This document shows, in pieces, positions 1 through 64,000 of a DNA stretch of 64,000 nucleotides (positions are counted from its first letter, which is position 1; the number at the start of each line of letters is the position of its first letter). Made by a program: the position numbers and the translations under genes. The stretch is from contig OY969574.1 of the NCBI GenBank assembly GCA_963701195.1, positions 1,884,446 through 1,948,445 of the forward strand, read 5' to 3'. Origin of the DNA: an uncultured Solirubrobacterales bacterium. GTDB lineage: Bacteria > Actinomycetota > Thermoleophilia > Solirubrobacterales > Solirubrobacteraceae. The notes beneath the pieces are model-generated. The model saw only the letters and a program-made list of their open reading frames with translations. It was not told the DNA's origin and ran no database searches.

Positions 1-2
1 AC

Positions 3-1037
3 GTGGCGCGCATCGCGGGACGCCTGGGGGAGCTGCGGCTGGACACCGACCTGGACATCGCGCACGGGGTGGTGCGCTACCTGGAGCTGATCAAGCTCGC
101 AGCACTGACCGAGCGCCAGCCGCAGCACGAGGCGCAGGAGACGCTGGGAGACCTCAACGCGAGGCTGCTGGCGGCGGTGACGCCGCTGCAGCGGGAGATC
201 TTTGAAAGTTCGCCGCTGGACGCGCTGCTGCAGGGCACGGCGGCGAGCGCTCCGCAGCAGCGCGCGCGGGCGCTGGCGATCCGCGGGGAGCCTTCGCTGG
301 AGGCGTTCCTGCCACGCCACGGCGAGGGCTTGGCGCTGTCGGCGTCGGACGTGGTGACCTACAGGGGCTGCCCGCTGCGCTACAAGTTCGCGCGGGTGCT
401 GCGGATCCCGACCGAACAGACGCTGAACCAGCGTTTCGGGATCGTCGTGCACCAGGTGCTCGAGCGCTACCACAGCGCCGAGGAGCAGACGCTGGGGCTG
501 ATGATGGAGCTGCTGGACGCCGCGTGGCGGCGCGCAGGCATCGGCGAGGGCGAGCAGGAGCGCAGGTTGCGGGTGATGGCGCGCGCGGCGCTGGTGCGCT
601 ACCACGAGCGTCTGCGCGAGGAGAGCGCGCGGCCGCTGTGGTTCGAGCGCTCGTTCTCCTTCACGCTCGGCCCCCACCGGGTGCGCGGACGGGTCGACCG
701 TGTGGACGTGCTGGCCGACGGCAGCTACGAGCTGATCGACTACAAGACGGGCCCCGCGCGCACCGCGGCGGAGCTGCAAGACGACATCCAGCTGTCGCTG
801 TACGCGATCGCGGCGCGCGAGGCATGGCAGCTGGAGAGCGCCCGCCAGGCCTACTACTACCTGCTCGACGACCGCCGCGTGGAGGTGCCGCGGGGGCAGG
901 ACGGCGAGGAGTGGGTACGCGAGGCGGTGCTGGCGGTCGGCGAGGGGATCCTCGCGCAGGACTTCGAGCCGACGCCCTCGCCGAGCGTGTGCGCGTTGTG
1001 CGACTACCGCATCGTGTGCCCCGCAGCCGAGTGCTGA
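3..1037 (+). CDS. C-terminal part of a PD-(D/E)XK nuclease with a 4-Cys Fe-S staple (AddB/AdnB-like helicase-nuclease tail); 5' end outside the window
   Basis: GRVDRVD...LIDYKTG nuclease motif; Cys in YRGCPLRYKF plus C-terminal CALCDYRIVC. Confidence 0.8.
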   Translation: MARIAGRLGELRLDTDLDIAHGVVRYLELIKLAALTERQPQHEAQETLGDLNARLLAAVTPLQREIFESSPLDALLQGTAASAPQQRARALAIRGEPSLEAFLPRHGEGLALSASDVVTYRGCPLRYKFARVLRIPTEQTLNQRFGIVVHQVLERYHSAEEQTLGLMMELLDAAWRRAGIGEGEQERRLRVMARAALVRYHERLREESARPLWFERSFSFTLGPHRVRGRVDRVDVLADGSYELIDYKTGPARTAAELQDDIQLSLYAIAAREAWQLESARQAYYYLLDDRRVEVPRGQDGEEWVREAVLAVGEGILAQDFEPTPSPSVCALCDYRIVCPAAEC

Positions 1038-1065
1038 GCCCCGAGCGTCTGCGAGAATAGGGGCG

Positions 1066-2238
1066 ATGCCCACACGCGAGCAGATCGAGAAGGCCCTCGA
1101 GGCGGTGATCGACCCGGAGCTGCGGCGTTCGATCGTCGAGCTGGAGATGGTCAGGTCGATCGAGATCGGCGCCAGCGGCGTGGTCGACGTGACGGTGTCG
1201 CTGACGACCGCGGGCTGCCCGATCCGCGGCCACTTCCAGACCGCTGTGGCGCAGGCCGTCACGGCGCTCGAGGGCGTGAGCCACGTGAACGTCTTCTTCG
1301 ACGTGCTCAGCAGCGAGGAGAAGGCCGCGCTGCAGCGCAAGCTGGGCCGCGTCGCGCTGCCCGAGGGCGCGTTGGCGCAGGTCGCGAACGTGATCTGCGT
1401 CGGCTCTGGCAAGGGCGGCGTGGGCAAGTCGACGCTGACGGCGAACCTCGCGGCGGCGCTGGCGGGCGAAGGCAAGCGCGCGGGGGTGCTCGACGCGGAC
1501 GTGTGGGGCTATTCGATCCCGCGGATGTACGGGCTGGGCGCGACGCGCCCGCCTGTGTCTGCACAGCGCAAAATCGTGCCGCTGGAGGCGCACGGCGTGA
1601 AGGTGATGTCGATCGGCTTCTTCGTCGAGGAGGACGCCGCGGTGGTGTGGCGCGGGCCGATGCTGCACAAGGCGCTGACCCAGTTCCTGCAGGACGTCGA
1701 ATGGGGGTCGCTGGACTACCTGCTGATCGATCTGCCGCCGGGCACGGGCGACGTCGCGATGACGCTCGCACAGCTGCTGCCGCAGGCGCGCTTTGCGCTC
1801 GTCACGACCCCGCAGCCGACCGCGCAGAAGGTGGCGCGGCGCTCGGCGCAGATGGCGGGCAAGTTCTCGCTGGAGATCGTCGGCGTGATCGAGAACATGT
1901 CCGGCTTCACGACGCCGACCGGGGAGCGCTACGCGCTGTTCGGAGAGGGCGGCGGACAGGCTTTGGCGGACGAGATCGACGTGCCGCTGCTGGGCAAGGT
2001 GCCGCTGACCATGCCGCTGCGCGAACACGCCGACGCGGGGGTGCCGCTGGTGCTCGAGAACCCCGACGACCCCGCGGCCCAGGCGATCCGCTCGGTCGTA
2101 CGCGGGCTGATCGCGGCGACGCCGCTGGAGCTGCCGCTGATGCAGGCCGAGCCGGCGTTGGCGGTGAACGGCGCTACAGCGCAGCCCGAGTCGCCAGCCA
2201 GCCCGAAGCCGGCGGGCATGTCGCTGCCGATGGCCTGA
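1066..2238 (+). CDS. apbC: Mrp/NBP35 (ApbC) Fe-S cluster carrier ATPase with N-terminal DUF59/FSCA domain
   Basis: VIDPEL..SIVEL N-terminus, GSGKGGVGKST Walker A, LDADVWG, VWRGPM, DLPPGTGD. Confidence 0.93.
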   Translation: MPTREQIEKALEAVIDPELRRSIVELEMVRSIEIGASGVVDVTVSLTTAGCPIRGHFQTAVAQAVTALEGVSHVNVFFDVLSSEEKAALQRKLGRVALPEGALAQVANVICVGSGKGGVGKSTLTANLAAALAGEGKRAGVLDADVWGYSIPRMYGLGATRPPVSAQRKIVPLEAHGVKVMSIGFFVEEDAAVVWRGPMLHKALTQFLQDVEWGSLDYLLIDLPPGTGDVAMTLAQLLPQARFALVTTPQPTAQKVARRSAQMAGKFSLEIVGVIENMSGFTTPTGERYALFGEGGGQALADEIDVPLLGKVPLTMPLREHADAGVPLVLENPDDPAAQAIRSVVRGLIAATPLELPLMQAEPALAVNGATAQPESPASPKPAGMSLPMA

Positions 2239-2366
2239 ACACATGTTTCTAGGGAAATCGCCGGCGCCGCGTCGGGCGATCCCCACAGAAGTGGCCTGCT
2301 TGCAGGCAGATTAATCGCACCGAAGCGTACCGCGCGCGCCGCATAGACGGCCTGCGTGAAACGCGC

Positions 2367-4682
2367 TTGACGCGGTTCGGGGGCCCGTCGAGCATGTGCG
2401 GCATTCCACTATCCGAGCGAAGCCGGGAATCTCGCCGCCGCAGCTGGACGGTGCGGGCCGCGCTGGTCGTGGGCTTGGCGGCGATCGGGGTGGCACTGGC
2501 GCTGACGCTCGCCCGCTCGCCGCTGGTGGTGGGCGGCACGAACTCGATCGCGGTCAGCAACGCCGTCGCGGCGACCGACGGCGGGGTGAGCGCCTGCCAG
2601 GAAAACGAAACGGTGCCCGCAGGCACAACGGCGCTGCGGCTGTGGCTGCAGGGGAACATCAAACCGCGCGTGCGGCTGAGCGTGCTCGCCGGCTCGCAGA
2701 CGGTGGCCTCGGGCGTACAGGAAGGCAGCCAAGAGGGGAAAGTGATGACGATCCCCGTCGGGCGCGTGGGGCACACGGTGCGGCACGCACGCGTGTGCTT
2801 TGCGATCGCCCGCGCCGTCCAGCAAGTCGAGCTGCTGGGCGGACCGGTGCCACACCCGGCGCGCGGGGAAGCAAGCGAAAAGATGCGGATCGAATACCTG
2901 CGCCCCGGTCGGCGCTCGTGGTGGTCGCTGATCGGCTCGGTGGCGCAGCACCTGGGTCTGGGGCGCGCCTCGGAAGGCAGTGCAACGGCGCTGGTACCGC
3001 TGATCCTGATGACGCTGGCGGTGCTGCTGGTGTCGCGCACGATCCTCCTCCAGCTGGCAGGCGAGCGACGCGAGGCGCCGCCGCCGATCGCGGGCGCGCA
3101 GAGCGGCCCGCCGCAGACCGAGAAGCAGCTCCGCCAGGAGCAGCCCCGCTCGGTGGCGGCACGAACAAAGCCCGGCGCCACCGCGCGCCCGCGCGCCCGC
3201 GCGCAACCCTCCACAGCTGGGAGCCGGCTCCGGGCTGCCGCGCAGCGGGTGCCGGGGCCAGCTTGGATGTGTGCGTGCGTGGCTGTGCTGAGCGCCGTGA
3301 GCTGGTCGATCGTGACGCCCCCGTTTCAGGCCCCAGACGAGCCCTCGCACTTCTCCTACGCGCAGATCCTGGCCGAAACGGGCACGCTGCCGCGCTCGCA
3401 GCTGGACCCGTACTCGCTGCAGGAGACAACCGTGCTGGCGGACCTAGACCACGAAGCGGTGCGCTTCAACCAAGCGGTGGGAACGATCTCCACTCCCGCC
3501 CAGCAGCGCCGCCTGCAGCGCGACCTGCGCCTGCCCCTTTCGCGGGTGGGCACGGGCGCAGGCGTGGCGACGTCCCAGCCGCCGCTCTACTACGCGCTCG
3601 AGACGATCCCGTACTACCTGGGTTCGGGCGGCACGCTGCTCGATCAGCTCGAGCTGATGCGGCTGCTGAGCGCGCTGCTGGCAGGGATCGCAGCGATCTT
3701 CGTGTTCCTGTTCCTGCGCGAGGCGCTGCCGACGACACCGTATGCGTGGACGGTCGGCGGCCTGTGCACGGCGCTGGCGCCGCTGGTCGGGTTCATCTCG
3801 GGCGTCGTCAACCCCGACTCGCTGCTGTGCGCGGTGGCGGCGGCGTTGTTCTACTGCCTGGCGCGCGCGTTCAGGCGCGGCCTGACGCTCGGCCGGGCGT
3901 GCGCGATCGGGCTGGTGATGGCGGTTGGCTTCATGAGCAAGCTGAACTTCATCGGCCTGGCGCCTGGCGTGCTGCTGGCGCTGGTGCTGTTGGCGCGGCG
4001 CGCGGCGGGCACCTCGGGTGGCTCGGCCTACCGCTGGCTGGCGGTGGGCGTCGCGATCGGGCTGGCGCCCGGCTACCTGTACGCGGCAGCCAACGCGCTG
4101 TCGGGCCACGCCGCGTTCGGGCTGCTTTCGGCGGGCATCAGCGGCACGACCTCTCACAAAGGCTCGCTGTGGCAGGAGGTGAGCTACATATGGGAGTTCT
4201 ACCTGCCACGGCTGCCGGGGATGCAAGCCTTCTTCCCGGGCGTATCGTCGCTGCGCCAGGTGTGGTTCGACAAGGCGGTGGGGCTGTATGGCTGGCTGGA
4301 CACCTACTTCCCGCTGTGGGTCTACACCGCCGCGCTGGTGCCCGCAGGGCTCCTCGCAGCGCTGTGCGGGCGCGAGCTGGTGCGCGAGCGCGACGCGCTG
4401 CGCGCGCGCGCCGGCGAGCTGACCTCCTACGGAGCGATCGTCGCGGGCATGCTCTTGCTGTTCGGCACCGACTCCTACCTCGAAGTGCCTGCCTTCACCG
4501 GCGCGTACGCCGAACCGCGCTACCTGCTGCCGCTGGCCGCGCTGTTCGCGGCGGTCTGCGCGCTGGCCGCACGCGGCGCGGGCCGACGCTGGGGCCCGGC
4601 ACTCGGCACGCTGCTGGTGCTGCTGATCCTCGCGCACGACATCTTCAGCCAGCTGCTTGTCATCGGGCGCTTCTACGCCTGA
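2367..4682 (+). CDS. DUF2142-type multi-TM membrane protein (GT-C glycosyltransferase-like) with an extracellular N-terminal domain; start may be ATG 2394
   Basis: PFQAPDEPSHFSY motif, QPPLYY, VNPDSL, many hydrophobic segments, EPRYLLP. Confidence 0.7.
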   Translation: MTRFGGPSSMCGIPLSERSRESRRRSWTVRAALVVGLAAIGVALALTLARSPLVVGGTNSIAVSNAVAATDGGVSACQENETVPAGTTALRLWLQGNIKPRVRLSVLAGSQTVASGVQEGSQEGKVMTIPVGRVGHTVRHARVCFAIARAVQQVELLGGPVPHPARGEASEKMRIEYLRPGRRSWWSLIGSVAQHLGLGRASEGSATALVPLILMTLAVLLVSRTILLQLAGERREAPPPIAGAQSGPPQTEKQLRQEQPRSVAARTKPGATARPRARAQPSTAGSRLRAAAQRVPGPAWMCACVAVLSAVSWSIVTPPFQAPDEPSHFSYAQILAETGTLPRSQLDPYSLQETTVLADLDHEAVRFNQAVGTISTPAQQRRLQRDLRLPLSRVGTGAGVATSQPPLYYALETIPYYLGSGGTLLDQLELMRLLSALLAGIAAIFVFLFLREALPTTPYAWTVGGLCTALAPLVGFISGVVNPDSLLCAVAAALFYCLARAFRRGLTLGRACAIGLVMAVGFMSKLNFIGLAPGVLLALVLLARRAAGTSGGSAYRWLAVGVAIGLAPGYLYAAANALSGHAAFGLLSAGISGTTSHKGSLWQEVSYIWEFYLPRLPGMQAFFPGVSSLRQVWFDKAVGLYGWLDTYFPLWVYTAALVPAGLLAALCGRELVRERDALRARAGELTSYGAIVAGMLLLFGTDSYLEVPAFTGAYAEPRYLLPLAALFAAVCALAARGAGRRWGPALGTLLVLLILAHDIFSQLLVIGRFYA

Positions 4683-4685
4683 AAA

Positions 4686-4952
4686 TCAGCGGCTGTTGGC
4701 GAAGTACTCGGCGTTGATTTGCGAGAACTTCTGCCACTCCTCGGGCAGCTGGTCCTCGGCGAAGCAGGCATCGACGGGGCAGGCCTCCACACAGGCGTCG
4801 CAGTCGATGCACTCCTCGGGGTCGATGTAGAGCATCTCGGCGGCGTCATAGCCGGGCTCGTCCGGCGTGGGATGGATGCAGTCGACGGGGCAGACCTCGA
4901 CACAGGAGTTGTCCTTGGTGCCGATGCACGGCTCGGCGATCACGTAGGCCAT
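4686..4952 (-). CDS. fdxA: FdxA-type 7Fe/8Fe ferredoxin (88 aa)
   Basis: MAYVIAEPCIGTKDNSCVEVCPVDCIH...YIDPEECIDCDACVEACPV; start reassigned to ATG at 4952. Confidence 0.95.
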   Translation of the reverse strand: MAYVIAEPCIGTKDNSCVEVCPVDCIHPTPDEPGYDAAEMLYIDPEECIDCDACVEACPVDACFAEDQLPEEWQKFSQINAEYFANSR

Positions 4953-5031
4953 TCGCTTCCTTCTGGTCGTTTGCGGGAGTTCAGAGGAGAGGAGCGCGCA
5001 TTTTACGAAGTCTTCGCTAGCTTGTCGGTCG

Positions 5032-5916
5032 ATGCTGCTGCTGACCGGCGCAACGGGCGTGGTGGGCTCGGCGCTCCTGGAGCGCCTGCTGGCGCAGGGC
5101 ACTCCGGTGCGCTGCCTGGTGCGCGACCCGCGGCGGCTGGGGCCGCGGCGGGTACGGGTGCAGATCGCGCTCGGCGATCTCGCGGACCCGCCGTCGTTTC
5201 GCAACGCAATGCGCGGGGTGAGCACGGTGGTGCACCTGGCGGCCTCGATCCGCGATCAGCGGCAGGGGTCGATCGAGGAGCTGGACGGGATCGCCACGTG
5301 GCGCATGGTGCAGGCGGCCGAGCGCGCCGGGGTCGAGCGGTTCGTCTTCTGCTCGGCGATCGGCGCCGCCGCGCACCACCGCTCGCGCTTCCTTCGCGCG
5401 AAGGCGCTCGCCGAGCAGGCGGTGCGCGAGGCGCAGCTGCAGACGGTCGTGCTGGCGCCTTCGATCGTCTACGCGCCGGGCGACCGCTGGCTGACGTTGC
5501 TCGAACGTCTGGCGCTGCTGCCGGCGATGCCCGTCTCCGGGCGCGGGCGCGCGCTCTACCAGCCGATCTGGGCCGAGGACGTCGCGGACTGCCTGCTGGG
5601 CGCGCTGCGCTCAGGAACAGGCGCGAGCACACAGCGCTTCGAGCTGGCGGGCCCGCAGACGCTCAGCCACACGGACATCGTGCGGCTGGTGCTGCGCTCG
5701 CTGGGACGCCGGCGGGCGCTGGTCCACGTGCCCGCCCCGGTCGTCTTTCGCATCCTGCGCCTGCTGGAGAGCGTGGCGGGATCGCGCACCTTTGCGACGT
5801 GGGACGAAGCGGAGCTGATGGAGATCCCGATGGTCTCGGCCCGGGGCACCGCCGACGCCGAGCGTCTCGGCGTGCAGCCACAGCCGATGAGCGCGGTGCT
5901 GGCCGCCCTCGGTTGA
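5032..5916 (+). CDS. NAD(P)-dependent epimerase/dehydratase (atypical SDR, NDUFA9-like)
   Basis: LTGATGVVG Rossmann motif, VVHLAA, PSIVY, QPIWAEDVA. Confidence 0.88.
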   Translation: MLLLTGATGVVGSALLERLLAQGTPVRCLVRDPRRLGPRRVRVQIALGDLADPPSFRNAMRGVSTVVHLAASIRDQRQGSIEELDGIATWRMVQAAERAGVERFVFCSAIGAAAHHRSRFLRAKALAEQAVREAQLQTVVLAPSIVYAPGDRWLTLLERLALLPAMPVSGRGRALYQPIWAEDVADCLLGALRSGTGASTQRFELAGPQTLSHTDIVRLVLRSLGRRRALVHVPAPVVFRILRLLESVAGSRTFATWDEAELMEIPMVSARGTADAERLGVQPQPMSAVLAALG

Positions 5917-5941
5917 GAGCGGCCCCGCGAACGGCAGCCAG

Positions 5942-6114
5942 CACCTCACAGAGGAGGGGCGACACCTCACAAGGCGGCCGGCACCTCACACGGCAGCCGA
6001 CACCTCACACGGCAGCCGACACCTCACACGGCAGCCGTCACCTCACACGGCAGCCGTCACCTCACACGGCAGCCGTCACCTCACACGGCGGCCGTCACCT
6101 CACACGGCGGCCGG
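5942..6114. repeat. Intergenic minisatellite, about 9 copies of the 19-bp unit CACCTCACACGGC(A/G)GCCG(A/T/G)
   Basis: Units start at 5942 (21 bp), 5963, 5982, 6001, 6020, 6039, 6058, 6077 and 6096; lies between convergent genes. Confidence 0.95.
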
Positions 6115-6136
6115 CAGCTTGCACGCGGCCAGCAGC

Positions 6137-7582
6137 TCAAGCCGCGGCCAGCGCCGGGCGCCGCTGCGCCCACGGGCGAGCCTCTTCGAGCTGGGTGGCG
6201 AGCGCCAGCAGCGTGTCCTCGCGCGCGGGCGCCGCGGCGAGCTGCACGGCCAGTGGCAGCCCGTCCTCGCCCTGGAAGAGCGGCAGCGAGATCGCGGGCT
6301 GGCCGCTGGCGTTGAAGATCGGCGTAAACGGTGTGTAGAGGCCGGCGCGCGTGAACGCCTCGAACGGGTTGGACGCGTAGGGGTCGAGCGTGCCCAGCAT
6401 CAGCGGCCGCTCGGCGAGCGCGGGCGTGAGCAGCGCGTCGTAGGGCTCGAGGAACTCGACGAGCTGGCGCGTGAAGGCCTGCAGGCGCACGGTCGCGCCA
6501 AAGCCCTCGACCGCGTTCAGTTTGCCCACCATCGAGTAGATCGCCCAGCTCAACGGCTCCATGTCCTCTTCTGAGATCCCACCCGCCCCGCGCCCGGCGA
6601 CGATGCCCGAGAACGCGATCGAGAGACCGACGTGCGTGCAGAAGACGGCGCTGAACAGCTCGGTGATGCCGTCGACTTGCCACGGCGGATCGACCTCCTG
6701 CACGTCGTGGCCGAGTTCGCGCAGCAGGCCGGCGGCGTCCTGGACTGCCCGCGCACACTGCGGGTCGACGGCAGCCTCGGCGAGCGGGGGCAGCGTGGTG
6801 AGAGCGATCCGCAGGCGCTCTGGCACAGCGGCGGCCGCGGCGGCGAACGAGCGCGCCGGCGGCGGCGCCCAGCTGGCGTCGCCGACCTCGTAGCCGGCGA
6901 GCACGTCGAGGATCGCGGCGGTGTCGGCGACGGTGCGGCTGAGCACGCCGTCGATCCCCAGCAGCGACTCGCCCAGTTCGGGGGCGGCGGAGATGCGGCC
7001 GCGCTGGGGCTTGAGCCCGACCAGGCCGCAGCAGGCGGCGGGGATGCGGATCGAGCCGCCGCCGTCGTTGCCGTGCGCGACGGGCACCATGCCGGCGGCG
7101 ACCGCGGCGGCGGCGCCGCCGGAGGAGCCCCCGGGCGAGCGCTGCACGTCCCACGGGTTGCGCGTAGGACCGAACAGGCGCGTCTCGGTGGTCGGCAGGA
7201 TGCCGTACTCGGGCAGCGTCGTCGAGCCGACGACGACGAAGCCGGCGTCGCGCAGGCGCCGGGTGACGTTGTGGTCGTAGTCGGCGGTGAAGTCCTTCAG
7301 CAGCGGGCAGCCGTAGGTCAGCCGCAGGCCGCTGACGGGCCGGTTGTTCTTGATCGCGATCGGAACGCCCGCGAAGGGGCGCTCGTCACCCGGGCCGATC
7401 GCGCGTGCCGCATCCAGCGCGCGCTCGCCGTCGATGTCGACGAACGCGTTCAGGCGCGGGTTGAACTCCTCGATGCGCTCGAGCGAGGTCTGCACAAGCT
7501 CGCTGGCGGAAATCTCACCCGAGCGGACCATGCCGGCCAGCTCCAGCGCGGGACGGAACATCAGCTGATCGCGATCGGACAC
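6137..7582 (-). CDS. Amidase-signature family amidase
   Basis: [47 protein letters not shown]. Confidence 0.93.
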
Positions 7583-7680
7583 CCCGGTCTCCTCCTCCTC
7601 GGCGACGGAACTCCGCCATCATATGTGCGCCGCTCAGAAGGCGGCCATACCCTCAGCAACGAGCCCAGAAAGCGAGTGCC

Positions 7681-8781
7681 ATGAGCGCGGTTACACAGAC
7701 ATCGGACGAGGTTCAGTCGGGCCTCGAAGGCGTCGTCGCCTTCGCCACCGAGATCGCCGAGCCGGACAAAGCCGGTGGCGCGCTGCGCTATCGCGGCGTC
7801 GACATCGAGGAACTGGTCGGCGCGGTGCCCTACGAGCAGGTGTGGGGCCTCTTGGTGGACGGTCACTTCAAACCGGGGTTGCCACCCGCCGAACCGCACA
7901 TGCTGACGGTGAGATCGGGCGATCCGCGCGTGGACGTGCAGTCGGCGCTGGCGATGCTCGCGCCGGAGTGGGGCTTCGGCCAGCTGATCGACCTCTCCGA
8001 CGAGCAGGCCCGCGACAACCTGGCGCGCGCCTCGGTGATGGCGCTGTCGTTCGTGGCGCAGTCCGCGCGTGGCACCGGCCAGCCGCCGGTTCCCCAGACG
8101 GAGGTCGATCGCGGTGGGACGATCCCCGAGCGCTTCCTGATCCGTTGGCGCGGCGAGGCAAACCCCGATCACGTCAGGGCGATCGACGCCTACTGGGTCT
8201 CGGCGGCGGAGCACGGGGTCAACGCCTCGACCTTTACGGCGCGCGTCGTGGCCTCGACCGGCGCGGACGTCGCCGCGGCGCTCTCGGCCGCGGTCGGCGC
8301 GCTCTCGGGGCCGCTGCACGGCGGTGCGCCCTCGCGCGTGCTGAAGATGCTCGACGAAGTGCAGCGGACCGGGAACGCCGAGGCCTGGGTCAAGGACGCG
8401 ATGGACCGCGGCGAGCGCCTGATGGGCTTCGGGCACCGCATCTACCGCGCCGAAGACCCGCGCGCGCGGGTGCTGCGGCGCACCTGCCGCGAACTGGGCT
8501 CGCCGCGTTTCGAGGTCGCCGAGGCGCTCGAGCAGGCGGCGCTGGCGGAGCTGCAGGCACGCAAGCCCGACCGCGTGCTGGCGACCAACGTCGAGTTCTG
8601 GTCGGCGGTCGTGCTCGACCTGGCAGAAGTGCCCGCGGAGCTGTTCACGTCGATGTTCACGTGTGCGCGCGTGGCGGGCTGGTCGGCGCACATCCTCGAG
8701 CAGAAGCGCGAGGCGAAGCTGATCAGACCGACCGCCAAGTACGTGGGCGAGCCCTCGCGCCCGATCGCGGGCGTCGTGTAG
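7681..8781 (+). CDS. citA: Citrate synthase 2 (short actinobacterial type)
   Basis: AEHGVNASTF, GPLHGGA, LMGFGHRIY..EDPR, NVEFW, RVAGWSAH. Confidence 0.93.
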   Translation: MSAVTQTSDEVQSGLEGVVAFATEIAEPDKAGGALRYRGVDIEELVGAVPYEQVWGLLVDGHFKPGLPPAEPHMLTVRSGDPRVDVQSALAMLAPEWGFGQLIDLSDEQARDNLARASVMALSFVAQSARGTGQPPVPQTEVDRGGTIPERFLIRWRGEANPDHVRAIDAYWVSAAEHGVNASTFTARVVASTGADVAAALSAAVGALSGPLHGGAPSRVLKMLDEVQRTGNAEAWVKDAMDRGERLMGFGHRIYRAEDPRARVLRRTCRELGSPRFEVAEALEQAALAELQARKPDRVLATNVEFWSAVVLDLAEVPAELFTSMFTCARVAGWSAHILEQKREAKLIRPTAKYVGEPSRPIAGVV

Positions 8782-8785
8782 CACC

Positions 8786-10699
8786 TCAACGACCGCCATC
8801 GAACGATATGTCGCTGACGAGCAGCGCCGTCCGCAGTTCGGGGTGGCTGAGATCGGGCAGCGCCAGCGTGCGGGCAATCGGCGCCAACTGGAAGCGGTTG
8901 ACGCCGGCGTGCACCGGTAGCGCGACTTGCAGCCGGGTTCCGCGCGCGGGCACCTGGTAGTTCAGCGGCTCGTGCGCGCCTGCCCGCAGGGCGACGCCCG
9001 CCGAGCCGACCCCGTACTGCAGGCGCGATGTTTCGTCATCGACGATGCCGGGCTCGATCGTCATCGCAAGCGTCACGGTGCGAGCGCCGGGGGAGGCGAC
9101 GACGAAGCTCGCGTTCTGGCCGCCCGCGAGCCAGAACTTCTCGATGTCGTCGTCGCCGAGCGTCGTGTAGCCGGGATGCAGCGATTCAAGAACGTTGGGC
9201 GTCTGCACTTCCGCGAGCACGGGTCCCCCGGCGGCCGCCGCGACCAGTGCCGACAGCGGCGAGCCGGCGTCCTGCAGCGTTTTCCAGGTCCCGGGGTGTT
9301 CCACGGCGAGAAAGTTGCCGTAGCCGACGAAGCTGACGGCGAAGCCCATCAGACAGCCCCACGCCACGAGCAGAGCGCCGGCCAGGCGCACCAGCCGGCG
9401 CCGACCCACACGCGTGTGATGAGAGACGGCGAGCCACGCAGCAAGCGAGCCGAGCAGCAGCGGCATCATGAAATCGACCTCGTAACGCTCGGTCGTACCG
9501 CGGATCAAGTAAGCCAGCAGCAACACGAGCACGACGCCCGCACCGGCGAGGGTGCTCAGCGTCGCGCCGAGCGCTCCCAGCCACGCCGGGCGGCGGCGCC
9601 AGATCCAGGGCAGGGCGGGCAGCATCAGGACGATCGGCGTCATCGCCAGCAAGCCGCCGGTGATGTCCACTTCGTTGTAGCCGGCGGGTGCGGCCAACGG
9701 ATAGGAGAGAGGCGGTGGCGTGAGGCTGACAAACGGGAACACGGCCAAAGGCCGGGGCGGAGAGAGCAGGTAGTACCAGGCTCCGGGCAACACGTAGCTG
9801 AGGCTGCTGAGGCGCACCGTCAGGGGGTCGTAGCCGGCGAGCTGGTGGCGCGCGCCGAATTCCAGCGGGTCGCCGAAGCGCGCCTGGTTGTAGGCCAGCA
9901 GCGCGAGCAGGCAGAGGCCGAAAGGCGCGCACAGGGCCAGCAGCTGACCGCGCCGCGGGCGGGTGCGGCGCAGCGAGAGGTAGAGCGGGACCAGCACCAC
10001 CGCGAGCACGGCGAGCGTCTGCCGCGAGCCCGCGGCCAGCCCGAAGCACAGGCTCGCCAGCGCCAGCCGTGTCAGCGACGCCCTGCCGGCGACCAGCGCG
10101 GCGACGGCGAGCCAGATGCCGGCCATCGCGAAGCAGAAGCCGGCCGAGATCGCGTCCTCTGTTTCCGACGGGGTGCGCAGCAGGAAGGGAACCGCCGAGC
10201 ACAGCGCGATTGCGCACGCCGCGAACAGCGCCATCCACAGCGGCGGGCCGCCGACCGCGCGGCAGATCAGCCGCAGCGTGCCGAGCGCGAAGCCGAGCCC
10301 GAGGATCGCGAAGCAGGGAACGGTGACGCTGCCCGACGGTTCGAGCCCGAACAGGTGAAACGGCACCAGGAACAGCAGCGCCGGCACCGGGCCCCACAGC
10401 AGGTAGAGCTGTCCGTGGTCGAGGACCTCGTCGTGCAGACCCTGCGCGACGATGTGCGAGTTCTGTGCCGGGTTGTACGGTTCCGAGAGGGCCAGCAGCG
10501 CGGCGGGGGCGTGTGCCAGCGCAAGTCGCAGGTGCAGGAAGGCGGTGGCCAGCAGGTTGTAACGATCGAGCCCGCCTTCGTCGAAAATTACCGGCAGCGA
10601 CGAGGCCGCGGTCCAAAAGTAGAACGCGGCGGCCAGCACGAACACCGCACCGAGCGCCACGCTGGTGCGGTCGGCGGCAGTGGCAAGCCGGCGCAGCAT
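8786..10699 (-). CDS. Multi-TM membrane protein, probable GT-C-fold glycosyltransferase
   Basis: YNLLATAF...PYNP...HD...GQLYLLWGPVPALL loop, many TM segments, ERYEVDF, extracellular C-terminal domain. Confidence 0.55.
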   Translation of the reverse strand: MLRRLATAADRTSVALGAVFVLAAAFYFWTAASSLPVIFDEGGLDRYNLLATAFLHLRLALAHAPAALLALSEPYNPAQNSHIVAQGLHDEVLDHGQLYLLWGPVPALLFLVPFHLFGLEPSGSVTVPCFAILGLGFALGTLRLICRAVGGPPLWMALFAACAIALCSAVPFLLRTPSETEDAISAGFCFAMAGIWLAVAALVAGRASLTRLALASLCFGLAAGSRQTLAVLAVVLVPLYLSLRRTRPRRGQLLALCAPFGLCLLALLAYNQARFGDPLEFGARHQLAGYDPLTVRLSSLSYVLPGAWYYLLSPPRPLAVFPFVSLTPPPLSYPLAAPAGYNEVDITGGLLAMTPIVLMLPALPWIWRRRPAWLGALGATLSTLAGAGVVLVLLLAYLIRGTTERYEVDFMMPLLLGSLAAWLAVSHHTRVGRRRLVRLAGALLVAWGCLMGFAVSFVGYGNFLAVEHPGTWKTLQDAGSPLSALVAAAAGGPVLAEVQTPNVLESLHPGYTTLGDDDIEKFWLAGGQNASFVVASPGARTVTLAMTIEPGIVDDETSRLQYGVGSAGVALRAGAHEPLNYQVPARGTRLQVALPVHAGVNRFQLAPIARTLALPDLSHPELRTALLVSDISFDGGR

Positions 10700-10992
10700 C
10701 GCGCGATCATCCTCGCGAACGATCCCAATCTCAAGTCAGCGCCGGGCGCGCCAGGACCACCCGTAGCTTTTCCAGGAGTCAGAAACATTGCAACATAAGT
10801 CTCTGCAGATGTGCAAGGATGGTTCCGACAGGTGACCAGGCACCTCTTCGGCGAACACGGGTCAGGCTAGCGGGGCCGGCCCGTCCCGGACGAGGGACCG
10901 GCGCACCCGCCCCCCCAGGGCCAGCACCGCGGCGGGGGCCGGCATGAGGCCGGCCCTCGCCGCGTGTGCGGGGCTCGGGGAGCGAGCGCTCG

Positions 10993-12640
10993 CTACATCA
11001 TCCCGCCCATGTCGGGCATGCCGCCGCCACCGCCACCGGCCGCTTCCTTCTCAGGCACCTCGGCGACGATCGCCTCGGTGGTGAGGATGTTCTTGGCGAT
11101 CGACGCCGCGTTCTGCAGCGCCGAACGCGTGACCATCGCCGGGTCGATGACGCCGGCGGCGACGAGGTTGACGACCTCATTGGTGGCCGCGTTGAGGCCG
11201 TGTCCTTTCTTGGCCTTGCGCACGTCGTTGACCACGACCGAGCCCTCCAGGCCCGCGTTCTCGGCGATCTGACGCAGCGGCTCCTCCAGGGCGCGCAGCA
11301 CGATGCGAGCGCCGGTGCGCTCGTCGTCGGAGCCGTCGGCGGAGTCGCCGTCGCCGTTGATGCTGACGGCCGCGGAGGCCTGCAGCAGCGCGACGCCGCC
11401 GCCCGGCACGATGCCCTCCTCGAGCGCCGCGCGCGTGGCCTGCAGTGCGTCCTCGACGCGGTGCTTCTTCTCCTTCATCTCGGTCTCGGTGGCCGCGCCG
11501 ACCTTCACGACCGCGACACCGCCGGAGAGCTTGGCCAGCCGCTCCTGCAGCTTCTCACGGTCGAAGTCCGAGTCGGTGTTCTCGATTTCGGCTTTGATCT
11601 GGTTGATGCGGCCCTTGATCGCCTCCGTGTCGCCGGCGCCGTCGACGATCGTCGTGTTGTCCTTGCCGACGACCACACGACGGGCGCGCCCGAGCTGGGA
11701 GACCTGCGTGTTCTCGAGCTTCAGACCCAGCTCCTCGGTGATCACCTCGCCCTTGGTGAGGATCGCGATGTCCTCGAGCATGCGCTTGCGGCGGTCGCCG
11801 AAGCCCGGCGCCTTGACCGCCACACCGGTGAAGGTGCCACGCAGCTTGTTGACGACGAGCGTCGCCAGCGACTCGCCCTCGACGTCCTCGGCGATGATCA
11901 GCAGCGGCTTGCCGCTCTGGATCACCTGCTCGAGCACCGGCAGCACGTCGCGCACGGAGCCGATCTTCTGGTTGGCGATCAGGATGTAGGGGTCCTCGAG
12001 GGTCGCCTCCATGCGGTCCTGGTCGGTGACCATGTACGGCGAGATGTAGCCCTTGTCGAACTGCATGCCCTCGGTGAACTCGAGGTCCATGCCAAACGTC
12101 TGGCCCTCCTCGACGTTGACCACGCCGTCCTTGCCGACCTTGTTCGATCGCGTCGGCGATCACGTCGCCGATCTCCTCGTCGCCGGCGGAGATCGTCGCC
12201 ACGCGCGCGATCTGCTCCTTGCCGGAGACCTCCTTGGACTGCGAGGCGATGTTCTGAACGACCTCCTCGACGGCCTTCTCGATGCCGCGCTTGAGCGCCA
12301 GCGGGTTGGCGCCGGCCGCGACGTTCTTGAGGCCCTGGCGGACGATCGCCTGGGCGAGCACGGTGGCGGTGGTGGTGCCGTCGCCGGCCACGTCGTTGGT
12401 CGCCGTGGCGACCTCGCGCACCAATTGCGCGCCCTGGTTCTCGAAGACGTCCTCGACCTCGATCTCACGCGCGATCGTGACGCCGTCGTTGGTGATCGTG
12501 GGAGCGCCGAACTTCTTGTCCAGCACCACGTAGCGGCCCTTCGGGCCCAGCGTGACCTTGACCGCGTTGGCGACCGCGTCCACGCCCGCCTCCAGCGACT
12601 TGCGCGCCTCGGCGTCGTACTTGAGCTCCTTGTGTGCCAT
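10993..12640 (-). CDS. groEL: Chaperonin GroEL with a single +1 frameshift at 12143-12144 (probably a sequencing artefact)
   Basis: Two ORFs (11555..12640 and 10993..12123) carry the N- and C-halves; removing one base restores ...[16 protein letters not shown]...; GGM tail; span is 549 codons plus 1 nt. Confidence 0.95.
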
Positions 12641-12669
12641 GTTTCTCAGTTCTCCTTGCGCCTTGCGCG

Positions 12670-12957
12670 TTAAGCGACCTTGGCGAGGACGTCCGACTCG
12701 CGTAGAACGAGCAGATCCTCGCCGTCGACCTTGATCTCGGTGCCGCCGTACTTGCTGTAGAGGACCTCGTCGCCCTCCTTCACATCCAGCGGGATGCGCT
12801 TGCCGTCATCGTCGAGGCGACCGTCGCCGGCGGCGAGGACCTTACCCTTCTGCGGCTTCTCTTTGGCTGTATCGGGCAGGACGAGACCGCTGGCGGTCTT
12901 CTCCTCCTCCTCGATCGCCCGCACGATCAGACGATCGCCCAGGGGCTTGAGCTTCAT
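12670..12957 (-). CDS. groES: Co-chaperonin GroES (95 aa)
   Basis: [12 protein letters not shown]...[16 protein letters not shown]...YSKYGGTE; GGAGG RBS upstream of ATG 12957. Confidence 0.97.
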
Positions 12958-13037
12958 CTTGCTTAGACCTCCACTATCGAGAGAATGTTGCTTGGGACGG
13001 GCATCTGCTTCCTCGCAGGAGGATCCCAGCCCCTCGA

Positions 13038-13064
13038 TTGGCACTCTCTAGCGTCGAGTGCCAA
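13038..13064. promoter_or_regulatory. CIRCE element 1 (HrcA operator)
   Basis: TTGGCACTC-N9-GAGTGCCAA, a perfect inverted repeat upstream of groES. Confidence 0.93.
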
Positions 13065-13073
13065 CGACCGCCC

Positions 13074-13101
13074 ACTATATAAGACGCCGACCGCGCGTCA
13101 A
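13074..13101 (-). promoter_or_regulatory. SigA-type promoter of groES-groEL
   Basis: -35 TTGACG (13101-13096), 16-bp spacer, -10 TATAGT (13079-13074), lying between the two CIRCE boxes. Confidence 0.7.
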
Positions 13102-13109
13102 GTAAAGAT

Positions 13110-13136
13110 TTGGCACTCTCGCCACGAGAGTGCCAG
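13110..13136. promoter_or_regulatory. CIRCE element 2 (HrcA operator)
   Basis: TTGGCACTC-N9-GAGTGCCAG. Confidence 0.9.
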
Positions 13137-13269
13137 CACCGCTCCGCTCGACGGTCCACAGCGTCCGCCGCTAGCGCCCACCACTCGCGCGCTTCGGACC
13201 TGCCTCAAGCGGGCTTCGGGCCTGCCTCGCGACCGCTTCGCGGGGCCACCTCTCGCTTCGGGTCACCTT

Positions 13270-13668
13270 CTAGTTCTGGGCGCCGCCGAAGCCCTTCATC
13301 GCCTCGGTCATGCCGGCGGGCTTGTCGACGATCTGCGAGAAGCGCACGACGGTGACCGTGTCCTGCAACGAGACCGCGCGTCCGTAGATCTGCTCGAGAA
13401 AGTGGATCAGCTCCTCGTGACGGCGGAACTCGGGGTTGTCGTGCTTGATGTCGCGCGGGGACAGCTCGCCCAGCTTGGTCACTTCGACCTGGTCGATGAC
13501 CGCCTCGAAGATGCGCTCGCGCGGCGAGTACTGGTAGCCGATCGTCACCAGCACGAGCTGATTCTTGCGGTACTTGTCCGACTTGTCGCCGAGCCGGATC
13601 GTCGCCGTCTTGCGCCCGCGCTTGAGCTCGTCGGCGAAGATCGTGGAGTAGAAGTTGAGAACCTGCAC
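13270..13668 (-). CDS. ASCH domain protein
   Basis: LNFYSTIFADELKRGRKTATIRLG ASCH signature; start set at GTG 13668. Confidence 0.8.
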   Translation of the reverse strand: MQVLNFYSTIFADELKRGRKTATIRLGDKSDKYRKNQLVLVTIGYQYSPRERIFEAVIDQVEVTKLGELSPRDIKHDNPEFRRHEELIHFLEQIYGRAVSLQDTVTVVRFSQIVDKPAGMTEAMKGFGGAQN

Positions 13669-13745
13669 GCCGCCGTGGAGGCTATCTAAAAGGAGGAGGG
13701 GCCCGGCTCGCCGGCCTGTTTGACCGGCCGCACCACCCTCTCTAT

Positions 13746-14180
13746 CTAGGAGGAGGACCCCGGCTCGCCGGCCAAAGTCGCCAGCGCGCGGTCGATGATC
13801 TCGCGTTCGCCGGCGTAGCTCAGCGCGGTGCGCGCCTCGCTGAGCGGGACCCAACGCGCCTCTTCTACCTCGTCGTCGTGATCCGCTGGGTCGCCTGCTG
13901 CGTAATAGAAGAGGAAGAAGGCCACGGTCTTGGGCACGGATCGCCCGCCGCGGCTGTACCAGTAGCGGATCTCGCCCAGCTCGCCGGCCAGCTCCACCTC
14001 GACGCCCCCCTCCTCGCGCACCTCCCGGATCGCCGCCTGCAGGTCGCTCTCGCCCGCGTCGGCGTGACCCTTGGGCAGTCCCAGCACGCGCGAGCCGTCG
14101 GCGCCGCGGCGCGTGGGCACGATCACGAGCACGTCCTCGCCGCGCACCACCACACCGCCCGCAGAGCGCTCAGAAGACAT
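13746..14180 (-). CDS. NUDIX hydrolase
   Basis: LPKGHADAGESDLQAAIREVREEGG Nudix box. Confidence 0.93.
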   Translation of the reverse strand: MSSERSAGGVVVRGEDVLVIVPTRRGADGSRVLGLPKGHADAGESDLQAAIREVREEGGVEVELAGELGEIRYWYSRGGRSVPKTVAFFLFYYAAGDPADHDDEVEEARWVPLSEARTALSYAGEREIIDRALATLAGEPGSSS

Positions 14181-14874
14181 AGGACCGCAACGCGTCCGGA
14201 TCGCGCACGACCAGCCGGCCGCGGCCCTGGGAGATCACACCTGCGCGCTCGAGCACCGCCAGAAAGCGGCTCGCGGACTCGCGCGAGCTGCCGGCGAGCT
14301 TGGCAAGGTCGGCCTGGGTGGCGACGATCGAGATGCCCTCGCCCTCGTCCTGCAGCCCGTCGGCCTGCGCCTGTGAGACCAGCTCGCCGAGGACTGCCGC
14401 GACGCGGCTCTGCACGCTCTGGAACGAGCGCCGCGCGAGGCGCTCGTTGGTCTCGCGCAGGCGCCGGCCGAGTGCGATCGCGAGGCGCATCGCGATCTGG
14501 GGGTGTTCGGTCATCAGGCGGCGCATGTCGGGGCCGAGCACCGCCACGACGTCGGTCGCCTCGAGCGCCTCGACGGTGGCGGAGCGCAGCTCGTCCTCGA
14601 ACAGCGCCAGCTCGCCGAAGAACTCGCCGGGCCCGAACGTGGCGAGGGTGATGATGCGCCCGTCGCCGTGCTGGTGCACCGCGCGGGTGTGCCCGGTGTG
14701 CACGACGTAGCAGGTGTCGCTGGCGTCGCCCTCGCGGAAAACGACCTGGCCGGCCTCGAAGCTGCGCGGCACCGCGAGCTGCGCGACGCGCTGCAGATCG
14801 TCGGCCTCGAGTGTCGCGAAGACCGGGACACGCGCCAGCAGCTCGACGATCTCCTCTGAGCTGGGACCTGCCAT
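14170..14874 (-). CDS. Crp/Fnr family transcriptional regulator
   Basis: cNMP domain FGELALFEDELRSATV; HTH TQADLAKLAGSSRESASRFL; start at ATG 14874. Confidence 0.92.
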   Translation of the reverse strand: MAGPSSEEIVELLARVPVFATLEADDLQRVAQLAVPRSFEAGQVVFREGDASDTCYVVHTGHTRAVHQHGDGRIITLATFGPGEFFGELALFEDELRSATVEALEATDVVAVLGPDMRRLMTEHPQIAMRLAIALGRRLRETNERLARRSFQSVQSRVAAVLGELVSQAQADGLQDEGEGISIVATQADLAKLAGSSRESASRFLAVLERAGVISQGRGRLVVRDPDALRSYVF

Positions 14875-14927
14875 CGGGCACGAGATAGCAGACGCCCGCG
14901 GCGCACCCGGACGGCGTCCCGCCAAGC

Positions 14928-15539
14928 ATGCCGGCCGCGGCGCTAGAAGCGCCCAGACCCCCTCGGCGGCGCTATCTTCAGGTCATGCGCGGGGCGCAGT
15001 TGCGAGGGAGACGGCGGGTGGGGATGGCGGCGATGGCGGCGGTGGGCGCGCTTGCGGCGAGCGCGCTCGTTCTCTGCGTGCCGCCGCCGGCGCGCGCCGC
15101 GAGCAAGCCCGCCTCCAAGCCCGCCTCGCCGGCGAGCGAACTGTGGGCCACCGTCGACCTGTGCAACACGACGCGGCGCCCCGACACGATCGGCATCCGC
15201 GGCTCGATGCCGGGCGACGGGCACCGCGGCGATGTGATCTACATGCGCTTCCTGGTGCAGAGCCTCGACGCCTCGACGCACCGCTGGAACTACGTCGGCG
15301 AGCACGCCGACTCGGGCTTCGTCGCGGTCGGCTCGGCGGCGCTGACGCGCCAGGCGGGACGCAGCTTCCAGTTCAAGCCGACCGCCACGCCGTTCACGCT
15401 GCGCGGGATGGTCGAGTTCCAATGGCACCACGCGGGGCGCACCGTGCGCAGCGTGTACCTGCCGACGACTGCCAGCCACACGAGCCTCGCCGGCGCCGAA
15501 CCGAAGGGCTTCAGCGCTGCGACGTGCGTGCTGCCCTGA
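14928..15539 (+). CDS. Secreted hypothetical protein (start may be 14985 or 15024)
   Basis: Hydrophobic signal ending PPARA, then a beta-rich domain with two Cys; fits the gap between opposite-strand genes. Confidence 0.6.
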   Translation: MPAAALEAPRPPRRRYLQVMRGAQLRGRRRVGMAAMAAVGALAASALVLCVPPPARAASKPASKPASPASELWATVDLCNTTRRPDTIGIRGSMPGDGHRGDVIYMRFLVQSLDASTHRWNYVGEHADSGFVAVGSAALTRQAGRSFQFKPTATPFTLRGMVEFQWHHAGRTVRSVYLPTTASHTSLAGAEPKGFSAATCVLP

Positions 15540-15594
15540 AGGGTGGCGCGGCCGGCCGGGAGGCCGTCTCGCGGCTTCGGCCGGGCCGCTTCGC

Positions 15595-16329
15595 TCACTC
15601 CGCGAACAGCCGCGGGTCGTTGGTGATGATGCCGTCGACGCCGAGCGCACTCAGGCGCGCGACCTGGGCGGGGTCGTCGACGGTCCACGCGTACAGCTCG
15701 CCGCCCCCTTCGGCGACGGCGCGCACGAGCGTGCGTGTGACCAGGCGCCAGTGCGCCATGATCGCGTCGAAGCGCCCCGCGCGCAGCGCCGCGCGGGCGC
15801 GGCCGGGCAGCCAGGCGCGCAGCGCGGCGAGCAGGCCGAGCGCGGGCAGCACGGTGAGGCGGCTCTCGGTGTAGTCGCGGCGCGCGCGGGGCACCGACCA
15901 GCCGACGCGCAGGCTCGGCTCGAGCGCGCGCATCGCGTCGAGGTCGTCGGGGTAGGTGCTGCTGACCAGCGCGCGCTCGATCATCCCGTGCTCGCGCAGC
16001 GCGTGCACGACGCGCGCGCCGTAGCCGGGCAGCTTGACGTCGACGTCCAGCTCGATCCCGGCGTACGCGTCGCCGGCGAGGTGCTCGAGTCCCTGCGCGA
16101 GCGTCAGCGGCTGCTGCGCGGCGGCCAGCGCGCCGTAGTCGTGGGCGAGCAGCAGCCGCCCGCTGCCGTCGGGCTGCTCGCTGAGCACGTCGAACTCGAT
16201 CATGTCCACGCCCGCACGCGCCGCCGCGTCGAAGCTGGCGAGCGTGTTGCCGGGCGCCAGGTGCGCGGCGCCCTTGTGGCCCACGCGCCGTGGCCGTACG
16301 CCGGAGCTGGTGGCGCCGGTGGCGCTCAT
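15595..16329 (-). CDS. Glycerophosphodiester phosphodiesterase family protein
   Basis: VGHKGAA..APGNT, IEFDV, YAWTVDD, GVDGIITNDP. Confidence 0.9.
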   Translation of the reverse strand: MSATGATSSGVRPRRVGHKGAAHLAPGNTLASFDAAARAGVDMIEFDVLSEQPDGSGRLLLAHDYGALAAAQQPLTLAQGLEHLAGDAYAGIELDVDVKLPGYGARVVHALREHGMIERALVSSTYPDDLDAMRALEPSLRVGWSVPRARRDYTESRLTVLPALGLLAALRAWLPGRARAALRAGRFDAIMAHWRLVTRTLVRAVAEGGGELYAWTVDDPAQVARLSALGVDGIITNDPRLFAE

Positions 16330-16391
16330 CGGCCCAGAATAGTTGTCGCGCAGGCGGCGCGGCGGATTCCCCGTGCAGGCAGCGCGGCGCC

Positions 16392-17711
16392 TCAGAGGCG
16401 CGTTTCGGCGTGCAGGCGCCGGCGACAGGAGTCGATCGTCTGCGCGGCGGCTTTCGGCCCGACATAGGGCGCGAGCAGGATGAACGCGAGGTGGTCGACC
16501 AGCGAGGGCAGGTACTTGACGCGTTTGCGCACGGCGTAGCTGCCGATCACCGTCCAGATGCCGCCCGCGGTCGTCTCGTGCGCGAGCAGCGGCGCGCGCG
16601 CCGGCTCGGGGGCGTGGTCGCGCAGCAGCGACGTCAGCCGCGCGAGCGTGGCGCCGATGCTCTCAACCACGTGCGGGCCGATCTCGTAGAGGTCGACGAA
16701 CGCCATTTTGACGAGGCCGGGGTGTGCCGCGAAGTGCTCGACGCCGGCCTTCAAGCCGAGGTAGGCGGCTTCCTCCCAGGTGTTCGCACGCGCCGCCGCG
16801 GCGCGTATGGCGGCGATCGTTTCGTCGTAGAACGCGTCGACGACGGCCAGGTAGCAGGAACGCTTGCTGGGGAAGTACTTGTGGAACGATTCGGTGGACA
16901 TCCCCGCGAACTGCGCGATCTGCGGGTCGGTCAGCTCGCGGTAGCCCTGGTCGAGCGTGAGGTGCACGAGCGCGCCGAGCACGCGCGTGCGCTTGTCCTC
17001 GCCTTCGAGGAAGCGCGTCGGCTCGGCGGGCATCTGCGGAACGGCGCCGGTGAGGCCGATCCGCGCGGCCGAGGAGCGGTAGGCGCTGACCCAGTCGAGC
17101 AGTTCGTCGGTCAGCATCGGCAGCTCCGTCTCGCGCCCGCTGCGCAGCCGGTCGAACAGCGCGTAGCGCACGCCGCCGACGATCGCGCGCGGGGCGAGCG
17201 GCGGCAGCGGCACGCCGTCGGGCGCGGCGCGGAAGCCGGCGGCGACCGCCCGTTCGAAGGCGACGGCCGAGCGCAGCATCCGTTCGCGGCTGGCGGCTCC
17301 GAGCCCGAGGCCGTCGATCAGCACGAGGCGCGTGGCCTTCGTGTTCTTGACCGAGTCCTCGATGAACGCCTGGCAGGAGCGGTGCACACGGTTGGCCCAC
17401 CCGCGCTCGCTCATCCAGCCTTCGAGCATCCGCTTCTTGGCGCGTGCGACCGCGATGTCGTAGGTCGCCAGGAAGCAGTCTTCCTTGTTGGCGAACTGCT
17501 CGTAGAACGCGCGCCGCGAGACACCGGCCAGGGCGATCACGTGGGCGACGGTGGTCGCCTTGTAACCCTGGCGATCGACCGCCTCGATCATCGCCCCGTA
17601 CAGCCTCGCGCGCTGATGGCGGGCGACTGCCTCCCGGCCCATGCCATGCGGTCCATGTGGCAGTCGCCTGTACATCGCGGTCAGCTCCCTCTCAGATCCG
17701 CTGAACCCCAC
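16392..17711 (-). CDS. TetR/AcrR regulator with two tandem TetR units
   Basis: HTH1 QGYKATTVAHVIALAGVSRRAFYEQF; HTH2 QGYRELTDPQIAQFAGMSTESFHKYF. Confidence 0.88.
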   Translation of the reverse strand: MGFSGSERELTAMYRRLPHGPHGMGREAVARHQRARLYGAMIEAVDRQGYKATTVAHVIALAGVSRRAFYEQFANKEDCFLATYDIAVARAKKRMLEGWMSERGWANRVHRSCQAFIEDSVKNTKATRLVLIDGLGLGAASRERMLRSAVAFERAVAAGFRAAPDGVPLPPLAPRAIVGGVRYALFDRLRSGRETELPMLTDELLDWVSAYRSSAARIGLTGAVPQMPAEPTRFLEGEDKRTRVLGALVHLTLDQGYRELTDPQIAQFAGMSTESFHKYFPSKRSCYLAVVDAFYDETIAAIRAAAARANTWEEAAYLGLKAGVEHFAAHPGLVKMAFVDLYEIGPHVVESIGATLARLTSLLRDHAPEPARAPLLAHETTAGGIWTVIGSYAVRKRVKYLPSLVDHLAFILLAPYVGPKAAAQTIDSCRRRLHAETRL

Positions 17712-17912
17712 GGTTGGGACACACTAATGGATTCTTCGGAGATTGCAAGTTAAATTTGTGGGATACAACCGAAGTTTTTGATAGTGCCTGCAAATACGGC
17801 AAATCGGTTTTGTCGCCCAGCTGGCGGAATCGCGCCGAGGAGGCGATTCGGGCACGGACAGGCGGTAGACCGTTGACTATGCAATCAGTCAGAATCGGTC
17901 CAAGTCCGCGTT

Positions 17913-20900
17913 TCAGGCGCTGAGTGTCAACCGCCGCGGACCGGCGCGGAAGCCGACCGCCGCGAGCGCCGCCTCCCAGCGCGAGCCGAGCACCGGCTCG
18001 CCGTCGACGCGCTCCAGCGCGAGCCGGCTCGGCGCGAGCCCGGCGCGGGCGTGCGCGGCCAGCGCCTGCAGGGCGAGCGTCACGCGCCGCTGCGCGGGGT
18101 CCTCGCCCGTCAGCAGCCGCAGCGCGCGGCCGCCGCGCTCGAGGTAGAGCACTGGCTCGGCGTCGACGAGCACGACGAGCGCACCCGGGGCACGCGCGGG
18201 GCTGGGGGCGGCGCGACCGGTCGCGCCCGCGGCGGCGCGCCGTGGCCAGGGTAGCGCGGCGCCGTAGGGCTGGGCGGGGTCCGTCGCGGCGAGCACCAGC
18301 GTGCGCGCGGCGGCTTCGTCGCGGTCGCCGGCCGGCCCCGCGCGAACGCCTGACACCGTCCCAACGCCCGCCCCCGTGCCCACCCCCGCTGCCGTGTCGC
18401 CGGTCGCTGCCGTGCCGCCCGCCGCAGGCCGCAGCGCGCGCAGCCGCTCGACGGCGCCGGCGAGCGCGAACTGCGCGCCGCCCAGACCCTCGACGAAGTA
18501 GCCGCGGCGCGCGACGCCAAGCGTCTCCAGGCGGCACAGCTCGGGGTAGAGCGCGGCGAAGCCGCCGGGCACGCCTTCGGCCAGCGCCAGCTCGCGCGTG
18601 AGGATGCCGTGGCGCTCGAGCAGCAGCTCGGCGTGCGCGCGCCGCCGGGCGGCGGGGTCCTCCGCGCCGGTGCCCGCGAACAGCGGCGCGGTCAATGACC
18701 AGCGGCCCGGCGGGTGGCGCGGCGCGCCGGCGGCGCGGCGGCGCGCGGAGAAGCGACCGGCGCTCGCCGCGCGGGGCCGGTCGCTGCCGGCGGCGAGTTT
18801 CAGGCGCGGGGCGCGCAGCGGGGCGAACGCGTCGTTGGTCGCCTCGCCGGCCCACACGAGGTCCCACAGCGCCTCCTGCAGCGTCTCGGCCGGATCGGGC
18901 AGGTCGGCGAGCAGGTCGGCGAAGAAGCCCGAGCCTGCCGCGAGACGGGCGCGGACGCGCTCGTGCGGGCACTCGGGACTGTCGCCGGACAGTTCCCCCC
19001 GCCGCGGCGGCGGCCCGAGCAGCGGGACGTCCTCGCGAAAGTAGAGCGCGACCCGCCCGTCGTTACGACCCAGCGCACCGGCGCCGACCCAGACGACCTC
19101 GCCGCTCGCACACAGCTCGTCGAGCCATGCGGTGGAGTAGGCGCCGAGGCGCCGGGGCAACACCTCGCGCTCCCACGTGCGGGGCGTCAGCGCGAGGCCC
19201 TGAAGGGGCACCAACTGCTCGCGCAAGCGCTCGAGGCCGACGGTCGCGGGAATCGGGGTGCTCATATCCCAGCCCGCCCCGGCTGTATGTCCATCGCCGC
19301 CCAAGCCATCCCGTACGCGCACACGCGCGCGCGGCGGGATGGTGGCGCCGGCTGCATACTCACCGGCAGTCCGGCCCCCCCACCGGTCGATGCCGTGCCA
19401 GGCGGGCAGGAAGGCGGCGTAGGCGCGGCGCTCGGCCGGCTCGATCTCGCGGCGCAGCGCCGCCAGCGAGGCGCGGCGCAGGCGGCGCAGGACCTCGACG
19501 TCGCACCACTCGCGGCCCTCGCCGCCGGGACGCAGCTCGCCACGGACGAGCGTGCCGGCGCGCTCCAGCTCGCGCAGCGCCAGCTCGACCGCGCCCGTGC
19601 CGGCCGCGCCGGCCGCGCCGGCGCCGGGCCCGTAGCGCGCGACCGGCGCCGCGGTGGCGAACGGGCCGTGCGTGGCGGCGTAGCGGGCGAGCAGGCGCAC
19701 GAGCGCGTCGGGGACCTCGGCGAGGAACGCGTCGGGCAGGCCGCCGGGCGGGACGGCGCCGAGCGCATCGCGGTAGAGACCGGCGTCGGCGGCGTCGACG
19801 TAGCGCTCCCGGCCGCCGATGCGCACGCGCACGGCGCGCCGTTCGCGCTCCAGAGCAGCTAGCAGCGCGCCGGCGTCGACGCCGGCGTGCACGCGCTCCG
19901 ACGCCTCGGCGGCGCTGAGGTCGCCGAGCAGGCGCAGCGCGTCGTGCAGCTCGTCACGGGTGGCCGCGCGGGCGTGCTCGGCGCGGCGCTGCAGGTCGTC
20001 CTCGACGCGCGCGAGCGCACCGGGGTCGATCAGCTCGCGCAGCTCCTCCCGGCCCAGCAGCTCGCGCAGCAGGTCGCGGTCGAGCGAGAGCGCGGCGGCG
20101 CGGCGCTCGGCGCTCGGCGCGTCCCCCTCGTACATGTACGTCGCGACGTAGTCGAACAGCAGCGAGGAGGCAAACGGCGAGGCGGTGGCGGTCTCGACCT
20201 GCACGACGTCCAGCTCGCGGCGGTGCAGCTTGGCCAGCAGCTCGCGCAGCCCCTGCAGGTCGAGCACGTCGCGCAGGCACTCGCGGTAGGCCTCGAGCAC
20301 GATCGGGAAGTCGCTGTAGCGGCGCGCGACCTCGAGCAGGCTCTGGGCCTTCAGGCGCTGCTGCCAGAGCGGCGTGCGCTTGCCCGGGTAGGCGCGCGGG
20401 ATCAGCAGCGCGCGGGCGGCGGCCTCGCGAAAGCGCGCGCCATAGAGCGCGCTGTTGCCCAGCTCGGCGACGACGAGGTCCTCCAGCTCGTCGGGGTCGA
20501 TCAGCACCAGCTCCTCGCCGGGCAGCCGATCGCCGTCGGGCAGGTGCACGGCGATCCCGTCGTCGGACCAGATCGCGTCGGCCTGCAGGCCGTGCTCACG
20601 GCGCAGGCGCGCGCTCAGCGCGAGACCCCAGGCGGCGTGCACGCGCCCGCCGTAGGGGGAGAGCACGCACAGCCGCCAGTCGCCGATCTCGTCGCGGAAG
20701 CGCTCGAGCACGATCGTGCGGTCGCTCGGCAGCACACGCGTGGCGGCCTGCTGCTCGCGCAGGTAGTCGAGCAGGTTGCGCGCGGCGCGCGCGTCGAGGT
20801 CGTAGTCGCGCTGCAGCGTCTCCGACTCCTGCGCGACGGCCCAGCGCGCGAACGCGCCGATCGCGAGACCCAGCTCCTTGGGGCGCCCGACGCCCTCGCC

Positions 20901-22751
20901 CTTCCAGAAGGGCACCGCGCCGGGCACGCCGGGGGCGGGGGTGACGATCACGCGGTCGCGCCCGATCTCCTCGATCCGCCAGGCGGACGCGCCGAGCAGG
21001 AAGACCTGGCCCGGCCGCGCCTCGTAGACCATCTCCTCGTCCAGCTCGCCCACCCGGCGCCCGTCGGGCAGCGTCACCCGGTACAGGCCGCGGTCGGGGA
21101 TCGTGCCGGCGTTGACGATCGCGAGTTGGCGCGCGCCACGGCGCGCGCGGACGGTGCCGGCGAGCCGGTCCCAGACGATCCTTGGACGCAGGTCGCCGAA
21201 CTCCGAAGACGGATAGCGGCCCGCGAGCATGTCGAGCACGTTCTCCAGCTGGCGGCGCGGCAGCTCGGCGTAGTTGTAGGTGCGGGTGACGAGCGCGTAC
21301 AGCTCGTCCACCGAGAGACCGCCGCTGTGCTCGCCGGCCGCCGGCCCATCGCCGTCCACCCCCGCCTGGCCGCCGCGCCCCTCCTCCTCGGCCGCCGCCA
21401 TCGCGACGACCTGCTGCGCGAGCACGTCGAGCGGGTTGCGCGGCACGACCGTCGGCTCGATCGCCCCTTCGCGCATCCCCTTCGCGACGACCGCGCACTC
21501 GAGCAGGTCGCCGCGGAACTTCGGGAAGATGCGGCCCTTGGCGGTCTGCGCGACGCCGTGGCCGGCGCGGCCGATGCGCTGCAGGCCGGCGGCGACGGAC
21601 TTCGGCGACTCGACCTGGAGCACCAGGTCGACGGCGCCCATGTCGATGCCCAGCTCGAGGCTCGAGGTCGCCACGATGCAGGGGATCTCCCCGGCCTTCA
21701 GCAGCTCCTCGACGAGCAGGCGCTCCTCGCGCGCGAGCGAGCCGTGATGGGCGCGGGCGATCTCGCGCGGCGCCGCCACCCCCTCCCGGCCGCCGGAGGC
21801 GGCCCCCTCCCCCTCCGCCTCCTGCTCACGGAGCGCCAGCTCGTTCAGGCGCAGCGCCAGCCGCTCGGCGGAGCGGCGGTTGTTGACGAACACGATCGTC
21901 GAGCGGTGCGCGCGGATCAGCGCCAGCAGCTCGGGGTAGATCGCCGGCCAGATCGAGCCGCGCAGCGACTCCCCGCCGGCCATCGGCTCCAGCGGATCGG
22001 CGTCGGCGCCCGCGCCGCCGACGGGCCCGTCCAGCTCGGTCATCGACTCGACCGGCACGCGCACCTGCAGGTCGAGCGGCTTGCGCAAGCCGGTGTCGAC
22101 GATCTGGCAGTCGCGCCTCGGCCCGACGAGGAAGCGCGCGACCTCCTCCAGCGGGCGCTGCGTCGCGGAGAGCCCGATGCGCTGCAGCTCGCGCCCGGCC
22201 AAGCGCTCCAGGCGCTCGAGGCTCAGCGCGAAGTGCGCGCCGCGCTTGCTCGCGGCGAGCGCGTGGATCTCGTCGACGATCGCCCAGCGCGCGCTGCGCA
22301 GCAGCTCCTTTGCGCGGGATGTGAGGAGCAGGTACAGCGACTCGGGCGTCGTGATCAGGATGTCGGGCGGCGTGCGCAGCATCTGCGCGCGCTCGCGCGG
22401 GGGCGTGTCGCCGGTGCGGATCGCGACCGTCAGGTCGGCGCCGATGCCGCGCAAGGGCGCGCGCAGGTTGCGCTCGATGTCATAGGACAGCGCCTTCAGC
22501 GGCGAGACGTACACCAGCCGCGTGGCGCGCTGCGCCCCCCGCTCGCGCTGCGCGGCGAGCCGGTCGAGCGCCCACAGAAACGCCGCCAGCGTCTTGCCCG
22601 AGCCGGTCGGCGCGGAGATCAGCACGTGCCCGCCCGCGGCGATCGCCGGCCAGGCCTGCTCCTGGGCGGCGGTCGGCGCCGCGAACGCGCCGTCGAACCA
22701 CGCCTGCGTGCGCGCACCGAAAGCCGCGGTCGCCTGGTCAGCCATTCCCAT
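17913..22751 (-). CDS. lhr: Lhr-family DEAD/DEAH-box helicase (about 1610 aa; start ATG 22751 or 22745)
   Basis: APTGSGKT, SPLKAL, TTPESL, VDEIH, SATQ, ATSSLELGIDMG, QRIGRAGH, and the C-terminal winged-helix/HTH_42 region. Confidence 0.93.
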   Translation of the reverse strand: MGMADQATAAFGARTQAWFDGAFAAPTAAQEQAWPAIAAGGHVLISAPTGSGKTLAAFLWALDRLAAQRERGAQRATRLVYVSPLKALSYDIERNLRAPLRGIGADLTVAIRTGDTPPRERAQMLRTPPDILITTPESLYLLLTSRAKELLRSARWAIVDEIHALAASKRGAHFALSLERLERLAGRELQRIGLSATQRPLEEVARFLVGPRRDCQIVDTGLRKPLDLQVRVPVESMTELDGPVGGAGADADPLEPMAGGESLRGSIWPAIYPELLALIRAHRSTIVFVNNRRSAERLALRLNELALREQEAEGEGAASGGREGVAAPREIARAHHGSLAREERLLVEELLKAGEIPCIVATSSLELGIDMGAVDLVLQVESPKSVAAGLQRIGRAGHGVAQTAKGRIFPKFRGDLLECAVVAKGMREGAIEPTVVPRNPLDVLAQQVVAMAAAEEEGRGGQAGVDGDGPAAGEHSGGLSVDELYALVTRTYNYAELPRRQLENVLDMLAGRYPSSEFGDLRPRIVWDRLAGTVRARRGARQLAIVNAGTIPDRGLYRVTLPDGRRVGELDEEMVYEARPGQVFLLGASAWRIEEIGRDRVIVTPAPGVPGAVPFWKGEGVGRPKELGLAIGAFARWAVAQESETLQRDYDLDARAARNLLDYLREQQAATRVLPSDRTIVLERFRDEIGDWRLCVLSPYGGRVHAAWGLALSARLRREHGLQADAIWSDDGIAVHLPDGDRLPGEELVLIDPDELEDLVVAELGNSALYGARFREAAARALLIPRAYPGKRTPLWQQRLKAQSLLEVARRYSDFPIVLEAYRECLRDVLDLQGLRELLAKLHRRELDVVQVETATASPFASSLLFDYVATYMYEGDAPSAERRAAALSLDRDLLRELLGREELRELIDPGALARVEDDLQRRAEHARAATRDELHDALRLLGDLSAAEASERVHAGVDAGALLAALERERRAVRVRIGGRERYVDAADAGLYRDALGAVPPGGLPDAFLAEVPDALVRLLARYAATHGPFATAAPVARYGPGAGAAGAAGTGAVELALRELERAGTLVRGELRPGGEGREWCDVEVLRRLRRASLAALRREIEPAERRAYAAFLPAWHGIDRWGGRTAGEYAAGATIPPRARVRVRDGLGGDGHTAGAGWDMSTPIPATVGLERLREQLVPLQGLALTPRTWEREVLPRRLGAYSTAWLDELCASGEVVWVGAGALGRNDGRVALYFREDVPLLGPPPRRGELSGDSPECPHERVRARLAAGSGFFADLLADLPDPAETLQEALWDLVWAGEATNDAFAPLRAPRLKLAAGSDRPRAASAGRFSARRRAAGAPRHPPGRWSLTAPLFAGTGAEDPAARRRAHAELLLERHGILTRELALAEGVPGGFAALYPELCRLETLGVARRGYFVEGLGGAQFALAGAVERLRALRPAAGGTAATGDTAAGVGTGAGVGTVSGVRAGPAGDRDEAAARTLVLAATDPAQPYGAALPWPRRAAAGATGRAAPSPARAPGALVVLVDAEPVLYLERGGRALRLLTGEDPAQRRVTLALQALAAHARAGLAPSRLALERVDGEPVLGSRWEAALAAVGFRAGPRRLTLSA

Positions 22752-22796
22752 GGCGAGACTAGTCGAAAGTGTCCAGTTTTCGGGTACCCTCGCCTG

Positions 22797-24362
22797 GTGG
22801 TCAGCTCGAAGCTCGATCTCGATCTCAACGTCGTCGACGCGTGCCGCGACGCGGCCGCGCGGATCGCCTCGCAGGTGGCGCAGGAGATCGGCGGGCGCAC
22901 CACCGTCTCGGTCGAGCGCACGGTCGCGCGGCTGCTCGGCGTCGACGGCGCGAACGCGCTCGAGGTGCCGCTGCCGAACGCGCTGATCGACCACGTGCGC
23001 GAGCGCGGCCAGCTCGGCTTCGGGATCGCCTACTGGCTGGGCAACGCGATGCTCCACCGCGAGCGCTCCGCGCAGCAGATCGCCGAGGAAGTCGATGCCG
23101 GCGAGCTGGCGCTGTGCGACGTGCCGCGCGCGAGCGAGGCCGCGATCCGCGAGCGGATCGGCACCGAGTGCGCCGCGCGCCTCGGGCAGATCGGCAAGCG
23201 CATGGAGGAGCGCCGCGCGCTGCGCGCGCGGCTGGGGGAGAGCCCTCCCCCCCTGCGCTACGTGCTGACCGCGACCGGCAACGTGTACGAGGACGTCGTG
23301 CACGGCCTGGCGGTCGCGGAGGCCGGCGGGGACATCGTCGCGGTGATCCGCTCGACCGCGCAGAGCCTGCTCGACTACGTCCCCTACGGCCCGAGCACCG
23401 AGGGCTACGGCGGCACCTTCGCCACGCAGGCGAACTTCGCGATCATGCGCGCCGCGCTCGACGAGTGGTCGCAGGCCAACGGCCGCTACGTGCGCCTGTC
23501 GAGCTTCTGCTCGGGCCTGTGCATGTCGGAGATCGCGACGATGGGCGCGATCGAGGGCCTTGACAACATGGTCAACGACGCGCTCTACGGGATCCTCTAC
23601 CGCGACATCAACATCCTGCGTGGGCTGATCGACCAGCGCGTCTCGCGCACGATCAACGGCTACTTCGGCGTCGTGATCAACACCGGCGAGGACAACTACC
23701 TGCGCACCGCCGACGGCCTGGAAGCGGCGCCGTCGGTGACCGCCTCGCAGTTCATCAACCACCAGCTGGCGCGCGACTCGGGCGTGCCCGACGAGCAGAT
23801 CGCGCTCGGCGACGCGTTCGAGATCGACCCGCCGACGCGCAACGGGCTGCTCTACCAGTGGGCGCAGGCCCAATTGACGCGCGAGCTGTTCCCCGCCTGC
23901 CCGGTGAAGTACATGCCGCCGACGCGCCACATGGACGGCAACCTGTTTCGCACGCACGCGTCGGACTCGCTGTTCAACCTGGTCACGGTCGCGACCGGCC
24001 AGGGCATCCAGACGATCGGCGTGCCGACCGAGGGGATCTTCACGCCGCACATCCACGACCGCGTGCTCGGCCTGCAGAACGCAGGCTACGTGTTCAACGC
24101 CGCGCGCGACCTCGGCGGCGAGATCGAGTTCAAGCGCGGCGGCATCATCCAGACGCGCGCGCAGGAAGTGCTCGGCGGCGCGCAACGGATCCTCGAGCAC
24201 ATCGCGCAGGTGGGGCTGATCGCCGCGGTCGACGAGGGCGTCTTCGGCGACGTCAGCCGCCGCGTCAACGAGGGCCGCGGGATCGAGGGGATCGTCGAAA
24301 CCGAGCTCGAGTACTTCAATCCCGCGACCGAGCTGATGCGGGGGTCGCTGAGCGTTGTCTGA
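22797..24362 (+). CDS. kamD: Lysine 5,6-aminomutase alpha subunit (PLP TIM barrel)
   Basis: SKLDLD...TTVSVERTVARLLGVDG, ATGNVYED, AVIRSTAQSLLDYVPYG, NDALYGILYRDIN, INTGEDNY, KYMPPT; 521 aa from GTG 22797. Confidence 0.93.
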   Translation: MVSSKLDLDLNVVDACRDAAARIASQVAQEIGGRTTVSVERTVARLLGVDGANALEVPLPNALIDHVRERGQLGFGIAYWLGNAMLHRERSAQQIAEEVDAGELALCDVPRASEAAIRERIGTECAARLGQIGKRMEERRALRARLGESPPPLRYVLTATGNVYEDVVHGLAVAEAGGDIVAVIRSTAQSLLDYVPYGPSTEGYGGTFATQANFAIMRAALDEWSQANGRYVRLSSFCSGLCMSEIATMGAIEGLDNMVNDALYGILYRDINILRGLIDQRVSRTINGYFGVVINTGEDNYLRTADGLEAAPSVTASQFINHQLARDSGVPDEQIALGDAFEIDPPTRNGLLYQWAQAQLTRELFPACPVKYMPPTRHMDGNLFRTHASDSLFNLVTVATGQGIQTIGVPTEGIFTPHIHDRVLGLQNAGYVFNAARDLGGEIEFKRGGIIQTRAQEVLGGAQRILEHIAQVGLIAAVDEGVFGDVSRRVNEGRGIEGIVETELEYFNPATELMRGSLSVV

Positions 24363-25209
24363 GGGCGACGGCGCACAGGCACCGGCGCAGAACGGCGAAA
24401 CGGGCGCCGGGACGCCGGCGCGCAAGGTCGACCTCGCGCACGTGAAGCCCTACGCCGACCAGCTCGGCGACGGGATCGTGCAGCTGAGCTTCACGCTGCC
24501 CGTCCCCTACGGCCTGGCGGCACGCCGGGCGGCGCTCGAGCTGGGCGCGAAGATGGGCCTGCAGCAGCCCGAGGTCGTCCACTACGAGGGCTTGACCGAC
24601 GGCTACACGTACTTCGTGATGTACGGCCACTGCACGCACACCGTCGACTACGCGACGCTGCAGGGCGAGGGCTTCGAGATCGAGTACATGAACGAGGAGC
24701 AGATCGAAGACTACGCGCGCGAGCACGTCGGGCGCCCGATCGTCGTCGTCGGCGCGAGCACCGGCACCGACACGCACAGCGTCGGCATCGACGCGATGCT
24801 CAACCTCAAGGGCTTCCACGGCCACAAGGGCCTGGAGGGCTACAGCGCGTTCCAGGCGCACAACCTCGGCAGCCAGGTCACCAACGGCACGCTCGTCGCG
24901 AAGGCGATCGAGCTGGACGCAGATGCGATCCTCGTCTCGCAGACCGTCACCCAGCAGAACCTGCACATCCACAACCTGACCGAACTGGTCGAGATCCTCG
25001 AGGCCGAGGGCCGCCGGCGGCGCACGATCCTCGCCTGCGGCGGCCCGCGCGTCTCCAACGAGCTGGCCAAGGAGCTGGGCTACGACGCGGGCTTCTCGAA
25101 AGGCACGTATCCCCACCACCTGGCGACGTTCCTCGTGCGCGAGCTGGCCGCGCGGCTGGCCGAGTCCGGCGAGGACGCCGAGGCGGCCCGCAGCGCCCCG
25201 GCCGGGTAG
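24355..25209 (+). CDS. kamE: Lysine 5,6-aminomutase beta subunit (adenosylcobalamin-binding)
   Basis: VKPYAD..GDGIVQLSFTLP; base-off/His-on motif DTHSVG; PLP Lys in NLKG; SQTVTQ; CGGPR; overlaps the kamD stop. Confidence 0.93.
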   Translation: MSEGDGAQAPAQNGETGAGTPARKVDLAHVKPYADQLGDGIVQLSFTLPVPYGLAARRAALELGAKMGLQQPEVVHYEGLTDGYTYFVMYGHCTHTVDYATLQGEGFEIEYMNEEQIEDYAREHVGRPIVVVGASTGTDTHSVGIDAMLNLKGFHGHKGLEGYSAFQAHNLGSQVTNGTLVAKAIELDADAILVSQTVTQQNLHIHNLTELVEILEAEGRRRRTILACGGPRVSNELAKELGYDAGFSKGTYPHHLATFLVRELAARLAESGEDAEAARSAPAG

Positions 25210-25222
25210 GCTCCAGCCCGTC

Positions 25223-26746
25223 ATGAGCGAGCAGCGCGACGCGCCGCAGGAGGAGCAGCCAGGGGACGACGCCGCGGGCGGCGCCGACGAGCGCCACGCC
25301 AAGCTCCAGCGCCTGCGCGCACAGGGCGTGGAGCCCTACCCGTACATCGACACGCGCGTGCCGCGCACGTGGATCGCCGACATCCAGGGCGCCCACGACC
25401 CCTCGCAGCTGGCGGCCGGCGAGCATGAAGGCTTGGTCTACCGGATCGCCGGGCGCATGATCGCCCGCCGCGGGCACGCGAAGACGACGTTCTTCGACGT
25501 GCGCGACCAGTCCGGCACGATGCAGGTCGTCGCGCGCGCCGAGGCGCTGGGCGAGGATGCCTACGCGGCGATGACCGACCTCGACGTCGGCAACATCGTC
25601 GCAGTCGAGGGCTGCGTCTACATCACCAAGCGCGGCGAACTGACGCTCGCGGTGAAGCGGTGGACGATGCTCGCCAAGGCGCTGCGCCCGCCGCCGGACC
25701 GCTACCACGGCATGGAGGACCCCGGCGCGCGCTACCGCCACCGCGAACTGGACCTGCTCGCCAACGAGCGCACGCGAGAGATGTTCTTCAAGCGCACGAA
25801 GACGATCGAGGCGATCCACGACTTCCTGCGCTCGCGCGGCTTCACCCAGGTCGAGACGCCGATGCTGCAAACGCTCGCGGGCGGCGCCGCCTCGCGGCCG
25901 TTCGTCACCCACCACAACGCGCTGGACGTCGACGTCTACCTGCGCATCTCGGTCGAGCTGTACCTCAACCGCTGCATCGTCGGGGGCCTCGAGAACATCT
26001 ACGACCTGGGGCGCGCGTTTCGCAACGAGGGCATCTCCCACCGCCACAGCCCCGAGTTCACGATCCTCGAGTGGATGATGTCCTACGCCGACTACTGGGA
26101 CGTCGCGAAGATGACCGAAGACATGGCCGAGTCGGTGGCGCTGCAAACGCTCGGTACGACCAAGGTCGAGCAGTTCGACGGCAGCACGGTCGACTTCGCC
26201 ACGCCGTGGCAGCGGATCACGCTGCAGGACGCGATCAAAAACGCGGTCGGCATCGACTTCCTGGCGGCGAGCGAGCAGGAGCTGCTGGACGTGCTCGACG
26301 GCGAAGCGGACCCCGACGCGAACTGGGCGAAGCTCGTCGACGCGATCTACGTCAAGCACGTCGAACCGACGCTGATGGCGCCCACGCACGTGTTCGACTT
26401 CCCGGTGGACCTGTTTCCGATCTGCAAGCGTCACTCGCGGGAGCCGCGCCTCTCAGAGCACTTCGACTCGGTGATCCGCGGAATGGAGATCCTTTCCGGC
26501 GACACCGAGCTGAACGATCCGCTGGACCAGCACCAACGCTTTGTCACCCAGCGCCAACAGGCCGCGGGCGGGGATGACGACCAGCCGCAGCCGAACGACG
26601 AGGCGTACGTGCGCGCGCTGGAATACGGGATGGCGCCGACGGCGGGGGGCGGGCTCGGGGTTGACCGGCTTTTGATGGTGCTCACCGGGGTCGAGGCGAT
26701 GCGCGAGGTCGTGCCGTTCCCCACGCTGCGTGCCGCGCGGGGGTGA
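25223..26746 (+). CDS. Class II lysyl-tRNA synthetase paralog (OB-fold plus catalytic domain) with an altered amino-acid pocket
   Basis: GGAASRPFVTHHNAL, FRNEG, ELNDP and GLGVDR motifs present; canonical ELY/EFY and NGF/NAF pocket motifs replaced by EWM and SGD. Confidence 0.85.
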   Translation: MSEQRDAPQEEQPGDDAAGGADERHAKLQRLRAQGVEPYPYIDTRVPRTWIADIQGAHDPSQLAAGEHEGLVYRIAGRMIARRGHAKTTFFDVRDQSGTMQVVARAEALGEDAYAAMTDLDVGNIVAVEGCVYITKRGELTLAVKRWTMLAKALRPPPDRYHGMEDPGARYRHRELDLLANERTREMFFKRTKTIEAIHDFLRSRGFTQVETPMLQTLAGGAASRPFVTHHNALDVDVYLRISVELYLNRCIVGGLENIYDLGRAFRNEGISHRHSPEFTILEWMMSYADYWDVAKMTEDMAESVALQTLGTTKVEQFDGSTVDFATPWQRITLQDAIKNAVGIDFLAASEQELLDVLDGEADPDANWAKLVDAIYVKHVEPTLMAPTHVFDFPVDLFPICKRHSREPRLSEHFDSVIRGMEILSGDTELNDPLDQHQRFVTQRQQAAGGDDDQPQPNDEAYVRALEYGMAPTAGGGLGVDRLLMVLTGVEAMREVVPFPTLRAARG

Positions 26747-26757
26747 CGGCGGCTGGG

Positions 26758-27382
26758 CTACGCGAAAGCCCAGGGCAGCGCGTCTTCGACTTTGCCTAAG
26801 ACGCTCGCTTCTACTTTTGCTTCGGCTTCACCGATCTTCAATTCTCCTGGTGAAGAAATTAGCGCGATAAACGCTTCCGATAACCGCAGATCCTGACCCT
26901 GTGGCGCTAAAACGGTATACGTACCCGTTATCGCCTGCTTACCTTCTGCGGCGCATTTTCTTTCCGGCTTGAATTCAAATGTAGCAAAAATTTTACCTGT
27001 ATCAGGTTTGGCTATAGCTTTTGCTGCTAAGACGCCGTTCTAAGGTCACTAAGCCTTCGACGGGGAGCGAACGTATTGCAGAGCTAGTAAGTTCACATTC
27101 TGTTGGTGTCGATTTGCATTCTAAATCCACAAGGCTAGTAGCTAACAATTTATCTGGCTCGCTTACCACGCCGCCAACAATTTCCAACTTCGGACATCTA
27201 ATTGTCAACGTACTCCAGGATACTACACTTTCTTTGTCACTGACCGTCCGTGGCACAACCGCTGCCGATCCGGCAAGTAACGAGCCTGCCACTAACCAGC
27301 TCGCGCGCGCCGAACTTGCGACACCAACGCCGCACGCGAGCGCCGCAAGCAACGCCACGGCGAGCGCTTTCGCTCTAGACAT
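26758..27382 (-). CDS. Small secreted 4-Cys family protein (member 1) with a +1 frameshift at 27038-27039 (likely artefact)
   Basis: Signal peptide ...SARA|SWLVAGSLL; removing one base continues ...LDGVLAAKAIAKPDTGKIFATFEF...LPWAFA*; span is 208 codons plus 1 nt. Confidence 0.8.
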
Positions 27383-27563
27383 ACCGCTGGTCTCCTTTCG
27401 ACTTCACAAGCGCCCGTAGTCCGAACGCCGGCCGACCTGCCGCGCGTTCAGCGACGATCAAGCCACCCAACGTCTTACACCACCCGCAAGCTAATGTCAA
27501 CAGACAGGATTAATCAGCTATACGGCTCGCAGCGCAGCTAGAAGATAGCGAGTTCAACGGGCA

Positions 27564-27603
27564 GGGCCCTGCCCCACGCTCTACGCGGCGTGAGACAGGG
27601 CCC
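27564..27603 (-). terminator. Hairpin just downstream of the 293-aa gene
   Basis: GGGCCCTG...CAGGGCCC stem with an inner CACGC/GCGTG pair. Confidence 0.35.
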
Positions 27604-27611
27604 AAGATGCG

Positions 27612-28493
27612 TTAGTGCGAGTTGACCGATGCTACGGGAGACGTGTACAGCGTGTTTTCGAGGACCGCGACGTTCTTACCGGATTCTGCCGGCAGGCCCG
27701 CGACCAGCGAGCTGTTGATGATCGGGTCGACGAGCACCGACAGGGCGCCGCCGCAGCCGGTGGCTTCGGGAGCAGCCCACGTATTGTCGACCAGCTCGTT
27801 ACCGGTGATTTCGACCAGTTCCCCTTCTTCATGCAGCGAAGGAACGCCCGCTTTGCCTTCGATCGATTCGTAGGGCGCCGGCGGGCTGGTCGCGCCAGTC
27901 GTCAGGTTCCAGATAATCGGCGAGCTGTCCGAGCCCACGTAGCACGAGCTACCGAGAAACGGGTTTTCGAGGTGGATCTTGACCGGCAGCTTCAGCGCGG
28001 TCCCTTCCTTGACCAGCAGGTTGAAGCTGCTCAGTTCGATGTCGCTCGCGGGCTCGGCCAATTCGAGTGTCGCGTTAACGCCGGTGAGGCCGTTTTCAAG
28101 CACCAGCGCAAGCGCGATTTTTACGAGCAGCGGCGCTGATTCCGGCGGCACCAAACCGACCAGCCCACCGGGCACCGGCTGCGGCGTTTTCGAGAGCGTT
28201 TCGCCGTTGGTGGCGCCGTAGAAGCTCTCAAAGCCGGTTTCTTCGTTTTCCTTGGAGACCCCACCCTGCAGGATCACCGGGTTGACGATCGGCGTCGTCT
28301 TGTTGCCGAGCACGACCTTGCCGCTATTCGTCACCGAATAGAGGCATTTTCTGACGCCTTCCGTCGTCGACGGACACTCGTTGAACTTCGCAAACGCGCC
28401 TTCGTGCGCGAGCGCGGCGGCAGGCAGGCAGATCGCCGCCAAAGCCGCGACGACCGCACCCGTCAAGCCACGTACAACAGCTCGTAACAGCAC
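27612..28493 (-). CDS. Secreted 4-Cys protein of unknown function (~290-aa family, member A)
   Basis: Signal ...PAAALA|HEG; FNECP...RKCLYS, SSCYVGS, ATGCGG; paralog of 30838..31707. Confidence 0.8.
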   Translation of the reverse strand: MLLRAVVRGLTGAVVAALAAICLPAAALAHEGAFAKFNECPSTTEGVRKCLYSVTNSGKVVLGNKTTPIVNPVILQGGVSKENEETGFESFYGATNGETLSKTPQPVPGGLVGLVPPESAPLLVKIALALVLENGLTGVNATLELAEPASDIELSSFNLLVKEGTALKLPVKIHLENPFLGSSCYVGSDSSPIIWNLTTGATSPPAPYESIEGKAGVPSLHEEGELVEITGNELVDNTWAAPEATGCGGALSVLVDPIINSSLVAGLPAESGKNVAVLENTLYTSPVASVNSH

Positions 28494-28571
28494 AGCATTT
28501 CCTTTCTCGAGATTACAGTGCCAGGAACTCCATCCCTCAATCCGTCCTCAAGTCGTGCGGGGCCTTCACCG

Positions 28572-29237
28572 TCACCTGCGCGTGTAGTGGAAGAACAAAA
28601 AGCCCTCGAATTCCGCGGTGTGCACGGCTTCGTGCCGCAGCGCGGCGGCGTTGAAGCCCGGCTTGACGTGCAGGTGGCGCGGGAGCGCGAACAACACAGT
28701 CAAGTAGTCTTCGTGGTGGTGGGGCGGGCACAGCGAGTACGCGGTGTGCCCGGAGCTGTTTGTCCCGAGGATCGCGCCTGGCGGCAGCGTGCCCGCGGCC
28801 GTTCCGGTCGAGTTGGGGTCGATCCCGGCGACCGCCCAGTCGATATGGAGTTGGTTGTTGAGCGGCTTGAGGTTGATGACGTCGAGCATCAGTTCCACCG
28901 TGCCCGGCGGAATGCCGCGCCAGCTCAGCGGCGGGGAGATGTTCGCTCCGTCGCACGTGTAGCGCGCCGGCAGCGCTTCCGCCTGCAGCGCTGGGCTGGA
29001 GATTTTGACCTCGGCGACGGTCGGTACCGATGCGTGGGCGTGCTGGGAGGTATGCGTAGTTGCCGGCGATGTGGATGCCGGCTGCGTAGTGGTCTGCGTC
29101 TGCGCTGTCGTAGCCGCTGCCGAGGGCTGGCTGCTCGAGGCGGCGGTGCTCGAACCGCCACCGCATCCGGTGGCGAGGGCAGCGGCGAGCAGTGCGCAGA
29201 GACCGGCGAGCGCGTGGCGTTTGGCAGGGCTACCCAT
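28572..29237 (-). CDS. Lipoprotein with a degenerate YbhB/YbcL (PEBP-like) domain
   Basis: Lipobox LATG|C, Thr/Ser linker, LPARYTCDGANISPPLSW...YSLCPP. Confidence 0.75.
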   Translation of the reverse strand: MGSPAKRHALAGLCALLAAALATGCGGGSSTAASSSQPSAAATTAQTQTTTQPASTSPATTHTSQHAHASVPTVAEVKISSPALQAEALPARYTCDGANISPPLSWRGIPPGTVELMLDVINLKPLNNQLHIDWAVAGIDPNSTGTAAGTLPPGAILGTNSSGHTAYSLCPPHHHEDYLTVLFALPRHLHVKPGFNAAALRHEAVHTAEFEGFLFFHYTRR

Positions 29238-30069
29238 AGCTGCCTACCAGCAATCCCGTATGACGAGCGATCGCTTTGGCCTGCATACGCAGTGCAGCCG
29301 GTTCGAAACCGGATTGCGGCGAGAGGCTTTTCGGCAGCGCAAAGAGAATGAAGACGTACGTTTCGCGTCCGCCGGTGGGGCAGAGCGAGTACCGGGCCTG
29401 GCCCGAGCTGCCACGCCCGACGACCGCGCCAGATGGCACCTGGCCGGCCTGCATCCCGGTGAACGTCGGGCTGATCCGGGCCACCGCCCACGGGAACGCA
29501 AGTTTGCCGTCGACCGGTTGGGTCGCGATTACGAACAGCGCGAGTTCCTGCGTGCCATTGGGCACGCCCCGCCACTGCAACGGCGGCGATTCGTCCGCCC
29601 CGCGGCAGGTGTAGCGACTCGCGATCGTGCTCGCCGACGAACTCGCAGTGTGCGCGATCCCGGAACTCGCGAGATAGATATCGGTGACGGGCAGCACGGC
29701 GCGTTCGGCCGCCGAGATTTTGGGCTCGGGCGGCCCGTTCGGCGCCGGCAAAACGATGTGCGCGTGCCGGCGGCGCACCTTCGCGGTGTGGCCACCAGCG
29801 CCAGCCCCGCGGTTGGGGGTGACTGCCGCACTGGTCGTCGTGGGGGACCGGCTGGCGGTCGTCGCACGTGCGGCCGTCGTCGTGCTCGTCGCGGTCGCGG
29901 TCGCGCCGCCCGTATTCGAACTGGTCGGGCCGCTCGATTCGCCGCAGCCGGCGAGCGCAAGCGCGAACGCCGATAACAGCAGCGCAATCGCTGCTGGCTG
30001 CTGGCGTGCCGGGCGGCTGGAGCAAGGCCTGCCGCGCTTTGAATCTGAGTGCCGCGTGTGGTTGCGCAT
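29230..30069 (-). CDS. Lipoprotein with a degenerate YbhB/YbcL (PEBP-like) domain
   Basis: Lipobox LAG|C, Thr linker, IASRYTCRGADESPPLQW...YSLCPT; overlaps the next gene. Confidence 0.75.
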   Translation of the reverse strand: MRNHTRHSDSKRGRPCSSRPARQQPAAIALLLSAFALALAGCGESSGPTSSNTGGATATATSTTTAARATTASRSPTTTSAAVTPNRGAGAGGHTAKVRRRHAHIVLPAPNGPPEPKISAAERAVLPVTDIYLASSGIAHTASSSASTIASRYTCRGADESPPLQWRGVPNGTQELALFVIATQPVDGKLAFPWAVARISPTFTGMQAGQVPSGAVVGRGSSGQARYSLCPTGGRETYVFILFALPKSLSPQSGFEPAALRMQAKAIARHTGLLVGSYG

Positions 30070-30106
30070 CGCGATTCGTGATCTCCTCTCGCTATCCGGT
30101 ATTGCG

Positions 30107-30140
30107 ACGACGGGCCGGCAACGCTTTGCCGGCCCGTCGT
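30107..30140 (-). terminator. Intrinsic terminator-like hairpin after the 204-aa gene
   Basis: Perfect 15-bp stem ACGACGGGCCGGCAA / TTGCCGGCCCGTCGT with a 4-nt loop. Confidence 0.7.
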
Positions 30141-30175
30141 GCTGCTCTCTATGCTTCTGCTACTGGCTGTCCGTC

Positions 30176-30790
30176 CTACCCTTCGAGGTGTTCGTCGCGA
30201 TGTTTTTCGAATGCTTCAGTGGGAAAGACGCCGTTCCATTCGACCTGACCCGAGCCGACAAGCAGCGCGGTTTTCGTCTTTTCAAACGTTTCTTTGTCGA
30301 ATGTGGCGCGTTCTTCGCCGTTTTCGAGCACTCCGCCGGCCGAGCCGGAAACGCGGATACGTTCACCGGAAAGCGCGCAGAGTTCGCCCGAATAGGAGAT
30401 CCCCACGGCAACTTTTTCGACGACCAGATATTCCTTGCCTTCGACCGTCGTGATGTGGCCGGGCCACGGAAGTTTTTCCGCAGTGATGCTTTTCACCGAA
30501 CAGTTTTTGTTGTTGGTGGTGCATTCGTACAGCGGCAGTTCCGTGATTTCGGTCTTGCCATCGCCTTCTTTGTTCGAGATTTTCATGTTGTAGAGGAAAT
30601 GTTCGCACGTCGTCGTCGCGCCGGGAATCGTAAGGCTGCTGCTGAACGCCGCCCCGACAGCCGTTTCCGTGCCCGACAGTTCCGTGCCATTGAACTTCCA
30701 TACCGACGATGCGGTCGCCGTCGCAGCCGTCGCCGCGCACGCGAGCGCGGCGACGACGGTCAGGACCGCCAACCGTCCTGTAGTTCTCAT
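30176..30790 (-). CDS. Small secreted 4-Cys protein, divergent member of the ~200-aa family
   Basis: Signal ...ATATA|SSVWKFNG; Cys spacing (TTC, YEC, KNC, ELC) mirrors the family. Confidence 0.7.
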   Translation of the reverse strand: MRTTGRLAVLTVVAALACAATAATATASSVWKFNGTELSGTETAVGAAFSSSLTIPGATTTCEHFLYNMKISNKEGDGKTEITELPLYECTTNNKNCSVKSITAEKLPWPGHITTVEGKEYLVVEKVAVGISYSGELCALSGERIRVSGSAGGVLENGEERATFDKETFEKTKTALLVGSGQVEWNGVFPTEAFEKHRDEHLEG

Positions 30791-30837
30791 CTGAATATCA
30801 TCTCCTGGTAGAAAACGTTATGGAAATCGTGGCGGTC

Positions 30838-31707
30838 TTAGTGTGCGTTGACGGACCCGACAGTCGCAGTGAAGATCGTGTTCTTCAACTTTGCGACGTT
30901 CGTTTCCGCGGCGGCCGGCAGACCGACCTCGGCATCGACGATCGGGTCGACAAGGAACGAAATGATCCCGCCGCAACCCGTCGCTTCGGGGGCTTTCCAG
31001 TCGTTTTCCACGAGTTCATTTTCTTTGATTTCGATGAGTTCTCCTTCTTCCTTGAGTTCCGGAATGCCCGCTTTCCCTTCGATCGATTTAGCCGCAGGCG
31101 TCGGGCCGGTCGTCAGGTTCCAAATGATCGGCGAACTGCTCGAACCGATGTAGCACGACTTACCCAGGAACGGGTTTTCGAGATGCACCTTGACCGGCAT
31201 GGAAAGCGCGATGCCTTCCTTGATGGTGAGGTTGAACGTGCTCAATTTGATTTCGCTCGCCGGCTTTGCCAGTTCGAGTGTCGCGTTGAGTTCGAAGAGT
31301 TTATTGTGAATGAAGTATTCCTCGAGCAGTTTTACCAGGAACGGCTCGCCTGCTTCCGGCACGATCCCGAGCAGTCCACCTGGCACGGGCTGCGCTGCCT
31401 TCGACAGCGTTTCGTTGTTGCTGGCGGCCGTGAAAGGCTCGAAGCCCGTTTCTTCGTTTTCCGCGCCGACCCCGCCCTGCAGAATAACTTTGTTGACGAT
31501 CGGCGTCGTCTTTTTGCCGAGCACGATTTCGCCGCCGTTCGTGATCGAGTAGAGGCATTTCCTGACGCCCGTCGTTTTTGAGGGGCACTGGGCGAATTTC
31601 GTCCATACCGTTTCGGCCGACGCGGTCGCGGACAGACAAAGCGCGGCCAAAGCCGCCCCCAGCAGCGCCCGGAGGCAAAGCCTCAGAGTCCTTCTCTGCA
31701 TTCGCAT
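30838..31707 (-). CDS. Secreted 4-Cys protein of unknown function (~290-aa family, member B)
   Basis: Signal ...SATASA|ET; FAQCP...RKCLYS, KSCYIGS, ATGCGG. Confidence 0.8.
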   Translation of the reverse strand: MRMQRRTLRLCLRALLGAALAALCLSATASAETVWTKFAQCPSKTTGVRKCLYSITNGGEIVLGKKTTPIVNKVILQGGVGAENEETGFEPFTAASNNETLSKAAQPVPGGLLGIVPEAGEPFLVKLLEEYFIHNKLFELNATLELAKPASEIKLSTFNLTIKEGIALSMPVKVHLENPFLGKSCYIGSSSSPIIWNLTTGPTPAAKSIEGKAGIPELKEEGELIEIKENELVENDWKAPEATGCGGIISFLVDPIVDAEVGLPAAAETNVAKLKNTIFTATVGSVNAH

Positions 31708-32043
31708 GAAGCGTATCCCTTTCGTTTATCGAGTGATCACAGAGCAATTACGACTTCAACCGTCTTGTTTTACTGGCAGCTTGCGCTCCCCTTTCATGAC
31801 CCGATCGCGGACGATGACCCGATCGCAGACGCCGAGACGTGCGCAGACGGCGATCTGGCCGCCAGCACGCAGGCTGCATAAGTCCTACAGGACCACGCTG
31901 TGAGTGTCAACGATCGGGCGATCTGCGCTGAGTGTAAACGCCGTCGACCGACCGGCGAGGAATGCCAATCCTCATTACCAAAGCCAAATCCATTCTTAGA
32001 CCCAAGCTCTGAGACGATGAGAAACATCGGTTCTGAAAGGCCC

Positions 32044-35000
32044 TTATAGTGCTATGTTCTTGTGTCTGGCGGCGACTTGTTTGCCGACGGTGAGCGTGAG
32101 TGTGAGTGTGAGGTGGGTCTTGTGGTGTCGGTGCGCCGCGGTCCGTCTGCTCGCCGTGTACGCGAGGGTGTAGCTGTGCTTGCCCGGGCTCACTGCGCGT
32201 CGTACGAGCGTTTTCAGGCCGTTGCCCGCGATCCGCAGGCGGCCCTTCATCGTGGTCTTGACGGTGACGGTCAGCCCGTGCTTGCCGGCCTTCGCTTTGA
32301 CGAGCTTGACTTCGGGCTTGGCCGGCGGGCAGCCTTCGATCTTGAGTTTGACGTTTTCGTTGTGCGGGAGGCCGTTCTGGGCGGTCATGTCAACCGGGGC
32401 GACCATTTCCTGCCCGCACTGGCTGGCCTGGGCGCGTCCGACCGTGCGTGCGCTGGTGAACTGCGAGTACTGCTTGTGCGGGAGGCTCGCTTCAAACGTG
32501 CTGAACGGCGCGTCCGGGACCGACGGGAACGTGACCTTCAGCACGCTCTTGGAGGACACCGACGATTCGCCTTCGACTACGAGGGTAACGCCTTCACCCT
32601 GAAGCACCATCGCGACATTCGGAAATTTCGCGCTCCCATACGAGACGAGATAGATCGGGCCGCTCAGCGGATTGGAGAGGATCGGCGTGTGCACCGTCGC
32701 GGTGCCGATACTCGACGCAGCCGGACACGTAGCGGGGTTAGCTTCAAATGTTGCCGCCAGGCAGGCCTGGCGCAGCGTTTCCAGCCTGACCGGCAACTGC
32801 GTCGGGAACGAGATCGTGGTCTTGGCGATGTTGGACTGCGTCACCGACGGGTAGGCGATCTTGACGTTCACGCCCGTGCCTTCGGCTTTGCTCGCCTTCG
32901 CTTCGGTCGCGATCGTCGTCGTCGGCGTAAACGACAGCGCACGGCAGTCCTGTACCGCCAATGGGCTCGAAACGTTCTCGCGCGCACCTTCGGCAGAGCC
33001 GATCGTGCCAGTCGTCTGCAACGACTGGCAGCTCGTGGGGTTCAGCACGAATTCCTGGTTGCTGATCGAGAGCTGCGCGAAGCGGATTCGCAGCGGCACG
33101 CCGTCGAGTATCTGCGGGAAGTCGCTGCTCGTCGCGTCGACCTGCGCGGTGCGCGGGTTGACCGTCAGCGCGGCGCGCACCAGCACATAGCCGAGGTTGA
33201 ACGGTCCCGCAGTGGCGGGCACGACGATCGACAGGCCGAACGGCGCGCCTGCGTAGGGGCCGGTGAAGTAGACCTTGCCCGTCACGTAGTAGGGCTCGCT
33301 GCCCGACCCCACCGCGACAGTCGCTGTCCCGATCTGGCTCTTCGGGGGGCAGACTTCGGCAGCCTGCGAAGCGAGCGCAGCCGGGCACTGTTCCACCCGC
33401 GAAACGTACGCCAGCAGCCCGGGCGGCAGCGTCGTGGCGAGCGAGAGGATGCTCTGTTCGCGATCGCGCCGTTCCATCGTGAGCACGAACGGGCTGGTGG
33501 CGCCCGCCGCGTGGCTCGTCGTATCGGCCGTGAACGACGGCGCGAACGGCGGCGTCACAGGGCACGGTTCGCCCGCTCCGTTCCAGTCGACGTTGAAGTA
33601 GTCCGACGGGAACGCTTCGCCGGTGTACGGCGAGGCCCACGAGCTGATCTGGCCTTCGCTGACCGCATTCCCGCACGTCTGCGGGTTGGCGAGCGGCGCG
33701 CGCGCGCCGCCGGCCGTGGAGACCGTCAGGCTCGAGAGCGGGAACTGCGGGTTTTCTTCGAAGATCGTCGTGATCCGGCCGGTTTCCGGGTCGACCGACG
33801 CGTGCCCGGCGAGCTTGATCACGACACCCGATTCCGGCGCCTGCAGTTCGAGGTAGACCCTGAACAGCCTGCCCTCAGCCGCGTACTTCGGGCTGCATTC
33901 TTCCTGACCCAGGCCGCCGCATTCGGGCTCAGCGACAAATAGATGCCCTTCCAGCTGATCGTGAAGCAGTGGCGTGCTCGCCCTAACCGTCGCGATCTGC
34001 GACGCTTCCGGGCAGTGCCCCGCGGCAAGCCGCTTGAGGCCGTCGGCGCCCATTTCTTCGGATTCTTCGCCTTCGATATTGATCCCTTGCGGTCCGGATT
34101 CCTGGCAGGCCTCGAGCCCGTTCGCGCCCGAAGGCGAGATCGTCGTGCCCGCGGGCAGCGCGACCGTGACATTCTTGACCGGCGGGGTACCCAAGCCCGT
34201 CCCGCCGTTGGGCGCCTGCGGGACCTTCAGGCCCACTTCGTAACCCGACGGCGCAGCCGCTTGCGTCGTCTGCGGCTTGACACTGAGCGTCGAAGTGAAG
34301 CTCAACAGGTTGCAGCCTTCGAGCTTGGAGAACGCGAGAGCGGAGCCTTTGAGCATCACGCCCGGTTCCTTCCAAGTGTCAAATTCCACCTGGGCTTCCC
34401 TCGCGGACTGATCCGCTTCGCAGTCGCTCGGATCCGTCACGAACGCGCCGCGGTCAAACGTGGATTCTTCCTGGTTTTCGCGGATGTAGCGTTCTTCGAT
34501 ATCTCCGTAGAACGTCGCGATCGCACCGACAAACGACGCAATGCCGGCTATGTCTGGAACGGCGACACGCACGACATAGTGCCCATCGCGTCTCACCACG
34601 GTCGCGTACATGAAGAACGTAAGATTGTTGAATGCAAACGCGAACTCCGCTGCATAGCCCTTCTCCGGGGTAACGCTGTAAATCCCGCGTACGTGCGTCG
34701 GATCGACACTGTGCGCGAACACGTGGTTCAAGATCATCGGCAAAATCGATCCCGCTCGGCTCGACTGCGGACAGCCACTCAACGCGTTCTTTGCTTCCAC
34801 AAGCGACGCCGGGCACTGATTCAGAACAGTCGGGTTACCGAGGAACCCCAGCGGCAGATAGAATTCGAGATTCTTCATCGGCTCCACCGGTTTAAATTCT
34901 TCGATATTGCTCACATTTTCATCACGCATATCATTTGCGGTAAACGTCGTGACGGTAAGATTTGGATGCCCAGCCGCCTGTCGAAACGGTTCACCAGTCG

Positions 35001-35574
35001 GCCCTGTCTCCTGAAACCCAAATTGCTCTACTCCCGAAGGAGCAGTTTCGTGTTCACCCCCAACACGCGTGACCGCTTCATCGCCGGCGCTTTTAGCTCC
35101 ACCACCACTCACGCTCGCGACATCGCGCAGCAGACCTTCAATGTGGCTTTCGACTTCATATTCCACGGTCACGACCATGAACCCGGTCGGGACCGTAGGT
35201 TCAAGGTAATGGCATTCAACTTCAGTGCCACTCAACAAGGAACATTCCGATGCTTCTTCAGGTTCCGCCCTGGTAGCAGTAACCTTCAACCCGGCCGGCA
35301 GCACATCTTTCACCGTCACTTCGCCACCACTCGCCAACCCACCGATGTTCTCCACAATCACATAATATCGACCCTTACGATTCACGCCCTGCGGCTGAAC
35401 AGTGGGAAACGCCACAACCGTCGCCTGCCACGCCGGCGCCGCCGCACCAGTCACAGCAACAGCCCGCACCGCACCAAACCACAGACCACAAACACACAGC
35501 GCTACCCACACACCGGCAAAACGCGACCCACGACCTGCGGTCAACGATCGGCACCCGAAAACGCGAACCATCAC
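32044..35574 (-). CDS. Large (1176-aa) secreted modular protein, copy A
   Basis: N-terminal signal, four C..CPxxSx(I/A)(G/A) modules, basic C-terminal tail; start overlaps the upstream stop (TGATG). Confidence 0.85.
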   Translation of the reverse strand: MMVRVFGCRSLTAGRGSRFAGVWVALCVCGLWFGAVRAVAVTGAAAPAWQATVVAFPTVQPQGVNRKGRYYVIVENIGGLASGGEVTVKDVLPAGLKVTATRAEPEEASECSLLSGTEVECHYLEPTVPTGFMVVTVEYEVESHIEGLLRDVASVSGGGAKSAGDEAVTRVGGEHETAPSGVEQFGFQETGPTGEPFRQAAGHPNLTVTTFTANDMRDENVSNIEEFKPVEPMKNLEFYLPLGFLGNPTVLNQCPASLVEAKNALSGCPQSSRAGSILPMILNHVFAHSVDPTHVRGIYSVTPEKGYAAEFAFAFNNLTFFMYATVVRRDGHYVVRVAVPDIAGIASFVGAIATFYGDIEERYIRENQEESTFDRGAFVTDPSDCEADQSAREAQVEFDTWKEPGVMLKGSALAFSKLEGCNLLSFTSTLSVKPQTTQAAAPSGYEVGLKVPQAPNGGTGLGTPPVKNVTVALPAGTTISPSGANGLEACQESGPQGINIEGEESEEMGADGLKRLAAGHCPEASQIATVRASTPLLHDQLEGHLFVAEPECGGLGQEECSPKYAAEGRLFRVYLELQAPESGVVIKLAGHASVDPETGRITTIFEENPQFPLSSLTVSTAGGARAPLANPQTCGNAVSEGQISSWASPYTGEAFPSDYFNVDWNGAGEPCPVTPPFAPSFTADTTSHAAGATSPFVLTMERRDREQSILSLATTLPPGLLAYVSRVEQCPAALASQAAEVCPPKSQIGTATVAVGSGSEPYYVTGKVYFTGPYAGAPFGLSIVVPATAGPFNLGYVLVRAALTVNPRTAQVDATSSDFPQILDGVPLRIRFAQLSISNQEFVLNPTSCQSLQTTGTIGSAEGARENVSSPLAVQDCRALSFTPTTTIATEAKASKAEGTGVNVKIAYPSVTQSNIAKTTISFPTQLPVRLETLRQACLAATFEANPATCPAASSIGTATVHTPILSNPLSGPIYLVSYGSAKFPNVAMVLQGEGVTLVVEGESSVSSKSVLKVTFPSVPDAPFSTFEASLPHKQYSQFTSARTVGRAQASQCGQEMVAPVDMTAQNGLPHNENVKLKIEGCPPAKPEVKLVKAKAGKHGLTVTVKTTMKGRLRIAGNGLKTLVRRAVSPGKHSYTLAYTASRRTAAHRHHKTHLTLTLTLTVGKQVAARHKNIAL

Positions 35575-36185
35575 ACACCCCTCCGACCCAGCCGCTTACC
35601 CTGCACCCTCAACGCACGACCCCGTCGCTTCCTATGGACCTTACTGCTCTTCTTACGGGTCTTTTTGCTCTTTGACGGCTTGCCAGGCTTTTTGGTCACG
35701 CTCGCAGGCCGCGTACCAGAACCCCGTCGCCGACGGAAAGTCGCCTTCAGCGGCGCTCGCTGCCACGCCAGTCCCGCCACCCACCGGCACGGCACCTTCA
35801 CAAGTGCTCGGTACGCATACAGCGGACTCGCCCTGTACAGGCCCAGGCGGAAACCCACCACCAACACGCGCATCATAAATATCACGCTGAAACCCATCGA
35901 CGTCACTAGTCAACAACGGATCCGCCGTCGATACCAGAACATTCGAACCATCTTCATCCATCCCATAAACGAAAGCACCACACGTAGACCCTTTATTCAA
36001 CTGCACATCACGACCATCCGACAACAAATACACTTTACCCGCAGAAATTGGGCCTTCACTACGAAACTCATACACACTTTTACACCCAAGTGACGACGCA
36101 GACCGAGCACGTGGACTCAATTCACCCGCCGTCTGAAACACCACCGTCCTACCATCAGACGACACATCCAACCGATTTTCAGAGG
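32073..36185. repeat. Direct repeat block 1, copy A (about 4.1 kb), near-identical to 40403..44514
   Basis: Translated ORFs are identical in several frames at offset 8330; the only difference I saw is the extra A at 35720-35721. Confidence 0.9.
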
Positions 36186-37893
36186 TTTTGTAGTCGAATG
36201 CGTGACCGACGAGAACATTCTCTAGCGACGCTCGCGGAATTCCTTCCGTTACACTATTGCCGTTATCGTTGAACCCTTCTTCGCCTTGCGTTACCCTCAC
36301 CAGTTCCCTTGTTTCCGTGTCGTACTCGAATAGTTGAGTGAGTCCTTCGCGTGTATCATCGGGCGTAACACCTTCTGCGGAGCTGACAAACAGTAGAAAC
36401 TGACCATTTTCCCCGGCGGCCTGGACGGGGCGGATGAACTGTCGTTCCCAGTCTTCTTCGTCCGCATTGCTCAGCGTCGCGATGAACGATGCTGCTTTAC
36501 TTTCGGTGTCATACACATACAAGTTTGGCTCACCCACAATCGGTCTATGGTGGAACTCGTTTTCACCCCCTCCAGGAACTTCGTCCTCAGCCACGAAATA
36601 GATATGCGAGCCGTCCTCTGCAATACCAGCAACACCACGCACGTTACTAGCGCCACCTGCGACAAGCGCCAACCGACTGTGCGCCGGCAGCGCAAAGTTA
36701 TACTCATAAAGATTGCACCCTTTACTACTACTCGCGCAGCCATGTCCTTCGGCTGCGTTCCCACCGGTAGTCAGATCGGCCGCGCCTTCCGTCAACTTCT
36801 GCGTGCTCGTGAAGAATACCTTCTCTCCGTTTTCCGAAGCGCCCTCAAAATTCTTCCCCGATTCCACTTCGCATTCGGCCCCACTACATTCGCGTTCGGA
36901 GATATCAATTGTTTCCGCCGGCATAGGCGTAGTCATCGCACCATGCAGACGCGCATAAACTTCCGTAGTGCTCGGCGCAGAACCGCAGGGATCAACCGTA
37001 AAGAAGATACTTTCACCATCACGAGATATCGCATTATATACCGCACCTTCACCACCAAAGTGCACGCCGCAATCTGCGACCAGTTCATGCCTCCCTTTTG
37101 CGCCCTTTTCCCCCACCAACACCGGCGCTTCATTATTTACCCCACTATATTCATACAACGACTTATCTACAGTCGTTTTATCAAACGGCCAAATAGCCTG
37201 GGGTTGTTCCGCCGCCAGCACGACATGCTGATAGTCGCTGGTAGCCCCAACTGGTTCGTCAAACGGGACAGTAGCCGCTTCTATCACGTCTTCACCTGCT
37301 TCGCTGCTGAGAGCATCTGGCGTCACCGACCCTACCCGAGCGTACGTACCCCCAGCCGAGCGAACATACAGTTCCGCCGTTTTAGCCGACTGGTGCGAAG
37401 TATGCTGTACCCACAACGACAGTCCGTTCTCCGCTTCAAAAGCATACCCAAGCTCCCCCACGAACTCACTCAACGGAGCATTCATCGCCGACAACCGCCA
37501 ACCACCCACGGTTCGTTCATCTATATACAAGTTGGGTTTCAAGCCGCCTTCACCCGTCCCGGGCGTACCGGCAAGCCCCCCCACGCTGTCCAGGATCGCT
37601 TTTTCACCATTCGCGGCGAAGCTTTGGACAAACATGGGATACCCGTCCTTATATGGCGGCGTCACCATCTCATATGCACGGCAATCGGGAAGCAGGCTGG
37701 ATCCGAGCGACGATCGCAACGTTTCATTCTCACACACAGTACCGTCGGCGCTCCCGCAGACACCCGCCGCGAAAACCAGCACGACCAGCACCGCGACCAC
37801 CAGCCGTTCACTGCGCCGGCTCTGCAGAGCAGCCACGGGGCTACCTGTCCGGGTCACGTGTCCACCCACTTCCCTATCGGCCATGCACTCCAT
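35571..37893 (-). CDS. Secreted beta-propeller (TolB/WD40-like) protein, copy A, with a +1 frameshift at 35720-35721 (likely artefact)
   Basis: CRAYEMVTPP; repeated (I/A/V/M)SxDGxx(I/V)FF blades; DIYDARVGGGFP; the duplicate at 44049 lacks the extra A. Confidence 0.8.
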
Positions 37894-37942
37894 TACCTCT
37901 CCCTCGACTCTTAAATCCACTATAGGTGCTACTTGCGATAGT

Positions 37943-37982
37943 GGGTGGGACACCGTTGCATGACGCGCACGGTGACCCACCC
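37943..37982 (-). terminator. Conserved hairpin between the small secreted gene and the beta-propeller gene (copy A)
   Basis: GGGTGGGACACCG...CGGTGACCCACCC; the same stem with a different loop occurs at 46269..46309. Confidence 0.55.
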
Positions 37983-38004
37983 TTATCTGCTTACTACATT
38001 CGCT

Positions 38005-38631
38005 TTACGTGAAACTCCACGGCATGTCGCTTGTCAGATGGAATAAAGCACTACCTTCAATTTTCGCTTCGGCTTCCCCGACTTTGAGTTCTCCAGGTGT
38101 CGTTATCAAGGCGCTTATTAACTGCCATAAACGTTCGTCCTGACCCGTGGGCGCTAAGATCGTCGCAGTACCTGTGACCGCTTGCTTACCTTCTGCGGCG
38201 CATTTTTTTTCTGGCTTGAATTCAAACGTAGCAAAGATTTTCCCACTAGTATCGGGTTTAACAGTGGCTACTGCCGCTAAGGCGCCCTCTAATGTCACTA
38301 ACCCTTCAATGGGAAGAGTATGTACTTCAGGTTTAGTAAGTTCGCATTCAGCTGGCGTAGCTCTACATTCTAAGAATAAAAGACTAGTTGCTAAGAACTT
38401 GTCAGGCTCGCTGATTACCCCGCCATCAACTTCGAGTTTCGGGCACTTAATCGTCAAAGTACTCCAACTAAGTACACCTTCTTTGTCGGTGATAGTCGAA
38501 GGTGAAACTGCCGTCGACCCTACAAGTAACGAACCTAACACTAACCATCCCGCCTGTGCCGAACCCGCAGCGATCGCGCTGAGCGCAAACGCCGCAAAGG
38601 ACGCTAGAACGAGTATTCGTACCTTGGACAT
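38005..38631 (-). CDS. Small secreted 4-Cys family protein (member 2)
   Basis: Signal ...GSAQA|GWLVLGSLL; C-terminal DMPWSFT; AGGAGATC RBS; 13 TTA codons. Confidence 0.85.
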   Translation of the reverse strand: MSKVRILVLASFAAFALSAIAAGSAQAGWLVLGSLLVGSTAVSPSTITDKEGVLSWSTLTIKCPKLEVDGGVISEPDKFLATSLLFLECRATPAECELTKPEVHTLPIEGLVTLEGALAAVATVKPDTSGKIFATFEFKPEKKCAAEGKQAVTGTATILAPTGQDERLWQLISALITTPGELKVGEAEAKIEGSALFHLTSDMPWSFT

Positions 38632-38790
38632 AACTGATGTGATCTCCTCTCGCTTATTGAGCTATCGGTGCACCCTCGCAAACGAGGGCACTCGCCGTCA
38701 GCCCCGCACACCTCCTTATTGGGCGCGCAGACCTCGACGTATTCTTCGTGCGGTTATGTCCTCTCCTCTCTCTTAGCCCACACCATGCAA

Positions 38791-39731
38791 TCCATGCGCC
38801 GGTCTTGAGCTGTTCGTAGTCTTATCCGATGGCAGACGGACTGTCAATGGCTACTCGTGGACAGGTAGTCTTCGACAGCGACCGAACACTCGAAAGCCCT
38901 TGGTATCGGGCCATACGGGCCGCCCCGGCCGTGGCGGACAAGTAAGAAACACCCGTACAGCGAGCGTCACCGCGCGGGTGTTTCTATGTCGGACCGCGCC
39001 CTGTCGGCCGACGACCTCAACCCGTGCCTGCCGGCCCTTGCCTGACGAGACCACTGCCGGCTGACCGCCGGGCACCCAGATGGCCACCGCTGGTCGGCTA
39101 GCACGGTGGCCCATCTCCATAGCTACAGAACTTTAAATCGGCGTTGGCTCACACCGCGTTGACAAGCCCGACCATGATGCATCGTCCTACTGGAAACTCC
39201 AAGGCATATCGTTCGCGAGGTGAGATAACGCGCTTCCTTCTATTTTCGCTTCGGCTTCGCCGACTTTGAGTTCACCGGGTGTTGTTACCAAAGCGTTGTC
39301 TAACTGCCATAAGCTTTCACGGCCTACACCTAACAGCGTGGCTGTACCCGTGATCGCCTGCTCGCCTTCTACGGCGCATTTTTTTCCTGGTTCGAATTCA
39401 AACGTAGCGAAAATTTTCCCGCCGGTATCGGGTTTGACGGTCGCTATGCCCGCTAAGGCGCCCTCTAAAGTCACTAAACCTTCAACGGGGACCGTATGTA
39501 TTTCAGGTTTAGTAAGTGCGCATTCAGCTGGCGTAGATTTACATTCTAAGAATAAAAGACTAGTCGCTAAAAACTTGTCAGGCTCACTGATCACCCCACC
39601 ATCCACTTCAAGCTTCGGGCATTTAACCGTCAAACTACTCCAACTAAACACAGCTTCTTTATCGGTGATAGTCGAAGGCGAAGCCGCCGTCGACCCTACA
39701 AGTAATGACCCTAACACTAGCCAACCAGCCT
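38791..39731. repeat. Direct repeat block 2, copy A, near-identical to 47140..48079
   Basis: About 400 bp of non-coding DNA plus the mature-domain coding sequence; only a few differences, all in the non-coding part. Confidence 0.88.
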
Positions 39732-39807
39732 GCGCCGAACCCGCAACAATCGCGCTGACCGCGACTACTGCAAAGAACACCGAGGCAAGCACTGCTGGCC
39801 TCGACAT
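39187..39807 (-). CDS. Small secreted 4-Cys family protein (member 3)
   Basis: Start MSRPAVL at ATG 39807; ...GSAQA|GWLVLG; ends DMPWSFQ; 12 TTA codons. Confidence 0.85.
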   Translation of the reverse strand: MSRPAVLASVFFAVVAVSAIVAGSAQAGWLVLGSLLVGSTAASPSTITDKEAVFSWSSLTVKCPKLEVDGGVISEPDKFLATSLLFLECKSTPAECALTKPEIHTVPVEGLVTLEGALAGIATVKPDTGGKIFATFEFEPGKKCAVEGEQAITGTATLLGVGRESLWQLDNALVTTPGELKVGEAEAKIEGSALSHLANDMPWSFQ

Positions 39808-39870
39808 GAAACCGATCTCCTCTCGTTTTGGGTACCGATGCAACACCCCAGCCGGCTTGGGCCGAGAGAT

Positions 39871-39899
39871 ACACTAGCCGACTAACATCGATTGGTCAA
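39871..39899 (-). promoter_or_regulatory. SigA-type promoter of member 3
   Basis: -35 TTGACC, 17 bp, -10 TAGTGT. Confidence 0.6.
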
Positions 39900-39992
39900 G
39901 AATATTCGTGATATCAGAACATGGCTCGGGACCACGACTCTCAACGCACGACGGCATGCCGCCGTCCAAATCTAGCCCCAGCTGGGCTCGAC

Positions 39993-40283
39993 TCATCGGT
40001 CGCCGCCAGCCCGCACATCGATCACCGCTACGCCCGGCACAGCCGCGCGCGCGAGCTGCTGCAGCTGCGCCGAGTCGAAGCTGTGCGCCCGCGGCGCGAC
40101 CGGGTTGACAGTCACCACGCACAGCCGCAACGGCGCGAGCACGCGGATCTCAAGGCCCCGCTCGCGGTACCACCCGGGCCCGCGCTTATCGAGGAATACC
40201 CGCGTCGGATCGGCGACGACCAGCTCCAGCTCTCCCACGATCGCGACGCGCAGCGCCGGCTCGATCGCTTCCGATAGCAGCAC
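39993..40283 (-). pseudogene. kamB: Internally deleted copy of kamB (first ~15 codons fused in frame to the last ~80)
   Basis: VLLSEAIEPALRVAIVG joined to ELVVADPTRVFLDKRGPGWYRERGLEIR..., matching both ends of 49128..50156. Confidence 0.85.
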
Positions 40284-40373
40284 GCAGCGAAGGGTACTCA
40301 CGTACGAAACGGTGCGAAGACCGCCCGCGCGCGCGCCGGCTGAGCGGCGTCCGCAGAGCGCGCAGAGCGCGCG

Positions 40374-43300
40374 CTATAGCGTCGTGTTCTTGTGCGCCAG
40401 ACCGACTTGTTTGCCGACGGTGAGCGTGAGTGTGAGTGTGAGGTGGGTCTTGTGGTGTCGGTGCGCCGCGGTCCGTCTGCTCGCCGTGTACGCGAGGGTG
40501 TAGCTGTGCTTGCCCGGGCTCACTGCGCGTCGTACGAGCGTTTTCAGGCCGTTGCCCGCGATCCGCAGGCGGCCCTTCATCGTGGTCTTGACGGTGACGG
40601 TCAGCCCGTGCTTGCCGGCCTTCGCTTTGACGAGCTTGACTTCGGGCTTGGCCGGCGGGCAGCCTTCGATCTTGAGTTTGACGTTTTCGTTGTGCGGGAG
40701 GCCGTTCTGGGCGGTCATGTCAACCGGGGCGACCATTTCCTGCCCGCACTGGCTGGCCTGGGCGCGTCCGACCGTGCGTGCGCTGGTGAACTGCGAGTAC
40801 TGCTTGTGCGGGAGGCTCGCTTCAAACGTGCTGAACGGCGCGTCCGGGACCGACGGGAACGTGACCTTCAGCACGCTCTTGGAGGACACCGACGATTCGC
40901 CTTCGACTACGAGGGTAACGCCTTCACCCTGAAGCACCATCGCGACATTCGGAAATTTCGCGCTCCCATACGAGACGAGATAGATCGGGCCGCTCAGCGG
41001 ATTGGAGAGGATCGGCGTGTGCACCGTCGCGGTGCCGATACTCGACGCAGCCGGACACGTAGCGGGGTTAGCTTCAAATGTTGCCGCCAGGCAGGCCTGG
41101 CGCAGCGTTTCCAGCCTGACCGGCAACTGCGTCGGGAACGAGATCGTGGTCTTGGCGATGTTGGACTGCGTCACCGACGGGTAGGCGATCTTGACGTTCA
41201 CGCCCGTGCCTTCGGCTTTGCTCGCCTTCGCTTCGGTCGCGATCGTCGTCGTCGGCGTAAACGACAGCGCACGGCAGTCCTGTACCGCCAATGGGCTCGA
41301 AACGTTCTCGCGCGCACCTTCGGCAGAGCCGATCGTGCCAGTCGTCTGCAACGACTGGCAGCTCGTGGGGTTCAGCACGAATTCCTGGTTGCTGATCGAG
41401 AGCTGCGCGAAGCGGATTCGCAGCGGCACGCCGTCGAGTATCTGCGGGAAGTCGCTGCTCGTCGCGTCGACCTGCGCGGTGCGCGGGTTGACCGTCAGCG
41501 CGGCGCGCACCAGCACATAGCCGAGGTTGAACGGTCCCGCAGTGGCGGGCACGACGATCGACAGGCCGAACGGCGCGCCTGCGTAGGGGCCGGTGAAGTA
41601 GACCTTGCCCGTCACGTAGTAGGGCTCGCTGCCCGACCCCACCGCGACAGTCGCTGTCCCGATCTGGCTCTTCGGGGGGCAGACTTCGGCAGCCTGCGAA
41701 GCGAGCGCAGCCGGGCACTGTTCCACCCGCGAAACGTACGCCAGCAGCCCGGGCGGCAGCGTCGTGGCGAGCGAGAGGATGCTCTGTTCGCGATCGCGCC
41801 GTTCCATCGTGAGCACGAACGGGCTGGTGGCGCCCGCCGCGTGGCTCGTCGTATCGGCCGTGAACGACGGCGCGAACGGCGGCGTCACAGGGCACGGTTC
41901 GCCCGCTCCGTTCCAGTCGACGTTGAAGTAGTCCGACGGGAACGCTTCGCCGGTGTACGGCGAGGCCCACGAGCTGATCTGGCCTTCGCTGACCGCATTC
42001 CCGCACGTCTGCGGGTTGGCGAGCGGCGCGCGCGCGCCGCCGGCCGTGGAGACCGTCAGGCTCGAGAGCGGGAACTGCGGGTTTTCTTCGAAGATCGTCG
42101 TGATCCGGCCGGTTTCCGGGTCGACCGACGCGTGCCCGGCGAGCTTGATCACGACACCCGATTCCGGCGCCTGCAGTTCGAGGTAGACCCTGAACAGCCT
42201 GCCCTCAGCCGCGTACTTCGGGCTGCATTCTTCCTGACCCAGGCCGCCGCATTCGGGCTCAGCGACAAATAGATGCCCTTCCAGCTGATCGTGAAGCAGT
42301 GGCGTGCTCGCCCTAACCGTCGCGATCTGCGACGCTTCCGGGCAGTGCCCCGCGGCAAGCCGCTTGAGGCCGTCGGCGCCCATTTCTTCGGATTCTTCGC
42401 CTTCGATATTGATCCCTTGCGGTCCGGATTCCTGGCAGGCCTCGAGCCCGTTCGCGCCCGAAGGCGAGATCGTCGTGCCCGCGGGCAGCGCGACCGTGAC
42501 ATTCTTGACCGGCGGGGTACCCAAGCCCGTCCCGCCGTTGGGCGCCTGCGGGACCTTCAGGCCCACTTCGTAACCCGACGGCGCAGCCGCTTGCGTCGTC
42601 TGCGGCTTGACACTGAGCGTCGAAGTGAAGCTCAACAGGTTGCAGCCTTCGAGCTTGGAGAACGCGAGAGCGGAGCCTTTGAGCATCACGCCCGGTTCCT
42701 TCCAAGTGTCAAATTCCACCTGGGCTTCCCTCGCGGACTGATCCGCTTCGCAGTCGCTCGGATCCGTCACGAACGCGCCGCGGTCAAACGTGGATTCTTC
42801 CTGGTTTTCGCGGATGTAGCGTTCTTCGATATCTCCGTAGAACGTCGCGATCGCACCGACAAACGACGCAATGCCGGCTATGTCTGGAACGGCGACACGC
42901 ACGACATAGTGCCCATCGCGTCTCACCACGGTCGCGTACATGAAGAACGTAAGATTGTTGAATGCAAACGCGAACTCCGCTGCATAGCCCTTCTCCGGGG
43001 TAACGCTGTAAATCCCGCGTACGTGCGTCGGATCGACACTGTGCGCGAACACGTGGTTCAAGATCATCGGCAAAATCGATCCCGCTCGGCTCGACTGCGG
43101 ACAGCCACTCAACGCGTTCTTTGCTTCCACAAGCGACGCCGGGCACTGATTCAGAACAGTCGGGTTACCGAGGAACCCCAGCGGCAGATAGAATTCGAGA
43201 TTCTTCATCGGCTCCACCGGTTTAAATTCTTCGATATTGCTCACATTTTCATCACGCATATCATTTGCGGTAAACGTCGTGACGGTAAGATTTGGATGCC

Positions 43301-43904
43301 CAGCCGCCTGTCGAAACGGTTCACCAGTCGGCCCTGTCTCCTGAAACCCAAATTGCTCTACTCCCGAAGGAGCAGTTTCGTGTTCACCCCCAACACGCGT
43401 GACCGCTTCATCGCCGGCGCTTTTAGCTCCACCACCACTCACGCTCGCGACATCGCGCAGCAGACCTTCAATGTGGCTTTCGACTTCATATTCCACGGTC
43501 ACGACCATGAACCCGGTCGGGACCGTAGGTTCAAGGTAATGGCATTCAACTTCAGTGCCACTCAACAAGGAACATTCCGATGCTTCTTCAGGTTCCGCCC
43601 TGGTAGCAGTAACCTTCAACCCGGCCGGCAGCACATCTTTCACCGTCACTTCGCCACCACTCGCCAACCCACCGATGTTCTCCACAATCACATAATATCG
43701 ACCCTTACGATTCACGCCCTGCGGCTGAACAGTGGGAAACGCCACAACCGTCGCCTGCCACGCCGGCGCCGCCGCACCAGTCACAGCAACAGCCCGCACC
43801 GCACCAAACCACAGACCACAAACACACAGCGCTACCCACACACCGGCAAAACGCGACCCACGACCTGCGGTCAACGATCGGCACCCGAAAACGCGAACCA
43901 TCAC
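40374..43904 (-). CDS. Large (1176-aa) secreted modular protein, copy B
   Basis: Identical to copy A except the last ~9 residues (GLAHKNTTL vs AARHKNIAL). Confidence 0.85.
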   Translation of the reverse strand: MMVRVFGCRSLTAGRGSRFAGVWVALCVCGLWFGAVRAVAVTGAAAPAWQATVVAFPTVQPQGVNRKGRYYVIVENIGGLASGGEVTVKDVLPAGLKVTATRAEPEEASECSLLSGTEVECHYLEPTVPTGFMVVTVEYEVESHIEGLLRDVASVSGGGAKSAGDEAVTRVGGEHETAPSGVEQFGFQETGPTGEPFRQAAGHPNLTVTTFTANDMRDENVSNIEEFKPVEPMKNLEFYLPLGFLGNPTVLNQCPASLVEAKNALSGCPQSSRAGSILPMILNHVFAHSVDPTHVRGIYSVTPEKGYAAEFAFAFNNLTFFMYATVVRRDGHYVVRVAVPDIAGIASFVGAIATFYGDIEERYIRENQEESTFDRGAFVTDPSDCEADQSAREAQVEFDTWKEPGVMLKGSALAFSKLEGCNLLSFTSTLSVKPQTTQAAAPSGYEVGLKVPQAPNGGTGLGTPPVKNVTVALPAGTTISPSGANGLEACQESGPQGINIEGEESEEMGADGLKRLAAGHCPEASQIATVRASTPLLHDQLEGHLFVAEPECGGLGQEECSPKYAAEGRLFRVYLELQAPESGVVIKLAGHASVDPETGRITTIFEENPQFPLSSLTVSTAGGARAPLANPQTCGNAVSEGQISSWASPYTGEAFPSDYFNVDWNGAGEPCPVTPPFAPSFTADTTSHAAGATSPFVLTMERRDREQSILSLATTLPPGLLAYVSRVEQCPAALASQAAEVCPPKSQIGTATVAVGSGSEPYYVTGKVYFTGPYAGAPFGLSIVVPATAGPFNLGYVLVRAALTVNPRTAQVDATSSDFPQILDGVPLRIRFAQLSISNQEFVLNPTSCQSLQTTGTIGSAEGARENVSSPLAVQDCRALSFTPTTTIATEAKASKAEGTGVNVKIAYPSVTQSNIAKTTISFPTQLPVRLETLRQACLAATFEANPATCPAASSIGTATVHTPILSNPLSGPIYLVSYGSAKFPNVAMVLQGEGVTLVVEGESSVSSKSVLKVTFPSVPDAPFSTFEASLPHKQYSQFTSARTVGRAQASQCGQEMVAPVDMTAQNGLPHNENVKLKIEGCPPAKPEVKLVKAKAGKHGLTVTVKTTMKGRLRIAGNGLKTLVRRAVSPGKHSYTLAYTASRRTAAHRHHKTHLTLTLTLTVGKQVGLAHKNTTL

Positions 43905-44514
43905 ACACCCCTCCGACCCAGCCGCTTACCCTGCACCCTCAACGCACGACCCCGTCGCTTCCTATGGACCTTACTGCTCTTCTTACGGGTCTTTTTGCTC
44001 TTTGACGGCTTGCCAGGCTTTTTGGTCACGCTCGCAGGCCGCGTACCAGACCCCGTCGCCGACGGAAAGTCGCCTTCAGCGGCGCTCGCTGCCACGCCAG
44101 TCCCGCCACCCACCGGCACGGCACCTTCACAAGTGCTCGGTACGCATACAGCGGACTCGCCCTGTACAGGCCCAGGCGGAAACCCACCACCAACACGCGC
44201 ATCATAAATATCACGCTGAAACCCATCGACGTCACTAGTCAACAACGGATCCGCCGTCGATACCAGAACATTCGAACCATCTTCATCCATCCCATAAACG
44301 AAAGCACCACACGTAGACCCTTTATTCAACTGCACATCACGACCATCCGACAACAAATACACTTTACCCGCAGAAATTGGGCCTTCACTACGAAACTCAT
44401 ACACACTTTTACACCCAAGTGACGACGCAGACCGAGCACGTGGACTCAATTCACCCGCCGTCTGAAACACCACCGTCCTACCATCAGACGACACATCCAA
44501 CCGATTTTCAGAGG
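40403..44514. repeat. Direct repeat block 1, copy B
   Basis: Matches 32073..36185. Confidence 0.9.
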
Positions 44515-46219
44515 CCCTGAAGTCAAAACTATAACCGAGTCCACTGATTAGCGACCCTCGCGGAATTCCTTCGGTGGCGCTGTTGCCGTTATCGTTGAAC
44601 CCTTCTTCGCCCTGTGTGACTCTCACGAGTTCGCGTGTTTCTGCGTCGTACTCAAACAGTTGAGTGAGTCCTCCACTTGTCTCATCAGGAGTCACACCTG
44701 CCGCGGAGCTGACAAACAATAGAAACTGGCCATTTTCACCAGCAACCTGAACAGGACGGAGGGACTGTCGTTCCCAGTCTTTTTCGTCCGCGCTGCTCAG
44801 CGTCGCGATGAACGCTACCGTTTTGCTTTCAGAGTCGTACACGTACAGGTCGGGTTCATGCAATACCGGTTTGTGGTGAAACTCGTTTTCGCTCGCCCCC
44901 GAGACTCCGCCCTCAGCGACAAAATAGACATGTGAACCATCCTCCGCGATACCCGCAACCCCGCGCACATCACTAGTGCCACCCGCAACAAGCGCCAACT
45001 GATTATGCGCCGGCAGTGCAAAATTATATTCATAAAGATTGCACCCTTCACCGCTGCTCGCGCAGCCACTTCCTTCGGCCGCGCTCCCACCATCAGTGAG
45101 ATCGGCCGCGCCTTCCGTCAACTTCTGCGTGCTCGTGAAGAACACCTTCTCCCCACTTTCCGAAGCGCCCTCAAAGTTCTTTCCCGATTCCACTTCACAT
45201 TCGGCCCCGCTACACTCGCGTTCGGAGATATCAATCGTTTCCGCCGGCGCAGGCGTAATCATCGCACCATGCAGACGCGCAAAAACTTCCGTAGTGCTCG
45301 GCGCAGGACCGCAAGGATTAACCGTAAAGAAAATACTTTCACCTTCACGGGATATCGCATTATACGTCAGACCTTCGCCACCAAAATGCACGCCGCAATC
45401 TGCGACCAGTTCATGCGTCCCTTTTGCGCCCTTTTCCCCCACCAAAACTGGCGCTTCGTTATTTACCCCACTATATTCATACAACGACTCATCTACACCC
45501 GTTTTATCAAACGGCCAAATAGCCTGGGGTTTTTCCGCCGCCAACACAACATGCCGATAGTCGCTGGTCGCCCCGACCGGTTCATCGAACGGCACAGTAG
45601 CGGCTTCTATCACGTCTTCGCCTGCTTCGCTGCTGAGAGCATCTGGCCTCACCGGCCCTACCCGCTCGTACGTACCGTCAGCCGAGCGAATATACAGTTC
45701 GTCCGTTTTAGCTGACTGGTGGGGAGTATGCTGCACCCACAACGATAGTCCTTCCTCCGCTTCAAAGGCGTACCCGAGCTCCCCCACGAACTGGCTCAAC
45801 GGAGCGTTCATCGCCGACAACCGCCAACCACCCGCAGTCCGTTCATCTATATACAGGTTGGGTTTCAACCCACCTTCGCCAGTTCCGGGCGTATCGGCAA
45901 GTCCTCCCACGCTGTCCAGGATCACTTTTTCACCATTCGCAGCGAAGCTTTCGACAAACATGGGATACCCGTCCTTATAAGGTGGGGTCACCATCTCATA
46001 TGCACGACAGTCGGGGAGCAGGCTGGACCCAAGCGACGACCGCAACGCTTCATTTTCACACACGGCGCCATCGGCGCTCCGACAGACACTCATCGCGAAA
46101 ACGAGCACGGTCAATACAGCAACCACCAGCTGCTCAATGCGCTGGTTCTGCAGGACGATCACGAGATTACTTGTCCGGGTCACATGTCCACCCACTTCCC
46201 TATCGGCCATGCACTTCAT
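43901..46219 (-). CDS. Secreted beta-propeller (TolB/WD40-like) protein, copy B (772 aa)
   Basis: Intact ORF; C-terminal part identical to copy A, N-terminal part diverged; Lys/Arg-rich tail. Confidence 0.82.
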   Translation of the reverse strand: MKCMADREVGGHVTRTSNLVIVLQNQRIEQLVVAVLTVLVFAMSVCRSADGAVCENEALRSSLGSSLLPDCRAYEMVTPPYKDGYPMFVESFAANGEKVILDSVGGLADTPGTGEGGLKPNLYIDERTAGGWRLSAMNAPLSQFVGELGYAFEAEEGLSLWVQHTPHQSAKTDELYIRSADGTYERVGPVRPDALSSEAGEDVIEAATVPFDEPVGATSDYRHVVLAAEKPQAIWPFDKTGVDESLYEYSGVNNEAPVLVGEKGAKGTHELVADCGVHFGGEGLTYNAISREGESIFFTVNPCGPAPSTTEVFARLHGAMITPAPAETIDISERECSGAECEVESGKNFEGASESGEKVFFTSTQKLTEGAADLTDGGSAAEGSGCASSGEGCNLYEYNFALPAHNQLALVAGGTSDVRGVAGIAEDGSHVYFVAEGGVSGASENEFHHKPVLHEPDLYVYDSESKTVAFIATLSSADEKDWERQSLRPVQVAGENGQFLLFVSSAAGVTPDETSGGLTQLFEYDAETRELVRVTQGEEGFNDNGNSATEGIPRGSLISGLGYSFDFRASENRLDVSSDGRTVVFQTAGELSPRARSASSLGCKSVYEFRSEGPISAGKVYLLSDGRDVQLNKGSTCGAFVYGMDEDGSNVLVSTADPLLTSDVDGFQRDIYDARVGGGFPPGPVQGESAVCVPSTCEGAVPVGGGTGVAASAAEGDFPSATGSGTRPASVTKKPGKPSKSKKTRKKSSKVHRKRRGRALRVQGKRLGRRGV

Positions 46220-46268
46220 TCCTCTCCCTCAACTCTCCAGTCCGCTCATTGTGTTACCTGCAATAATA

Positions 46269-46309
46269 GGTGGGACACCGACGTCACACAGCCCGTACGG
46301 TGGCCCACC
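46269..46309 (-). terminator. Conserved hairpin, copy B
   Basis: GGTGGGACACCG...CGGTGGCCCACC. Confidence 0.55.
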
Positions 46310-46345
46310 CTCACCTATCTATCTACTGCGTCGCTGCAAATGCTT

Positions 46346-46972
46346 TTACGTAAAGCTCCACGGCATGTCGCTTGACAGGTGGAATAAAGCGCTACCTTCT
46401 ATTTTCGCTTCGGCTTCACCGACTTTGAGTTCGCCAGGTGTCGCTATCAAGGCGTTGATTAACTGCCATAAACGTTCGTCCTGGCCTGTGGGTGCTAAGA
46501 TCGTCGCAGAACCCGTAACCGCCTGCTTACCTTCTGCAGCACATTTTTTTTCTGGTTCGAATTCAAACGTAGCAAAAATTTTCCCGCCGCTATCTGGTTT
46601 GACGGTCGCTACTGCCGCTAAAACGCCGTCTAATGTCACTAAACCTTCAATAGGCAACGTATGAATCGAGCTACTGGTAAGTATGCATTCTTTTGGAGTG
46701 GATTTGCATTCTAAGAATAAGAGACTGGTCGCTAAGAACTTGTCAGGCTCGCTGATCACCCCACCGTCCACTTCAAGCTTCGGGCATTTAACCGTCAAAG
46801 TACTCCAACTAAGTACACCTTCTTTGTCGGTGATAGTCGAAGGTGAAACTGCCGTCGACCCTACAAGTAACGAACCTAACACTAACCATCCCGCCTGTGC
46901 CGAACCCGCAGCGATCGCGCTGAGCGCAAACGCCGCAAAGGACGCTAGAACGAGTATTCGTACCTTGGACAT
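46346..46972 (-). CDS. Small secreted 4-Cys family protein (member 4)
   Basis: Start MSKVRIL at ATG 46972; N-terminus identical to member 2; 13 TTA codons. Confidence 0.85.
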   Translation of the reverse strand: MSKVRILVLASFAAFALSAIAAGSAQAGWLVLGSLLVGSTAVSPSTITDKEGVLSWSTLTVKCPKLEVDGGVISEPDKFLATSLLFLECKSTPKECILTSSSIHTLPIEGLVTLDGVLAAVATVKPDSGGKIFATFEFEPEKKCAAEGKQAVTGSATILAPTGQDERLWQLINALIATPGELKVGEAEAKIEGSALFHLSSDMPWSFT

Positions 46973-47139
46973 AACTGATGTGATCTCCTCTCGCTTATTG
47001 TAATACCGATGCGCCCTTGCAAACGAGGGCACCGGCCGTCGGCCCGGCACACTTCCCTGCTGGGCTCACCGGACCTTCGACGCGATCTTCGTGCTGTTAT
47101 GTCCTCTACCTCTCTCTCTGAGCCCACACCGTCATGCAG

Positions 47140-48079
47140 TCCATGCGCCGGTCTTGAGCTGTTCGTAGTCTTATCCGATGGCAGACGGACTGTCAATGGC
47201 TACTCGTGGACAGGTAGTCTTCGACAGCGACCGAACACTCGAAAGCCCTTGGTATCGGGCCGTACGGGTCGCCCCGGCCGTGGCGGACAAGTAAGAAACA
47301 CCCGTACAGCGAGCGTCACCGCGCGGGTGTTTCTATGTCGGACCGCGCCCTGTGGCCAACGACCTCAACCCGTGCCTGCCGGCCCTTGCCTGACGAGACC
47401 ACTGCCGGCTGACCGCCGGGCACCCAGATGGCCACCGCTGGTCGGCTAGCACGGTGGCCCATCTCCATAGCTACAGAACTTTAAATCGGCGTTGGCTCAC
47501 ACCGCGTTGACAAGCCCGACCATGATGCATCGTCCTACTGGAAACTCCAAGGCATATCGTTCGCGAGGTGAGATAACGCGCTTCCTTCTATTTTCGCTTC
47601 GGCTTCGCCGACTTTGAGTTCACCGGGTGTTGTTACCAAAGCGTTGTCTAACTGCCATAAGCTTTCACGGCCTACACCTAACAGCGTGGCTGTACCCGTG
47701 ATCGCCTGCTCGCCTTCTACGGCGCATTTTTTTCCTGGTTCGAATTCAAACGTAGCGAAAATTTTCCCGCCGGTATCGGGTTTGACGGTCGCTATGCCCG
47801 CTAAGGCGCCCTCTAAAGTCACTAAACCTTCAACGGGGACCGTATGTATTTCAGGTTTAGTAAGTGCGCATTCAGCTGGCGTAGATTTACATTCTAAGAA
47901 TAAAAGACTAGTCGCTAAAAACTTGTCAGGCTCACTGATCACCCCACCATCCACTTCAAGCTTCGGGCATTTAACCGTCAAACTACTCCAACTAAACACA
48001 GCTTCTTTATCGGTGATAGTCGAAGGCGAAGCCGCCGTCGACCCTACAAGTAATGACCCTAACACTAGCCAACCAGCCT
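47140..48079. repeat. Direct repeat block 2, copy B
   Basis: Matches 38791..39731. Confidence 0.88.
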
Positions 48080-48155
48080 CAGCCGAACCCGCAACAATTG
48101 CGTTAAACGCAAATGCCGCGAAAAATGCCAATAGCAATGTTCTTGTCCTATGCAT
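47535..48155 (-). CDS. Small secreted 4-Cys family protein (member 5)
   Basis: Start MHRTRTLL at ATG 48155; mature part identical to member 3, signal peptide different. Confidence 0.85.
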   Translation of the reverse strand: MHRTRTLLLAFFAAFAFNAIVAGSAEAGWLVLGSLLVGSTAASPSTITDKEAVFSWSSLTVKCPKLEVDGGVISEPDKFLATSLLFLECKSTPAECALTKPEIHTVPVEGLVTLEGALAGIATVKPDTGGKIFATFEFEPGKKCAVEGEQAITGTATLLGVGRESLWQLDNALVTTPGELKVGEAEAKIEGSALSHLANDMPWSFQ

Positions 48156-48263
48156 ATCGCTGATCTCCTTTTGCCTCAGCCGCATACTACCGACGTGCCC
48201 CCTGAGCTGCGCCGAAAAGCACGCACGTCCTATCTGGCGTACACGACATAAATGAAGCGGACA

Positions 48264-48298
48264 GGCAAACCGCCACCGCTTCAGCATGGCGGTTTGCC
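48264..48298 (-). terminator. Terminator-like hairpin after member 6
   Basis: 12-bp perfect stem GGCAAACCGCCA / TGGCGGTTTGCC. Confidence 0.6.
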
Positions 48299-48332
48299 CA
48301 TTCTTATCTCTATACTGCTGAAACTAAAATAC

Positions 48333-48962
48333 TCAGTCGAAGCTCCACGGCATGTCGCTCACGAGGCTTACTAACGCACTTCCTTCTATCGTAGCCGCAG
48401 CTTCACCTACTTTCAGTTCGCCAGCTGTCGTTATAAGCGCGTTGATTAATTGCAATAACCGTTCGTCTTGGCCGGTCGGCGCTAATATCGTCGCGGTACC
48501 GGTAATCGCCTGCTTGCCTTCCTCGGCACAGCCTTTTTCTTCTTCAAAGAAGAACGTGGCAAAGATAGTTTTGCCGGTATCTGGTTTGACTATCGCTTTT
48601 ACCGCTAACGCCCCATCTAAGGTTACTAAGCCTTCGATCGGGAGCGTACTGATCCGGCCATTTTGAAGCACACACTCCGCTGGCAATGATGTACATTCTG
48701 CGAATTCTAGACCGCCAGATAAGAACTTATCGGGCTCTTTGATAGTAGTATTCTCACTGAGCTGCAACTTCTTGCATGTTATTTTAGAAGTGGACCAACT
48801 TAGCGAAAAAGGCTTGTCGACGACAGTTTTCATATTTACTTGTTCTGATTCGAAAACTAATGAGCCTAATACTAACCATCCGGCTTGAGCCGAGCCCGCA
48901 GCGATCGCGCTAAAGGCGAACGCCACGAAGAACGACAAGGCGAGCACTCTTGCCCTGTCCAT
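48333..48962 (-). CDS. Small secreted 4-Cys family protein (member 6, more diverged)
   Basis: ...GSAQA|GWLVLGSLV; ends DMPWSFD; 11 TTA codons. Confidence 0.85.
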   Translation of the reverse strand: MDRARVLALSFFVAFAFSAIAAGSAQAGWLVLGSLVFESEQVNMKTVVDKPFSLSWSTSKITCKKLQLSENTTIKEPDKFLSGGLEFAECTSLPAECVLQNGRISTLPIEGLVTLDGALAVKAIVKPDTGKTIFATFFFEEEKGCAEEGKQAITGTATILAPTGQDERLLQLINALITTAGELKVGEAAATIEGSALVSLVSDMPWSFD

Positions 48963-49022
48963 ATCGCTGATCTCCTTTCGTTTTTAGTGCGGCTGCGCCC
49001 TACGCCGGCATGGGCTATCTAT

Positions 49023-49051
49023 ATGCTAGCCGAAGAGATCCAGCTTGTCAA
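49023..49051 (-). promoter_or_regulatory. SigA-type promoter of member 6
   Basis: -35 TTGACA, 17 bp, -10 TAGCAT. Confidence 0.7.
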
Positions 49052-49127
49052 CACTATTCGCTTTATCGGTATACACTGGTAGACGTGGTTGTCGTCGACG
49101 CACAGGCCGGGCCCAGGAGTCACGCTT

Positions 49128-50156
49128 CTACCGGCCGCCGGAACGCACGTCCAGCACCCGAACCCCGGGCACAGCCGCGCGCACGAGCTGCTGCAGCCGC
49201 GCCGAGTCAAAGCTGTGCGCCCGCGGCGCAACCGGGTTGACGGTCACCGCGCACAGTCGCAGCGACGCCAGCGCGCGGATCTCAAGGCCCCGCTCGCGAT
49301 ACCACCCGGGCCCGCGCTTGTCGAGGAAGACCCGCGTCGAATCGGCGACGACCAGCTCCAGCCCCCTCCCACGCGTCGCCGCAAGCAGCTCGCTCAAGAA
49401 CGGCTCGCACAGCGCACCGCCCAGCACGAGGCGCCGCGCGCGCGGATGGGCGCGCAGCAACACGACCAGCTCGGCAGCGGTGCTCGTCAACGCAAAGCGC
49501 GCCGGCAGCACGACCGGCGCCATACCGTCGTCGCCAAGCAGCACCGTGTCGCCGCCCGCCAACGCGCGCACGCTGCCGTCCTGCACGACCGGCAGTCGAA
49601 TCAGCTCCACCGCGTCACGCGTCAACGCAGCGACCCGCTCGGGCTCCTCGGCCAACACGGCGCCGGTCGCGAGCACGATGCCGTCGCAGACCGCGGGCGA
49701 GGAGGCGGCGCGGCGGTCGATCGCACCGTCGACGAGCACCAGCTCCGCGCCGTGCACGAGCATCGCGTCGGCGACCGCGCGGACCTCTTCGGCGACGCCC
49801 GGCCCCGCGACCTCAACGGCGCCCTCGCGCTCCAGGCGCGCGACCAGCACGCGCCCCAGCGGCGTACGGATACCCGTCTGCTCGACCAGCTCGAGCGGCA
49901 GTGCGCTCGCGCGCAGCAGCGCGTCGGTGCTCGCAACGAGGCTACCCGCGGCAAGCGTCACGGAAGGCTTCTCGATCCGCGCATCGATCGCGTCGCGCGC
50001 CTCGCCGTCGCGGCCGACCGAGGTCACGCCAACCGTGCGCCCCTGCGCGCGCAGCTCGCGCAGCAGCGCGTTCAGCGTTTCCGTCTTGCCTGTGTTCTTC
50101 GCCAACCCCACGATCGCGACGCGCAGCGCCGGCTCGATCAGTTCGGACAGCAGCAC
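49128..50156 (-). CDS. kamB: Lysine 5,6-aminomutase reactivase subunit KamB-like P-loop protein
   Basis: IVGLAKNTGKT, TSVGRDGE, EKP, EVAGP and LVDGAIDRRAASSPAVCDGIVLATGAV, as in clostridial KamB-family proteins (recognised from memory). Confidence 0.72.
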   Translation of the reverse strand: MLLSELIEPALRVAIVGLAKNTGKTETLNALLRELRAQGRTVGVTSVGRDGEARDAIDARIEKPSVTLAAGSLVASTDALLRASALPLELVEQTGIRTPLGRVLVARLEREGAVEVAGPGVAEEVRAVADAMLVHGAELVLVDGAIDRRAASSPAVCDGIVLATGAVLAEEPERVAALTRDAVELIRLPVVQDGSVRALAGGDTVLLGDDGMAPVVLPARFALTSTAAELVVLLRAHPRARRLVLGGALCEPFLSELLAATRGRGLELVVADSTRVFLDKRGPGWYRERGLEIRALASLRLCAVTVNPVAPRAHSFDSARLQQLVRAAVPGVRVLDVRSGGR

Positions 50157-50171
50157 AAGCGTGGAGGGTAC

Positions 50172-51077
50172 TTACCCCAGTTCCGCCAGGAGACCGCTCA
50201 GCGCCTCAATCGAGATCTCCGGCGACGCATCATCGCGGTCCGCCGCCATCCTCCCCAACGACGCGAGGATCTTCTCCACGGTATTGGACTCGCTGAAGAT
50301 CTGGAAGAACTTGAGCCACGCATAGAGCGGGATGCCCGACAGCTCCGTCTGGAGGGTCGCGTCGATATAGCCGTCACGGTGGAAGAGCTTGGTCCTGGCG
50401 ATGCGTCCGAAGTTGCCTGCGTCCCGTGCTGGAACATCAGCGATCAGATCGGACTTAATCGGATAGTGGCCTTCATGGTCCGAGACCCTGATCGTCGGGT
50501 CTCCTTTGGTGGCTCGCTCGTACTGCCACCACCAGTTGCGGTATTCGGCCGCGTAGCGCGCGGAGGCCACATAGGGCTCGAAGAGGATCGGCGCGCCTGA
50601 GATCACCGCCGAAAGCGCCCATGGGAAGACCACGAGCAAGTCCTGTGGCGCCGCAGCCTTCGGTGTGGTCGTGTAGCGGAAGCTCGGCACGCCCTCCTTC
50701 GCGAGCACGTACCAGCCCTTCAACTCGATCCCCATGATCGGAGTCGTTGGCACGTGTGGCGGGGCAGCGGGCTTGAGCACGACATCGGGGAAGGTCTGCG
50801 ACTGCCGTACGAACCTAAGATTGGCGTAGTTGCCGTCCTTATCCCAGGTAGCGTCCCGTATGGCGTTCAATCCGGCGACGACCTGCTCCTCGATCGTGGC
50901 ACCGAGGGAAGTGTTGAACGCGTGGAGGTCGGTGGCGCGCACCCCGGAGATGACCAGATCGGACTTGAAGAGCGACGGGAGGACTTGCAGCGCATCCCGC
51001 ACCGCAGCGCCCAGCTCCCGATACTCCCAACTCTCGGGTGGCCCTGTCTCCTCAGGCGGATCTGGCTTGGATACCAT
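50172..51077 (-). CDS. Probable type II restriction endonuclease (PD-(D/E)XK)
   Basis: FPDVVL...MGIELKGW catalytic pattern; overlaps and follows a DNA methyltransferase gene. Confidence 0.65.
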   Translation of the reverse strand: MVSKPDPPEETGPPESWEYRELGAAVRDALQVLPSLFKSDLVISGVRATDLHAFNTSLGATIEEQVVAGLNAIRDATWDKDGNYANLRFVRQSQTFPDVVLKPAAPPHVPTTPIMGIELKGWYVLAKEGVPSFRYTTTPKAAAPQDLLVVFPWALSAVISGAPILFEPYVASARYAAEYRNWWWQYERATKGDPTIRVSDHEGHYPIKSDLIADVPARDAGNFGRIARTKLFHRDGYIDATLQTELSGIPLYAWLKFFQIFSESNTVEKILASLGRMAADRDDASPEISIEALSGLLAELG

Positions 51078-52146
51078 TGCGAGCAGTGCGCGAGCGACTG
51101 TGTTTGGCCTCTTGCCTAACCCTCTGAGAGGCTACGGCGAAGACTGCGGGGTCCATCTCGGCGGCGTAGCAGCGACGCCCGGCGCGCAGCGACGCGATGA
51201 CGCCCGAACAGAGTCCCCCGAAGGGCTCCCACACCGTGTCGCCGGGATCGGTAGACGCACGGATGCTGAGATCGATCAGCCGCAGCGGCTTTTGACTGGA
51301 GTGAAGGACCTTGACGCCCTCCTTTAGGCGCTCGCTTCCGCGGACGGGGGGCTCCTGCCAAACGTTGGTGATGCCGTGTACATGGTGCCACTTTGCGCGC
51401 ATCCGGGTCCACTTTGCAGCCGTCACATGGGTCTTTCCGTCGATCGAGAAATAGGGCTGGTCCGTTGGCTGGCCGTGCCGGTTCGCGTAGAAGGCCAAAC
51501 GCTCCACCATCTCTGGCGGCGGAAAGTACCAAAGATGGTCCTTTGTGAAGTACTTGCGCGTCGCAGCGTTCTTGACGCCGCACGCCTCGTTCGTCAGGTA
51601 GAGCGGCAGGCTAGACCGCTCCCACTCGGCGCGCAGCCACTCCTTGATCGGAAGCAGCTCTCCGTGGCCCGTGCGCAGCTCGGCGCGGCGCGTGTAGTGC
51701 ACGCAGATCTCGGTCACTACAGGGAAACGACGGATGGTGGTGCCGTTAACGTTGCCCGCGATATGGCCGACGCCCTTGTTCCACACGTGTGTCGTGCGGT
51801 AATCCCAGCCGTGAAGGTCGAGCACGGGATGGACGATCGCCCAAGAGATCTCCGTGCCCCAGAACCAGAGCGAAGTCTCGGGCGTCGCGTAGCGTGCCCA
51901 TTGTGCCGCATGCGGTGCGTACCACTCGGGCAGTCGATCGGGCGTTGGTGGATCGCCCCGGAAACCACCGACACCGTACGGCCCGTCGACGACAAGCGCC
52001 GTCGGGGCAGGCCAGTCGGCGTAGCACTCCATTGCGTCGGCGCACTCGACCAACGCGTCGCCAAAGACCGCCCGCTTTCGGCCGCCGGTGGGGCCACGGC
52101 TCCGTGCCGCACGGCTGCGAGATAGCGAGCGGATAGAAGTGTTCAT
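51052..52146 (-). CDS. Beta-class amino (N6-A/N4-C) DNA methyltransferase
   Basis: Motif IV variant VDGPY at the N-terminus, motif I variant VWEPFGG at the C-terminus; true start may be further downstream. Confidence 0.82.
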   Translation of the reverse strand: MNTSIRSLSRSRAARSRGPTGGRKRAVFGDALVECADAMECYADWPAPTALVVDGPYGVGGFRGDPPTPDRLPEWYAPHAAQWARYATPETSLWFWGTEISWAIVHPVLDLHGWDYRTTHVWNKGVGHIAGNVNGTTIRRFPVVTEICVHYTRRAELRTGHGELLPIKEWLRAEWERSSLPLYLTNEACGVKNAATRKYFTKDHLWYFPPPEMVERLAFYANRHGQPTDQPYFSIDGKTHVTAAKWTRMRAKWHHVHGITNVWQEPPVRGSERLKEGVKVLHSSQKPLRLIDLSIRASTDPGDTVWEPFGGLCSGVIASLRAGRRCYAAEMDPAVFAVASQRVRQEAKHSRSRTARNGIQARSA

Positions 52147-52211
52147 CCGTCGGTTTCTACCTCACATGGCGGCGGCGTCAAATCTGCTACGCTGCGACTT
52201 AGATTTCGCGC

Positions 52212-54917
<2,706 letters not shown>

Positions 54918-55024
54918 AACGACAGTGCGCGAGCCGTTCGACCGCGGCTCGATCGAAGACGAGGGGCCCGGCTCGGCGGCCTCCGGCCGGCGGCGCCACC
55001 CTCAAGACGCGGGAGGAGTCTCCG

Positions 55025-55309
55025 ATGCCCACCTACATCATGCTCGCCAACCTGACCCCGGAGGGCGTGCAGACCGTCAAGAACAACCCCAAGCGCATCC
55101 ACGAGGTCAACCGGGAGGTCGAGCAGCTAGGCGCGAAGGTCACCGCGCAGTGGGCGACGCTCGGGCGCTTCGACTTCCTCTCGATCGTGCAGGCCCCCGA
55201 CGAGCAGACGATGGCGCGCGTCTCGCTCGAGCTGGGCTCGCGCGGCACCGTGCGCTACGAGACGCTTGCGGCGATCCCCGTCGACGACTTCGTCGCCTCG
55301 CTGGGATGA
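55025..55309 (+). CDS. GYD domain protein (94 aa)
   Basis: [14 protein letters not shown]...WATLGRFDF...ETLAA; GGAGG RBS. Confidence 0.85.
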
Positions 55310-56691
55310 AGGTCCTCGTCGTCGGCGGCGGCGGCCGCGAGCACGCGATCGTCAACTCGCTCGCCCGCCGGGCCAGGGAGGAGGAACTCGAGCTGCTGTG
55401 CGCGCCCGGCAACCCCGGCATCGCCGAGCACGCGCGACTGCTCGAGATCGCCGCCGACGACGTGGCGGGGCTGCTCGCCGCGGTCGAGCGCGAGGGCGTG
55501 CACTTCACCGTCGTCGGCCCCGAGGCGCCGCTCGTCGCCGGGCTCGTCGACGAGCTGGAGGGCCGCGGGCGCCTCGCGTTCGGGCCGAGCGCCGCGGCGG
55601 CGCGGCTGGAGGGCTCGAAGGCATTCGCCAAGGAGGTCATGGAGCAGGCCGGCGTGCCGACCGCGCGCTGGCGCGCGACGCGCTCGCTGCAGGACGGGCT
55701 CGCGGCCCTCGGCGAGCTGTGCGGTGAGCGCGGCGTCGTCGTCAAGGCCGACGGCCTCGCCGCCGGCAAGGGCGTGACGGTCGCCGACACGCGCGAGCAG
55801 GCCGAGCAGGCGCTGCGCGAGATCTTCGTCGAGGGGCGCTTCGGCGCGCAAGACGCCTGCGCGGTCGTCGAAGAACGCCTGCAGGGCCGCGAGCTGTCGC
55901 TGATCGCGCTGTGCGACGGCGAGCACGCGTGCACGCTCTCCTCCGCGCGCGACTACAAGCGGGTGGGCGAGGGCGACACGGGGCCGAACACGGGCGGCAT
56001 GGGCGCCTGCTCGCCGGTGCCGGGGCTCGACGAGGACGACGAGTGGATCCTCACCGAAGAGATCTTCCAGCCGCTGCTGTACGTGATGAAAGAGCGCGGC
56101 ACGCCCTTTCGCGGCGTGCTCTACGCAGGCCTGATGCTGACCGCCGAGGGCCCCAGGGTGCTCGAGCTGAACGTGCGCTTCGGCGATCCCGAGGCGCAGG
56201 CGATCCTGCCGCGCCTGCGGCACAGCCTGCTCGACCTGATGCTGCGCGCGACGCGCCCCGGCGGGCTGTTCAAAGCGCTCGACGAGGAGGACGCCTACGA
56301 GTGGGGGTGGGACACCGCCGTGACGGTCGTGCTGGCGAGCGCCGGCTACCCCGCCTCGTCCTCGCACGGCGACCCGATCGCGGGGCTCGACCGTGTGCCC
56401 GACGGCGTCGTCGTCACGCACGCCGGTACCGCGCGCACCGAGGCGGGGCTGGTGAGCGCGGGCGGGCGCGTGCTCAACGTCACCGGGTTCGGCGGCGACG
56501 TGCAGGCCGCGCGCGAGTCCGCGTATGCTGCCGCGCAGATGATCGAGTTCCCCGGCAAGCAGCTGCGCGGCGACATCGCGTCCGGCATCGAGGACGAATA
56601 CAGCGGCCCGGACATGCCCTCGCTGAAAGCGTGGATGGAGGCGATCGTGGCCGCCGACGTGGCCGAGCACCAGGCGGCCGAACGTGGGTGA
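55306..56691 (+). CDS. purD: Phosphoribosylamine--glycine ligase
   Basis: [54 protein letters not shown]; start ATG 55306. Confidence 0.96.
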
Positions 56692-57165
56692 GGTGGCCCC
56701 GCTCGCGCCGCGCCTCAGCGAGACCGAGACGGAGGTGCGCGCCCAGCTGGAGGAGCTGGACGCCGACGCGCCGCGCGTCGGCATCGTGATGGGCTCCGAA
56801 AGCGACATGGAGACGATGAAGAAGGCCGCCGCGGAGTTGGAATCGCGCGGCATCCTGCACGAGCTGCGCGTGATGTCCGCGCACCGCGAACCCAACGTCG
56901 TCGCCGAATACGCCAAGAACGCACAGCTGCGCGGCCTGCGCGCGATCATCGCCGGCGCCGGCATCTCCGCTGCGCTGCCCGGCGCCGTCGCCGCGCACAC
57001 CGACCTGCCCGTGATCGGCGTCCCCCTCTCCGGCCGCCTCACCGCCGCCGGCGGCCTCGACGCGATCCTCTCGATCGTGCAGATGCCCCCGGGCGTGCCG
57101 GTAGCCTGCGTAGGCCTCGACAACGCGCGCAACGCGGCGATCCTCGCCGCGCAAATCCTGAACGC

Positions 57166-57169
<4 letters not shown>
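56684..57169 (+). CDS. purE: N5-CAIR mutase
   Basis: [42 protein letters not shown]. Confidence 0.95.
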
Positions 57170-58461
<1,292 letters not shown>

Positions 58462-58498
58462 GGGACAGACCGGCCGAGCCTCCATTCACGCCGGACCT

Positions 58499-58674
58499 CC
58501 ATCGCCCGTGCGAGCGGCGCGGGCCCCCATTCGCCCGTGCGAGCGGCACATGCGTCCATTCGTCCCGGTGCGAGCGGCGCGGGCGTCCATTCGTCCCGGT
58601 GCGAGCGGCACATGCGTCCATTCGTCCCGGTGCGAGCGGCGCGGGCCTCCGTTCGCCCGTGCGAGCCCCGCGGG
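58499..58674. repeat. Tandem array of six 28-31-bp units with alternating tails
   Basis: CCATTCG(T)CCC(G)GTGCGAGCGGC followed alternately by GCGGGC or ACATGC; units at 58499, 58527, 58556, 58587, 58618 and 58649. Confidence 0.9.
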
Positions 58675-58723
58675 TCTTGCTTGGTGGTAGGTCGTTATGG
58701 TTCGCCGCGAGAGCCAAGGGCGA

Positions 58724-58772
58724 ATAAATCACATCTGATGCAGCGGGCTGCCTTGCATCACGTCTGATTTAT
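58724..58772. promoter_or_regulatory. AT-rich imperfect palindrome at the left edge of the defence island (putative operator or recombination site)
   Basis: ATAAATCA-catc-TGATGCA-(11 bp)-TGCATCA-cgtc-TGATTTAT. Confidence 0.45.
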
Positions 58773-58924
58773 AAGGCATGGTGGGCGGTGGAACGATTCG
58801 TTTCACCGCGCGAGGTTGCGGAGCGGATCAGACAGTTGCAGGCCGGGCTAAAATCGAGCGCGCCATCCATGTATACATCGGCACCTGCCGTGCTGGATGA
58901 AACCGCGGCCGAGGAGCAGCGAGG

Positions 58925-59251
58925 GTGAACGCGGTCGCCGCAGAGGCGATGATCGAGCGCGCGGGCCGCGCCTTGATCGATGCCGCGCCAGCGCCGGCCA
59001 AGGTGATCCTGTTCGGCTCACACGTCCGCGGCGACGCCGGCGAGGACAGTGACTTCGATTTCCTGGTCATCGAGGAGACAGTCCCGAATCGCCTCGCCGA
59101 GGCGGTCGGGCTCCGTGATGCTCTCGGAGATTTCAACGCGCCTGTCGACGTGATCGTCATGGACGCCGCGCTCGCCGAGCGGCGAGCGAAGGTGCGGGGC
59201 ACGATGGTGCACCGAGCCCTGCGCGAGGGTCGTGTTCTTGCCGAGTCCTGA
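58925..59251 (+). CDS. Minimal nucleotidyltransferase (MNT) antitoxin
   Basis: VILFGSHVRGDAGEDSDFDFLVI (GS...DxD). Confidence 0.88.
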   Translation: MNAVAAEAMIERAGRALIDAAPAPAKVILFGSHVRGDAGEDSDFDFLVIEETVPNRLAEAVGLRDALGDFNAPVDVIVMDAALAERRAKVRGTMVHRALREGRVLAES

Positions 59252-59458
59252 GCAGATCGAGTACGCCGAGCTGCTGCTGCGCCGGGCCAACGGTGACCTC
59301 CAAGCCCGATCGCGTTGGATCGCGTCGCCGCGCTCGAAGCGGCCGAGAGCGCGACCGATTGGGCGGCGTCGCTGCTTGCCGACGCGAAGCGCCCACAACC
59401 CGATCCCACCTCTGGGAACGAATCTCGGGAGGAAGCTCCACCAGCCGCCGAGCCCTAG
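59232..59458 (+). pseudogene. HEPN toxin gene with an internal, frame-breaking deletion
   Basis: N-terminus PSPEQIEYAELLLRRANGDLQA joined out of frame near 59306 to PIALDRVAALEAAESATDWAASLL; no Rx4-6H core. Confidence 0.65.
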
Positions 59459-59531
59459 AATCAGCCGGGCGGCGGCAGGATAGCCGCATGGCTCGATTCC
59501 GCGACGCGTGATGTAGCGCTACGGTTCGGCC

Positions 59532-61112
59532 GTGTTTTCGCAGGCAACGGACAATGATGGCCCGAATGGCGCGGCGCTGTTCGAGGCGTGCAACAAGTTG
59601 CGCGGCTCGGTCGAGTCGGCCGAGTACAAGCACCTTGTCCTCGGGCTGATCTTCCTGAAGTACATCTCCGACTCCTTCGAGCACCGCCGCCGCGAGCTTG
59701 AAGCCGAACTTGCGGACCCGTCCAGCGCGGCATACGTCGCCGATGAGGCTCAACGGCGGGCCGAGCTTGACGACCGCGACGCATACTTGGAGAAGGACGT
59801 CTTCTGGGTCCCCGAGAGCGCGCGCTGGGAGGCGTTGCTTCAAGCAGCCTCCCAGCCGGAGATCGCCAAGCGGATCGACGGCGCGCTCGAGGCGATCGAG
59901 CGCGAGAACCCGCCGTTGCGCGACGTGCTGCCGCGCATCTACGTACGCGCACCGCTGTCGGCGCAGTTGATGGGTTCGCTAGTAGAGACGATCGCCAAGA
60001 TCGGCTTTGGGAAGGACCCGCGTGAAGCGCGCGACATCCTCGGACGGACCTACGAGTACTTCATCAAGGAGTTCGCGCGTGCCGAGGGCCATCGCGGTGG
60101 GGAGTTCTTCACGCCCGCGCCGGTGGCCCGCCTGCTGGTCGAGATGCTTGAGCCGTATCGCGGGCGGGTGCTCGACCCCGCATGCGGCTCGTGCGGGCTG
60201 TTCGTGCAGTCGGCGAAGTTCGTCGAGGCGCATGGGGGCCGCCCGAAGGAGATCTCCGTCTACGGCCAGGAGCGAAACCGCGCCACCTGGCGGATCGGGC
60301 GCATGAACCTCGCGATCCACGGGCTCTCTGGCGAGGTCAAGTGCCCGGAGGGCGGTTCGCTGCTGGACGACGCCTTCCCTCGCCTGAAGGCTGACTTCGT
60401 GATGGCCAATCCTCCCTTCAACCAATCGGAGTGGTCAACGCCTGCGGTCCTCGACGACGCGCGCTGGAAGCACGGTGCTCCGCCAACCGGCAATGCCAAC
60501 TACGCCTGGATTCAACACTTCCTGCACCACCTCGCCCGCGATGGGCGCGCGGGCTTCGTGATGGCGAATGGCTCGCTCACGACGATGAGCAGCGGTGAGG
60601 GCAAGATTCGTGAGAGCTTGATCCGGGCTGATGTCGTGGACTGCATCGTCGCGCTCCCGGCACAGCTTTTCTATACGACCGGCATCCCGGTCTGCCTCTG
60701 GTTTCTGGACCGTAACAAGGCGTCGTCCACCGAGCGTGACCGCCGTGACGAGACTCTGTTCATCGACGCTCGCCAGATGGGCCGCAAGATCACCCGCACG
60801 CAGATCGAGCTGACCGACGAGGAGATCGAGAAGACCGCCACGACCTACCACAATTGGCGCGGCAGTACGGGCGAGGACTACGATGACGTGCCCGGCTTCT
60901 GCAAGGGCAGCGACCTTAGCGATATCGAGGCAGCGGGTTTCACACTCTCACCCGGCCGTTACGTAGGCGCTCCGGATTCCGAGGAGGACGCGGTCGCGTT
61001 CGAGGAGAAGATGGCGACACTCGTGGACGAGCTTGCCGACGAGATGGCGGAGAACCAGCGATTGTCGGGAGAGGTCAAGGATGCACTGGCGAGGGCAGGT
61101 TACGAGTTGTGA
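59532..61112 (+). CDS. hsdM: Type I R-M methyltransferase subunit
   Basis: KLRG...YKHLVLGLIFLKYISD, GEFFTP, LDPACGS, MANPPFN. Confidence 0.95.
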   Translation: MFSQATDNDGPNGAALFEACNKLRGSVESAEYKHLVLGLIFLKYISDSFEHRRRELEAELADPSSAAYVADEAQRRAELDDRDAYLEKDVFWVPESARWEALLQAASQPEIAKRIDGALEAIERENPPLRDVLPRIYVRAPLSAQLMGSLVETIAKIGFGKDPREARDILGRTYEYFIKEFARAEGHRGGEFFTPAPVARLLVEMLEPYRGRVLDPACGSCGLFVQSAKFVEAHGGRPKEISVYGQERNRATWRIGRMNLAIHGLSGEVKCPEGGSLLDDAFPRLKADFVMANPPFNQSEWSTPAVLDDARWKHGAPPTGNANYAWIQHFLHHLARDGRAGFVMANGSLTTMSSGEGKIRESLIRADVVDCIVALPAQLFYTTGIPVCLWFLDRNKASSTERDRRDETLFIDARQMGRKITRTQIELTDEEIEKTATTYHNWRGSTGEDYDDVPGFCKGSDLSDIEAAGFTLSPGRYVGAPDSEEDAVAFEEKMATLVDELADEMAENQRLSGEVKDALARAGYEL

Positions 61113-62446
61113 GTAGCTCGTTGAACGCCAGGCGCCCTGAATGGCCGGCCGTGACAATCGACCAACTCAAGCATCCAGCCAAGGGTGGAATTGCGATTGG
61201 CCCATTCGGCTCACGCATGAAGGCAGACACCTACGTATCCGATGGCGTACCTGTAGTTAGGGGCTCGAATATCGGCGACACGAGAGCATTGCGTGGCGAT
61301 TTTGTTCATATACCCGAAACTCTTGCCGCGACCATGCCGTCGGCACTCCTACAGCAGCGCGATCTGTTCTTTCCCCATAGAGGCGCGATTGGAGAGGTCG
61401 GAATCATCGAGAACTGCCGCCATCGGTACATGCTCTCCACCAGCTTGATGAAGCTCACGCCGAACCCAGACGTCGCGTATTCCCGTTTCTTGTTCTACTT
61501 CTTTCGCTCCGCGCGAGGCCGCCACGAACTCCTACGTAATGCGTCCCAAGTTGGAACACCGGGCATCGCGACGCCGCTCACCTCTCTACGGAAAATCACC
61601 GTACCACTGCCACCGTTGCGCACCCAGCAAGCCATCGCTACCATCCTCTGCGCCCTTGATGACAGGATCGACAGTAACCGCCGGCTAGTCGCACTGCTTG
61701 AGGAAACCGCTGCCGCAATCTTCAAAGTGCGGTTTGTGGACTTCGTTGGGGTGGAGGAGTTTGAGGAGAGTGGCATTAGGCGGGTGCCGAAGGGGTGGGC
61801 AGTTGCGCCAGTTGGTGAGACGCTAAAGGTGGTAGGTGGTGGCACGCCGAGCACCAAAGAACCGCGGTACTGGGAGGAAGGCACTCACTGCTGGGCGACG
61901 CCGAAGGATCTCGCCGGCAATCGGTCCTCGATTCTGTTGGATACAGACCGCCACATCACCGATGAGGGCGTCCGCCGGATCAGCTCCAAGCTGCTCCCTG
62001 TCAGGACGGTACTTCTTTCGTCGCGAGCGCCTGTTGGTTACACCGCCGTCAGCTTCGTTCCCATCGCTGTCAATCAGGGCTTCATCGCGATCCCGCCATC
62101 TGACGGTCTGCCGAGCGAGTTTGTTCTGTTCTGGCTGCGAGAGCACATGGACGAGATCAAGGCGGCCGCCGGAGGGACGACGTTCGCAGAGATCAGTAAG
62201 CGCCAGTTCCGGCCGCTCCCGATAGTCGTGCCGCCGCGTGAGGTACTTGATGAGTTCGCGCGCGCCGTACACTCCACGTTCGACCTCATGGCGGCGCAGG
62301 AGACGGAGGTGCACACGCTCACGCAGCTCCGTGACGCCCTTCTCCCCAAGCTCGTATCCGGCGAAATCCGCGTGTCCGATACGGCCGATCCAAATGAGGT
62401 CATTGGTCTGGCCGCCGAACAATCTTGGAGGCTGCGCAATGAGTGA
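61109..62446 (+). CDS. hsdS: Type I R-M specificity subunit
   Basis: Two TRDs (IGPFGS..., GGGTPST...), PLPPLRTQQAIA..LDDRID and LRDALLPKLVSGE conserved regions. Confidence 0.93.
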   Translation: MSSSLNARRPEWPAVTIDQLKHPAKGGIAIGPFGSRMKADTYVSDGVPVVRGSNIGDTRALRGDFVHIPETLAATMPSALLQQRDLFFPHRGAIGEVGIIENCRHRYMLSTSLMKLTPNPDVAYSRFLFYFFRSARGRHELLRNASQVGTPGIATPLTSLRKITVPLPPLRTQQAIATILCALDDRIDSNRRLVALLEETAAAIFKVRFVDFVGVEEFEESGIRRVPKGWAVAPVGETLKVVGGGTPSTKEPRYWEEGTHCWATPKDLAGNRSSILLDTDRHITDEGVRRISSKLLPVRTVLLSSRAPVGYTAVSFVPIAVNQGFIAIPPSDGLPSEFVLFWLREHMDEIKAAAGGTTFAEISKRQFRPLPIVVPPREVLDEFARAVHSTFDLMAAQETEVHTLTQLRDALLPKLVSGEIRVSDTADPNEVIGLAAEQSWRLRNE

Positions 62447-64000
62447 AGTTGCCGGCGAGGACGCGCTGGCCGAGCGGCCGGCACTGGAATGGCTGGAGCA
62501 GGCAGGCTGGACCCTCGTCCACGGCTCTGAACTTGAGGCCGAACGCCCCGGTGGCGAGCGCAAGGGGTGGTCCGATGTCGTCTTGGTTGAGCGCTTTCGT
62601 CATGCGATCGCGCGCATCAACCCGCACCTGCCGCGCGAAGCTGTGGAGATGGTGTCCGACCGCGCACTCACCGCGACTTCGCCAGTGCCGCTCGAGAGCC
62701 ATCGTGACTTCCACGAGATGCTGCTCGCTGGCATCCCAATCTCCTACACCGACGTCCAGGGCATCGAACGCGACGAGCACGCAAAGCTCGTGGACTTTGC
62801 CGATCCGGGCGCAAACGATCTCATCGCCGTCAATCAGCTCACGATCATCGACGACGGCAAGAACCGCCGCCCGGACATCATTCTGTTTGTCAATGGGCTG
62901 CCATTGGGTCAGATCGAGTTGAAGCGACCGAGCGCTGAGAATGCCGCCGAGTCGGCCGTCAATCAGGTACGCCACTACACAGAGACGGTCCCCGGTCTAT
63001 ACCGTTACGTAGAGGTCGTTGGTGTCTCGGACCTACTGGATGCGCGAGTAGGCACGGCAAGCACTCCCCCGGAGCACTTCGCGCAGTGGAAGCTCATGGG
63101 AGCTATGCAAGAGACAGACCGCCGCCCGGCGCTTCAGGTCATGGTCGAGCAGGTTTTCGCTCCGAGCGCACTGCTTGAGCTGATTCGTGACTTCGTGCTG
63201 TTCGAGTCGGATGGCGCGAGGACGTGGAAGGTGATGGCCAAGTACCACCAGGTCCACGCCGTACGGGCAGCCGTGGAGTCGGCGGCAGCCGCGATGGCTG
63301 GCGATCAGCGCGCCGGGATCGTCTGGCACACGCAGGGCGCCGGCAAGAGCTACACGATGATCTTCTTCGCCAACAAGCTGCGCCACGATCCGCGCTTTGC
63401 AAACCCGACGATCGTGGCCGTCACCGACCGCACGGACCTCGACGGCCAGTTGCTTGAAAAGTTCACCGCGACCCATCTGAAGAGCATATGTCGTCAGGCA
63501 CGGGAGATCACCGGCGGTGCCCACAGTCTCTATGAGCTGCTGAACGTCCCGGCCGGCGGCATCATTTTCACGACGATCCAGAAGTTCCGCCCGCCGCGCG
63601 GGCAGACTGAGATGCCGCTGCTCTCCGAGCGTCAGAACATCGTCGTCATGGCGGACGAGGCGCACCGCTCGCAGTACAGAACCTTCGCGCAGAACGTCAC
63701 CAAGGCGCTCCCCGCAGCTACGAGGATCGGCTTCACCGGCACACCCGTGGAGCGTGTCGATCGCTCGACACGGCTCGTGTTCGGCAACTACGTCTCTACC
63801 TACCGTATGCGTCAGGCACAAGAAGACCGCGCCACTGTCCCGATCTACTACGAGTCGCGCCCAATCCCCATCGAACTCGCCGACCCCGCACAACTCGCGG
63901 AGGTCGAGGAAGTGCTCGAAGACGAGGAGCCTGAGGCGGCGAACAAGCTGACGACCGCTTGGGCCAAGCTGGAGCGGGTTGTAGGAGCACCAGATCGACT
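62439..64000 (+). CDS. hsdR: Type I R-M restriction subunit, 3' end outside the window (absent from the ORF track)
   Basis: My translation from ATG 62439: RPDIILFVNGLPLGQIELK, WHTQGAGKS, DRTDLD, ADEAHRSQY, FTGTP. Confidence 0.93.
   Translation, partial: MSEVAGEDALAERPALEWLEQAGWTLVHGSELEAERPGGERKGWSDVVLVERFRHAIARINPHLPREAVEMVSDRALTATSPVPLESHRDFHEMLLAGIPISYTDVQGIERDEHAKLVDFADPGANDLIAVNQLTIIDDGKNRRPDIILFVNGLPLGQIELKRPSAENAAESAVNQVRHYTETVPGLYRYVEVVGVSDLLDARVGTASTPPEHFAQWKLMGAMQETDRRPALQVMVEQVFAPSALLELIRDFVLFESDGARTWKVMAKYHQVHAVRAAVESAAAAMAGDQRAGIVWHTQGAGKSYTMIFFANKLRHDPRFANPTIVAVTDRTDLDGQLLEKFTATHLKSICRQAREITGGAHSLYELLNVPAGGIIFTTIQKFRPPRGQTEMPLLSERQNIVVMADEAHRSQYRTFAQNVTKALPAATRIGFTGTPVERVDRSTRLVFGNYVSTYRMRQAQEDRATVPIYYESRPIPIELADPAQLAEVEEVLEDEEPEAANKLTTAWAKLERVVGAPDR

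Follow-up and report, generated by a model that had tools for sequence, protein, structure and literature searches.

A doubled adenine at GACNNNGTC as a probable methylation-linked assembly artefact in an uncultured Solirubrobacterales genome

Modification-mediated systematic errors are known from Oxford Nanopore assemblies at Dam/Dcm sites (Wick et al. 2019, PMC6591954), and nanopore errors, mainly substitutions, have also been described at novel methylation motifs (Chiou et al. 2023, PMC10687267; Lohde et al. 2024, PMC11610573). Tth111I recognizes the 9-bp palindrome GACNNNGTC (PMC7140217), and the methyltransferase M.Osp807II methylates this word as G(6mA)CNNNGTC, i.e. at the same adenine that is doubled in the genome described here (PMC6212791). 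The genome, a single 4.19-Mb contig, belongs to an uncultured Solirubrobacterales bacterium of the family Solirubrobacteraceae; a stretch of 64,000 nucleotides (hereafter the window) was analysed. The error pattern resembles the published nanopore errors in that a single methylation word is affected at part of its sites, is unaffected in relatives, survives consensus and creates false variants or pseudogenes. It differs in that the published errors are mostly purine/purine or pyrimidine/pyrimidine substitutions, whereas here a 1-nt insertion always doubles the presumed methylated A, in data whose long-read origin is itself inferred. Palindrome and adenine are shared with Tth111I/PflFI-type systems and M.Osp807II, and avoidance of the word by this genome is a further point of agreement. 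We consider it very probable that the extra A is a methylation-linked assembly artefact that is not in the cell's DNA, with G(6mA)CNNNGTC methylated and a Tth111I-type system the likely source.

Three window genes, all on the minus strand, look broken for no other reason than a single surplus A that the assembly places within GACNNNGTC. The sites read as an earlier note on this DNA had given them, with the doubled base directly visible in GACCTTGTTC (12136–12145), GACGCCGTTC (27031–27040) and GAACCCCGTC (35719–35728), and each is, as claimed there, a single-base frameshift, i.e. a 1-nt insertion relative to groEL relatives, to four paralogs and to a 4.1-kb copy, respectively. In groEL (10993–12640), the gene strand reads GAAC-AAG-GTC where the closest relatives have GAC-AAG-GTC (Asp-Lys-Val); the Pfam Cpn60_TCP1 model is interrupted at the site (1–149 and 158–488) and the codon model switches frame at 12143/12144. 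This site was initially ambiguous because 11 congeners have GAG there. The ambiguity was settled because the closest GroEL sequences have GAC: the two closest contigs read ATCGACAAGGTC, free of the extra A, and the closest proteins read IADAIDKVG. A 376-aa GroEL fragment is already deposited in the protein collection.

The second gene (26758–27382) encodes a small secreted protein with four paralogs in the window (37990–38640, 39170–39800, 46330–46980 and 47520–48300). All four show a 1-nt gap in the alignment opposite the extra base and stay in frame for ∼93–95 codons beyond the site, up to a common stop; among these paralogs, only the 26758–27382 copy contains both half-sites, and its margin in a local codon test was 1.26. 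The third gene (35571–37980) carries the extra base near its 3′ end, so that its open frame stops at 35653 rather than at 35571; it had been labelled a beta-propeller, but no Pfam hit supports that name. Its surroundings (copy A, 32073–36185) match copy B (40403–44514) at 4112 identical positions, the extra A at 35720 being the sole difference, and the matching position of the copy B gene (43901–46219, minus strand) holds GACCCCGTC at 44049–44057, which is intact, as the earlier note had it. Frame scans, which have low sensitivity in short, atypical genes, found no further frame breaks in the window.

A crude GC3 frame test and the local codon test gave only modest enrichment, because gene boundaries raise the background, and were replaced by Viterbi frame segmentation of the 4.19-Mb chromosome with a codon model and a stop-codon filter, in one-model and two-model versions. 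The 10-mer GAACNNNGTC/GACNNNGTTC coincides with 17 of 120 +1 switches in the one-model version and 20 of 176 in the two-model version, where ∼1 is expected, and with no −1 switch in either (0/101 and 0/155). A genome-wide tally of indels against the motif, which the earlier note had asked for, thus yields 17–20 +1 switches on the motif and none of −1. The note's estimate of about one site per 3 kb is close to the 1625 intact sites counted (1 per 2.6 kb), and its argument that three of three would very rarely arise by chance is borne out without recourse to the window: chance is excluded by the 16 (one-model) to 19 (two-model) +1 switches on the 10-mer outside it, again against ∼1 expected. All ten 400-kb pieces of the genome (hereafter G000) have at least one such switch. 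The affected sites number 22 with good support and up to 30 overall, or ∼1.5–2% of roughly 1650 GACNNNGTC sites; neither double insertions (GAACN3GTTC) nor motif deletions occur at frame switches. The −1 switches follow the ordinary long-read error pattern at C/G homopolymers, with runs of ≥6 at 11 of 101 against a 1.2% background. As a separate observation, a search for an insertion signature at GAGCTC variants gave no direction bias for GAGCTGC; enrichment near +1 switches is confined to the intact word GAGCTC.

The sequence requirement is strict: (i) among the 64 possible far half-sites, GTC alone is affected (17/715 versus 21/31050 for the other 63, Fisher p = 1.5e-18); (ii) the effect appears with a 3-nt spacer only; and (iii) GAAC is the only doubled-base variant affected. 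All six palindromic bases are needed and the identity of the spacer bases is irrelevant, which suggests recognition of DNA by a protein. A sequence-specific insertion could also be expected if a basecaller or polisher mishandled a 9- to 10-base word irrespective of methylation, in which case the genes would likewise be intact. Modern pore models cover ∼9 bases and could just reach the A together with the far GTC, and flanking context does have a weak effect (A at −1 in 9 cases versus 2.3 expected). However, such an error does not readily account for the protein-like pattern of needed and irrelevant bases, nor for the two identical 4.1-kb contexts that were called differently. Together with the comparisons among genomes given below, this leads us to regard a pure context error as unlikely.

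The doubled base lies in the + strand GAC half at 22 of 30 sites, a 3:1 bias found on both replichores and independent of gene strand. A bias that follows the assembly's + strand regardless of gene strand or replichore points to an artefact. Viewed in the mRNA sense, 15 of the 27 typed sites have the extra base in the Asp half, and the remaining 12 have it in the Val half, as GTTC. This near-even division argues against programmed +1 recoding, in which the ribosome would take GAAC as a single Asp codon; Asp would indeed be restored at several sites, but what counts is a palindrome in the DNA, whichever strand carries the gene, and ∼690 other GAACNNNGTC/GACNNNGTTC words lie in normal reading frame and are decoded as such. 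We give recoding practically no credence.

Conserved genes are hit in the same way. The Ketoacyl-synt_C model is cut exactly at the site (1–85 and 86–119), as are argininosuccinate lyase (argH), between Lyase_1 and ASL_C2, and a protein split into TREH_N and Glyco_hydro_15. Congeners have GAC at the sites in conserved genes, including argH and the ketoacyl synthase, and several keep the intact 9-mer; the extra base is absent from homologues of groEL, argH and the ketoacyl synthase, from the small paralog family and from the 4.1-kb copy. These observations bear on the possibility of real mutations, i.e. in vivo duplication of A at GACNNNGTC, which would make 20–30 genes true recent pseudogenes. 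Some gene losses could be tolerated, because the broken copy of the large gene has an intact paralog and there is a second groEL-like locus (a weak match at 4053844). Against this, one identical lesion would have to disrupt argH, the ketoacyl synthase and other conserved genes that show no other decay, with a bias that tracks the arbitrary FASTA + strand on both replichores, and the same lesion occurs in an unrelated metagenome-assembled genome (MAG; G053, see below). Tth111I cuts at GACN^NNGTC, and fill-in repair after such cleavage would double a spacer base, not the A. Real mutations are therefore very improbable. A variant in which methylated or nicked GACNNNGTC acts as a restriction-modification (R-M)-linked in vivo insertion hotspot would make the doubled A real through one mutational mechanism, but at the cost of dozens of very recent pseudogenes in each of the two lineages, this one and G053; we consider it slightly less probable still. 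The earlier reading, in which the host methylates the motif and the genes are intact, agrees with every indirect test: the doubled A specific to the complete word, its identity with the base that M.Osp807II methylates, the + strand bias, the conserved genes whose homologues lack the extra base, and the recurrence in G053.

The window contains a candidate R-M gene pair on the minus strand. One gene (51052–52146) encodes a candidate modification methyltransferase of 364 aa (N6_N4_Mtase, beta class; PF01555, E = 9.5e-12) whose PDB relatives are CcrM, M.MboIIA, M.RsrI and DpnA; M.Osp807II, with 355 aa, is of similar length. PF01555 has six other matches elsewhere in the genome. The overlapping gene (50172–51077) encodes a candidate restriction endonuclease of 301 aa with no Pfam or NCBIfam match but with an invariant FPDVVL...GIELKGWY that is similar to a PD-(D/E)xK motif, so that a nuclease fold is a candidate assignment. 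This protein has 348 relatives among species-representative genomes and occurs in only 1 of 40 congeners; methyltransferase homologues (60–77% identity) are widespread, and their contigs are often shared with homologues of the partner gene. Pfam, NCBIfam and the PDB gave no informative name for either protein, and Olsenella, Thermus and Pseudomonas are not among the best 80 loci. An amino-methyltransferase gene thus adjoins a candidate nuclease gene, the arrangement of a Tth111I-type type II R-M system. Two assemblies show the pair and the error pattern together, and on that basis the pair at 50172–52146 is probably the source of GACNNNGTC methylation. An alternative source within the window, a type I hsdM-like methyltransferase gene (60027–60989, + strand, 1944472–1945434 of G000; PF02384, E = 3.4e-100), fits poorly: type I enzymes target asymmetric two-part words, not short palindromes.

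The second assembly is G053, an independent MAG with an 83%-identical pair. In 0.77 Mb, 4 of its 40 +1 switches fall on the 10-mer versus 0.3 expected, all on a 0.69-Mb contig, and two of these sites are clean domain splits, in EAL (3–129 and 132–236) and in Lactamase_B. By contrast, four congeneric few-contig MAGs that lack the pair have 1 switch on the 10-mer in 1.6 Mb with 728 intact sites, which is chance level; one of them, G002, has homopolymer-linked errors and yet only chance-level motif hits. The error signature is therefore present in both informative pair carriers (G000 and G053) and not in the four congeners without the pair, which, if these were sequenced in comparable fashion, counts against a context error. 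The relatives are long-read soil MAGs.

A context error also leaves unexplained why, of the genomes compared, this one alone shows selection on the motif. The GACN3GTC/GACN6GTC ratio is 0.67 here and 0.94–1.03 in five congeners, and in 157 kb aligned to the congener G005 the surplus GACN3GTC losses are synonymous GTC>GTG changes, all in the Val half. By comparison with the five congeners, GACNNNGTC thus appears to be biologically recognised in this genome, and avoided in it alone. Depletion is inconsistent among pair carriers: G048, with an 84%-identical partner, has a ratio of 0.96, and values between 0.74 and 1.21 occur in the remaining carriers. Substitution miscalls, whether GAC>GAG or A>G, were considered as the cause of the ∼800 missing GACN3GTC sites and rejected. 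GGCN3GTC, expected from A>G at the motif, shows no excess (ratio 1.0); GAGN3GTC is in excess here (1.26) but also in congeners (1.13–1.20); and the 157 kb aligned to G005 contain none of the mirror-image Asp>His changes expected from random miscalls.

Our preferred reading, a methylation-linked artefact, would involve the following steps: (i) in the bacterium, GACNNNGTC is methylated, G(6mA)CNNNGTC on the two strands being the most likely form; (ii) the source would be a Tth111I-type type II R-M system, probably the pair at 50172–52146; (iii) during long-read sequencing of native DNA, the signal would be perturbed by the modified base, and a fraction of reads would call GAC as GAAC; (iv) consensus or polishing would retain the insertion at ∼1.5–2% of the roughly 1650 sites; and (v) each retained insertion would mimic a +1 frameshift in a gene that is undamaged in the cell. 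The motif-specific, strand-biased insertions, their absence from relatives and paralogs and the avoidance of the word are observed; from these we infer that the word is methylated, in what manner and at which base, on what kind of platform it was read and which methyltransferase is responsible. Several points speak against this reading: nanopore errors so far published for methylated motifs are mostly substitutions; only ∼2% of sites are affected, with a weak context effect; the uneven depletion among carriers leaves the link to this gene pair incomplete; and the genome has the six other PF01555 matches. Nevertheless, the affected genes are almost certainly intact in vivo, because GACNNNGTC is most likely methylated and misread by long-read sequencing.

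For annotation, ∼20–30 genes of a public genome, including groEL, argH and the ketoacyl synthase, are mis-annotated as fragments and should be treated as intact, and the problem extends to at least one other Solirubrobacterales MAG. The methylation word, and probably also the responsible R-M genes, can be deduced from the errors of a finished assembly without reads. Motif avoidance can arise inside one genus via synonymous changes, and we predict an active Tth111I-like system in this uncultured soil actinobacterium.

The four stretches described in the earlier note are present letter for letter: groEL (12136–12145), a small secreted gene (27031–27040) and copy A of a large gene (35719–35728) each carry a 10-mer in which the A of one GAC half-site of the palindrome GACN3GTC is doubled, and copy B is intact (44049–44057). 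The chromosome is a single contig of 4,191,459 bp (69% G+C; window at 1884446–1948445). The claimed groEL frameshift (minus strand) is borne out by the Pfam match to Cpn60_TCP1, which covers 1–149 on the upstream piece and 158–488 on the downstream piece; the protein breaks after ...ADAIE and restarts at KVGKDG. Its relatives with 95–98% identity place the organism among uncultured Solirubrobacteraceae. Eleven congeners have GAG-AAG-GTC at the break, so the identity of the surplus base is ambiguous from congeners. The closest GroEL proteins (96–98% identity) read IADAIDKVG, and the DNA of the two closest (two retrieved) is ATCGACAAGGTC, one base less than the window; these readings give GACAAGGTC as the unbroken word. 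The 376-aa downstream fragment (10993–12123, minus strand) is a separate entry, P0243, in a public protein collection, and the frameshift has thus already been carried into annotation.

The extra base in the small gene is absent from four window paralogs, which continue for ∼95 codons to a common stop; both half-sites are present only in the broken copy. In the large gene, copies A (32073–36185) and B (40403–44514) are identical at all 4112 positions bar the A at 35720. This break removes only the final ∼50 residues because the next gene begins at 35574. A Pfam search gave no confirmation of the 'beta-propeller' label of this gene. The 8.3-kb duplication is 100% identical over these 4112 bp and only ∼90% alike in the remainder of the unit; the identical block is a recent gene-conversion tract.

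For the genome-wide tally of indels against the motif proposed in the earlier note, codon models were trained on long ORFs and the chromosome was segmented by the Viterbi method into six coding frames and non-coding. Switches were retained if they stayed on the same strand and did not lie at a stop codon, and were counted as motif-linked when GAACNNNGTC or its complement GACNNNGTTC lay no more than 20 nt away. The 10-mer coincides with 17 of 120 +1 switches (one codon model) or 20 of 176 (two models), far above the ∼1 expected, and with none of the −1 switches (0/101 and 0/155, respectively). With 16 to 19 of the sites located elsewhere than in the window, the scan independently replicates a motif that had been fixed in advance. 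The 22 well-supported sites are those found by Viterbi (10-mer starts in genome coordinates: 28362, 413022, 903501, 1277190, 1301304, 1466283, 1475108, 1896581, 1970177, 2045978, 2317273, 2482688, 3094281, 3198251, 3305307, 3325287, 3492209, 3769097, 3842253 and 4177921) and two window sites visible only against paralogs (1911476 and 1920164); eight further sites come from a weaker local test only (113026, 511700, 985381, 1112685, 1969426, 2046824, 2273352 and 3157130).

With GAAC and three free bases kept and the far triplet varied over all 64, matches were found at 17 of 715 sites for GTC, as against 21 of 31,050 sites when the 63 remaining triplets are pooled (odds ratio 36, p = 1.5e-18). 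The match is confined to GTC among far triplets, to 3 among spacer lengths and to GAAC among doubled-base variants. Such dependence on a half-site 6–8 bases off, across free bases, resembles the reading of a palindrome by a DNA-binding protein. Outside the window, Ketoacyl-synt_C is split (1–85 / 86–119) exactly at site 2045978, an argininosuccinate lyase between Lyase_1 and ASL_C2 (4177921) and a GH15 enzyme between TREH_N and Glyco_hydro_15 (3198251); several further domains end at their motif sites. At the ketoacyl synthase and argH sites all congeners compared have GAC, and five have an intact GACNNNGTC.

The doubled base lies in the + strand GAC half at 22 of 30 sites (22:8), a preference seen on both replichores (16:6 and 6:2; origin ∼4.14 Mb, terminus ∼2.81 Mb) and independent of gene strand. 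This speaks for an artefact, since the FASTA strand is arbitrary and invisible to the cell but not to a polisher. An A at position −1 is over-represented at the 30 sites (9 vs 2.3 expected). On the mRNA, the extra base falls in the Asp (GAC) half at 15 and the Val (GTC) half at 12 of the 27 typed sites, which excludes a ribosomal four-base codon. A real duplication within the cell could be imagined through fill-in repair of a Tth111I cut, but such repair duplicates a spacer base, whereas the doubled base is A. Differing calls in two identical 4.1-kb contexts are expected if read support is close to threshold. Modification-mediated nanopore errors are well documented, mainly as mismatches (PMC10687267, PMC11610573, PMC6591954). 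The organism itself does not carry these frameshifts, and the methylation-linked artefact proposed in the earlier note, whose observation is itself confirmed, is very probably their source. A second class of false pseudogenes is created by ordinary long-read deletion error at C/G homopolymers (11 of 101 −1 switches at runs of at least 6, vs 1.2% background).

A candidate restriction-modification pair comprises a predicted N6_N4 methyltransferase (window 51052–52146) and a protein of 301 aa in which an FPD...ELK signature is invariant (50172–51077), the two genes overlapping; homologues of both occur on common contigs in many cases across phyla. Other methylation candidates in the genome are six further PF01555 matches and a type I hsdM. 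The link between pair and error was tested via the error itself, by frame-switch scans of carrier and non-carrier assemblies irrespective of sequencing chemistry. A separate Solirubrobacterales MAG carries a pair at 83% identity; 4 of its 40 +1 switches fall on the 10-mer (0.77 Mb scanned), all on a 0.69-Mb contig where 0.3 are expected. Two are clean domain splits (EAL 3–129 / 132–236, and Lactamase_B), with GAACNNNGTC insertions in a GGDEF-EAL gene (L163:7201) and a metallo-beta-lactamase-fold gene (L157:7002) on contig CAVTGW010000002.1; these insertions are false, as in the genome under study. Four congeners lacking the pair have 0, 0, 1 and 0 motif-linked +1 switches (400 kb each), vs at least one in 10 of 10 400-kb pieces of the genome under study.

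The palindrome itself is depleted in this genome (1625 GACN3GTC vs 2425 in-phase GACN6GTC; ratio 0.67) and not in five congeners (0.94–1.03). Among other carriers of the pair the ratio is uneven (0.74 to 1.21). The partner gene is present in one of 40 congeners (G048:C16:15632–16531, 84% identity); G048 carries the pair with a ratio of 0.96 and no depletion, pointing to recent acquisition, an inactive gene or a pair of other specificity. GGCN3GTC shows no rise in the genome under study, and its GAGN3GTC excess is common to the congeners. Over 157 kb aligned with one congener (G005), surplus losses are GTC>GTG (25 vs 10 reverse), and each of the 22 single changes falls in the Val half and leaves the amino acid unchanged. 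Together these rule out hundreds of substitution miscalls as the source of the missing sites, and the depletion reflects selection against the word rather than error. GAGCTC is the most under-represented 6-bp palindrome in the genome under study (479 vs ∼2340 expected, ratio 0.20); 6 of the 176 +1 switches have it no more than 15 nt away (0.7 expected; e.g. near 970288, 1147195 and 1548367), and it may be a second restriction/methylation word.

Tth111I cleaves GACNNNGTC (PMC7140217), and M.Osp807II places 6mA on the A of GAC within it (MicrobeMod preprint; PMC6212791; PMC10810934). Selection against the word implies exposure to a nuclease of matching specificity. What is real in this organism is the motif avoidance and, as we infer, a Tth111I-like methylation. 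With surplus losses made up of synonymous GTC>GTG changes, and depletion in this genome but not in the five congeners, the avoidance has arisen within one genus.

Follow-up and report, generated by a model that had tools for sequence, protein, structure and literature searches.

Why is a lysine 5,6-aminomutase encoded directly ahead of an additional lysyl-tRNA synthetase (LysRS), and what does that synthetase activate? The question is raised by a window of 64,000 nucleotides, the whole stretch of DNA that was analysed, in a 4.19-Mb single-contig MAG of the Solirubrobacteraceae, which are aerobic soil bacteria and not known as fermenters. An initial annotation had described kamD, kamE and a LysRS homologue as contiguous on one strand, and we recovered the same ORFs and spacing: kamD runs 8 bp into kamE, and a 13-bp gap separates the kamE stop (25209) from the ATG (25223) of the ligase, here named LysRS*. 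A further gene of the system, kamB, was absent from that annotation. The genes are:

22797..24362, + strand: kamD, lysine 5,6-aminomutase alpha subunit, TIM barrel, 521 aa (NF052384, PF09043)
24355..25209, + strand: kamE, lysine 5,6-aminomutase beta subunit, 284 aa as called (NF052385, PF16554 and PF02310)
25223..26746, + strand: lysS*, encoding LysRS*, a class II LysRS paralogue of 507 aa, type B of its clade (TIGR00499, OB and class II core)
39993..40373, – strand: partial kamB copy, C-terminal ~75 residues (NF052386, 55.2 bits, profile positions 251-326 only)
49128..50171, – strand: kamB, lysine 5,6-aminomutase reactivase subunit (NF052386 equivalog, 290.7 bits, cut-off 210)

The aminomutase module and its linkage to LysRS*

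Family membership identifies KamDE as a B12/PLP-dependent lysine 5,6-aminomutase and KamB as a subunit of its reactivase. KamD scored 756.6 bits against the NF052384 equivalog (cut-off 600), covered PF09043 over its full length and aligned end to end with the alpha chains in solved structures of D-lysine 5,6-aminomutase (8t0v, 9q1a and 1xrs; E 1e-167 to 1e-178). KamE, with an OAM_dimer dimerisation domain and a B12-binding Rossmann domain, scored 356.5 bits against NF052385 (cut-off 280); its family match starts only at ORF residue 29, and the true start may lie further downstream than called. LysRS* scored 472.8 bits against TIGR00499 lysS (cut-off 427.6), with tRNA_anti-codon OB and tRNA-synt_2 domains. 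In relatives kamB sits within the module, whereas in the window it is inverted and ~22 kb away, past a low-GC, tandemly duplicated insert; its product is 62.6% identical to the in-module KamB of genome G022. It is a displaced part of the ancestral module, and the partial copy (tblastn match 40011-40229) is a remnant of tandem duplication.

The linkage of kamDE to a variant lysS is kept in well over 100 species of this uncultured soil actinobacterial genus, and the genes stay adjacent in several different orders (lysS*-kamDEB, kamDEB-lysS* and kamDE-lysS*). Within the genus, 116 of 151 genomes carry kamD, against none of 116 genomes from 41 other genera of the family. The LysRS* motif, in surveys that are partly circular for positions 424-428, was present in 115 of the 116 kamD-carrying genomes, within a few kb of kamD wherever coordinates were compared, and a genome with two kamD copies has two LysRS* copies. 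Because all carriers belong to one genus, these counts are inflated by shared ancestry. Among 120 LysRS* genes on public contigs, 84 were linked to kamDE, 3 to kamB and 21 to an aminotransferase, and the remaining 12 all lay at a cut flank; on one metagenome contig, KamE and LysRS* are fused in frame. On phage-like contigs, LysRS*-like genes with the same pocket had no kamDE in the 21 kb visible, which suggests that the ligase may act independently of the mutase. Our literature search found no paper tying kamDE to LysRS* genes.

Most kamD-less genomes of the genus carry a LysRS* subtype (type C, with L280, S427 and S473) that adjoins a diaminobutyrate (DABA)-type class III aminotransferase, with no KamB or KamDE; the same chromosomal slot beside LysRS* holds either the KamDEB module or the aminotransferase. 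This sister subtype had been missed in the initial annotation. All three types, A, B and C, group in a single clade (SH-aLRT 100) with a stem of 0.49, sister to the canonical LysRS of Solirubrobacterales. The genome of the window also encodes a canonical lysS elsewhere, as do 19/19 genus genomes with an intact full-length LysRS* and the 5 genomes of a second check; in all genomes checked, LysRS* thus comes on top of a canonical enzyme and does not stand alone.

The retained core and rebuilt pocket of LysRS*

Residue numbers come from aligning LysRS* position by position to E. coli LysU (PDB 1e1o) with phmmer; the chain index of 1e1o equals the literature numbering. The segments considered below are:

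25442..25672, + strand: OB-fold anticodon-binding domain, LysRS* residues 74-150 (PF01336, E 5.7e-13)
25946..25969, + strand: ISVELYLN segment, LysU 237-244; E240 kept, A238S, P239V and K244N (LysU alignment)
26045..26077, + strand: HSPEFTILEWM segment, LysU 270-280; H270, F274 and E278 kept, N271S and Y280M (LysU alignment)
26459..26509, + strand: HFDSVIRGMEILSGDTE segment, LysU 412-428; E421 and E428 kept, R412H, E414D, N424S and F426D (LysU alignment)

The motifs quoted in the initial annotation (FRNE, HSPEFTILEWM, EHFDSVIRGMEILSGDTE and ISVELYLN) are all present, and the motif 3 'DR' aligns with D479-R480 (GVDR). In the OB domain, 16 of the 18 positions invariant in canonical LysRS are also found in LysRS*, and R72, R77, F84 and Q95 are each 100% conserved among 125 LysRS* sequences. 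The residues for ATP, Mg and motifs 2 and 3 (R262, E264, H270, F274, E421 and R480) and the alpha-amino ligands (G216, E240 and E278) are likewise retained. Across the 125 sequences, the catalytic and the anticodon-binding R/F/Q residues are invariant, while the altered state of the pocket is fixed. At the level of sequence, then, LysRS* retains what a class II synthetase needs for forming an aminoacyl-adenylate and for binding a tRNA whose anticodon carries U35.

The same alignment shows that the side-chain pocket is rebuilt. Since the numberings coincide, the changes are Y280M, N424S and F426D, as had been proposed: the aromatic platform F426 is replaced by Asp, the epsilon-amine ligand Y280 by Met or Leu, and N424 by Ser, so that LysRS* has other residues at three of the six positions that contact lysine directly. 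Second-shell and closing-loop residues are altered as well. Beyond the three known changes, A238S, P239V, K244N, N271S, R412H and E414D also differ from LysU, and the replacements cluster in the motif 2 region, the closing loop and the pocket strand (A238S, K244N, N271S, Y280M/L, Y392F, S397F, A400T/C, R412H, E414D, N424S and F426D). S238, V239 and N244 are each found in 100% of the 125 LysRS*, where canonical enzymes have A (53/54), T or P, and K (54/54), respectively; S271 occurs in 125/125, and H412, D414, S424, G425 and D426 show the same complete conservation. Types A and B have M at position 280 and type C has L, where 53 of 54 canonical sequences have Y. Among the 150 nearest 50%-cluster representatives, drawn from 1.84 billion proteins, residue 426 is F, Y or W in 135 and D in only 8, all of them inside the LysRS* clade. 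Because the pattern recurs unchanged in orthologues of only 55-58% overall identity, it is not due to chance. The AF2 model was poor (pLDDT 52.5).

Candidate substrate and competing explanations

Given that LysRS* almost always lies beside a lysine 5,6-aminomutase, it probably activates a lysine isomer instead of lysine. We tentatively favour, at a probability of roughly 0.45, the reading that LysRS* is a neofunctionalised LysRS paralogue forming one working unit with the aminomutase; to the same degree, it may activate the KamDE product, 2,5-diaminohexanoate, probably onto tRNA-Lys. The initial annotation had suggested 2,5- or 3,5-diaminohexanoate or beta-lysine as substrates, and the existence of a second, canonical lysS, the conserved kamDE linkage and the fixed pocket substitutions all speak for that reading. 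A KamA-family lysine 2,3-aminomutase was not found in the single-contig genome, which leaves beta-lysine and 3,5-diaminohexanoate without an evident source and 2,5-diaminohexanoate as the candidate. Kce, Kal and KamC were not found there either, so KamDE does not serve lysine fermentation here.

From alpha-lysine, KamDE would form 2,5-diaminohexanoate ('5-methylornithine') by shifting the terminal amine from C6 to C5. Asp426 would pair with the amine, now one carbon closer to the backbone, and Met280 would pack on the new terminal methyl; judged against LysU-lysine structures, the added carboxylate at 426 and the lost Tyr hydroxyl at 280 seem suited to such a shift. LysRS* would then activate 2,5-diaminohexanoate and most likely esterify tRNA-Lys with it, and the charged product could be used in translation at Lys codons, in tRNA-dependent transfer or in lactam cyclisation. 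In sister species, type C LysRS* and the class III aminotransferase would fill the same role, with the aminotransferase supplying a related distal-amine diamino acid. Several observations count against 2,5-diaminohexanoate: neither a dedicated or suppressor tRNA (the genome's tRNA-Lys are CUU and UUU only) nor an MprF-type or FemAB-type tRNA-dependent transferase was found in the genome, and the phage-like contigs show no kamDE. Clostridial KamDE prefers D-lysine, and D-amino acids would be unusual substrates for an aminoacyl-tRNA synthetase. Since adenylates and esters of ornithine-type amino acids are prone to cyclisation, 2,5-diaminohexanoyl-tRNA may be short-lived.

It is unlikely, although of some weight, that LysRS* is instead an analogue-insensitive LysRS, which still charges tRNA-Lys with L-lysine unaffected by the diamino acid made next door (2,5-diaminohexanoate from KamDE, or a diaminobutyrate-like compound from the aminotransferase), so that translation continues while the analogue accumulates as a catabolic intermediate or secreted antimetabolite. 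This follows the logic of self-resistance synthetase copies in antibiotic gene clusters, a duplicated target beside biosynthetic genes being a classic resistance signature. It also accords with the curated lysS cut-offs passed by LysRS*, with its retention of the lysine epsilon-amine ligands E278 and E428 and of a complete anticodon domain of the tRNA-Lys type; the phage-like contigs lend slight further support, as they fit a stand-alone, generally useful LysRS. However, half of the direct lysine contacts are replaced, including the otherwise aromatic position 426, and an added Asp near C5 should draw a C5 amine rather than repel it. In none of the genomes checked has LysRS* replaced the canonical copy. 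A sensitive enzyme would still mischarge beside a resistant one. The module has no exporter or further biosynthetic genes, and genomes with two KamDEB sets hold two diverged LysRS*, which generic resistance would not need.

Still less probable is an adenylate-forming ligase with an acceptor other than a translating tRNA, whether it places the product on a protein or small molecule (as EpmA does with beta-lysine on EF-P), forms a lactam at the expense of ATP or synthesises dinucleoside polyphosphates, an activity known from LysU. In its favour, an aminomutase and a LysRS paralogue are likewise paired in EpmB/EpmA, the genome's EF-P carries a tip lysine (KPGKGG) while EpmA and EpmB are both missing from the genome, and spontaneous cyclisation of ornithine-like adenylates would suit lactam formation, as would the missing transferase and private tRNA suit a non-tRNA acceptor. 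Against this, lineages that are only 55% identical all retain the OB domain with every one of its R/F/Q residues, whereas EpmA, AsnA and other non-tRNA paralogues have lost the anticodon-binding domain; the EF-P loop is identical in the genus and in 17 other genera without LysRS* and KamDE, and LysRS* reached only 182 bits against the EpmA model (cut-off 287).

There is only a slim chance that LysRS* occupies the slot of KamC, as an ATP-using partner of KamB that reactivates suicide-inactivated aminomutase, or as a lysine/ATP-sensing regulator of KamDE. The KamC ATPase model (NF052383, 508 positions) has no match in the genome although KamB is present; with a length of ~500 aa and binding sites for ATP and a lysine-like ligand, LysRS* takes the fourth place in the module, and the fusion to KamE exists. 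But type C pairs with the aminotransferase, KamB has its own Walker A motif (GLAKNTGKT in G022, G002 and G023), and an ATPase role needs no full conservation of aminoacylation and anticodon-binding residues. Finally, a redundant or decaying lysS duplicate kept beside kamDE by inherited synteny is strongly disfavoured: the counts come from one genus and the module is frameshifted in two genomes, but these are low-quality long-read MAGs in which all four genes are broken at once, as expected of sequencing error, whereas ORFs are intact in >100 species, adjacency persists through rearrangements and module duplications, and the substitutions are fixed rather than scattered beside an invariant catalytic core and under purifying selection (dN/dS 0.23-0.24, with ~0.24 within type B, versus 0.34 for the canonical copy).

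Comparison with known systems

The closest parallel to LysRS* and KamDE is EpmB/EpmA (YjeK/PoxA-GenX), in which the lysine isomer formed by a lysine aminomutase is activated, for beta-lysylation of EF-P, by a class II LysRS paralogue whose pocket is altered. By its score, however, LysRS* is not EpmA, which has lost the anticodon-binding domain that LysRS* retains; EpmB is a radical-SAM 2,3-aminomutase, none of which occurs in the genome, whereas the partner of LysRS* is a B12/PLP 5,6-aminomutase, and the EF-P loop is the same in carriers and non-carriers of LysRS*. The pyrrolysine cassette (pylT, pylS, pylBCD) likewise encodes a dedicated synthetase beside lysine-remodelling enzymes, and its PylB is a lysine mutase giving 3-methylornithine, where KamDE would give 5-methylornithine. 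It differs in having its own tRNA and PylC and PylD, which have no equivalents with LysRS*, and LysRS* derives from class IIb LysRS, with 22.7 bits against PylS_Cterm (cut-off 178).

Self-resistance synthetases of mupirocin, indolmycin, borrelidin and albomycin producers also lie beside analogue-making enzymes, but they keep the cognate-substrate contacts, and no exporter or longer pathway accompanies LysRS*. LysX, the mycobacterial MprF-LysRS fusion, is another second LysRS of actinobacteria and serves a non-translational use of Lys-tRNA; it retains the lysine pocket, and LysRS* is not LysX (449 bits, cut-off 742; no MprF C-terminal domain was found in the genome). Compared to the lysine fermentation cluster (kamA, kamB/C, kamD/E, kdd, kce, kal), KamD, KamE and KamB are equivalog-level members, while a LysRS paralogue stands in place of the pathway genes. 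With canonical class II LysRS (LysS/LysU; PDB 1e1o, 3a74 and 9jkl), LysRS* shares the two-domain build, an end-to-end alignment, the motif 1-3 residues and membership in TIGR00499, whereas its pocket and surroundings are replaced (Y280M, N424S, F426D and ~9 more fixed changes) and it sits on a long branch, co-existing with the canonical copy.

Genes of the module in the window

The first 26 kb of the window have a G+C content of 70% and belong to a 4.19-Mb single-contig genome (G000, the host genome) that is 90% complete; close protein relatives are annotated as Solirubrobacteraceae MAGs. The two subunit genes of a lysine 5,6-aminomutase are followed on the same strand by lysS*, which encodes the LysRS paralogue LysRS*, and sequences for the reactivase subunit lie further on:

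22797-24362, plus strand: kamD, alpha subunit (equivalog NF052384, 756.6 bits against a cut-off of 600)
24355-25209, plus strand: kamE, beta subunit (equivalog NF052385, 356.5 bits against 280; B12-binding domain PF02310)
25223-26746, plus strand: lysS*, 507 aa, with an OB anticodon domain and a class II core
39993-40373: partial kamB copy, the remnant of a tandem duplication
49128-50171, minus strand: kamB, reactivase subunit (NF052386, 290.7 bits against 210)

The reading frames of kamD and kamE overlap by 8 bp, and 13 bp separate kamE from lysS*. Upstream, a gene for an Lhr helicase is divergent from kamD at a distance of 44 bp, and 3' of lysS* lie unrelated minus-strand genes without family assignment. 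The alignment of KamD to solved structures of D-lysine 5,6-aminomutase (PDB 8t0v and 1xrs; E about 1e-170) covers the full length, and LysRS* itself scores above the lysS threshold, i.e., 472.8 bits against 427.6 on TIGR00499 lysS_bact, with 544.9 against 468 on PRK00484. Scanning of the window for promoters and terminators gave no signal above shuffled sequence and no element between kamD, kamE and lysS*. Riboswitches and T-boxes were sought with Rfam; neither the window nor any of four related loci has a family at its gathering score. The PADLOC defence models had no match for LysRS*, KamD, KamE, KamB or the phage homologues of LysRS*.

In relatives, the fourth gene of the module encodes the reactivase subunit KamB (300 bits against 210); in the window, a low-GC insert stands between kamB and kamDE-lysS*. 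This insert (26800-50200, GC 0.54-0.66) contains a tandem duplication of about 8.3 kb, and the duplicated ORFs, near-identical at 1176 and 1183 aa, are found at 32044-35595 and 40374-43925.

Lysine pocket and conserved core of LysRS*

The initial annotation had read three substitutions in the amino acid pocket of LysRS*, i.e., Y280M, N424S and F426D in E. coli LysU numbering. By phmmer alignment, the chain index of LysU (1e1o) matches the literature numbering (R262 in FRNE, E240 in APELYLK), so that these assignments hold, and all three substitutions were borne out. Further changes relative to LysU are A238S, P239V, K244N, N271S, R412H and E414D. Structures and mutagenesis of LysU place E240, E278, Y280, N424, F426 and E428 in the lysine site, with Tyr280 a ligand of the epsilon-amine and position 426 an aromatic platform.

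We aligned 125 LysRS* with 54 canonical LysRS and LysU. The motif 2 and 3 residues together with the metal and ATP residues (R262, E264, H270, F274, E421 and R480), the alpha-amino ligands (G216, E240 and E278), and A217 and E428 are kept in 100% of the LysRS*, as are the class IIb R/F/Q anticodon residues R72, R77, F84 and Q95; the OB domain (PF01336) retains 16 of the 18 positions that are invariant in canonical enzymes. Of the lysine side-chain pocket only E428 is retained: all 125 sequences have M or L at 280, S at 424 and D at 426, a result that at positions 424-428 is circular for the loci selected by sequence pattern and not for those found by homology, while the other positions were never selected on. 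Canonical LysRS have Y280 in 53/54, N424 in 51/54 and F or Y at 426 in 54/54. Fixed in LysRS* are A238S, T/P239V, K244N, E256D, N271S, Y280M (L in one subtype), Y392F, S397F, A400T/C, R412H, E414D (a conservative change), N424S and F426D. Among the nearest 150 representatives of 50% clusters, drawn from 1.84 billion proteins, 135 have F, Y or W at residue 426 and only 8 have D, the latter all paralogues. The dN/dS ratio is 0.23-0.24 inside each LysRS* subtype, compared to 0.34 in the canonical copies. LysRS* is thus not decaying but retooled and under constraint. At the level of sequence, the machinery for adenylation and for tRNA anticodon binding is retained, and the remodelling is confined to the side-chain site and the loop that closes it. 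An AF2 model of LysRS* from a 21-row alignment had a pLDDT of 52.5.

The three subtypes of LysRS*, A, B (that of the window) and C, are each monophyletic and join in one clade (SH-aLRT 100). Its stem measures 0.49 substitutions per site, and its sister group is the canonical LysRS of the order. As read from this tree, a long stem followed by stasis is the pattern expected of neofunctionalisation. The pocket subtype tracks the partner enzyme; a KamD tree set against LysRS* type had 15 rows after filtering, too few to inform. Orthologues in 19 genomes of the same genus carry the same pocket at an identity of only 55-58%, rising to 82% in one genome (G022).

Further paralogues from the search of cluster representatives fall into one superclade with LysRS* (SH-aLRT 99). 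Two of these, P0132 and P0140, show every element of the LysRS* signature (S238, N244, M280, F397, H412, D414, S424 and D426) and are encoded on contigs that are phage-like by their tail-collar, collagen-like, Acb1 and ThyX genes, PHROG matches and 54-64% GC. Many small co-directional ORFs were seen on the phage-like contigs L251/L299 (a 73.6-kb contig of Logan SRR29078110) and L253-L255. There is no kamDE in the 21 kb seen of the P0132 and P0140 contigs and no tRNA in the phage-like loci scanned (L251-L255), and no close relative of LysRS* was found among known phages or in IMG/VR, the best matches being 44% identical and of canonical type. A further paralogue, P0121 (contig L259, 7001-8551), has F280, S424, C426 and D428 and stands in an operon with genes for an ArgG-like protein (argininosuccinate synthase), AstA, AstB, an Fmt-like protein (Met-tRNA-formyltransferase) and an ArgH-like protein (argininosuccinate lyase), which may make up a tRNA-dependent pathway for an amino acid resembling arginine or ornithine. 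E240Q occurs in P0129 and P0157; P0129 (L256, 3592-5124; L257, 1621-3153) combines it with S280 and D426, starts 18 bp downstream of a tRNA-Arg(UCU) and has ThiF/rhodanese, ThiS, PALP and JAB genes as neighbours. These results suggest a wider, undescribed radiation in which LysRS gave rise to ligases for basic non-protein amino acids.

Linkage of lysS* to partner genes and to a canonical lysS

To the question of whether the pairing of kamDE with a variant lysS is conserved, raised in the initial annotation, a survey of gene neighbourhoods answers with linkage in well over 100 species of the genus. The GTDB species collection was searched with degenerate DNA for the pattern E-x-x-S-G-D-[ST]-E-x-[NT]-D-P, which matched in at least 120 contigs; 119 of those listed encode LysRS*, and one match among those listed, titled delta proteobacterium, is without any LysRS homologue. 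The titles among the matches listed are nearly all Solirubrobacterales or Solirubrobacteraceae, with one uncultured Actinomycetota (L068). Three gene orders recur, i.e., lysS*-kamD-kamE-kamB (type A), kamD-kamE-(kamB)-lysS* (type B and some A) and lysS*-aminotransferase (type C). Among the matches listed, 84 of the 120 LysRS* genes are linked to kamDE, 3 to kamB at a cut flank and 21 to the aminotransferase, and the other 12 all abut the end of the locus on the partner's side. Since all carriers are kin, such counts overstate independence.

Within the genus of the window, kamD is present in 116/151 genomes and the LysRS* motif in 141/151, including 115 of the 116 kamD carriers; in 116 genomes from 41 other genera of the family, kamD was found in none. 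Wherever coordinates were compared, motif and kamD lie within a few kb of one another, and a second kamD copy goes with a second motif copy (e.g., G230, G255, G265, G299, G312 and G333). The kamD-less genus genomes listed have the SGDSE subtype, with the exceptions of G250 (SGDTE) and G261 (no motif). On some contigs (L080 and L122) an A module and a B module are adjacent. In one JGI metagenome contig only (L218, 1958-4234), KamE and LysRS* are fused in frame as a single ORF of 758 aa through deletion of the stop codon and spacer. Type C pairs and type A modules share one chromosomal slot and are flanked by the same backbone genes. The type C partner is a class III aminotransferase nearest to diaminobutyrate-2-oxoglutarate transaminases, below the cut-offs (503.8 against 671; 388 against 401.6), and the nearest solved relatives are GABA/DABA transaminases and fold-type-I racemases. 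An aminotransferase of type C style (67% identity) was also seen at 5680-7047 of contig L128, convergent and about 1 kb downstream of a type A kamDEB-lysS* module, so both partner enzymes can co-occur. The adjacency of LysRS* and its partner has outlasted rearrangement, duplication, replacement of the partner and fusion.

In two genomes (loci L213 of G003 and L214 of G004), many frameshifts were seen across the whole lysS*-kamD-kamE-kamB module. Co-decay of the module was considered and rejected: the frameshifts run through all four genes at once in low-quality long-read MAGs, and are therefore read as sequencing error, not pseudogenisation.

A second, canonical lysS, for which the initial annotation had proposed to look, is present in G000 at C1:3367419-3369002 (509.7 bits; C1 is the contig of G000), and its motifs are normal (HNPEFTMVEWY, IANAFSE and IATELYLK). 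The canonical copy was likewise found in 19 genus genomes with an intact full-length LysRS* and, by HMM, in 5/5 genomes that were negative for a DNA pattern of the canonical motif, a pattern that missed true canonical genes. Every homology-checked genome with an intact LysRS* also has it. The other families of the order have one canonical LysRS without an adjoining kamD. In a sample of the phylum, the same holds for 52/61 genomes, and 9/61 have no class II LysRS at E<=1e-60. Genomes without a match at this threshold, G085 and several more from the family and the phylum Actinomycetota among them, presumably use class I LysRS.

Candidate substrate of LysRS* and comparison with known systems

With Asp426 in place of the aromatic platform, a carboxylate would lie next to C4-C5 of a lysine-like chain in the site, and Met or Leu280 in place of Tyr280 would give the pocket a hydrophobic end. 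The rebuilt pocket would suit a C5 amine and a terminal methyl, i.e., the product of KamDE, and 2,5-diaminohexanoate is proposed as the substrate on this ground. The initial annotation had named 2,5- or 3,5-diaminohexanoate or beta-lysine as candidates. No KamA-family protein (TIGR00238) was matched in G000, and with no 2,3-aminomutase there is no evident beta-lysine, so 2,5-diaminohexanoate stays as the expected product of KamDE. We give a probability of about 45% to the reading that LysRS* activates 2,5-diaminohexanoate and probably esterifies it to tRNA-Lys. Three points weigh against this reading: ornithine-type esters tend to lactamise; the stereochemistry of the proposed substrate is uncertain, because clostridial KamDE prefers D-lysine; and the phage copies are the best argument for a ligase that acts without KamDE. 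Of the initial annotation, the gene arrangement and the pocket changes stand, and the altered-substrate role is supported in part.

That LysRS* is instead an L-lysine enzyme proofed against analogues, which the initial annotation had also raised, appears unlikely. It would resemble self-resistance copies of aminoacyl-tRNA synthetases in being a second target copy beside an analogue-making enzyme; unlike them, its cognate pocket is altered and the module has no exporter. Were it analogue-proof, 2,5-diaminohexanoate would be a natural LysRS antimetabolite. We consider it rather improbable that LysRS* is a non-tRNA ligase, a lactam synthetase or an Ap4A synthase; the lactam-prone chemistry of ornithine-type esters speaks for this alternative, the intact anticodon residues against it. 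A stand-in for KamC in reactivation is very improbable; the lack of a match to the KamC ATPase (NF052383) at E<=0.001 in G000 speaks for it, the pairing of type C enzymes with an aminotransferase against it. A meaningless duplicate is most improbable in view of the purifying constraint on each subtype.

A wider reading extends the 2,5-diaminohexanoate proposal: the B12 aminomutase would convert lysine to 2,5-diaminohexanoate, the LysRS-derived synthetase would load it on tRNA-Lys, a lysine-isobaric residue would enter proteins or a tRNA-dependent product genus-wide, and the related ligases of phages and of the ArgG/AstAB/Fmt-like operon would do likewise for other basic non-protein amino acids. 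This we regard as somewhat doubtful. If it is true, the residue, being isobaric with lysine, would be invisible to ordinary mass-based proteomics.

Very few synthetase paralogues are known in nature to have switched amino acid and retained a tRNA-binding domain, the textbook examples being PylRS and SepRS; such enzymes are the raw material of genetic-code expansion. LysRS* derives from LysRS, its pocket change is conserved and chemically sensible, and it is tied to KamDE in more than 100 species; we know of KamDE as the one enzyme yielding 5-methylornithine from lysine. If LysRS* charges tRNA, it would show how a non-canonical basic amino acid can enter tRNA-dependent chemistry in nature, offer synthetic biology a pocket already shaped for ornithine-like residues, and give a new, non-fermentative role to B12-dependent lysine 5,6-aminomutase in bacteria that we take to be aerobic. 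No open-access full text was found that links lysine 5,6-aminomutase or diaminohexanoate to LysRS or tRNA, in a search where the commas of '5,6-' and '2,5-' were probably unmatched in part, and literature on LysRS2 and lysine analogues gave nothing further.

Among known systems, the lysine fermentation pathway was rejected, as none of the companions of KamDE that were sought, KamA, Kce (best match 154 bits against a cut-off of 382), Kal (no match) and the KamC ATPase, was found in G000. PylS identity for LysRS* was rejected on the family-model score. The module differs from a pyrrolysine-type cassette in that no dedicated tRNA with a non-standard anticodon was found: there is no tRNA gene of any kind in the window or by the module in 10 relatives, and the tRNA-Lys genes of G000 are CUU and UUU only. 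Odd ARAGORN calls in G000 were set aside as GC-rich false positives, att-like tRNA-Thr 3' repeats or a probable tRNA-Sec. At C1:2584435-2584703, the 3' half of a tRNA-Thr(CGU) recurs after the gene as two direct repeats, which ARAGORN miscalls as 88-nt tRNA-Arg and which look like attachment-site scars of integrated elements. At C1:682838-682928, TCA lies one base further on in a 91-nt tRNA called as Asp(gtc), which has a long extra arm and is probably tRNA-Sec. EF-P was rejected as an acceptor, because its tip loop KPGKGGAF does not differ between the genus and 17 further genera of the family without the module and so carries no signal.

The MprF C-terminal domain (PF09924) has no match and the FemAB tRNA-dependent transferase no homologue in G000; compared to LysX (MprF-LysRS), LysRS* scores 449 against 742 on NF002821. 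EpmA is likewise distinct: LysRS* reaches 182.3 against 286.9 on TIGR00462, the KamA-family partner EpmB was not found in G000, and LysRS* keeps the OB domain, whereas the EpmA equivalog is without an anticodon domain.

What the first reader, a model, noticed from the sequence alone, without database searches (positions are those of the whole stretch)
22797..24362. The aminomutase alpha subunit also differs at pocket-lining motifs
Compared with clostridial KamD as I recall it, RLCNYCSGLCMPE is RLSSFCSGLCMSE, LGHAFE is LGDAFE, PPTKFMTGN is PPTRHMDGN, and HLLGMLTEA.HTP is QTIGVPTEG.FTP. The PLP-binding motifs (IRSTAQS, ALYGILYRD, GEDN) and the KamE His/Lys motifs are kept. Clustered change around an intact cofactor site suggests altered substrate specificity. 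That would match the altered ligase next door.
Basis: partly seen in the sequence, partly recalled or inferred. Interest (0 to 1): 0.6.

Follow-up and report, generated by a model that had tools for sequence, protein, structure and literature searches.

The report
Retooled lysine aminomutase beside LysRS paralog
This B12/PLP lysine 5,6-aminomutase has a rewritten active-site rim and sits next to a rebuilt second lysyl-tRNA synthetase instead of lysine-fermentation genes, so it probably makes a lysine isomer for a purpose not yet described.

Summary
All four motif differences hold against the C. sticklandii structure sequence, and the PLP, cobalamin-His and PLP-Lys residues are intact.

Comparative data sharpen it:
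- About 80 ordinary KamD proteins keep NY, LGHAFE, a Thr in the xxTG[ND] segment (rarely Ser/Ile) and LLGM..TE.(H/V)TP. They come from Bacillota, Bacteroidota, Fusobacteriota, Asgard archaea and other Actinomycetota.
- A 27-member actinobacterial clade carries SF, QTIGVPTEG.FTP and a Tyr/Phe swap.
- Within it, the 24 copies next to a LysRS paralog form their own clade. They are invariant for D339, R377 and D380; unlinked relatives have N339/N380.

The changes sit at the C-terminal ends of barrel strands, next to the known PLP contacts. No distances could be measured.

The genome has no KamA-family gene, Kal or KamC. The linked LysRS2 has Y280M, N424S and F426D.

Clade members without LysRS2 sit next to an ArgRS-like paralog or an NRPS module. 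Sister genomes without KamD pair a LysRS2 with a diaminobutyrate-type aminotransferase.

Best reading: the mutase makes a lysine isomer that the neighbouring ligase activates. Altered specificity is inferred, not shown.

This scan noted the same pairing earlier in another genome (e1-5279056).

The parts
22797..24362 (+). kamD, lysine 5,6-aminomutase alpha subunit (TIM barrel), divergent actinobacterial clade
   Evidence: It matches PF09043 and NF052384 above cut-off. The AF2 model has pLDDT 92.4 and superposes on 1XRS_A, 8T0V and 9Q1A at TM 0.96-0.97 and rmsd 1.3-1.4 A.
23502..23507 (+). S236-F237 at the end of strand beta3 (canonical N-Y); F237 replaces the PLP contact Tyr236
   Evidence: The role of Tyr236 is described in PMC3958899.
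23598..23600 (+). Y268 (canonical F267), the reciprocal partner of the Y236F change
23811..23813 (+). D339 at the end of strand beta6 (canonical His, Asn in unlinked clade members); specific to LysRS-linked copies
   Evidence: Found in 119 of 120 close homologues. Coordinates checked.
23925..23936 (+). R377-H-M-D380 in the beta7-alpha7 loop; D380 (canonical Thr, Asn in unlinked clade members) is specific to LysRS-linked copies
24009..24047 (+). QTIGVPTEGIFTP, strand beta8 and its loop (canonical [QH]LLGMxTEAIHTP); holds T406, V409, G413 and F415
24355..25209 (+). kamE, beta subunit (B12-binding Rossmann domain); overlaps the kamD stop by 8 nt
   Evidence: It scores 356.5 bits on NF052385 (cut-off 280). 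His133 and Lys144 are kept. It has only 7 mostly conservative group-specific positions, none specific to LysRS-linked copies.
25223..26746 (+). lysS2, full-length class II LysRS paralog with a rebuilt side-chain pocket (Y280M, N424S, F426D in E. coli LysU numbering); starts 13 nt after kamE
   Evidence: A canonical LysRS lies elsewhere in the genome.
49146..50120 (-). kamB, reactivase subunit, displaced about 22 kb from kamDE-lysS2 by a low-GC island
   Evidence: It scores 290.5 bits on NF052386 (cut-off 210).
40014..40241 (-). C-terminal fragment of a second kamB copy
   Evidence: It scores 53.6 bits on NF052386, covering profile positions 251-326.

Best explanation
kamD/kamE encode a functional adenosylcobalamin- and PLP-dependent 5,6-aminomutase that left the lysine-fermentation pathway. 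It was recruited into a 3-4 gene module: lysS2, kamD, kamE and usually kamB.

Shown:
- The catalytic and cofactor residues, the fold and the KamE partner are intact.
- A fixed set of replacements sits at the C-terminal ends of barrel strands beta3, beta4, beta6, beta7 and beta8.
- The LysRS-linked copies are one clade, with two new carboxylates (D339, D380) plus R377.
- The partner LysRS2 keeps its catalytic motifs and a conserved anticodon-binding domain. It has lost Tyr280 and Phe426, positions known to control discrimination of lysine analogues.

Inferred:
- The enzyme still moves the terminal amino group of a lysine-type substrate from C6 to C5.
- It recognises the far (alpha-carbon) end differently. 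The likely substrate is L-lysine, which the clostridial enzyme barely turns over, rather than D-lysine or beta-lysine. The genome has no KamA to make beta-lysine.
- The product, 2,5-diaminohexanoate, is then activated by LysRS2. Its new Asp426 and Met280 would suit an amine one carbon closer to the alpha-carbon and a terminal methyl group.

The acceptor and final use of the activated amino acid are unknown.
For: - Family membership and intact cofactor sites.
- Motif table over 81 loci: canonical states are near-invariant in 54 loci from four phyla, and the alternative states are fixed in the clade.
- The same canonical states occur in 24 other actinobacterial KamDs.
- There are 26 group-specific positions. 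T315, D339, R377, D380 and L383 are specific to LysRS-linked copies.
- Tree: the linked copies form a clade (SH-aLRT 99) inside an actinobacterial clade (100) on a 0.78 stem.
- The replacements lie at strand ends in the AF2 model.
- Linkage: 24 of 24 named loci, and the same pattern in the genus sample, in two gene orders at two chromosomal sites.
- G000 has no KamA-family gene, Kal or KamC, and Kce scores only below cut-off. Other actinobacterial KamDs have a KamA-like gene 3-4 kb away.
- The LysRS2 pocket changes are invariant in 24 of 24 copies, and the numbering was checked on LysU. Y280F and F426W are known to alter analogue discrimination (PMC12546413).
- The three clade members without LysRS2 sit next to another activating enzyme. 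Two have a divergent ArgRS-like paralog and one a C-A-T NRPS module.
- KamD-less sister genomes pair LysRS2b with a diaminobutyrate-type aminotransferase.
- The clostridial enzyme has kcat/Km of 0.4 for L-lysine against 630 M-1 s-1 for D-lysine (PMC3958899).
Against: - No biochemical data exist for any member of this clade.
- No distances to PLP or substrate could be measured.
- The two residues proposed in the literature to anchor the substrate (D298, K370) are unchanged.
- Most distinctive replacements are shared with clade members that have no LysRS, so they do not by themselves 'match the ligase'.
- Enrichment of changed positions on the catalytic face is only borderline once conservation is controlled for (p = 0.05).
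- No dedicated tRNA lies near any module, and the genome has only the two ordinary tRNA-Lys genes.
- No obvious consumer of a mis-charged tRNA was found: no MprF-type or FemAB-type gene. A carboxyl-activated delta-amino acid would also tend to cyclise (established chemistry of ornithine, from my own knowledge).
Confidence: 0.5

Rival explanations
1. The mutase makes a lysine analogue (2,5-diaminohexanoate) as a catabolic intermediate or secreted antimetabolite. LysRS2 is an analogue-insensitive, still lysine-specific synthetase that is co-expressed to protect translation. This would resemble the resistant aaRS copies found in antibiotic gene clusters.
For: - LysRS2 is full length with a conserved anticodon-binding domain, and no dedicated tRNA is present.
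- Positions 280 and 426 are the ones whose mutation gives thialysine resistance in E. coli LysRS.
- The sister module pairs LysRS2b with an enzyme of the diaminobutyrate-forming family, and diaminobutyrate is another lysine analogue.
- Every genome checked keeps a canonical LysRS as well.
Against: - F426D places a carboxylate in the middle of the pocket. That should attract rather than exclude shorter diamino acids (inference).
- A second synthetase does not stop the first from mischarging.
- No exporter or downstream catabolic gene is shared between the two chromosomal contexts. The only shared genes are lysS2, kamD, kamE and kamB.
Confidence: 0.22
2. This is ordinary lineage drift. The enzyme has the same D-lysine/beta-lysine activity as clostridial KamDE and serves lysine catabolism. 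The LysRS adjacency would be regulatory or incidental.
For: - The protein scores above NCBI's equivalog cut-off.
- D298, K370 and all PLP contacts except Tyr236 are kept.
- Some listed changes are common elsewhere.
Against: - The replaced positions are near-invariant in about 80 KamDs spanning four bacterial phyla and Asgard archaea at only 43-55% overall identity.
- The clade sits on a 0.78 stem branch.
- The genome has no KamA, Kal or KamC.
- Linkage to LysRS2 survives two gene orders and two chromosomal locations.
Confidence: 0.15
3. The order of steps is reversed. LysRS2 first activates or tethers lysine as lysyl-AMP or lysyl-tRNA, and KamDE isomerises that species. The new acidic residues would replace recognition of a free carboxylate.
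For: - Two extra carboxylates and an Arg appear only in the LysRS-linked copies.
- The genes are tightly packed and probably translationally coupled: an 8-nt overlap and a 13-nt gap.
Against: - K370, the proposed carboxylate partner, is retained.
- The closed state must enclose the radical intermediate, which is hard to reconcile with a tRNA-sized substrate (inference).
- The LysRS2 side-chain pocket would not need rebuilding if it bound lysine itself.
Confidence: 0.06

Closest known systems
Clostridial/Thermoanaerobacter lysine 5,6-aminomutase KamDE (PDB 1XRS, 8T0V, 9Q1A)
   Same: - 49-53% identity, with an ungapped alignment and TM 0.96-0.97.
- All PLP-phosphate, pyridine-N, stacking-Tyr and phenol-O contacts are kept, as are D298 and K370.
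- The KamE partner keeps His133 and Lys144, and a KamB reactivase is present.
   Different: - Changed residues: N235S, Y236F, F267Y, H338D, T379D, L405T, M408V, A412G, H414F.
- No kamA, kdd/kce/kal context or KamC.
- The gene order is kamD-kamE-(kamB) with a LysRS paralog, instead of kamB-kamC-kamD-kamE.
- The host is an aerobic-soil Solirubrobacterales lineage.
D-ornithine 4,5-aminomutase OraSE (PDB 3KOW-3KP1)
   Same: - Same B12/PLP chemistry and barrel (TM 0.66).
- The OAM substrate contacts Tyr160, Arg297 and His225 align with positions 237, 371 and 299 here.
- OAM has Glu where this protein has D380 (alignment).
   Different: - Only about 26% identity.
- OAM is a fused E subunit with a small S subunit.
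- The Glu81 alpha-amine anchor lies in an insertion that is absent here.
EpmB/EpmA (YjeK/PoxA) EF-P beta-lysylation system
   Same: It pairs a lysine aminomutase with a LysRS-derived ligase whose pocket is adapted to the mutase product.
   Different: - EpmB is a radical-SAM 2,3-aminomutase, not a B12 5,6-aminomutase.
- EpmA lacks the anticodon-binding domain and acylates EF-P. LysRS2 is full length with a conserved N-domain.
Pyrrolysine system (PylB lysine mutase with the dedicated synthetase PylS)
   Same: A lysine-rearranging mutase and a dedicated class II aaRS are encoded together (established knowledge).
   Different: - PylB is a radical-SAM enzyme that makes 3-methylornithine.
- PylS is not LysRS-derived, and the system has its own tRNA. 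No extra tRNA is present here.

Membership tests
Lysine 5,6-aminomutase alpha subunit (KamD; PF09043 / NF052384) | Profile score above the curated cut-off over the full length | tested here: met
   704.8 bits on PF09043 (cut-off 25) and 756.6 bits on NF052384 (cut-off 600), covering profile positions 1-511.
Lysine 5,6-aminomutase alpha subunit (KamD; PF09043 / NF052384) | TIM-barrel fold superposable on solved KamD | tested here: met
   The AF2 model has pLDDT 92.4. Against 1XRS_A it gives TM 0.97 and rmsd 1.3 A over 515 columns.
Lysine 5,6-aminomutase alpha subunit (KamD; PF09043 / NF052384) | PLP contacts R184, Q188, S189, S238, Y263, R268 and N299 (1XRS numbering, from PMC3958899) | tested here: met
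   All are present at window positions 185, 189, 190, 239, 264, 269 and 300. G187 is Ala, but that contact is through the main chain.
Lysine 5,6-aminomutase alpha subunit (KamD; PF09043 / NF052384) | Tyr236 hydrophobic contact to PLP (aligned with OAM Tyr160, which H-bonds the substrate carboxylate) | tested here: not met
   It is Phe237 here and in all 27 clade members. It is Tyr in all 54 canonical and 24 other actinobacterial KamDs.
Lysine 5,6-aminomutase alpha subunit (KamD; PF09043 / NF052384) | Proposed substrate anchors Asp298 and Lys370 | tested here: met
   D299 and K371 are present.
Lysine 5,6-aminomutase alpha subunit (KamD; PF09043 / NF052384) | Adjacent KamE with the cobalamin-ligating His133 and PLP-binding Lys144 | tested here: met
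   KamE scores 356.5 bits on NF052385, and both residues align with 1XRS_B.
Lysine 5,6-aminomutase alpha subunit (KamD; PF09043 / NF052384) | Catalyses the 5,6-amino shift on D-lysine or L-beta-lysine | not testable with these tools
   This needs an enzyme assay.
Lysine-to-butyrate fermentation operon (kamA-kamBC-kamDE-kdd-kce-kal) | KamA, Kce, Kal and KamC are present in the genome or cluster | tested here: not met
   TIGR00238, NF052388 and NF052383 give no hit in G000. NF052387 scores 154 bits against a cut-off of 382. The genome is one 4.19-Mb contig at 90% estimated completeness.
EpmA/EpmB-type EF-P lysylation system | Radical-SAM 2,3-aminomutase plus a truncated LysRS paralog without an anticodon-binding domain | tested here: not met
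   The mutase is B12-dependent KamDE. LysRS2 aligns to lysS models over positions 5-487 and its N-domain is conserved. EF-P as a target was not tested.

The most novel reading that the evidence does not exclude
One uncultured Solirubrobacteraceae genus may run a previously undescribed aminoacylation system. A LysRS-derived synthetase with a rebuilt pocket would load a non-proteinogenic diamino acid made next door. That acid would be 2,5-diaminohexanoate from the retooled KamDE in about three quarters of the genomes. In the rest it would be diaminobutyrate, or a similar acid, from a class-III aminotransferase. The acceptor would be tRNA-Lys or another molecule, so these cells would deliberately use a lysine isomer in a tRNA-dependent process.
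Probability: 0.3. Interest if true: 0.85.

Novelty: new variant of a known kind. Interest (0 to 1): 0.66.

Why it matters
B12/PLP aminomutases are known almost only from anaerobic amino-acid fermentation. Their substrate determinants are still undefined, and the 5,6-LAM literature itself calls for mutagenesis to find them.

This clade offers a natural experiment. The catalytic core is fixed, a small defined set of rim residues is swapped, and there are three different downstream activating enzymes.
- It gives a short list of candidate specificity residues to test: 236, 267, 338, 379 and 414.
- It points to a source of enzymes that may accept L-lysine for making 2,5-diamino acids.
- With LysRS2, it suggests a possible new route by which a non-canonical amino acid enters tRNA-dependent chemistry.

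Tried and rejected
- A search of the 50%-identity representative library was uninformative. Canonical and clade KamDs collapse into one cluster.
- No tRNA lies in the window or in 27 related loci, apart from one unrelated tRNA-Ala. No Rfam element, such as a B12 or lysine riboswitch, lies in 15-30 kb.
- Whole-genome aragorn finds only tRNA-Lys CTT and TTT and no suppressor tRNA. A dedicated-tRNA code-expansion model therefore has no support.
- MprF-type (PF09924) and FemAB (PF02388) consumers of aminoacyl-tRNA were not found in G000.
KamD and LysRS2 pattern scans of IMG/VR and a tblastn of INPHARED phages found nothing. The only plasmid-collection hits are two canonical copies on records of 2.1 and 2.6 Mb.
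- The primary structure papers for 1XRS and OAM are not held, and no paper on 8T0V's active site was found. Residue roles therefore come from reviews.
- No paper in the library contains both '6-aminomutase' and 'lysyl-tRNA synthetase'.
- Coordinates of models or PDB entries are not available to scripts, so no distances could be measured.

Full report
**What is there.**
The window is high-GC actinobacterial DNA. Three tightly packed genes lie on the plus strand:
- kamD at 22797-24362
- kamE at 24355-25209, overlapping kamD by 8 nt
- a full-length class II lysyl-tRNA synthetase gene at 25223-26746, after a 13-nt gap

Upstream, on the other strand, is an Lhr-type helicase. KamD, KamE and the synthetase all pass NCBI's equivalog cut-offs. 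The genome is one 4.19-Mb contig. It has one kamD and a second LysRS elsewhere that is 44-48% identical to the neighbour. I call the neighbour LysRS2.

**Checking the observation.**
The alignment to C. sticklandii KamD (1XRS_A) is ungapped, so window numbering equals 1XRS numbering plus 1. KamE keeps His133 and Lys144. An AlphaFold model (pLDDT 92.4) superposes on 1XRS, and on the open and closed T. tengcongensis structures, at TM 0.96-0.97 and rmsd 1.3-1.4 A.

**Are the residues unusual?**
A scan of species-representative genomes returned 80 named loci.
- In 54 loci from Bacillota, Bacteroidota, Fusobacteriota and Promethearchaeota, the motifs are near-invariant. They read x-N-Y-[CS]-S-G, LGHAFE, PPTK[FYH]-x-T-G and [QHC]LLGMxTE[AG]xHTP.
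- An even sample of 400 Actinomycetota genomes gave 30 more KamD carriers. Five of these are unpublished genomes (G061, G078, G108, G296, G444). They count in that tally only, and I left their loci out of the motif table.
- All 24 that were tabulated keep N-Y, LGHAFE (LGHAFQ in three) and a T or S at position 379. Four of the five checked have a KamA-like gene 3-4 kb from kamD, and the fifth has a KamA elsewhere in its genome.

The window's states are confined to 27 sequences. All 27 have S236-F237, Y268 and QTIGVPTEG[IV]FTP; Y268 is the reciprocal of the Y236F change. The 24 copies that sit next to a LysRS2 add D339, R377 and D380, all invariant. The other three have N339 and N380. These three are a Micromonospora, an unnamed actinomycete and a Solirubrobacterales MAG. 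Among the 120 closest metagenomic cluster representatives, 119 have D339 and 120 have R377 and D380.

K-to-R and F-to-H also occur in ordinary KamDs.

**Phylogeny.**
With four distant homologues as outgroup, the LysRS-linked KamDs form a clade (SH-aLRT 99). It lies inside an actinobacterial clade (100) that sits on a long stem of 0.78 changes per site. This was a quick tree with LG+G4, and the tool flagged L070 as a long branch.

**Where the changes lie.**
The model's barrel strands are 153-158, 180-183, 233-237, 257-259, 293-295, 335-340, 370-373 and 404-406. The group-specific positions include:
- 236 and 237, at the end of beta3, two residues before S239, which bonds the pyridine N
- 259 and 268, flanking the stacking Y264 and R269
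- 303, after the GEDN motif
- 339, at the end of beta6
- 377 and 380, just after K371 on beta7
- 406, 409, 413 and 415, on beta8 and its loop

Twelve of the 26 fall in the 80 strand-end positions, against 4 expected (p = 1e-4). Measured only against conserved positions, the enrichment is borderline (p = 0.05).

A review lists Tyr236 as a PLP contact, and OAM Tyr160 (its aligned residue) as an H-bond donor to the substrate carboxylate (PMC3958899). Asp298 and Lys370 are proposed as the electrostatic anchors of the substrate (PMC9105233), and both are kept here.

Beta6 lies between beta5 (D299) and beta7 (K371) in the barrel, so D339 and D380 are plausibly close to those anchors. One distant homologue has Arg at 339 and Asp at 380, which hints that the two positions touch. 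This is inference, because I could not measure distances. KamE shows only seven mild group-specific changes.

**Context.**
In the genus sample, and in all 24 named loci, LysRS2 is adjacent to kamD. In 19 loci the order is lysS2-kamD-kamE-kamB. In 5 it is kamD-kamE-lysS2, and the genus sample also shows kamD-kamE-kamB-lysS2. The two orders sit at different chromosomal sites. They share no other neighbours.

In this window kamB lies at 49146-50120 on the minus strand, with a fragment at 40014-40241. A low-GC island separates both from kamDE-lysS2.

G000 has no KamA-family gene, Kal or KamC, and only a sub-threshold Kce relative. The fermentation pathway is therefore absent, and so is the route to beta-lysine.

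**The ligase.**
All 24 linked LysRS2 proteins keep motif 2, motif 3, E240, E278 and E428. All have Y280M, N424S, A425G and F426D. The housekeeping LysRS, and the single LysRS of 11 other Thermoleophilia genomes, are canonical. In E. coli LysRS, Y280F and F426W change discrimination against thialysine (PMC12546413). The LysRS2 N-terminal domain is as conserved as that of the housekeeping enzyme. Five of five genomes checked have both enzymes.

**Two observations that bear on function.**
First, the three clade members without LysRS2 also sit beside an amino-acid-activating enzyme. Two have a divergent class I ArgRS-like paralog. These score about 100 bits against a 262-bit cut-off, keep the HxGH motif, and are 29% identical to each other. 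The Micromonospora locus has a P450 and a C-A-T NRPS module.

Second, five genomes of the same genus lack KamD. They carry a sister LysRS2b with Y280L and the same S-G-D motif. It is followed by a class-III aminotransferase of the diaminobutyrate-transaminase family, which only just reaches the TIGR00709 cut-off.

So the rebuilt ligase always travels with an enzyme that acts on, or makes, a basic diamino acid.

**Reading.**
The simplest account has two steps. KamDE here converts lysine, probably the L-isomer, into 2,5-diaminohexanoate; the clostridial enzyme handles L-lysine about 1500-fold worse than D-lysine. LysRS2 then activates that product.

The main rival is that LysRS2 remains lysine-specific and shields translation from the analogue. 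The full-length synthetase, the lack of a dedicated tRNA and the lack of a visible consumer favour this rival. The new mid-pocket carboxylate argues against it.

Plain drift with unchanged function is unlikely, given how invariant these positions are elsewhere.

**Relation to earlier notes.**
An earlier follow-up in this scan (e1-5279056), on another genome, reached the same general reading of the pairing. Its mention of phage-like carriers was not reproduced with my queries. I found no paper describing a KamDE-LysRS pairing.

Noticed in passing
window 27000-52000; kamB at 49146-50120(-), fragment at 40014-40241(-): A low-GC stretch (54-65% against about 70-75%), encoding secreted-looking proteins, lies between lysS2 and kamB. 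kamB is present as one full copy and one C-terminal fragment. This fits a duplication or insertion that split the module.
   Followed up: partly
L133 7898-10819(-), L134 9086-12199(+), L135 7838-10797(-): Genomes of the same genus without KamD carry a sister LysRS paralog (Y280L, same S-G-D pocket motif). It lies directly upstream of a class-III aminotransferase of the diaminobutyrate-transaminase family. A divergent HTH regulator is also conserved nearby. This module and the KamDE module were mutually exclusive in the 11 genomes checked.
   Followed up: partly
L097 12408-14090(-); L070 5734-8604(+): A divergent class I ArgRS-like paralog sits next to kamD-kamE in two actinobacterial loci that lack LysRS2. 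It keeps the HxGH motif and scores about 100 bits on argS against a 262-bit cut-off.
   Followed up: partly
L069 12453-17604: In Micromonospora sp. NPDC005710, the clade-type kamD-kamE-kamB is flanked by a P450 and an NRPS C-A-T module. This suggests the mutase supplies a building block for a non-ribosomal peptide.
   Followed up: no
L001 1327-3087 (G000:C1:3367245-3369005): The housekeeping LysRS of this genome has an N-terminal extension of about 60 aa. It also has a Gly/Ser-rich insertion of about 50 aa between motifs 2 and 3. Its pocket residues are canonical.
   Followed up: no
G000:C1:2243219-2243296: ARAGORN calls a tRNA-like gene with an undetermined identity and a two-base anticodon (cg).
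   Followed up: no
L039 and L040 (G030:C1:104500-157900): One genome carries two complete modules about 33 kb apart, one in each gene order. In the KamD tree, the window and L047 (LysRS downstream) group with 'LysRS upstream' copies. In the LysRS2 tree, all 'downstream' copies form one clade. This suggests the module parts have recombined.
   Followed up: partly
L095, L099, L100, L109, L114: Promethearchaeota (Asgard) MAGs carry canonical kamB-kamD-kamE. These copies nest among Bacillota and Fusobacteriota sequences in the tree, which suggests transfer from bacteria.
   Followed up: no
window 22745-22800: The likely start codons of the divergently transcribed lhr (about 22751, minus strand) and kamD (22797) are only about 45 bp apart. 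That leaves very little room for two promoters, so one of the starts may be mis-set.
   Followed up: no

Follow-up and report, generated by a model that had tools for sequence, protein, structure and literature searches.

The analyzed stretch of 64,000 nucleotides (the window) from the genome of a soil actinobacterium (Solirubrobacterales) carries six small secreted paralogs rich in the leucine codon TTA, a divergent relative, and larger secreted operon partners. The genes are listed below by window position.

22797-25209: kamD and kamE, which precede the second LysRS copy
25223..26746 (+): second copy of LysRS, altered in its side-chain pocket and convergent with family member 1
26758..27382 (-): family member 1, 10 TTA; frame broken by one extra base near 27037
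27612..28493 (-): secreted partner of ~290 aa, 0-1 TTA, GAA 85%
30176..30790 (-): divergent secreted relative, 204 aa, 0 TTA, GAA:GAG 23:0
30838-31707: paralog of the ~290-aa secreted partner
32044..35574 (-): secreted operon partner of 1176 aa, copy 1; 0 TTA, GAA 84% despite GC3 of 0.75
35653..37980 (-): secreted operon partner of ~775-790 aa, copy 1; 0-1 TTA, TTG-rich, GAA-rich
38005..38631 (-): family member 2, 208 aa with signal peptide, 13 TTA among 26 leucines, GC3 0.44
39187..39807 (-): family member 3, 206 aa from the ATG at 39807, 12 TTA
40374-43904: secreted operon partner of 1176 aa, copy 2
43901-46219: secreted operon partner of ~775-790 aa, copy 2
46346..46972 (-): family member 4, 208 aa, 13 TTA
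47535..48155 (-): family member 5, 206 aa, 12 TTA
48333..48962 (-): family member 6, 209 aa, 11 TTA; 66% identity to member 2
49128..50156 (-): KamB (lysine 5,6-aminomutase reactivase), on the same strand as the family and immediately upstream

In the initial annotation, 10, 13, 12, 13, 12, and 11 TTA codons had been counted by hand in members 1 to 6, and our recount returned exactly these numbers. About half of the leucines in the six genes are written TTA, and the five intact paralogs are the top five TTA-bearing open reading frames of the whole 4.19-Mb, 69% GC genome. As had been noted, none of the six signal peptides contains TTA, and the divergent member at 30176-30790 has none at all. 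The codons cluster at residues 30-35, 80-87, 111-118, 159-171, and 196 of the family proteins; in a structure model, which was all-beta (pLDDT 68), we saw no clear relation between TTA sites and strands. The one-base frameshift of member 1, near window position 27037, marks it either as a pseudogene or as the product of an assembly error. Member 4 is 91% identical to member 2, and the mature part of member 3 is identical to that of member 5; as both pairs are recent duplicates, the six genes do not represent six independent observations. The same pattern recurs in a seventh paralog (49% identity) that lies 1.4 Mb away, in the 11 copies that another Solirubrobacterales MAG carries, and in metagenome contigs. 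The arrangement of KamB with the family recurs in metagenome locus L072, and the neighborhood of kamD, kamE, and the second LysRS copy is conserved in locus L077. Any link between this LysRS copy and the TTA family is putative.

TTA is the rarest codon of the genome. It accounts for 0.6% of leucine codons genome-wide (668/116,235 in a crude gene set) and for 0.17% in conserved alignments and is nearly absent from housekeeping genes, in line with the scarcity reported initially. Thus, the possibility that TTA is simply common across the genome was checked and did not hold. One exception among the housekeeping genes is a DnaE2-like gene with four TTA, three of which lie at conserved motifs, where a Pol III alpha of solved structure has Leu, Leu, and Val. 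In conserved genes, TTA aligns with CTC or CTG leucine in a congener, and outside the family its position is not kept, with only 1 of 19 sites being TTA in the congener as well.

The initial annotation had placed the TTA codons at homologous leucine positions. This was borne out when the codons of 33 family members, drawn from six or more Solirubrobacterales sources, were aligned: about ten leucine columns are TTA in essentially every member that bears leucine there. About 13 other leucine columns never contain TTA, while CTN and TTG exchange freely in them, and a permutation test for column-specific leucine codon use gave z = 60. On a tree of the same 33 sequences, synonymous changes numbered 9 in the 297 cells of the TTA columns (six of the nine in a single column), as compared to 103 in 291 cells of the other leucine columns and 511 in 1564 at four-fold sites, which are saturated. 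This corresponds to 0.030 changes per cell in TTA columns versus 0.33-0.35 elsewhere. Because A and G exchange freely at four-fold sites, mutation bias is excluded. The two classes of columns also differed when the amino acid changed: TTA columns turned mostly to E, T, S, D, N, or K, and the other leucine columns to V, F, I, or M. TTA was also absent from the 158 leucine codons of 17 hydrophobic columns in which leucine is found occasionally. Only 1 of about 12 TTA columns aligned with leucine in the TTA-free subfamily B, and the leucine content of the TTA family equals that of subfamily B only when TTA is counted as leucine. Purifying selection on the codon itself at the TTA sites is strongly supported.

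The constraint is not confined to leucine. GAA/GAG and AAA/AAG are fixed column by column in the family as strongly as TTA, and some columns are fixed for the G-ending codon (two for GAG and three for AAG). Pyrimidine-ending two-fold codons and the A/T-ending codons of four-fold boxes showed no conservation; GCA, GTA, ACA, and CCA were not locked by position in the family alignment, and Gln CAA/CAG was free. Thus, the earlier statement that neighboring synonymous sites had diverged freely is correct for four-fold and pyrimidine-ending sites but fails for Glu and Lys codons. By the same token, the proposed comparison with other A/T-ending codons gave a split answer: four-fold-box and pyrimidine-ending two-fold codons are not conserved like TTA, while GAA and AAA are. 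The constraint is thus broader than a TTA signal: it concerns A- versus G-ending codons of split boxes, with TTA as the most extreme example.

This wider constraint extends to the operon partners and, more weakly, to ordinary genes of the lineage. The share of GAA is 69-96% in the operon, even at GC3 of 0.75-0.83, versus 12% in housekeeping genes. Column-wise locking in the ~790-aa and 1176-aa partners reached z = 15 and 14.6 for Glu and z = 7.3 and 9.0 for Lys. In pooled housekeeping genes, the excess positional conservation was 0.52 for Glu and 0.79 for Lys, as compared to 0.02-0.26 for Q, D, N, F, H, Y, and C, in a test that covers few genes and close relatives only. Between two congeners, the most position-conserved minor codons were AAA and GAA.

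Two tRNAs with a UAA anticodon coexist in the genome. The check for a tRNA-Leu(UAA) gene, suggested initially, returned a canonical copy, and the second tRNA lies next to a synthetase-like gene.

G000:2796017-2796104: canonical class II, long-arm tRNA-Leu(UAA), 88 nt
G000:2073270-2073342: second tRNA(UAA), class I, short-armed, 73 nt
G000:2073270-2075101: short tRNA(UAA) with the divergent arginyl-tRNA-synthetase-like (ArgRS-like) gene right behind it, outside the window

With 65-66 bits against the Rfam tRNA model and covariation in three of the five pairs of its anticodon stem, the short tRNA is genuine. It lies upstream of the ArgRS-like gene in all four fetched loci and in 61 of 64 metagenome loci. 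Of 77 copies, 75 carry the anticodon UAA and two, both from short loci, carry UGU on an otherwise identical body. The ArgRS-like protein scores 84 bits against an ArgRS cut-off of 262, and a Pfam search with it found no domain besides a short piece of the catalytic core. The genes flanking the pair resemble an amino-acid-modifying pathway. In this genome, the putative TTA-rich targets lie ~140 kb from the pair. A member of the family is found together with the pair on one 139-kb contig. The pair has >2,120 homologs versus 67 proteins of the TTA family. What sense-codon reassignment would call for, a dedicated tRNA with the matching anticodon and a dedicated synthetase-like partner, is therefore present.

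The initial annotation had proposed selection either for gated or slowed translation or for a DNA-level TTA(G) motif. Selection at the codon level is upheld by the fixed columns next to saturated silent sites, and gated or slowed translation is the most likely mechanism that we infer from it. We estimate a probability of about 0.5 that TTA is read as leucine by the ordinary tRNA-Leu(UAA) and that selection acts on which tRNA decodes each site. In such a scheme, the family and its operon partners would form a class of genes that use A-ending split-box codons (TTA, GAA, and AAA) which are rare elsewhere, and rare U34 tRNAs would limit and pace the synthesis of the small secreted beta-rich proteins and their partners. 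With 10-13 fixed TTA in 208 codons, output should depend very steeply on the supply of charged or modified tRNA-Leu(UAA). Such a scheme would extend the bldA gating of Streptomyces to many sites per gene, and pauses at particular positions in aid of folding or export may come on top. The kinetic and regulatory steps are our reading of two observations, the purifying selection on codons and the presence of the tRNA. Since the locking is shared by GAA/GAG and AAA/AAG, by the partners, and by housekeeping genes, it points to one tRNA-level cause rather than to a recoding specific to TTA. Several results sit uneasily with gating, however. Gating alone needs no fixed positions, and if more TTA were better, gains of TTA from TTG would be expected, yet there is no TTA in ~290 cells of the other leucine columns. 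The polar replacements in TTA columns, the absence of TTA from the leucines of the 17 hydrophobic columns, and the near lack of leucine at these columns in subfamily B also speak against it. Furthermore, U34 tRNAs of four-fold boxes should be rare as well; because the A-ending codons of these boxes and Gln CAA/CAG are unlocked, the kinetic argument leaves an effect restricted to Leu, Glu, and Lys unexplained.

Another reading is a lineage-wide constraint, under which A- and G-ending codons of Leu(TTR), Glu, and Lys are not equivalent at each site, possibly through isoacceptor-specific modification, charging, or accuracy, and the family is an extreme case written in A-ending codons. The column-wise fixation of GAG and AAG alongside GAA and AAA, the z scores of the partners, the Glu and Lys excess in housekeeping genes, and the top rank of AAA and GAA between congeners all agree with it. 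We nevertheless consider it doubtful, as it has no known mechanism, TTA outside the family was kept at only 1 of 19 sites, and the housekeeping tests come from few genes of close relatives. We judge it unlikely, and less likely than gating or pacing, which is probably what the selection on TTA serves, that the class I tRNA(UAA) reads the family TTA at least partly and is charged by the ArgRS-like enzyme with a non-leucine, possibly non-standard, amino acid supplied by the neighboring genes. TTA would then not be synonymous with CTN or TTG, and so the codons would never interchange. The bimodal leucine columns with their polar replacement spectra fit this idea, as does a swap between two family tiers at positions 109 and 111, where (E, TTA) in one corresponds to (TTA, E) in the other. 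So do the genuine short tRNA and its placement, the low ArgRS score of its partner, the pathway-like flanking genes, and the contig that joins pair and family member. The switch between UAA and UGU on one body is the pattern of dedicated mistranslation pairs such as tRNAProX/ProRSx (PMC10404621), and a natural allo-tRNA(UAA) puts Ser at UUA in Escherichia coli (PMC5389517). Against it, the canonical tRNA-Leu(UAA) coexists, the TTA codons of the DnaE2-like gene align with Leu, Leu, and Val and those of other conserved genes with leucine, and the pair is far more widespread than the family. Column L30 mixes TTA with CTA, CTC, CTG, TTG, and Met, column L35 mixes it with Met, and L114 and L159 align with Val in subfamily B. 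Glu and Lys codons are locked equally, and no comparable orphan pair was found for them. ArgRS-type enzymes need tRNA to activate their amino acid, and so the short tRNA could instead be a cofactor or carrier of a biosynthetic pathway. In its full form, with an orthogonal pair of Solirubrobacterales (the 73-nt tRNA(UAA), the remodeled ArgRS-like enzyme, and a tailoring pathway) writing a non-leucine, possibly non-standard, residue at TTA, the secreted family as its client, and UGU marking lineages moved to ACA, the proposal would amount to a sense-codon counterpart of the pyrrolysine system and is equally tentative.

A signal in the DNA or RNA, with TTA(G) or another short motif serving protein binding, recombination, nuclease action, or structure, is very improbable. 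G follows TTA in 60% of cases versus 43% after other leucine codons, and an antisense frame is open across most members. However, codons flanking TTA vary freely at silent sites, no extended nucleotide motif is common to the sites, and such a signal would also freeze four-fold sites, which are free; the initial proposal of a TTA(G) motif is thus not supported. The antisense frame is open because Tyr is absent and His and Gln are scarce, and it pairs third base with third base, so A versus G is silent there. Even slighter are the chances that no selection is involved and that the codons reflect shared AT-rich ancestry or a recent transfer from a low-GC donor preferring TTA. The region at 26.7-49 kb does have 50-63% GC in a 69% GC genome, and GC3 of the small secreted genes is 0.44-0.52. 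Yet four-fold identity of distant members is at the random level (9/37), a paralog with GC3 of 0.69 retains nine TTA in the same columns, operon partners of similar GC3 have 0-1 TTA, and the leucine columns are bimodal rather than uniformly TTA-rich. Simple AT-rich ancestry is ruled out by the genome-wide rarity of TTA and the saturation of the other silent sites. Because the locus and its gene order are kept in relatives, it is not a recent insertion.

If TTA is leucine here, we know of no stronger natural case of purifying selection acting on codons at many fixed positions within a single protein. Control of the bldA type by rare codons would then have its first indication outside the Streptomyces group, extending over a whole operon class written in TTA, GAA, and AAA. 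Such a class would be a clean system for testing if the synthesis of secreted proteins is gated, paced, or insulated by rare codons. If instead the orphan tRNA and its synthetase-like partner read TTA, a sense codon would have been reassigned or expanded naturally and its clients would form a defined family, a case that bears on the evolution of the genetic code and on the engineering of orthogonal pairs. Whichever reading holds, these genomes are misdescribed by gene callers and codon models in which the sites count as silent.

The pyrrolysine cassette pylT-pylS-pylBCD unites a tRNA, its dedicated synthetase, and amino-acid-modifying genes in one cluster. The locus of the short tRNA resembles it in the clustering of a tRNA with synthetase-like and modifying-type genes and in a nearly unused codon at fixed sites of few genes. 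In contrast to pyrrolysine, the codon is a sense codon and not a stop, a canonical tRNA for it coexists, and the putative targets lie ~140 kb away. Ser is placed at UUA by a natural allo-tRNA(UAA) (Mukai et al., PMC5389517), likewise a UAA-anticodon tRNA of non-leucine type, which works on the ribosome as the short tRNA is predicted to do. Allo-tRNAs have 8/4 or 9/3 acceptor/T branches and Ser identity, whereas the short tRNA has a normal 7/5 cloverleaf of 73 nt and its own synthetase-like partner. A further parallel is the dedicated mistranslation pair tRNAProX/ProRSx of Streptomyces and Kitasatospora (PMC10404621). There, too, anticodon and body of an actinobacterial tRNA do not match, a divergent isoform of a synthetase is encoded alongside, and the anticodon differs between lineages (here UAA, rarely UGU). 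Here, the putative synthetase is ArgRS-like, and ProX has no reported target gene family.

Position-specific conservation of synonymous rare codons beyond codon bias was described by Chaney et al. 2017 (PMC5438181), who proposed control of local elongation rate as its cause. The TTA family shares the retention of rare codons at aligned sites beyond the synonymous background. The effect is far stronger here, with ~1% leakage over ten columns while four-fold sites are saturated, and it concerns three amino acids only, with some columns fixed for the common G-ending codon.

To our knowledge, no bldA-type system has been described in Solirubrobacterales. The precedent for gating is the Streptomyces bldA regulon, which consists of tRNA-Leu(UAA) and TTA-containing genes (PMC4255298). 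Shared with it are the high-GC actinobacterial background with TTA as the rarest codon, the dedicated tRNA-Leu(UAA), and the concentration of TTA in non-housekeeping genes, where it is kept at orthologous positions. Unlike bldA targets, the genes encode structural secreted proteins and not regulators or late genes, and TTA is fixed over paralogs down to ~43% identity with locked GAA and AAA alongside. With 10-13 fixed TTA sites per gene in place of one or few, the system goes well beyond the bldA precedent.

The enrichment of TTA leucine codons in the small secreted paralogs was confirmed, and it turned out to be far stronger and broader than reading of the sequence alone had shown. The host genome (G000) is one contig (C1) of 4.19 Mb with 69% GC, probably assembled from long reads; the window corresponds to G000:C1:1884446-1948445. 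Across about 26.7-49 kb of the window, the GC content drops to 50-63%, every gene lies on the minus strand, and the products carry signal peptides. The stretch and its flanks contain the following features:

window 22797-26746, plus strand: kamD-kamE-lysRS2, flanking the stretch and convergent with the small genes
window 26758-48962, minus strand: six paralogs of about 208 amino acids, the small secreted family
within 26.7-49 kb, minus strand: a divergent 204-amino acid relative of the small proteins, with 0 TTA
within 26.7-49 kb, minus strand: two secreted proteins of about 290 amino acids
within 26.7-49 kb, minus strand: two PEBP-family proteins with signal peptides
within 26.7-49 kb, minus strand: a tandemly duplicated block encoding the 1176-amino acid protein, the protein of about 775 amino acids, and small proteins
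window 49128-50156, minus strand: kamB, on the other flank, upstream of the small genes

The tandem duplication spans about 8.3 kb (window 32044-40373 versus 40374-48700; 1176-aa, 775-aa, and small genes). In the small family, members 3 and 5 are identical in their mature parts and differ in their signal peptides and upstream regions. A single extra base near 27037 disrupts the frame of member 1 (window 26758-27382); this could reflect a pseudogene or, presuming a long-read assembly, an assembly error. Pieces of a further broken copy lie at G000:C1:123421-124909 (about 52% identity to member 2 across residues 1-83 and 149-208), and in a relative, an IS21-family element (transposase and IstB; L077 10762-12710) is inserted amid the small genes. 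A Pfam search of the small, 290-aa, 775-aa, and 1176-aa proteins returned no family. The AlphaFold model of the small protein is all-beta with a pLDDT of 68, the N-terminal segment including GWLVLGSLLVGS being unmodelled, and its comparison with the PDB gave no significant match (best E = 0.067, generic beta-barrels). With a match and a model of that quality, we rejected assigning a function by fold.

Recounting reproduced the TTA numbers of the initial annotation for members 1 to 6 (10, 13, 12, 13, 12, and 11), as well as the lack of TTA in their signal peptides and in the divergent member at 30176. The codon is indeed rare in this genome: it supplies 0.6% of leucine codons across a crude gene set and 0.17% across conserved alignments, and the five intact paralogs are the top five TTA-rich ORFs genome-wide. 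Their operon partners, with similarly low GC3 (0.54-0.56), contain 0-1 TTA and use TTG. Elsewhere, a DnaE2-like error-prone polymerase gene (G000:C1:3282227-3286099, GC3 0.92) carries 4 TTA and may be a true bldA-style target.

Because members 2 and 4 as well as 3 and 5 are recent duplicates, we enlarged the sample; the relatives retrieved by name were uncultured Solirubrobacterales and Solirubrobacteraceae. A peptide-pattern scan of JGI metagenomes found no family loci; these were obtained by protein database search instead. The sample included a seventh paralog at a distance of 1.4 Mb (49% identity, GC3 0.69, 9 TTA), 11 copies from another Solirubrobacterales MAG (8-11 TTA each), and further members from contigs of JGI metagenomes, each with 6-12 TTA. 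In the resulting 33-sequence codon alignment, numbered after member 2, leucine columns are bimodal in their use of TTA. Columns L36, L84, L98, L106, L182, L199, and others contain 0 TTA among 26-32 leucine codons each and mix CTN with TTG; the TTA columns are given below.

TTA share of leucine codons by alignment column
L30: 21/28
L32: 19/19
L35: 28/29
L80: 21/21
L111: 19/19
L114: 33/33
L118: 30/30
L159: 33/33
L168: 22/22
L171: 29/30
L196: 32/33

On a maximum-likelihood tree, the fewest synonymous changes required per cell set the TTA columns apart from the other classes of silent sites listed below.

Synonymous changes per cell (minimum)
TTA columns: 0.030
remaining leucine columns: 0.354
four-fold sites: 0.327
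two-fold sites ending in a pyrimidine: 0.212
glutamine: 0.19
A<->G at four-fold sites: 0.188

The TTA codons are thus kept in place by selection; neither time nor composition nor mutation bias accounts for them. We rejected both neutral ancestry and mutation bias: simple descent from an AT-rich ancestor is countered by the saturation of four-fold and pyrimidine two-fold sites and by the paralog that retains TTA at a GC3 of 0.69, and a mutational bias against A<->G by the rate of this change at four-fold sites, which is similar to that of C<->T. A TTA(G) motif acting at the DNA level, as had also been proposed, found no support in the flanking sequence, nor did any other flanking motif, and this reading was rejected as well. 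Antisense frames are open across entire small genes despite 50% GC (window 38147-38776, 39266-39877, and 47614-48255, plus strand), and one such frame was annotated as a gene by JGI (L076 7412-8101). This openness arises because the sense proteins lack Tyr and are poor in His and Gln. An overlapping antisense gene was rejected by reasoning: since the third positions are common to both frames, A versus G is silent in the antisense frame.

TTA is not the only codon under such constraint. Glutamate and lysine show 0.021 and 0.090 synonymous changes per cell in the family, with each column settled on its own codon: two glutamate columns keep GAG (19/0 and 13/0) and all remaining ones GAA; among the lysine columns, three keep AAG and others AAA. 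Orthologs of the 1176-aa and the 790-aa partners behave likewise (z = 15 and 14.6 for Glu, 7.3 and 9.0 for Lys), with D, N, F, H, Y, Q, and four-fold sites near random. Equal conservation of other A/T-ending codons, which the initial annotation had named as evidence against its proposal, thus holds for GAA and AAA and fails for A/T-ending codons in general. In the operon class, GAA makes up 69-96% of glutamate codons, even at GC3 0.75-0.83, versus 12% in housekeeping genes. Secreted or giant GAA-rich proteins comprise the partners at window 27612-46219 and those at G000:1321821-1330337, 1176404-1185907, and 3764866-3769104; among orthologs of this class, GAA/GAG and AAA/AAG are fixed per column. 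A TTA-free second subfamily of small secreted proteins, subfamily B, has at least 13 paralogs elsewhere in the genome, in which TTG accounts for 43% of leucine codons and GAA for 96% of glutamate codons (GAA:GAG 16:1). Its members, for example those at G000:C1:610570-611178, 778102-778707, and 3588602-3589204, are about 33% identical to the family and nearly identical to each other. Avoidance of Shine-Dalgarno-like GAGG/AAGG was rejected as the cause of GAA/AAA locking because its genome-wide effect is weak (23% versus 15% GAA).

The flanking LysRS is a second copy, the other (G000:3367419-3369002) being canonical. We compared motifs that we take to line the lysine side-chain pocket, and in these the window copy departs from its counterpart as well as from LysRS enzymes of solved structure (EFTMxEWYEAYADY is replaced by EFTILEWMMSYADY, and ANAFSE by LSGDTE). 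The Arg/Phe/Gln triad of the OB anticodon-binding fold, which presumably reads U35, appears from the sequence to be retained, making LysRS2/KamDE an unlikely TTA-decoding system. The kamD-kamE-lysRS2 cluster is also convergent with small genes on a 200-kb metagenome contig (L077 16311-20213), and KamB lies directly upstream of small genes on another. Nothing in the analysis indicated that LysRS2 reads TTA, and any connection between it and the locked AAA/AAG columns would be purely speculative.

Besides a canonical 88-nt tRNA-Leu(UAA), the genome encodes a second tRNA with a UAA anticodon, a 73-nt class I species (G000:2073270-2073342; Rfam score 65-66 bits). It lies 44 nt upstream of a gene with native GC3 (0.93) for a 571-aa, very divergent ArgRS-like protein, which contains an HVGH motif, reaches 84 bits where the argS cut-off is 262 bits, and in its core is 35% identical to the genome's other ArgRS-like match (2214389-2215282), presumably the canonical ArgRS. 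Homologs of the protein number more than 2,120, of which the best 120 are 67-82% identical. In four of four fetched loci, the short tRNA precedes the ArgRS-like gene, in a conserved context of Lys/Orn N-monooxygenase, P450, tRNA, ArgRS-like, GATase/chorismate-binding fusion (PabAB-like), GNAT acetyltransferase, and deacetylase. Scanning metagenomes with the acceptor, D, and T arms as anchors yielded 77 copies, with the anticodon UAA in 75 and UGU in 2, covariation in three of the five anticodon-stem pairs, and an ArgRS-like ORF within about 30 nt after the tRNA in 61 of the 64 loci for which sufficient sequence was available. The pair, at G000:C1:2073270-2075101 in this genome, is widespread in Solirubrobacteraceae (loci L080, L082, L083, and L084-L160).

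The behavior of the locked columns bears on special decoding of TTA by this pair. On amino acid change, TTA columns turn to E, T, S, D, N, K, Q, G, or A, and occasionally to M, whereas other leucine columns turn to V, F, I, and M. Among 17 hydrophobic columns with occasional leucine, TTA occurs in 0 of 158 leucine codons, while in polar variable columns 19 of the 20 sporadic leucines are encoded by TTA; in alignment to subfamily B, leucine stands opposite about 1 of 12 TTA columns versus 5 of 9 other leucine columns. On the other hand, at L30 TTA interchanges with CTA, CTC, CTG, TTG, and Met; L35 mixes it with Met; and L114 and L159 face Val in subfamily B. The total leucine content equals that of subfamily B only when TTA is counted as leucine. 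Retention of a third-base A whatever the amino acid was rejected, as non-TTA codons in TTA columns end in A and in G equally (36% each). Global reassignment is countered by the DnaE2-like polymerase, with three TTA codons opposite Leu, Leu, and Val in the Pol III alpha of Thermus aquaticus, and by genuine conserved genes with TTA opposite CTC/CTG leucine in a congener (a small sample). Decoding by the pair appears quite improbable; the features of the pair are equally compatible with the short tRNA serving as a cofactor or carrier in a biosynthetic pathway.

We favor selection on isoacceptor choice with TTA read as leucine, at a probability of about 0.5. The operon class draws on rare A-ending split-box codons, and its translation would thereby be tied to rare tRNAs. 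This reading does not yet account for the strictness with which positions keep to one codon, or for the confinement of the effect to Leu, Glu, and Lys. Locking of Glu and Lys is also present, albeit weaker, in housekeeping genes of the lineage, and a lineage-wide constraint of unspecified cause is a further, unlikely explanation. Selection on isoacceptor choice would extend bldA-type control to many sites per gene, perhaps combined with pacing at particular sites. The tRNA and its ArgRS-like partner, in turn, resemble pairs of Streptomyces dedicated to mistranslation (PMC10404621), and the short tRNA resembles the allo-tRNA(UAA), which decodes UUA as Ser (PMC5389517).
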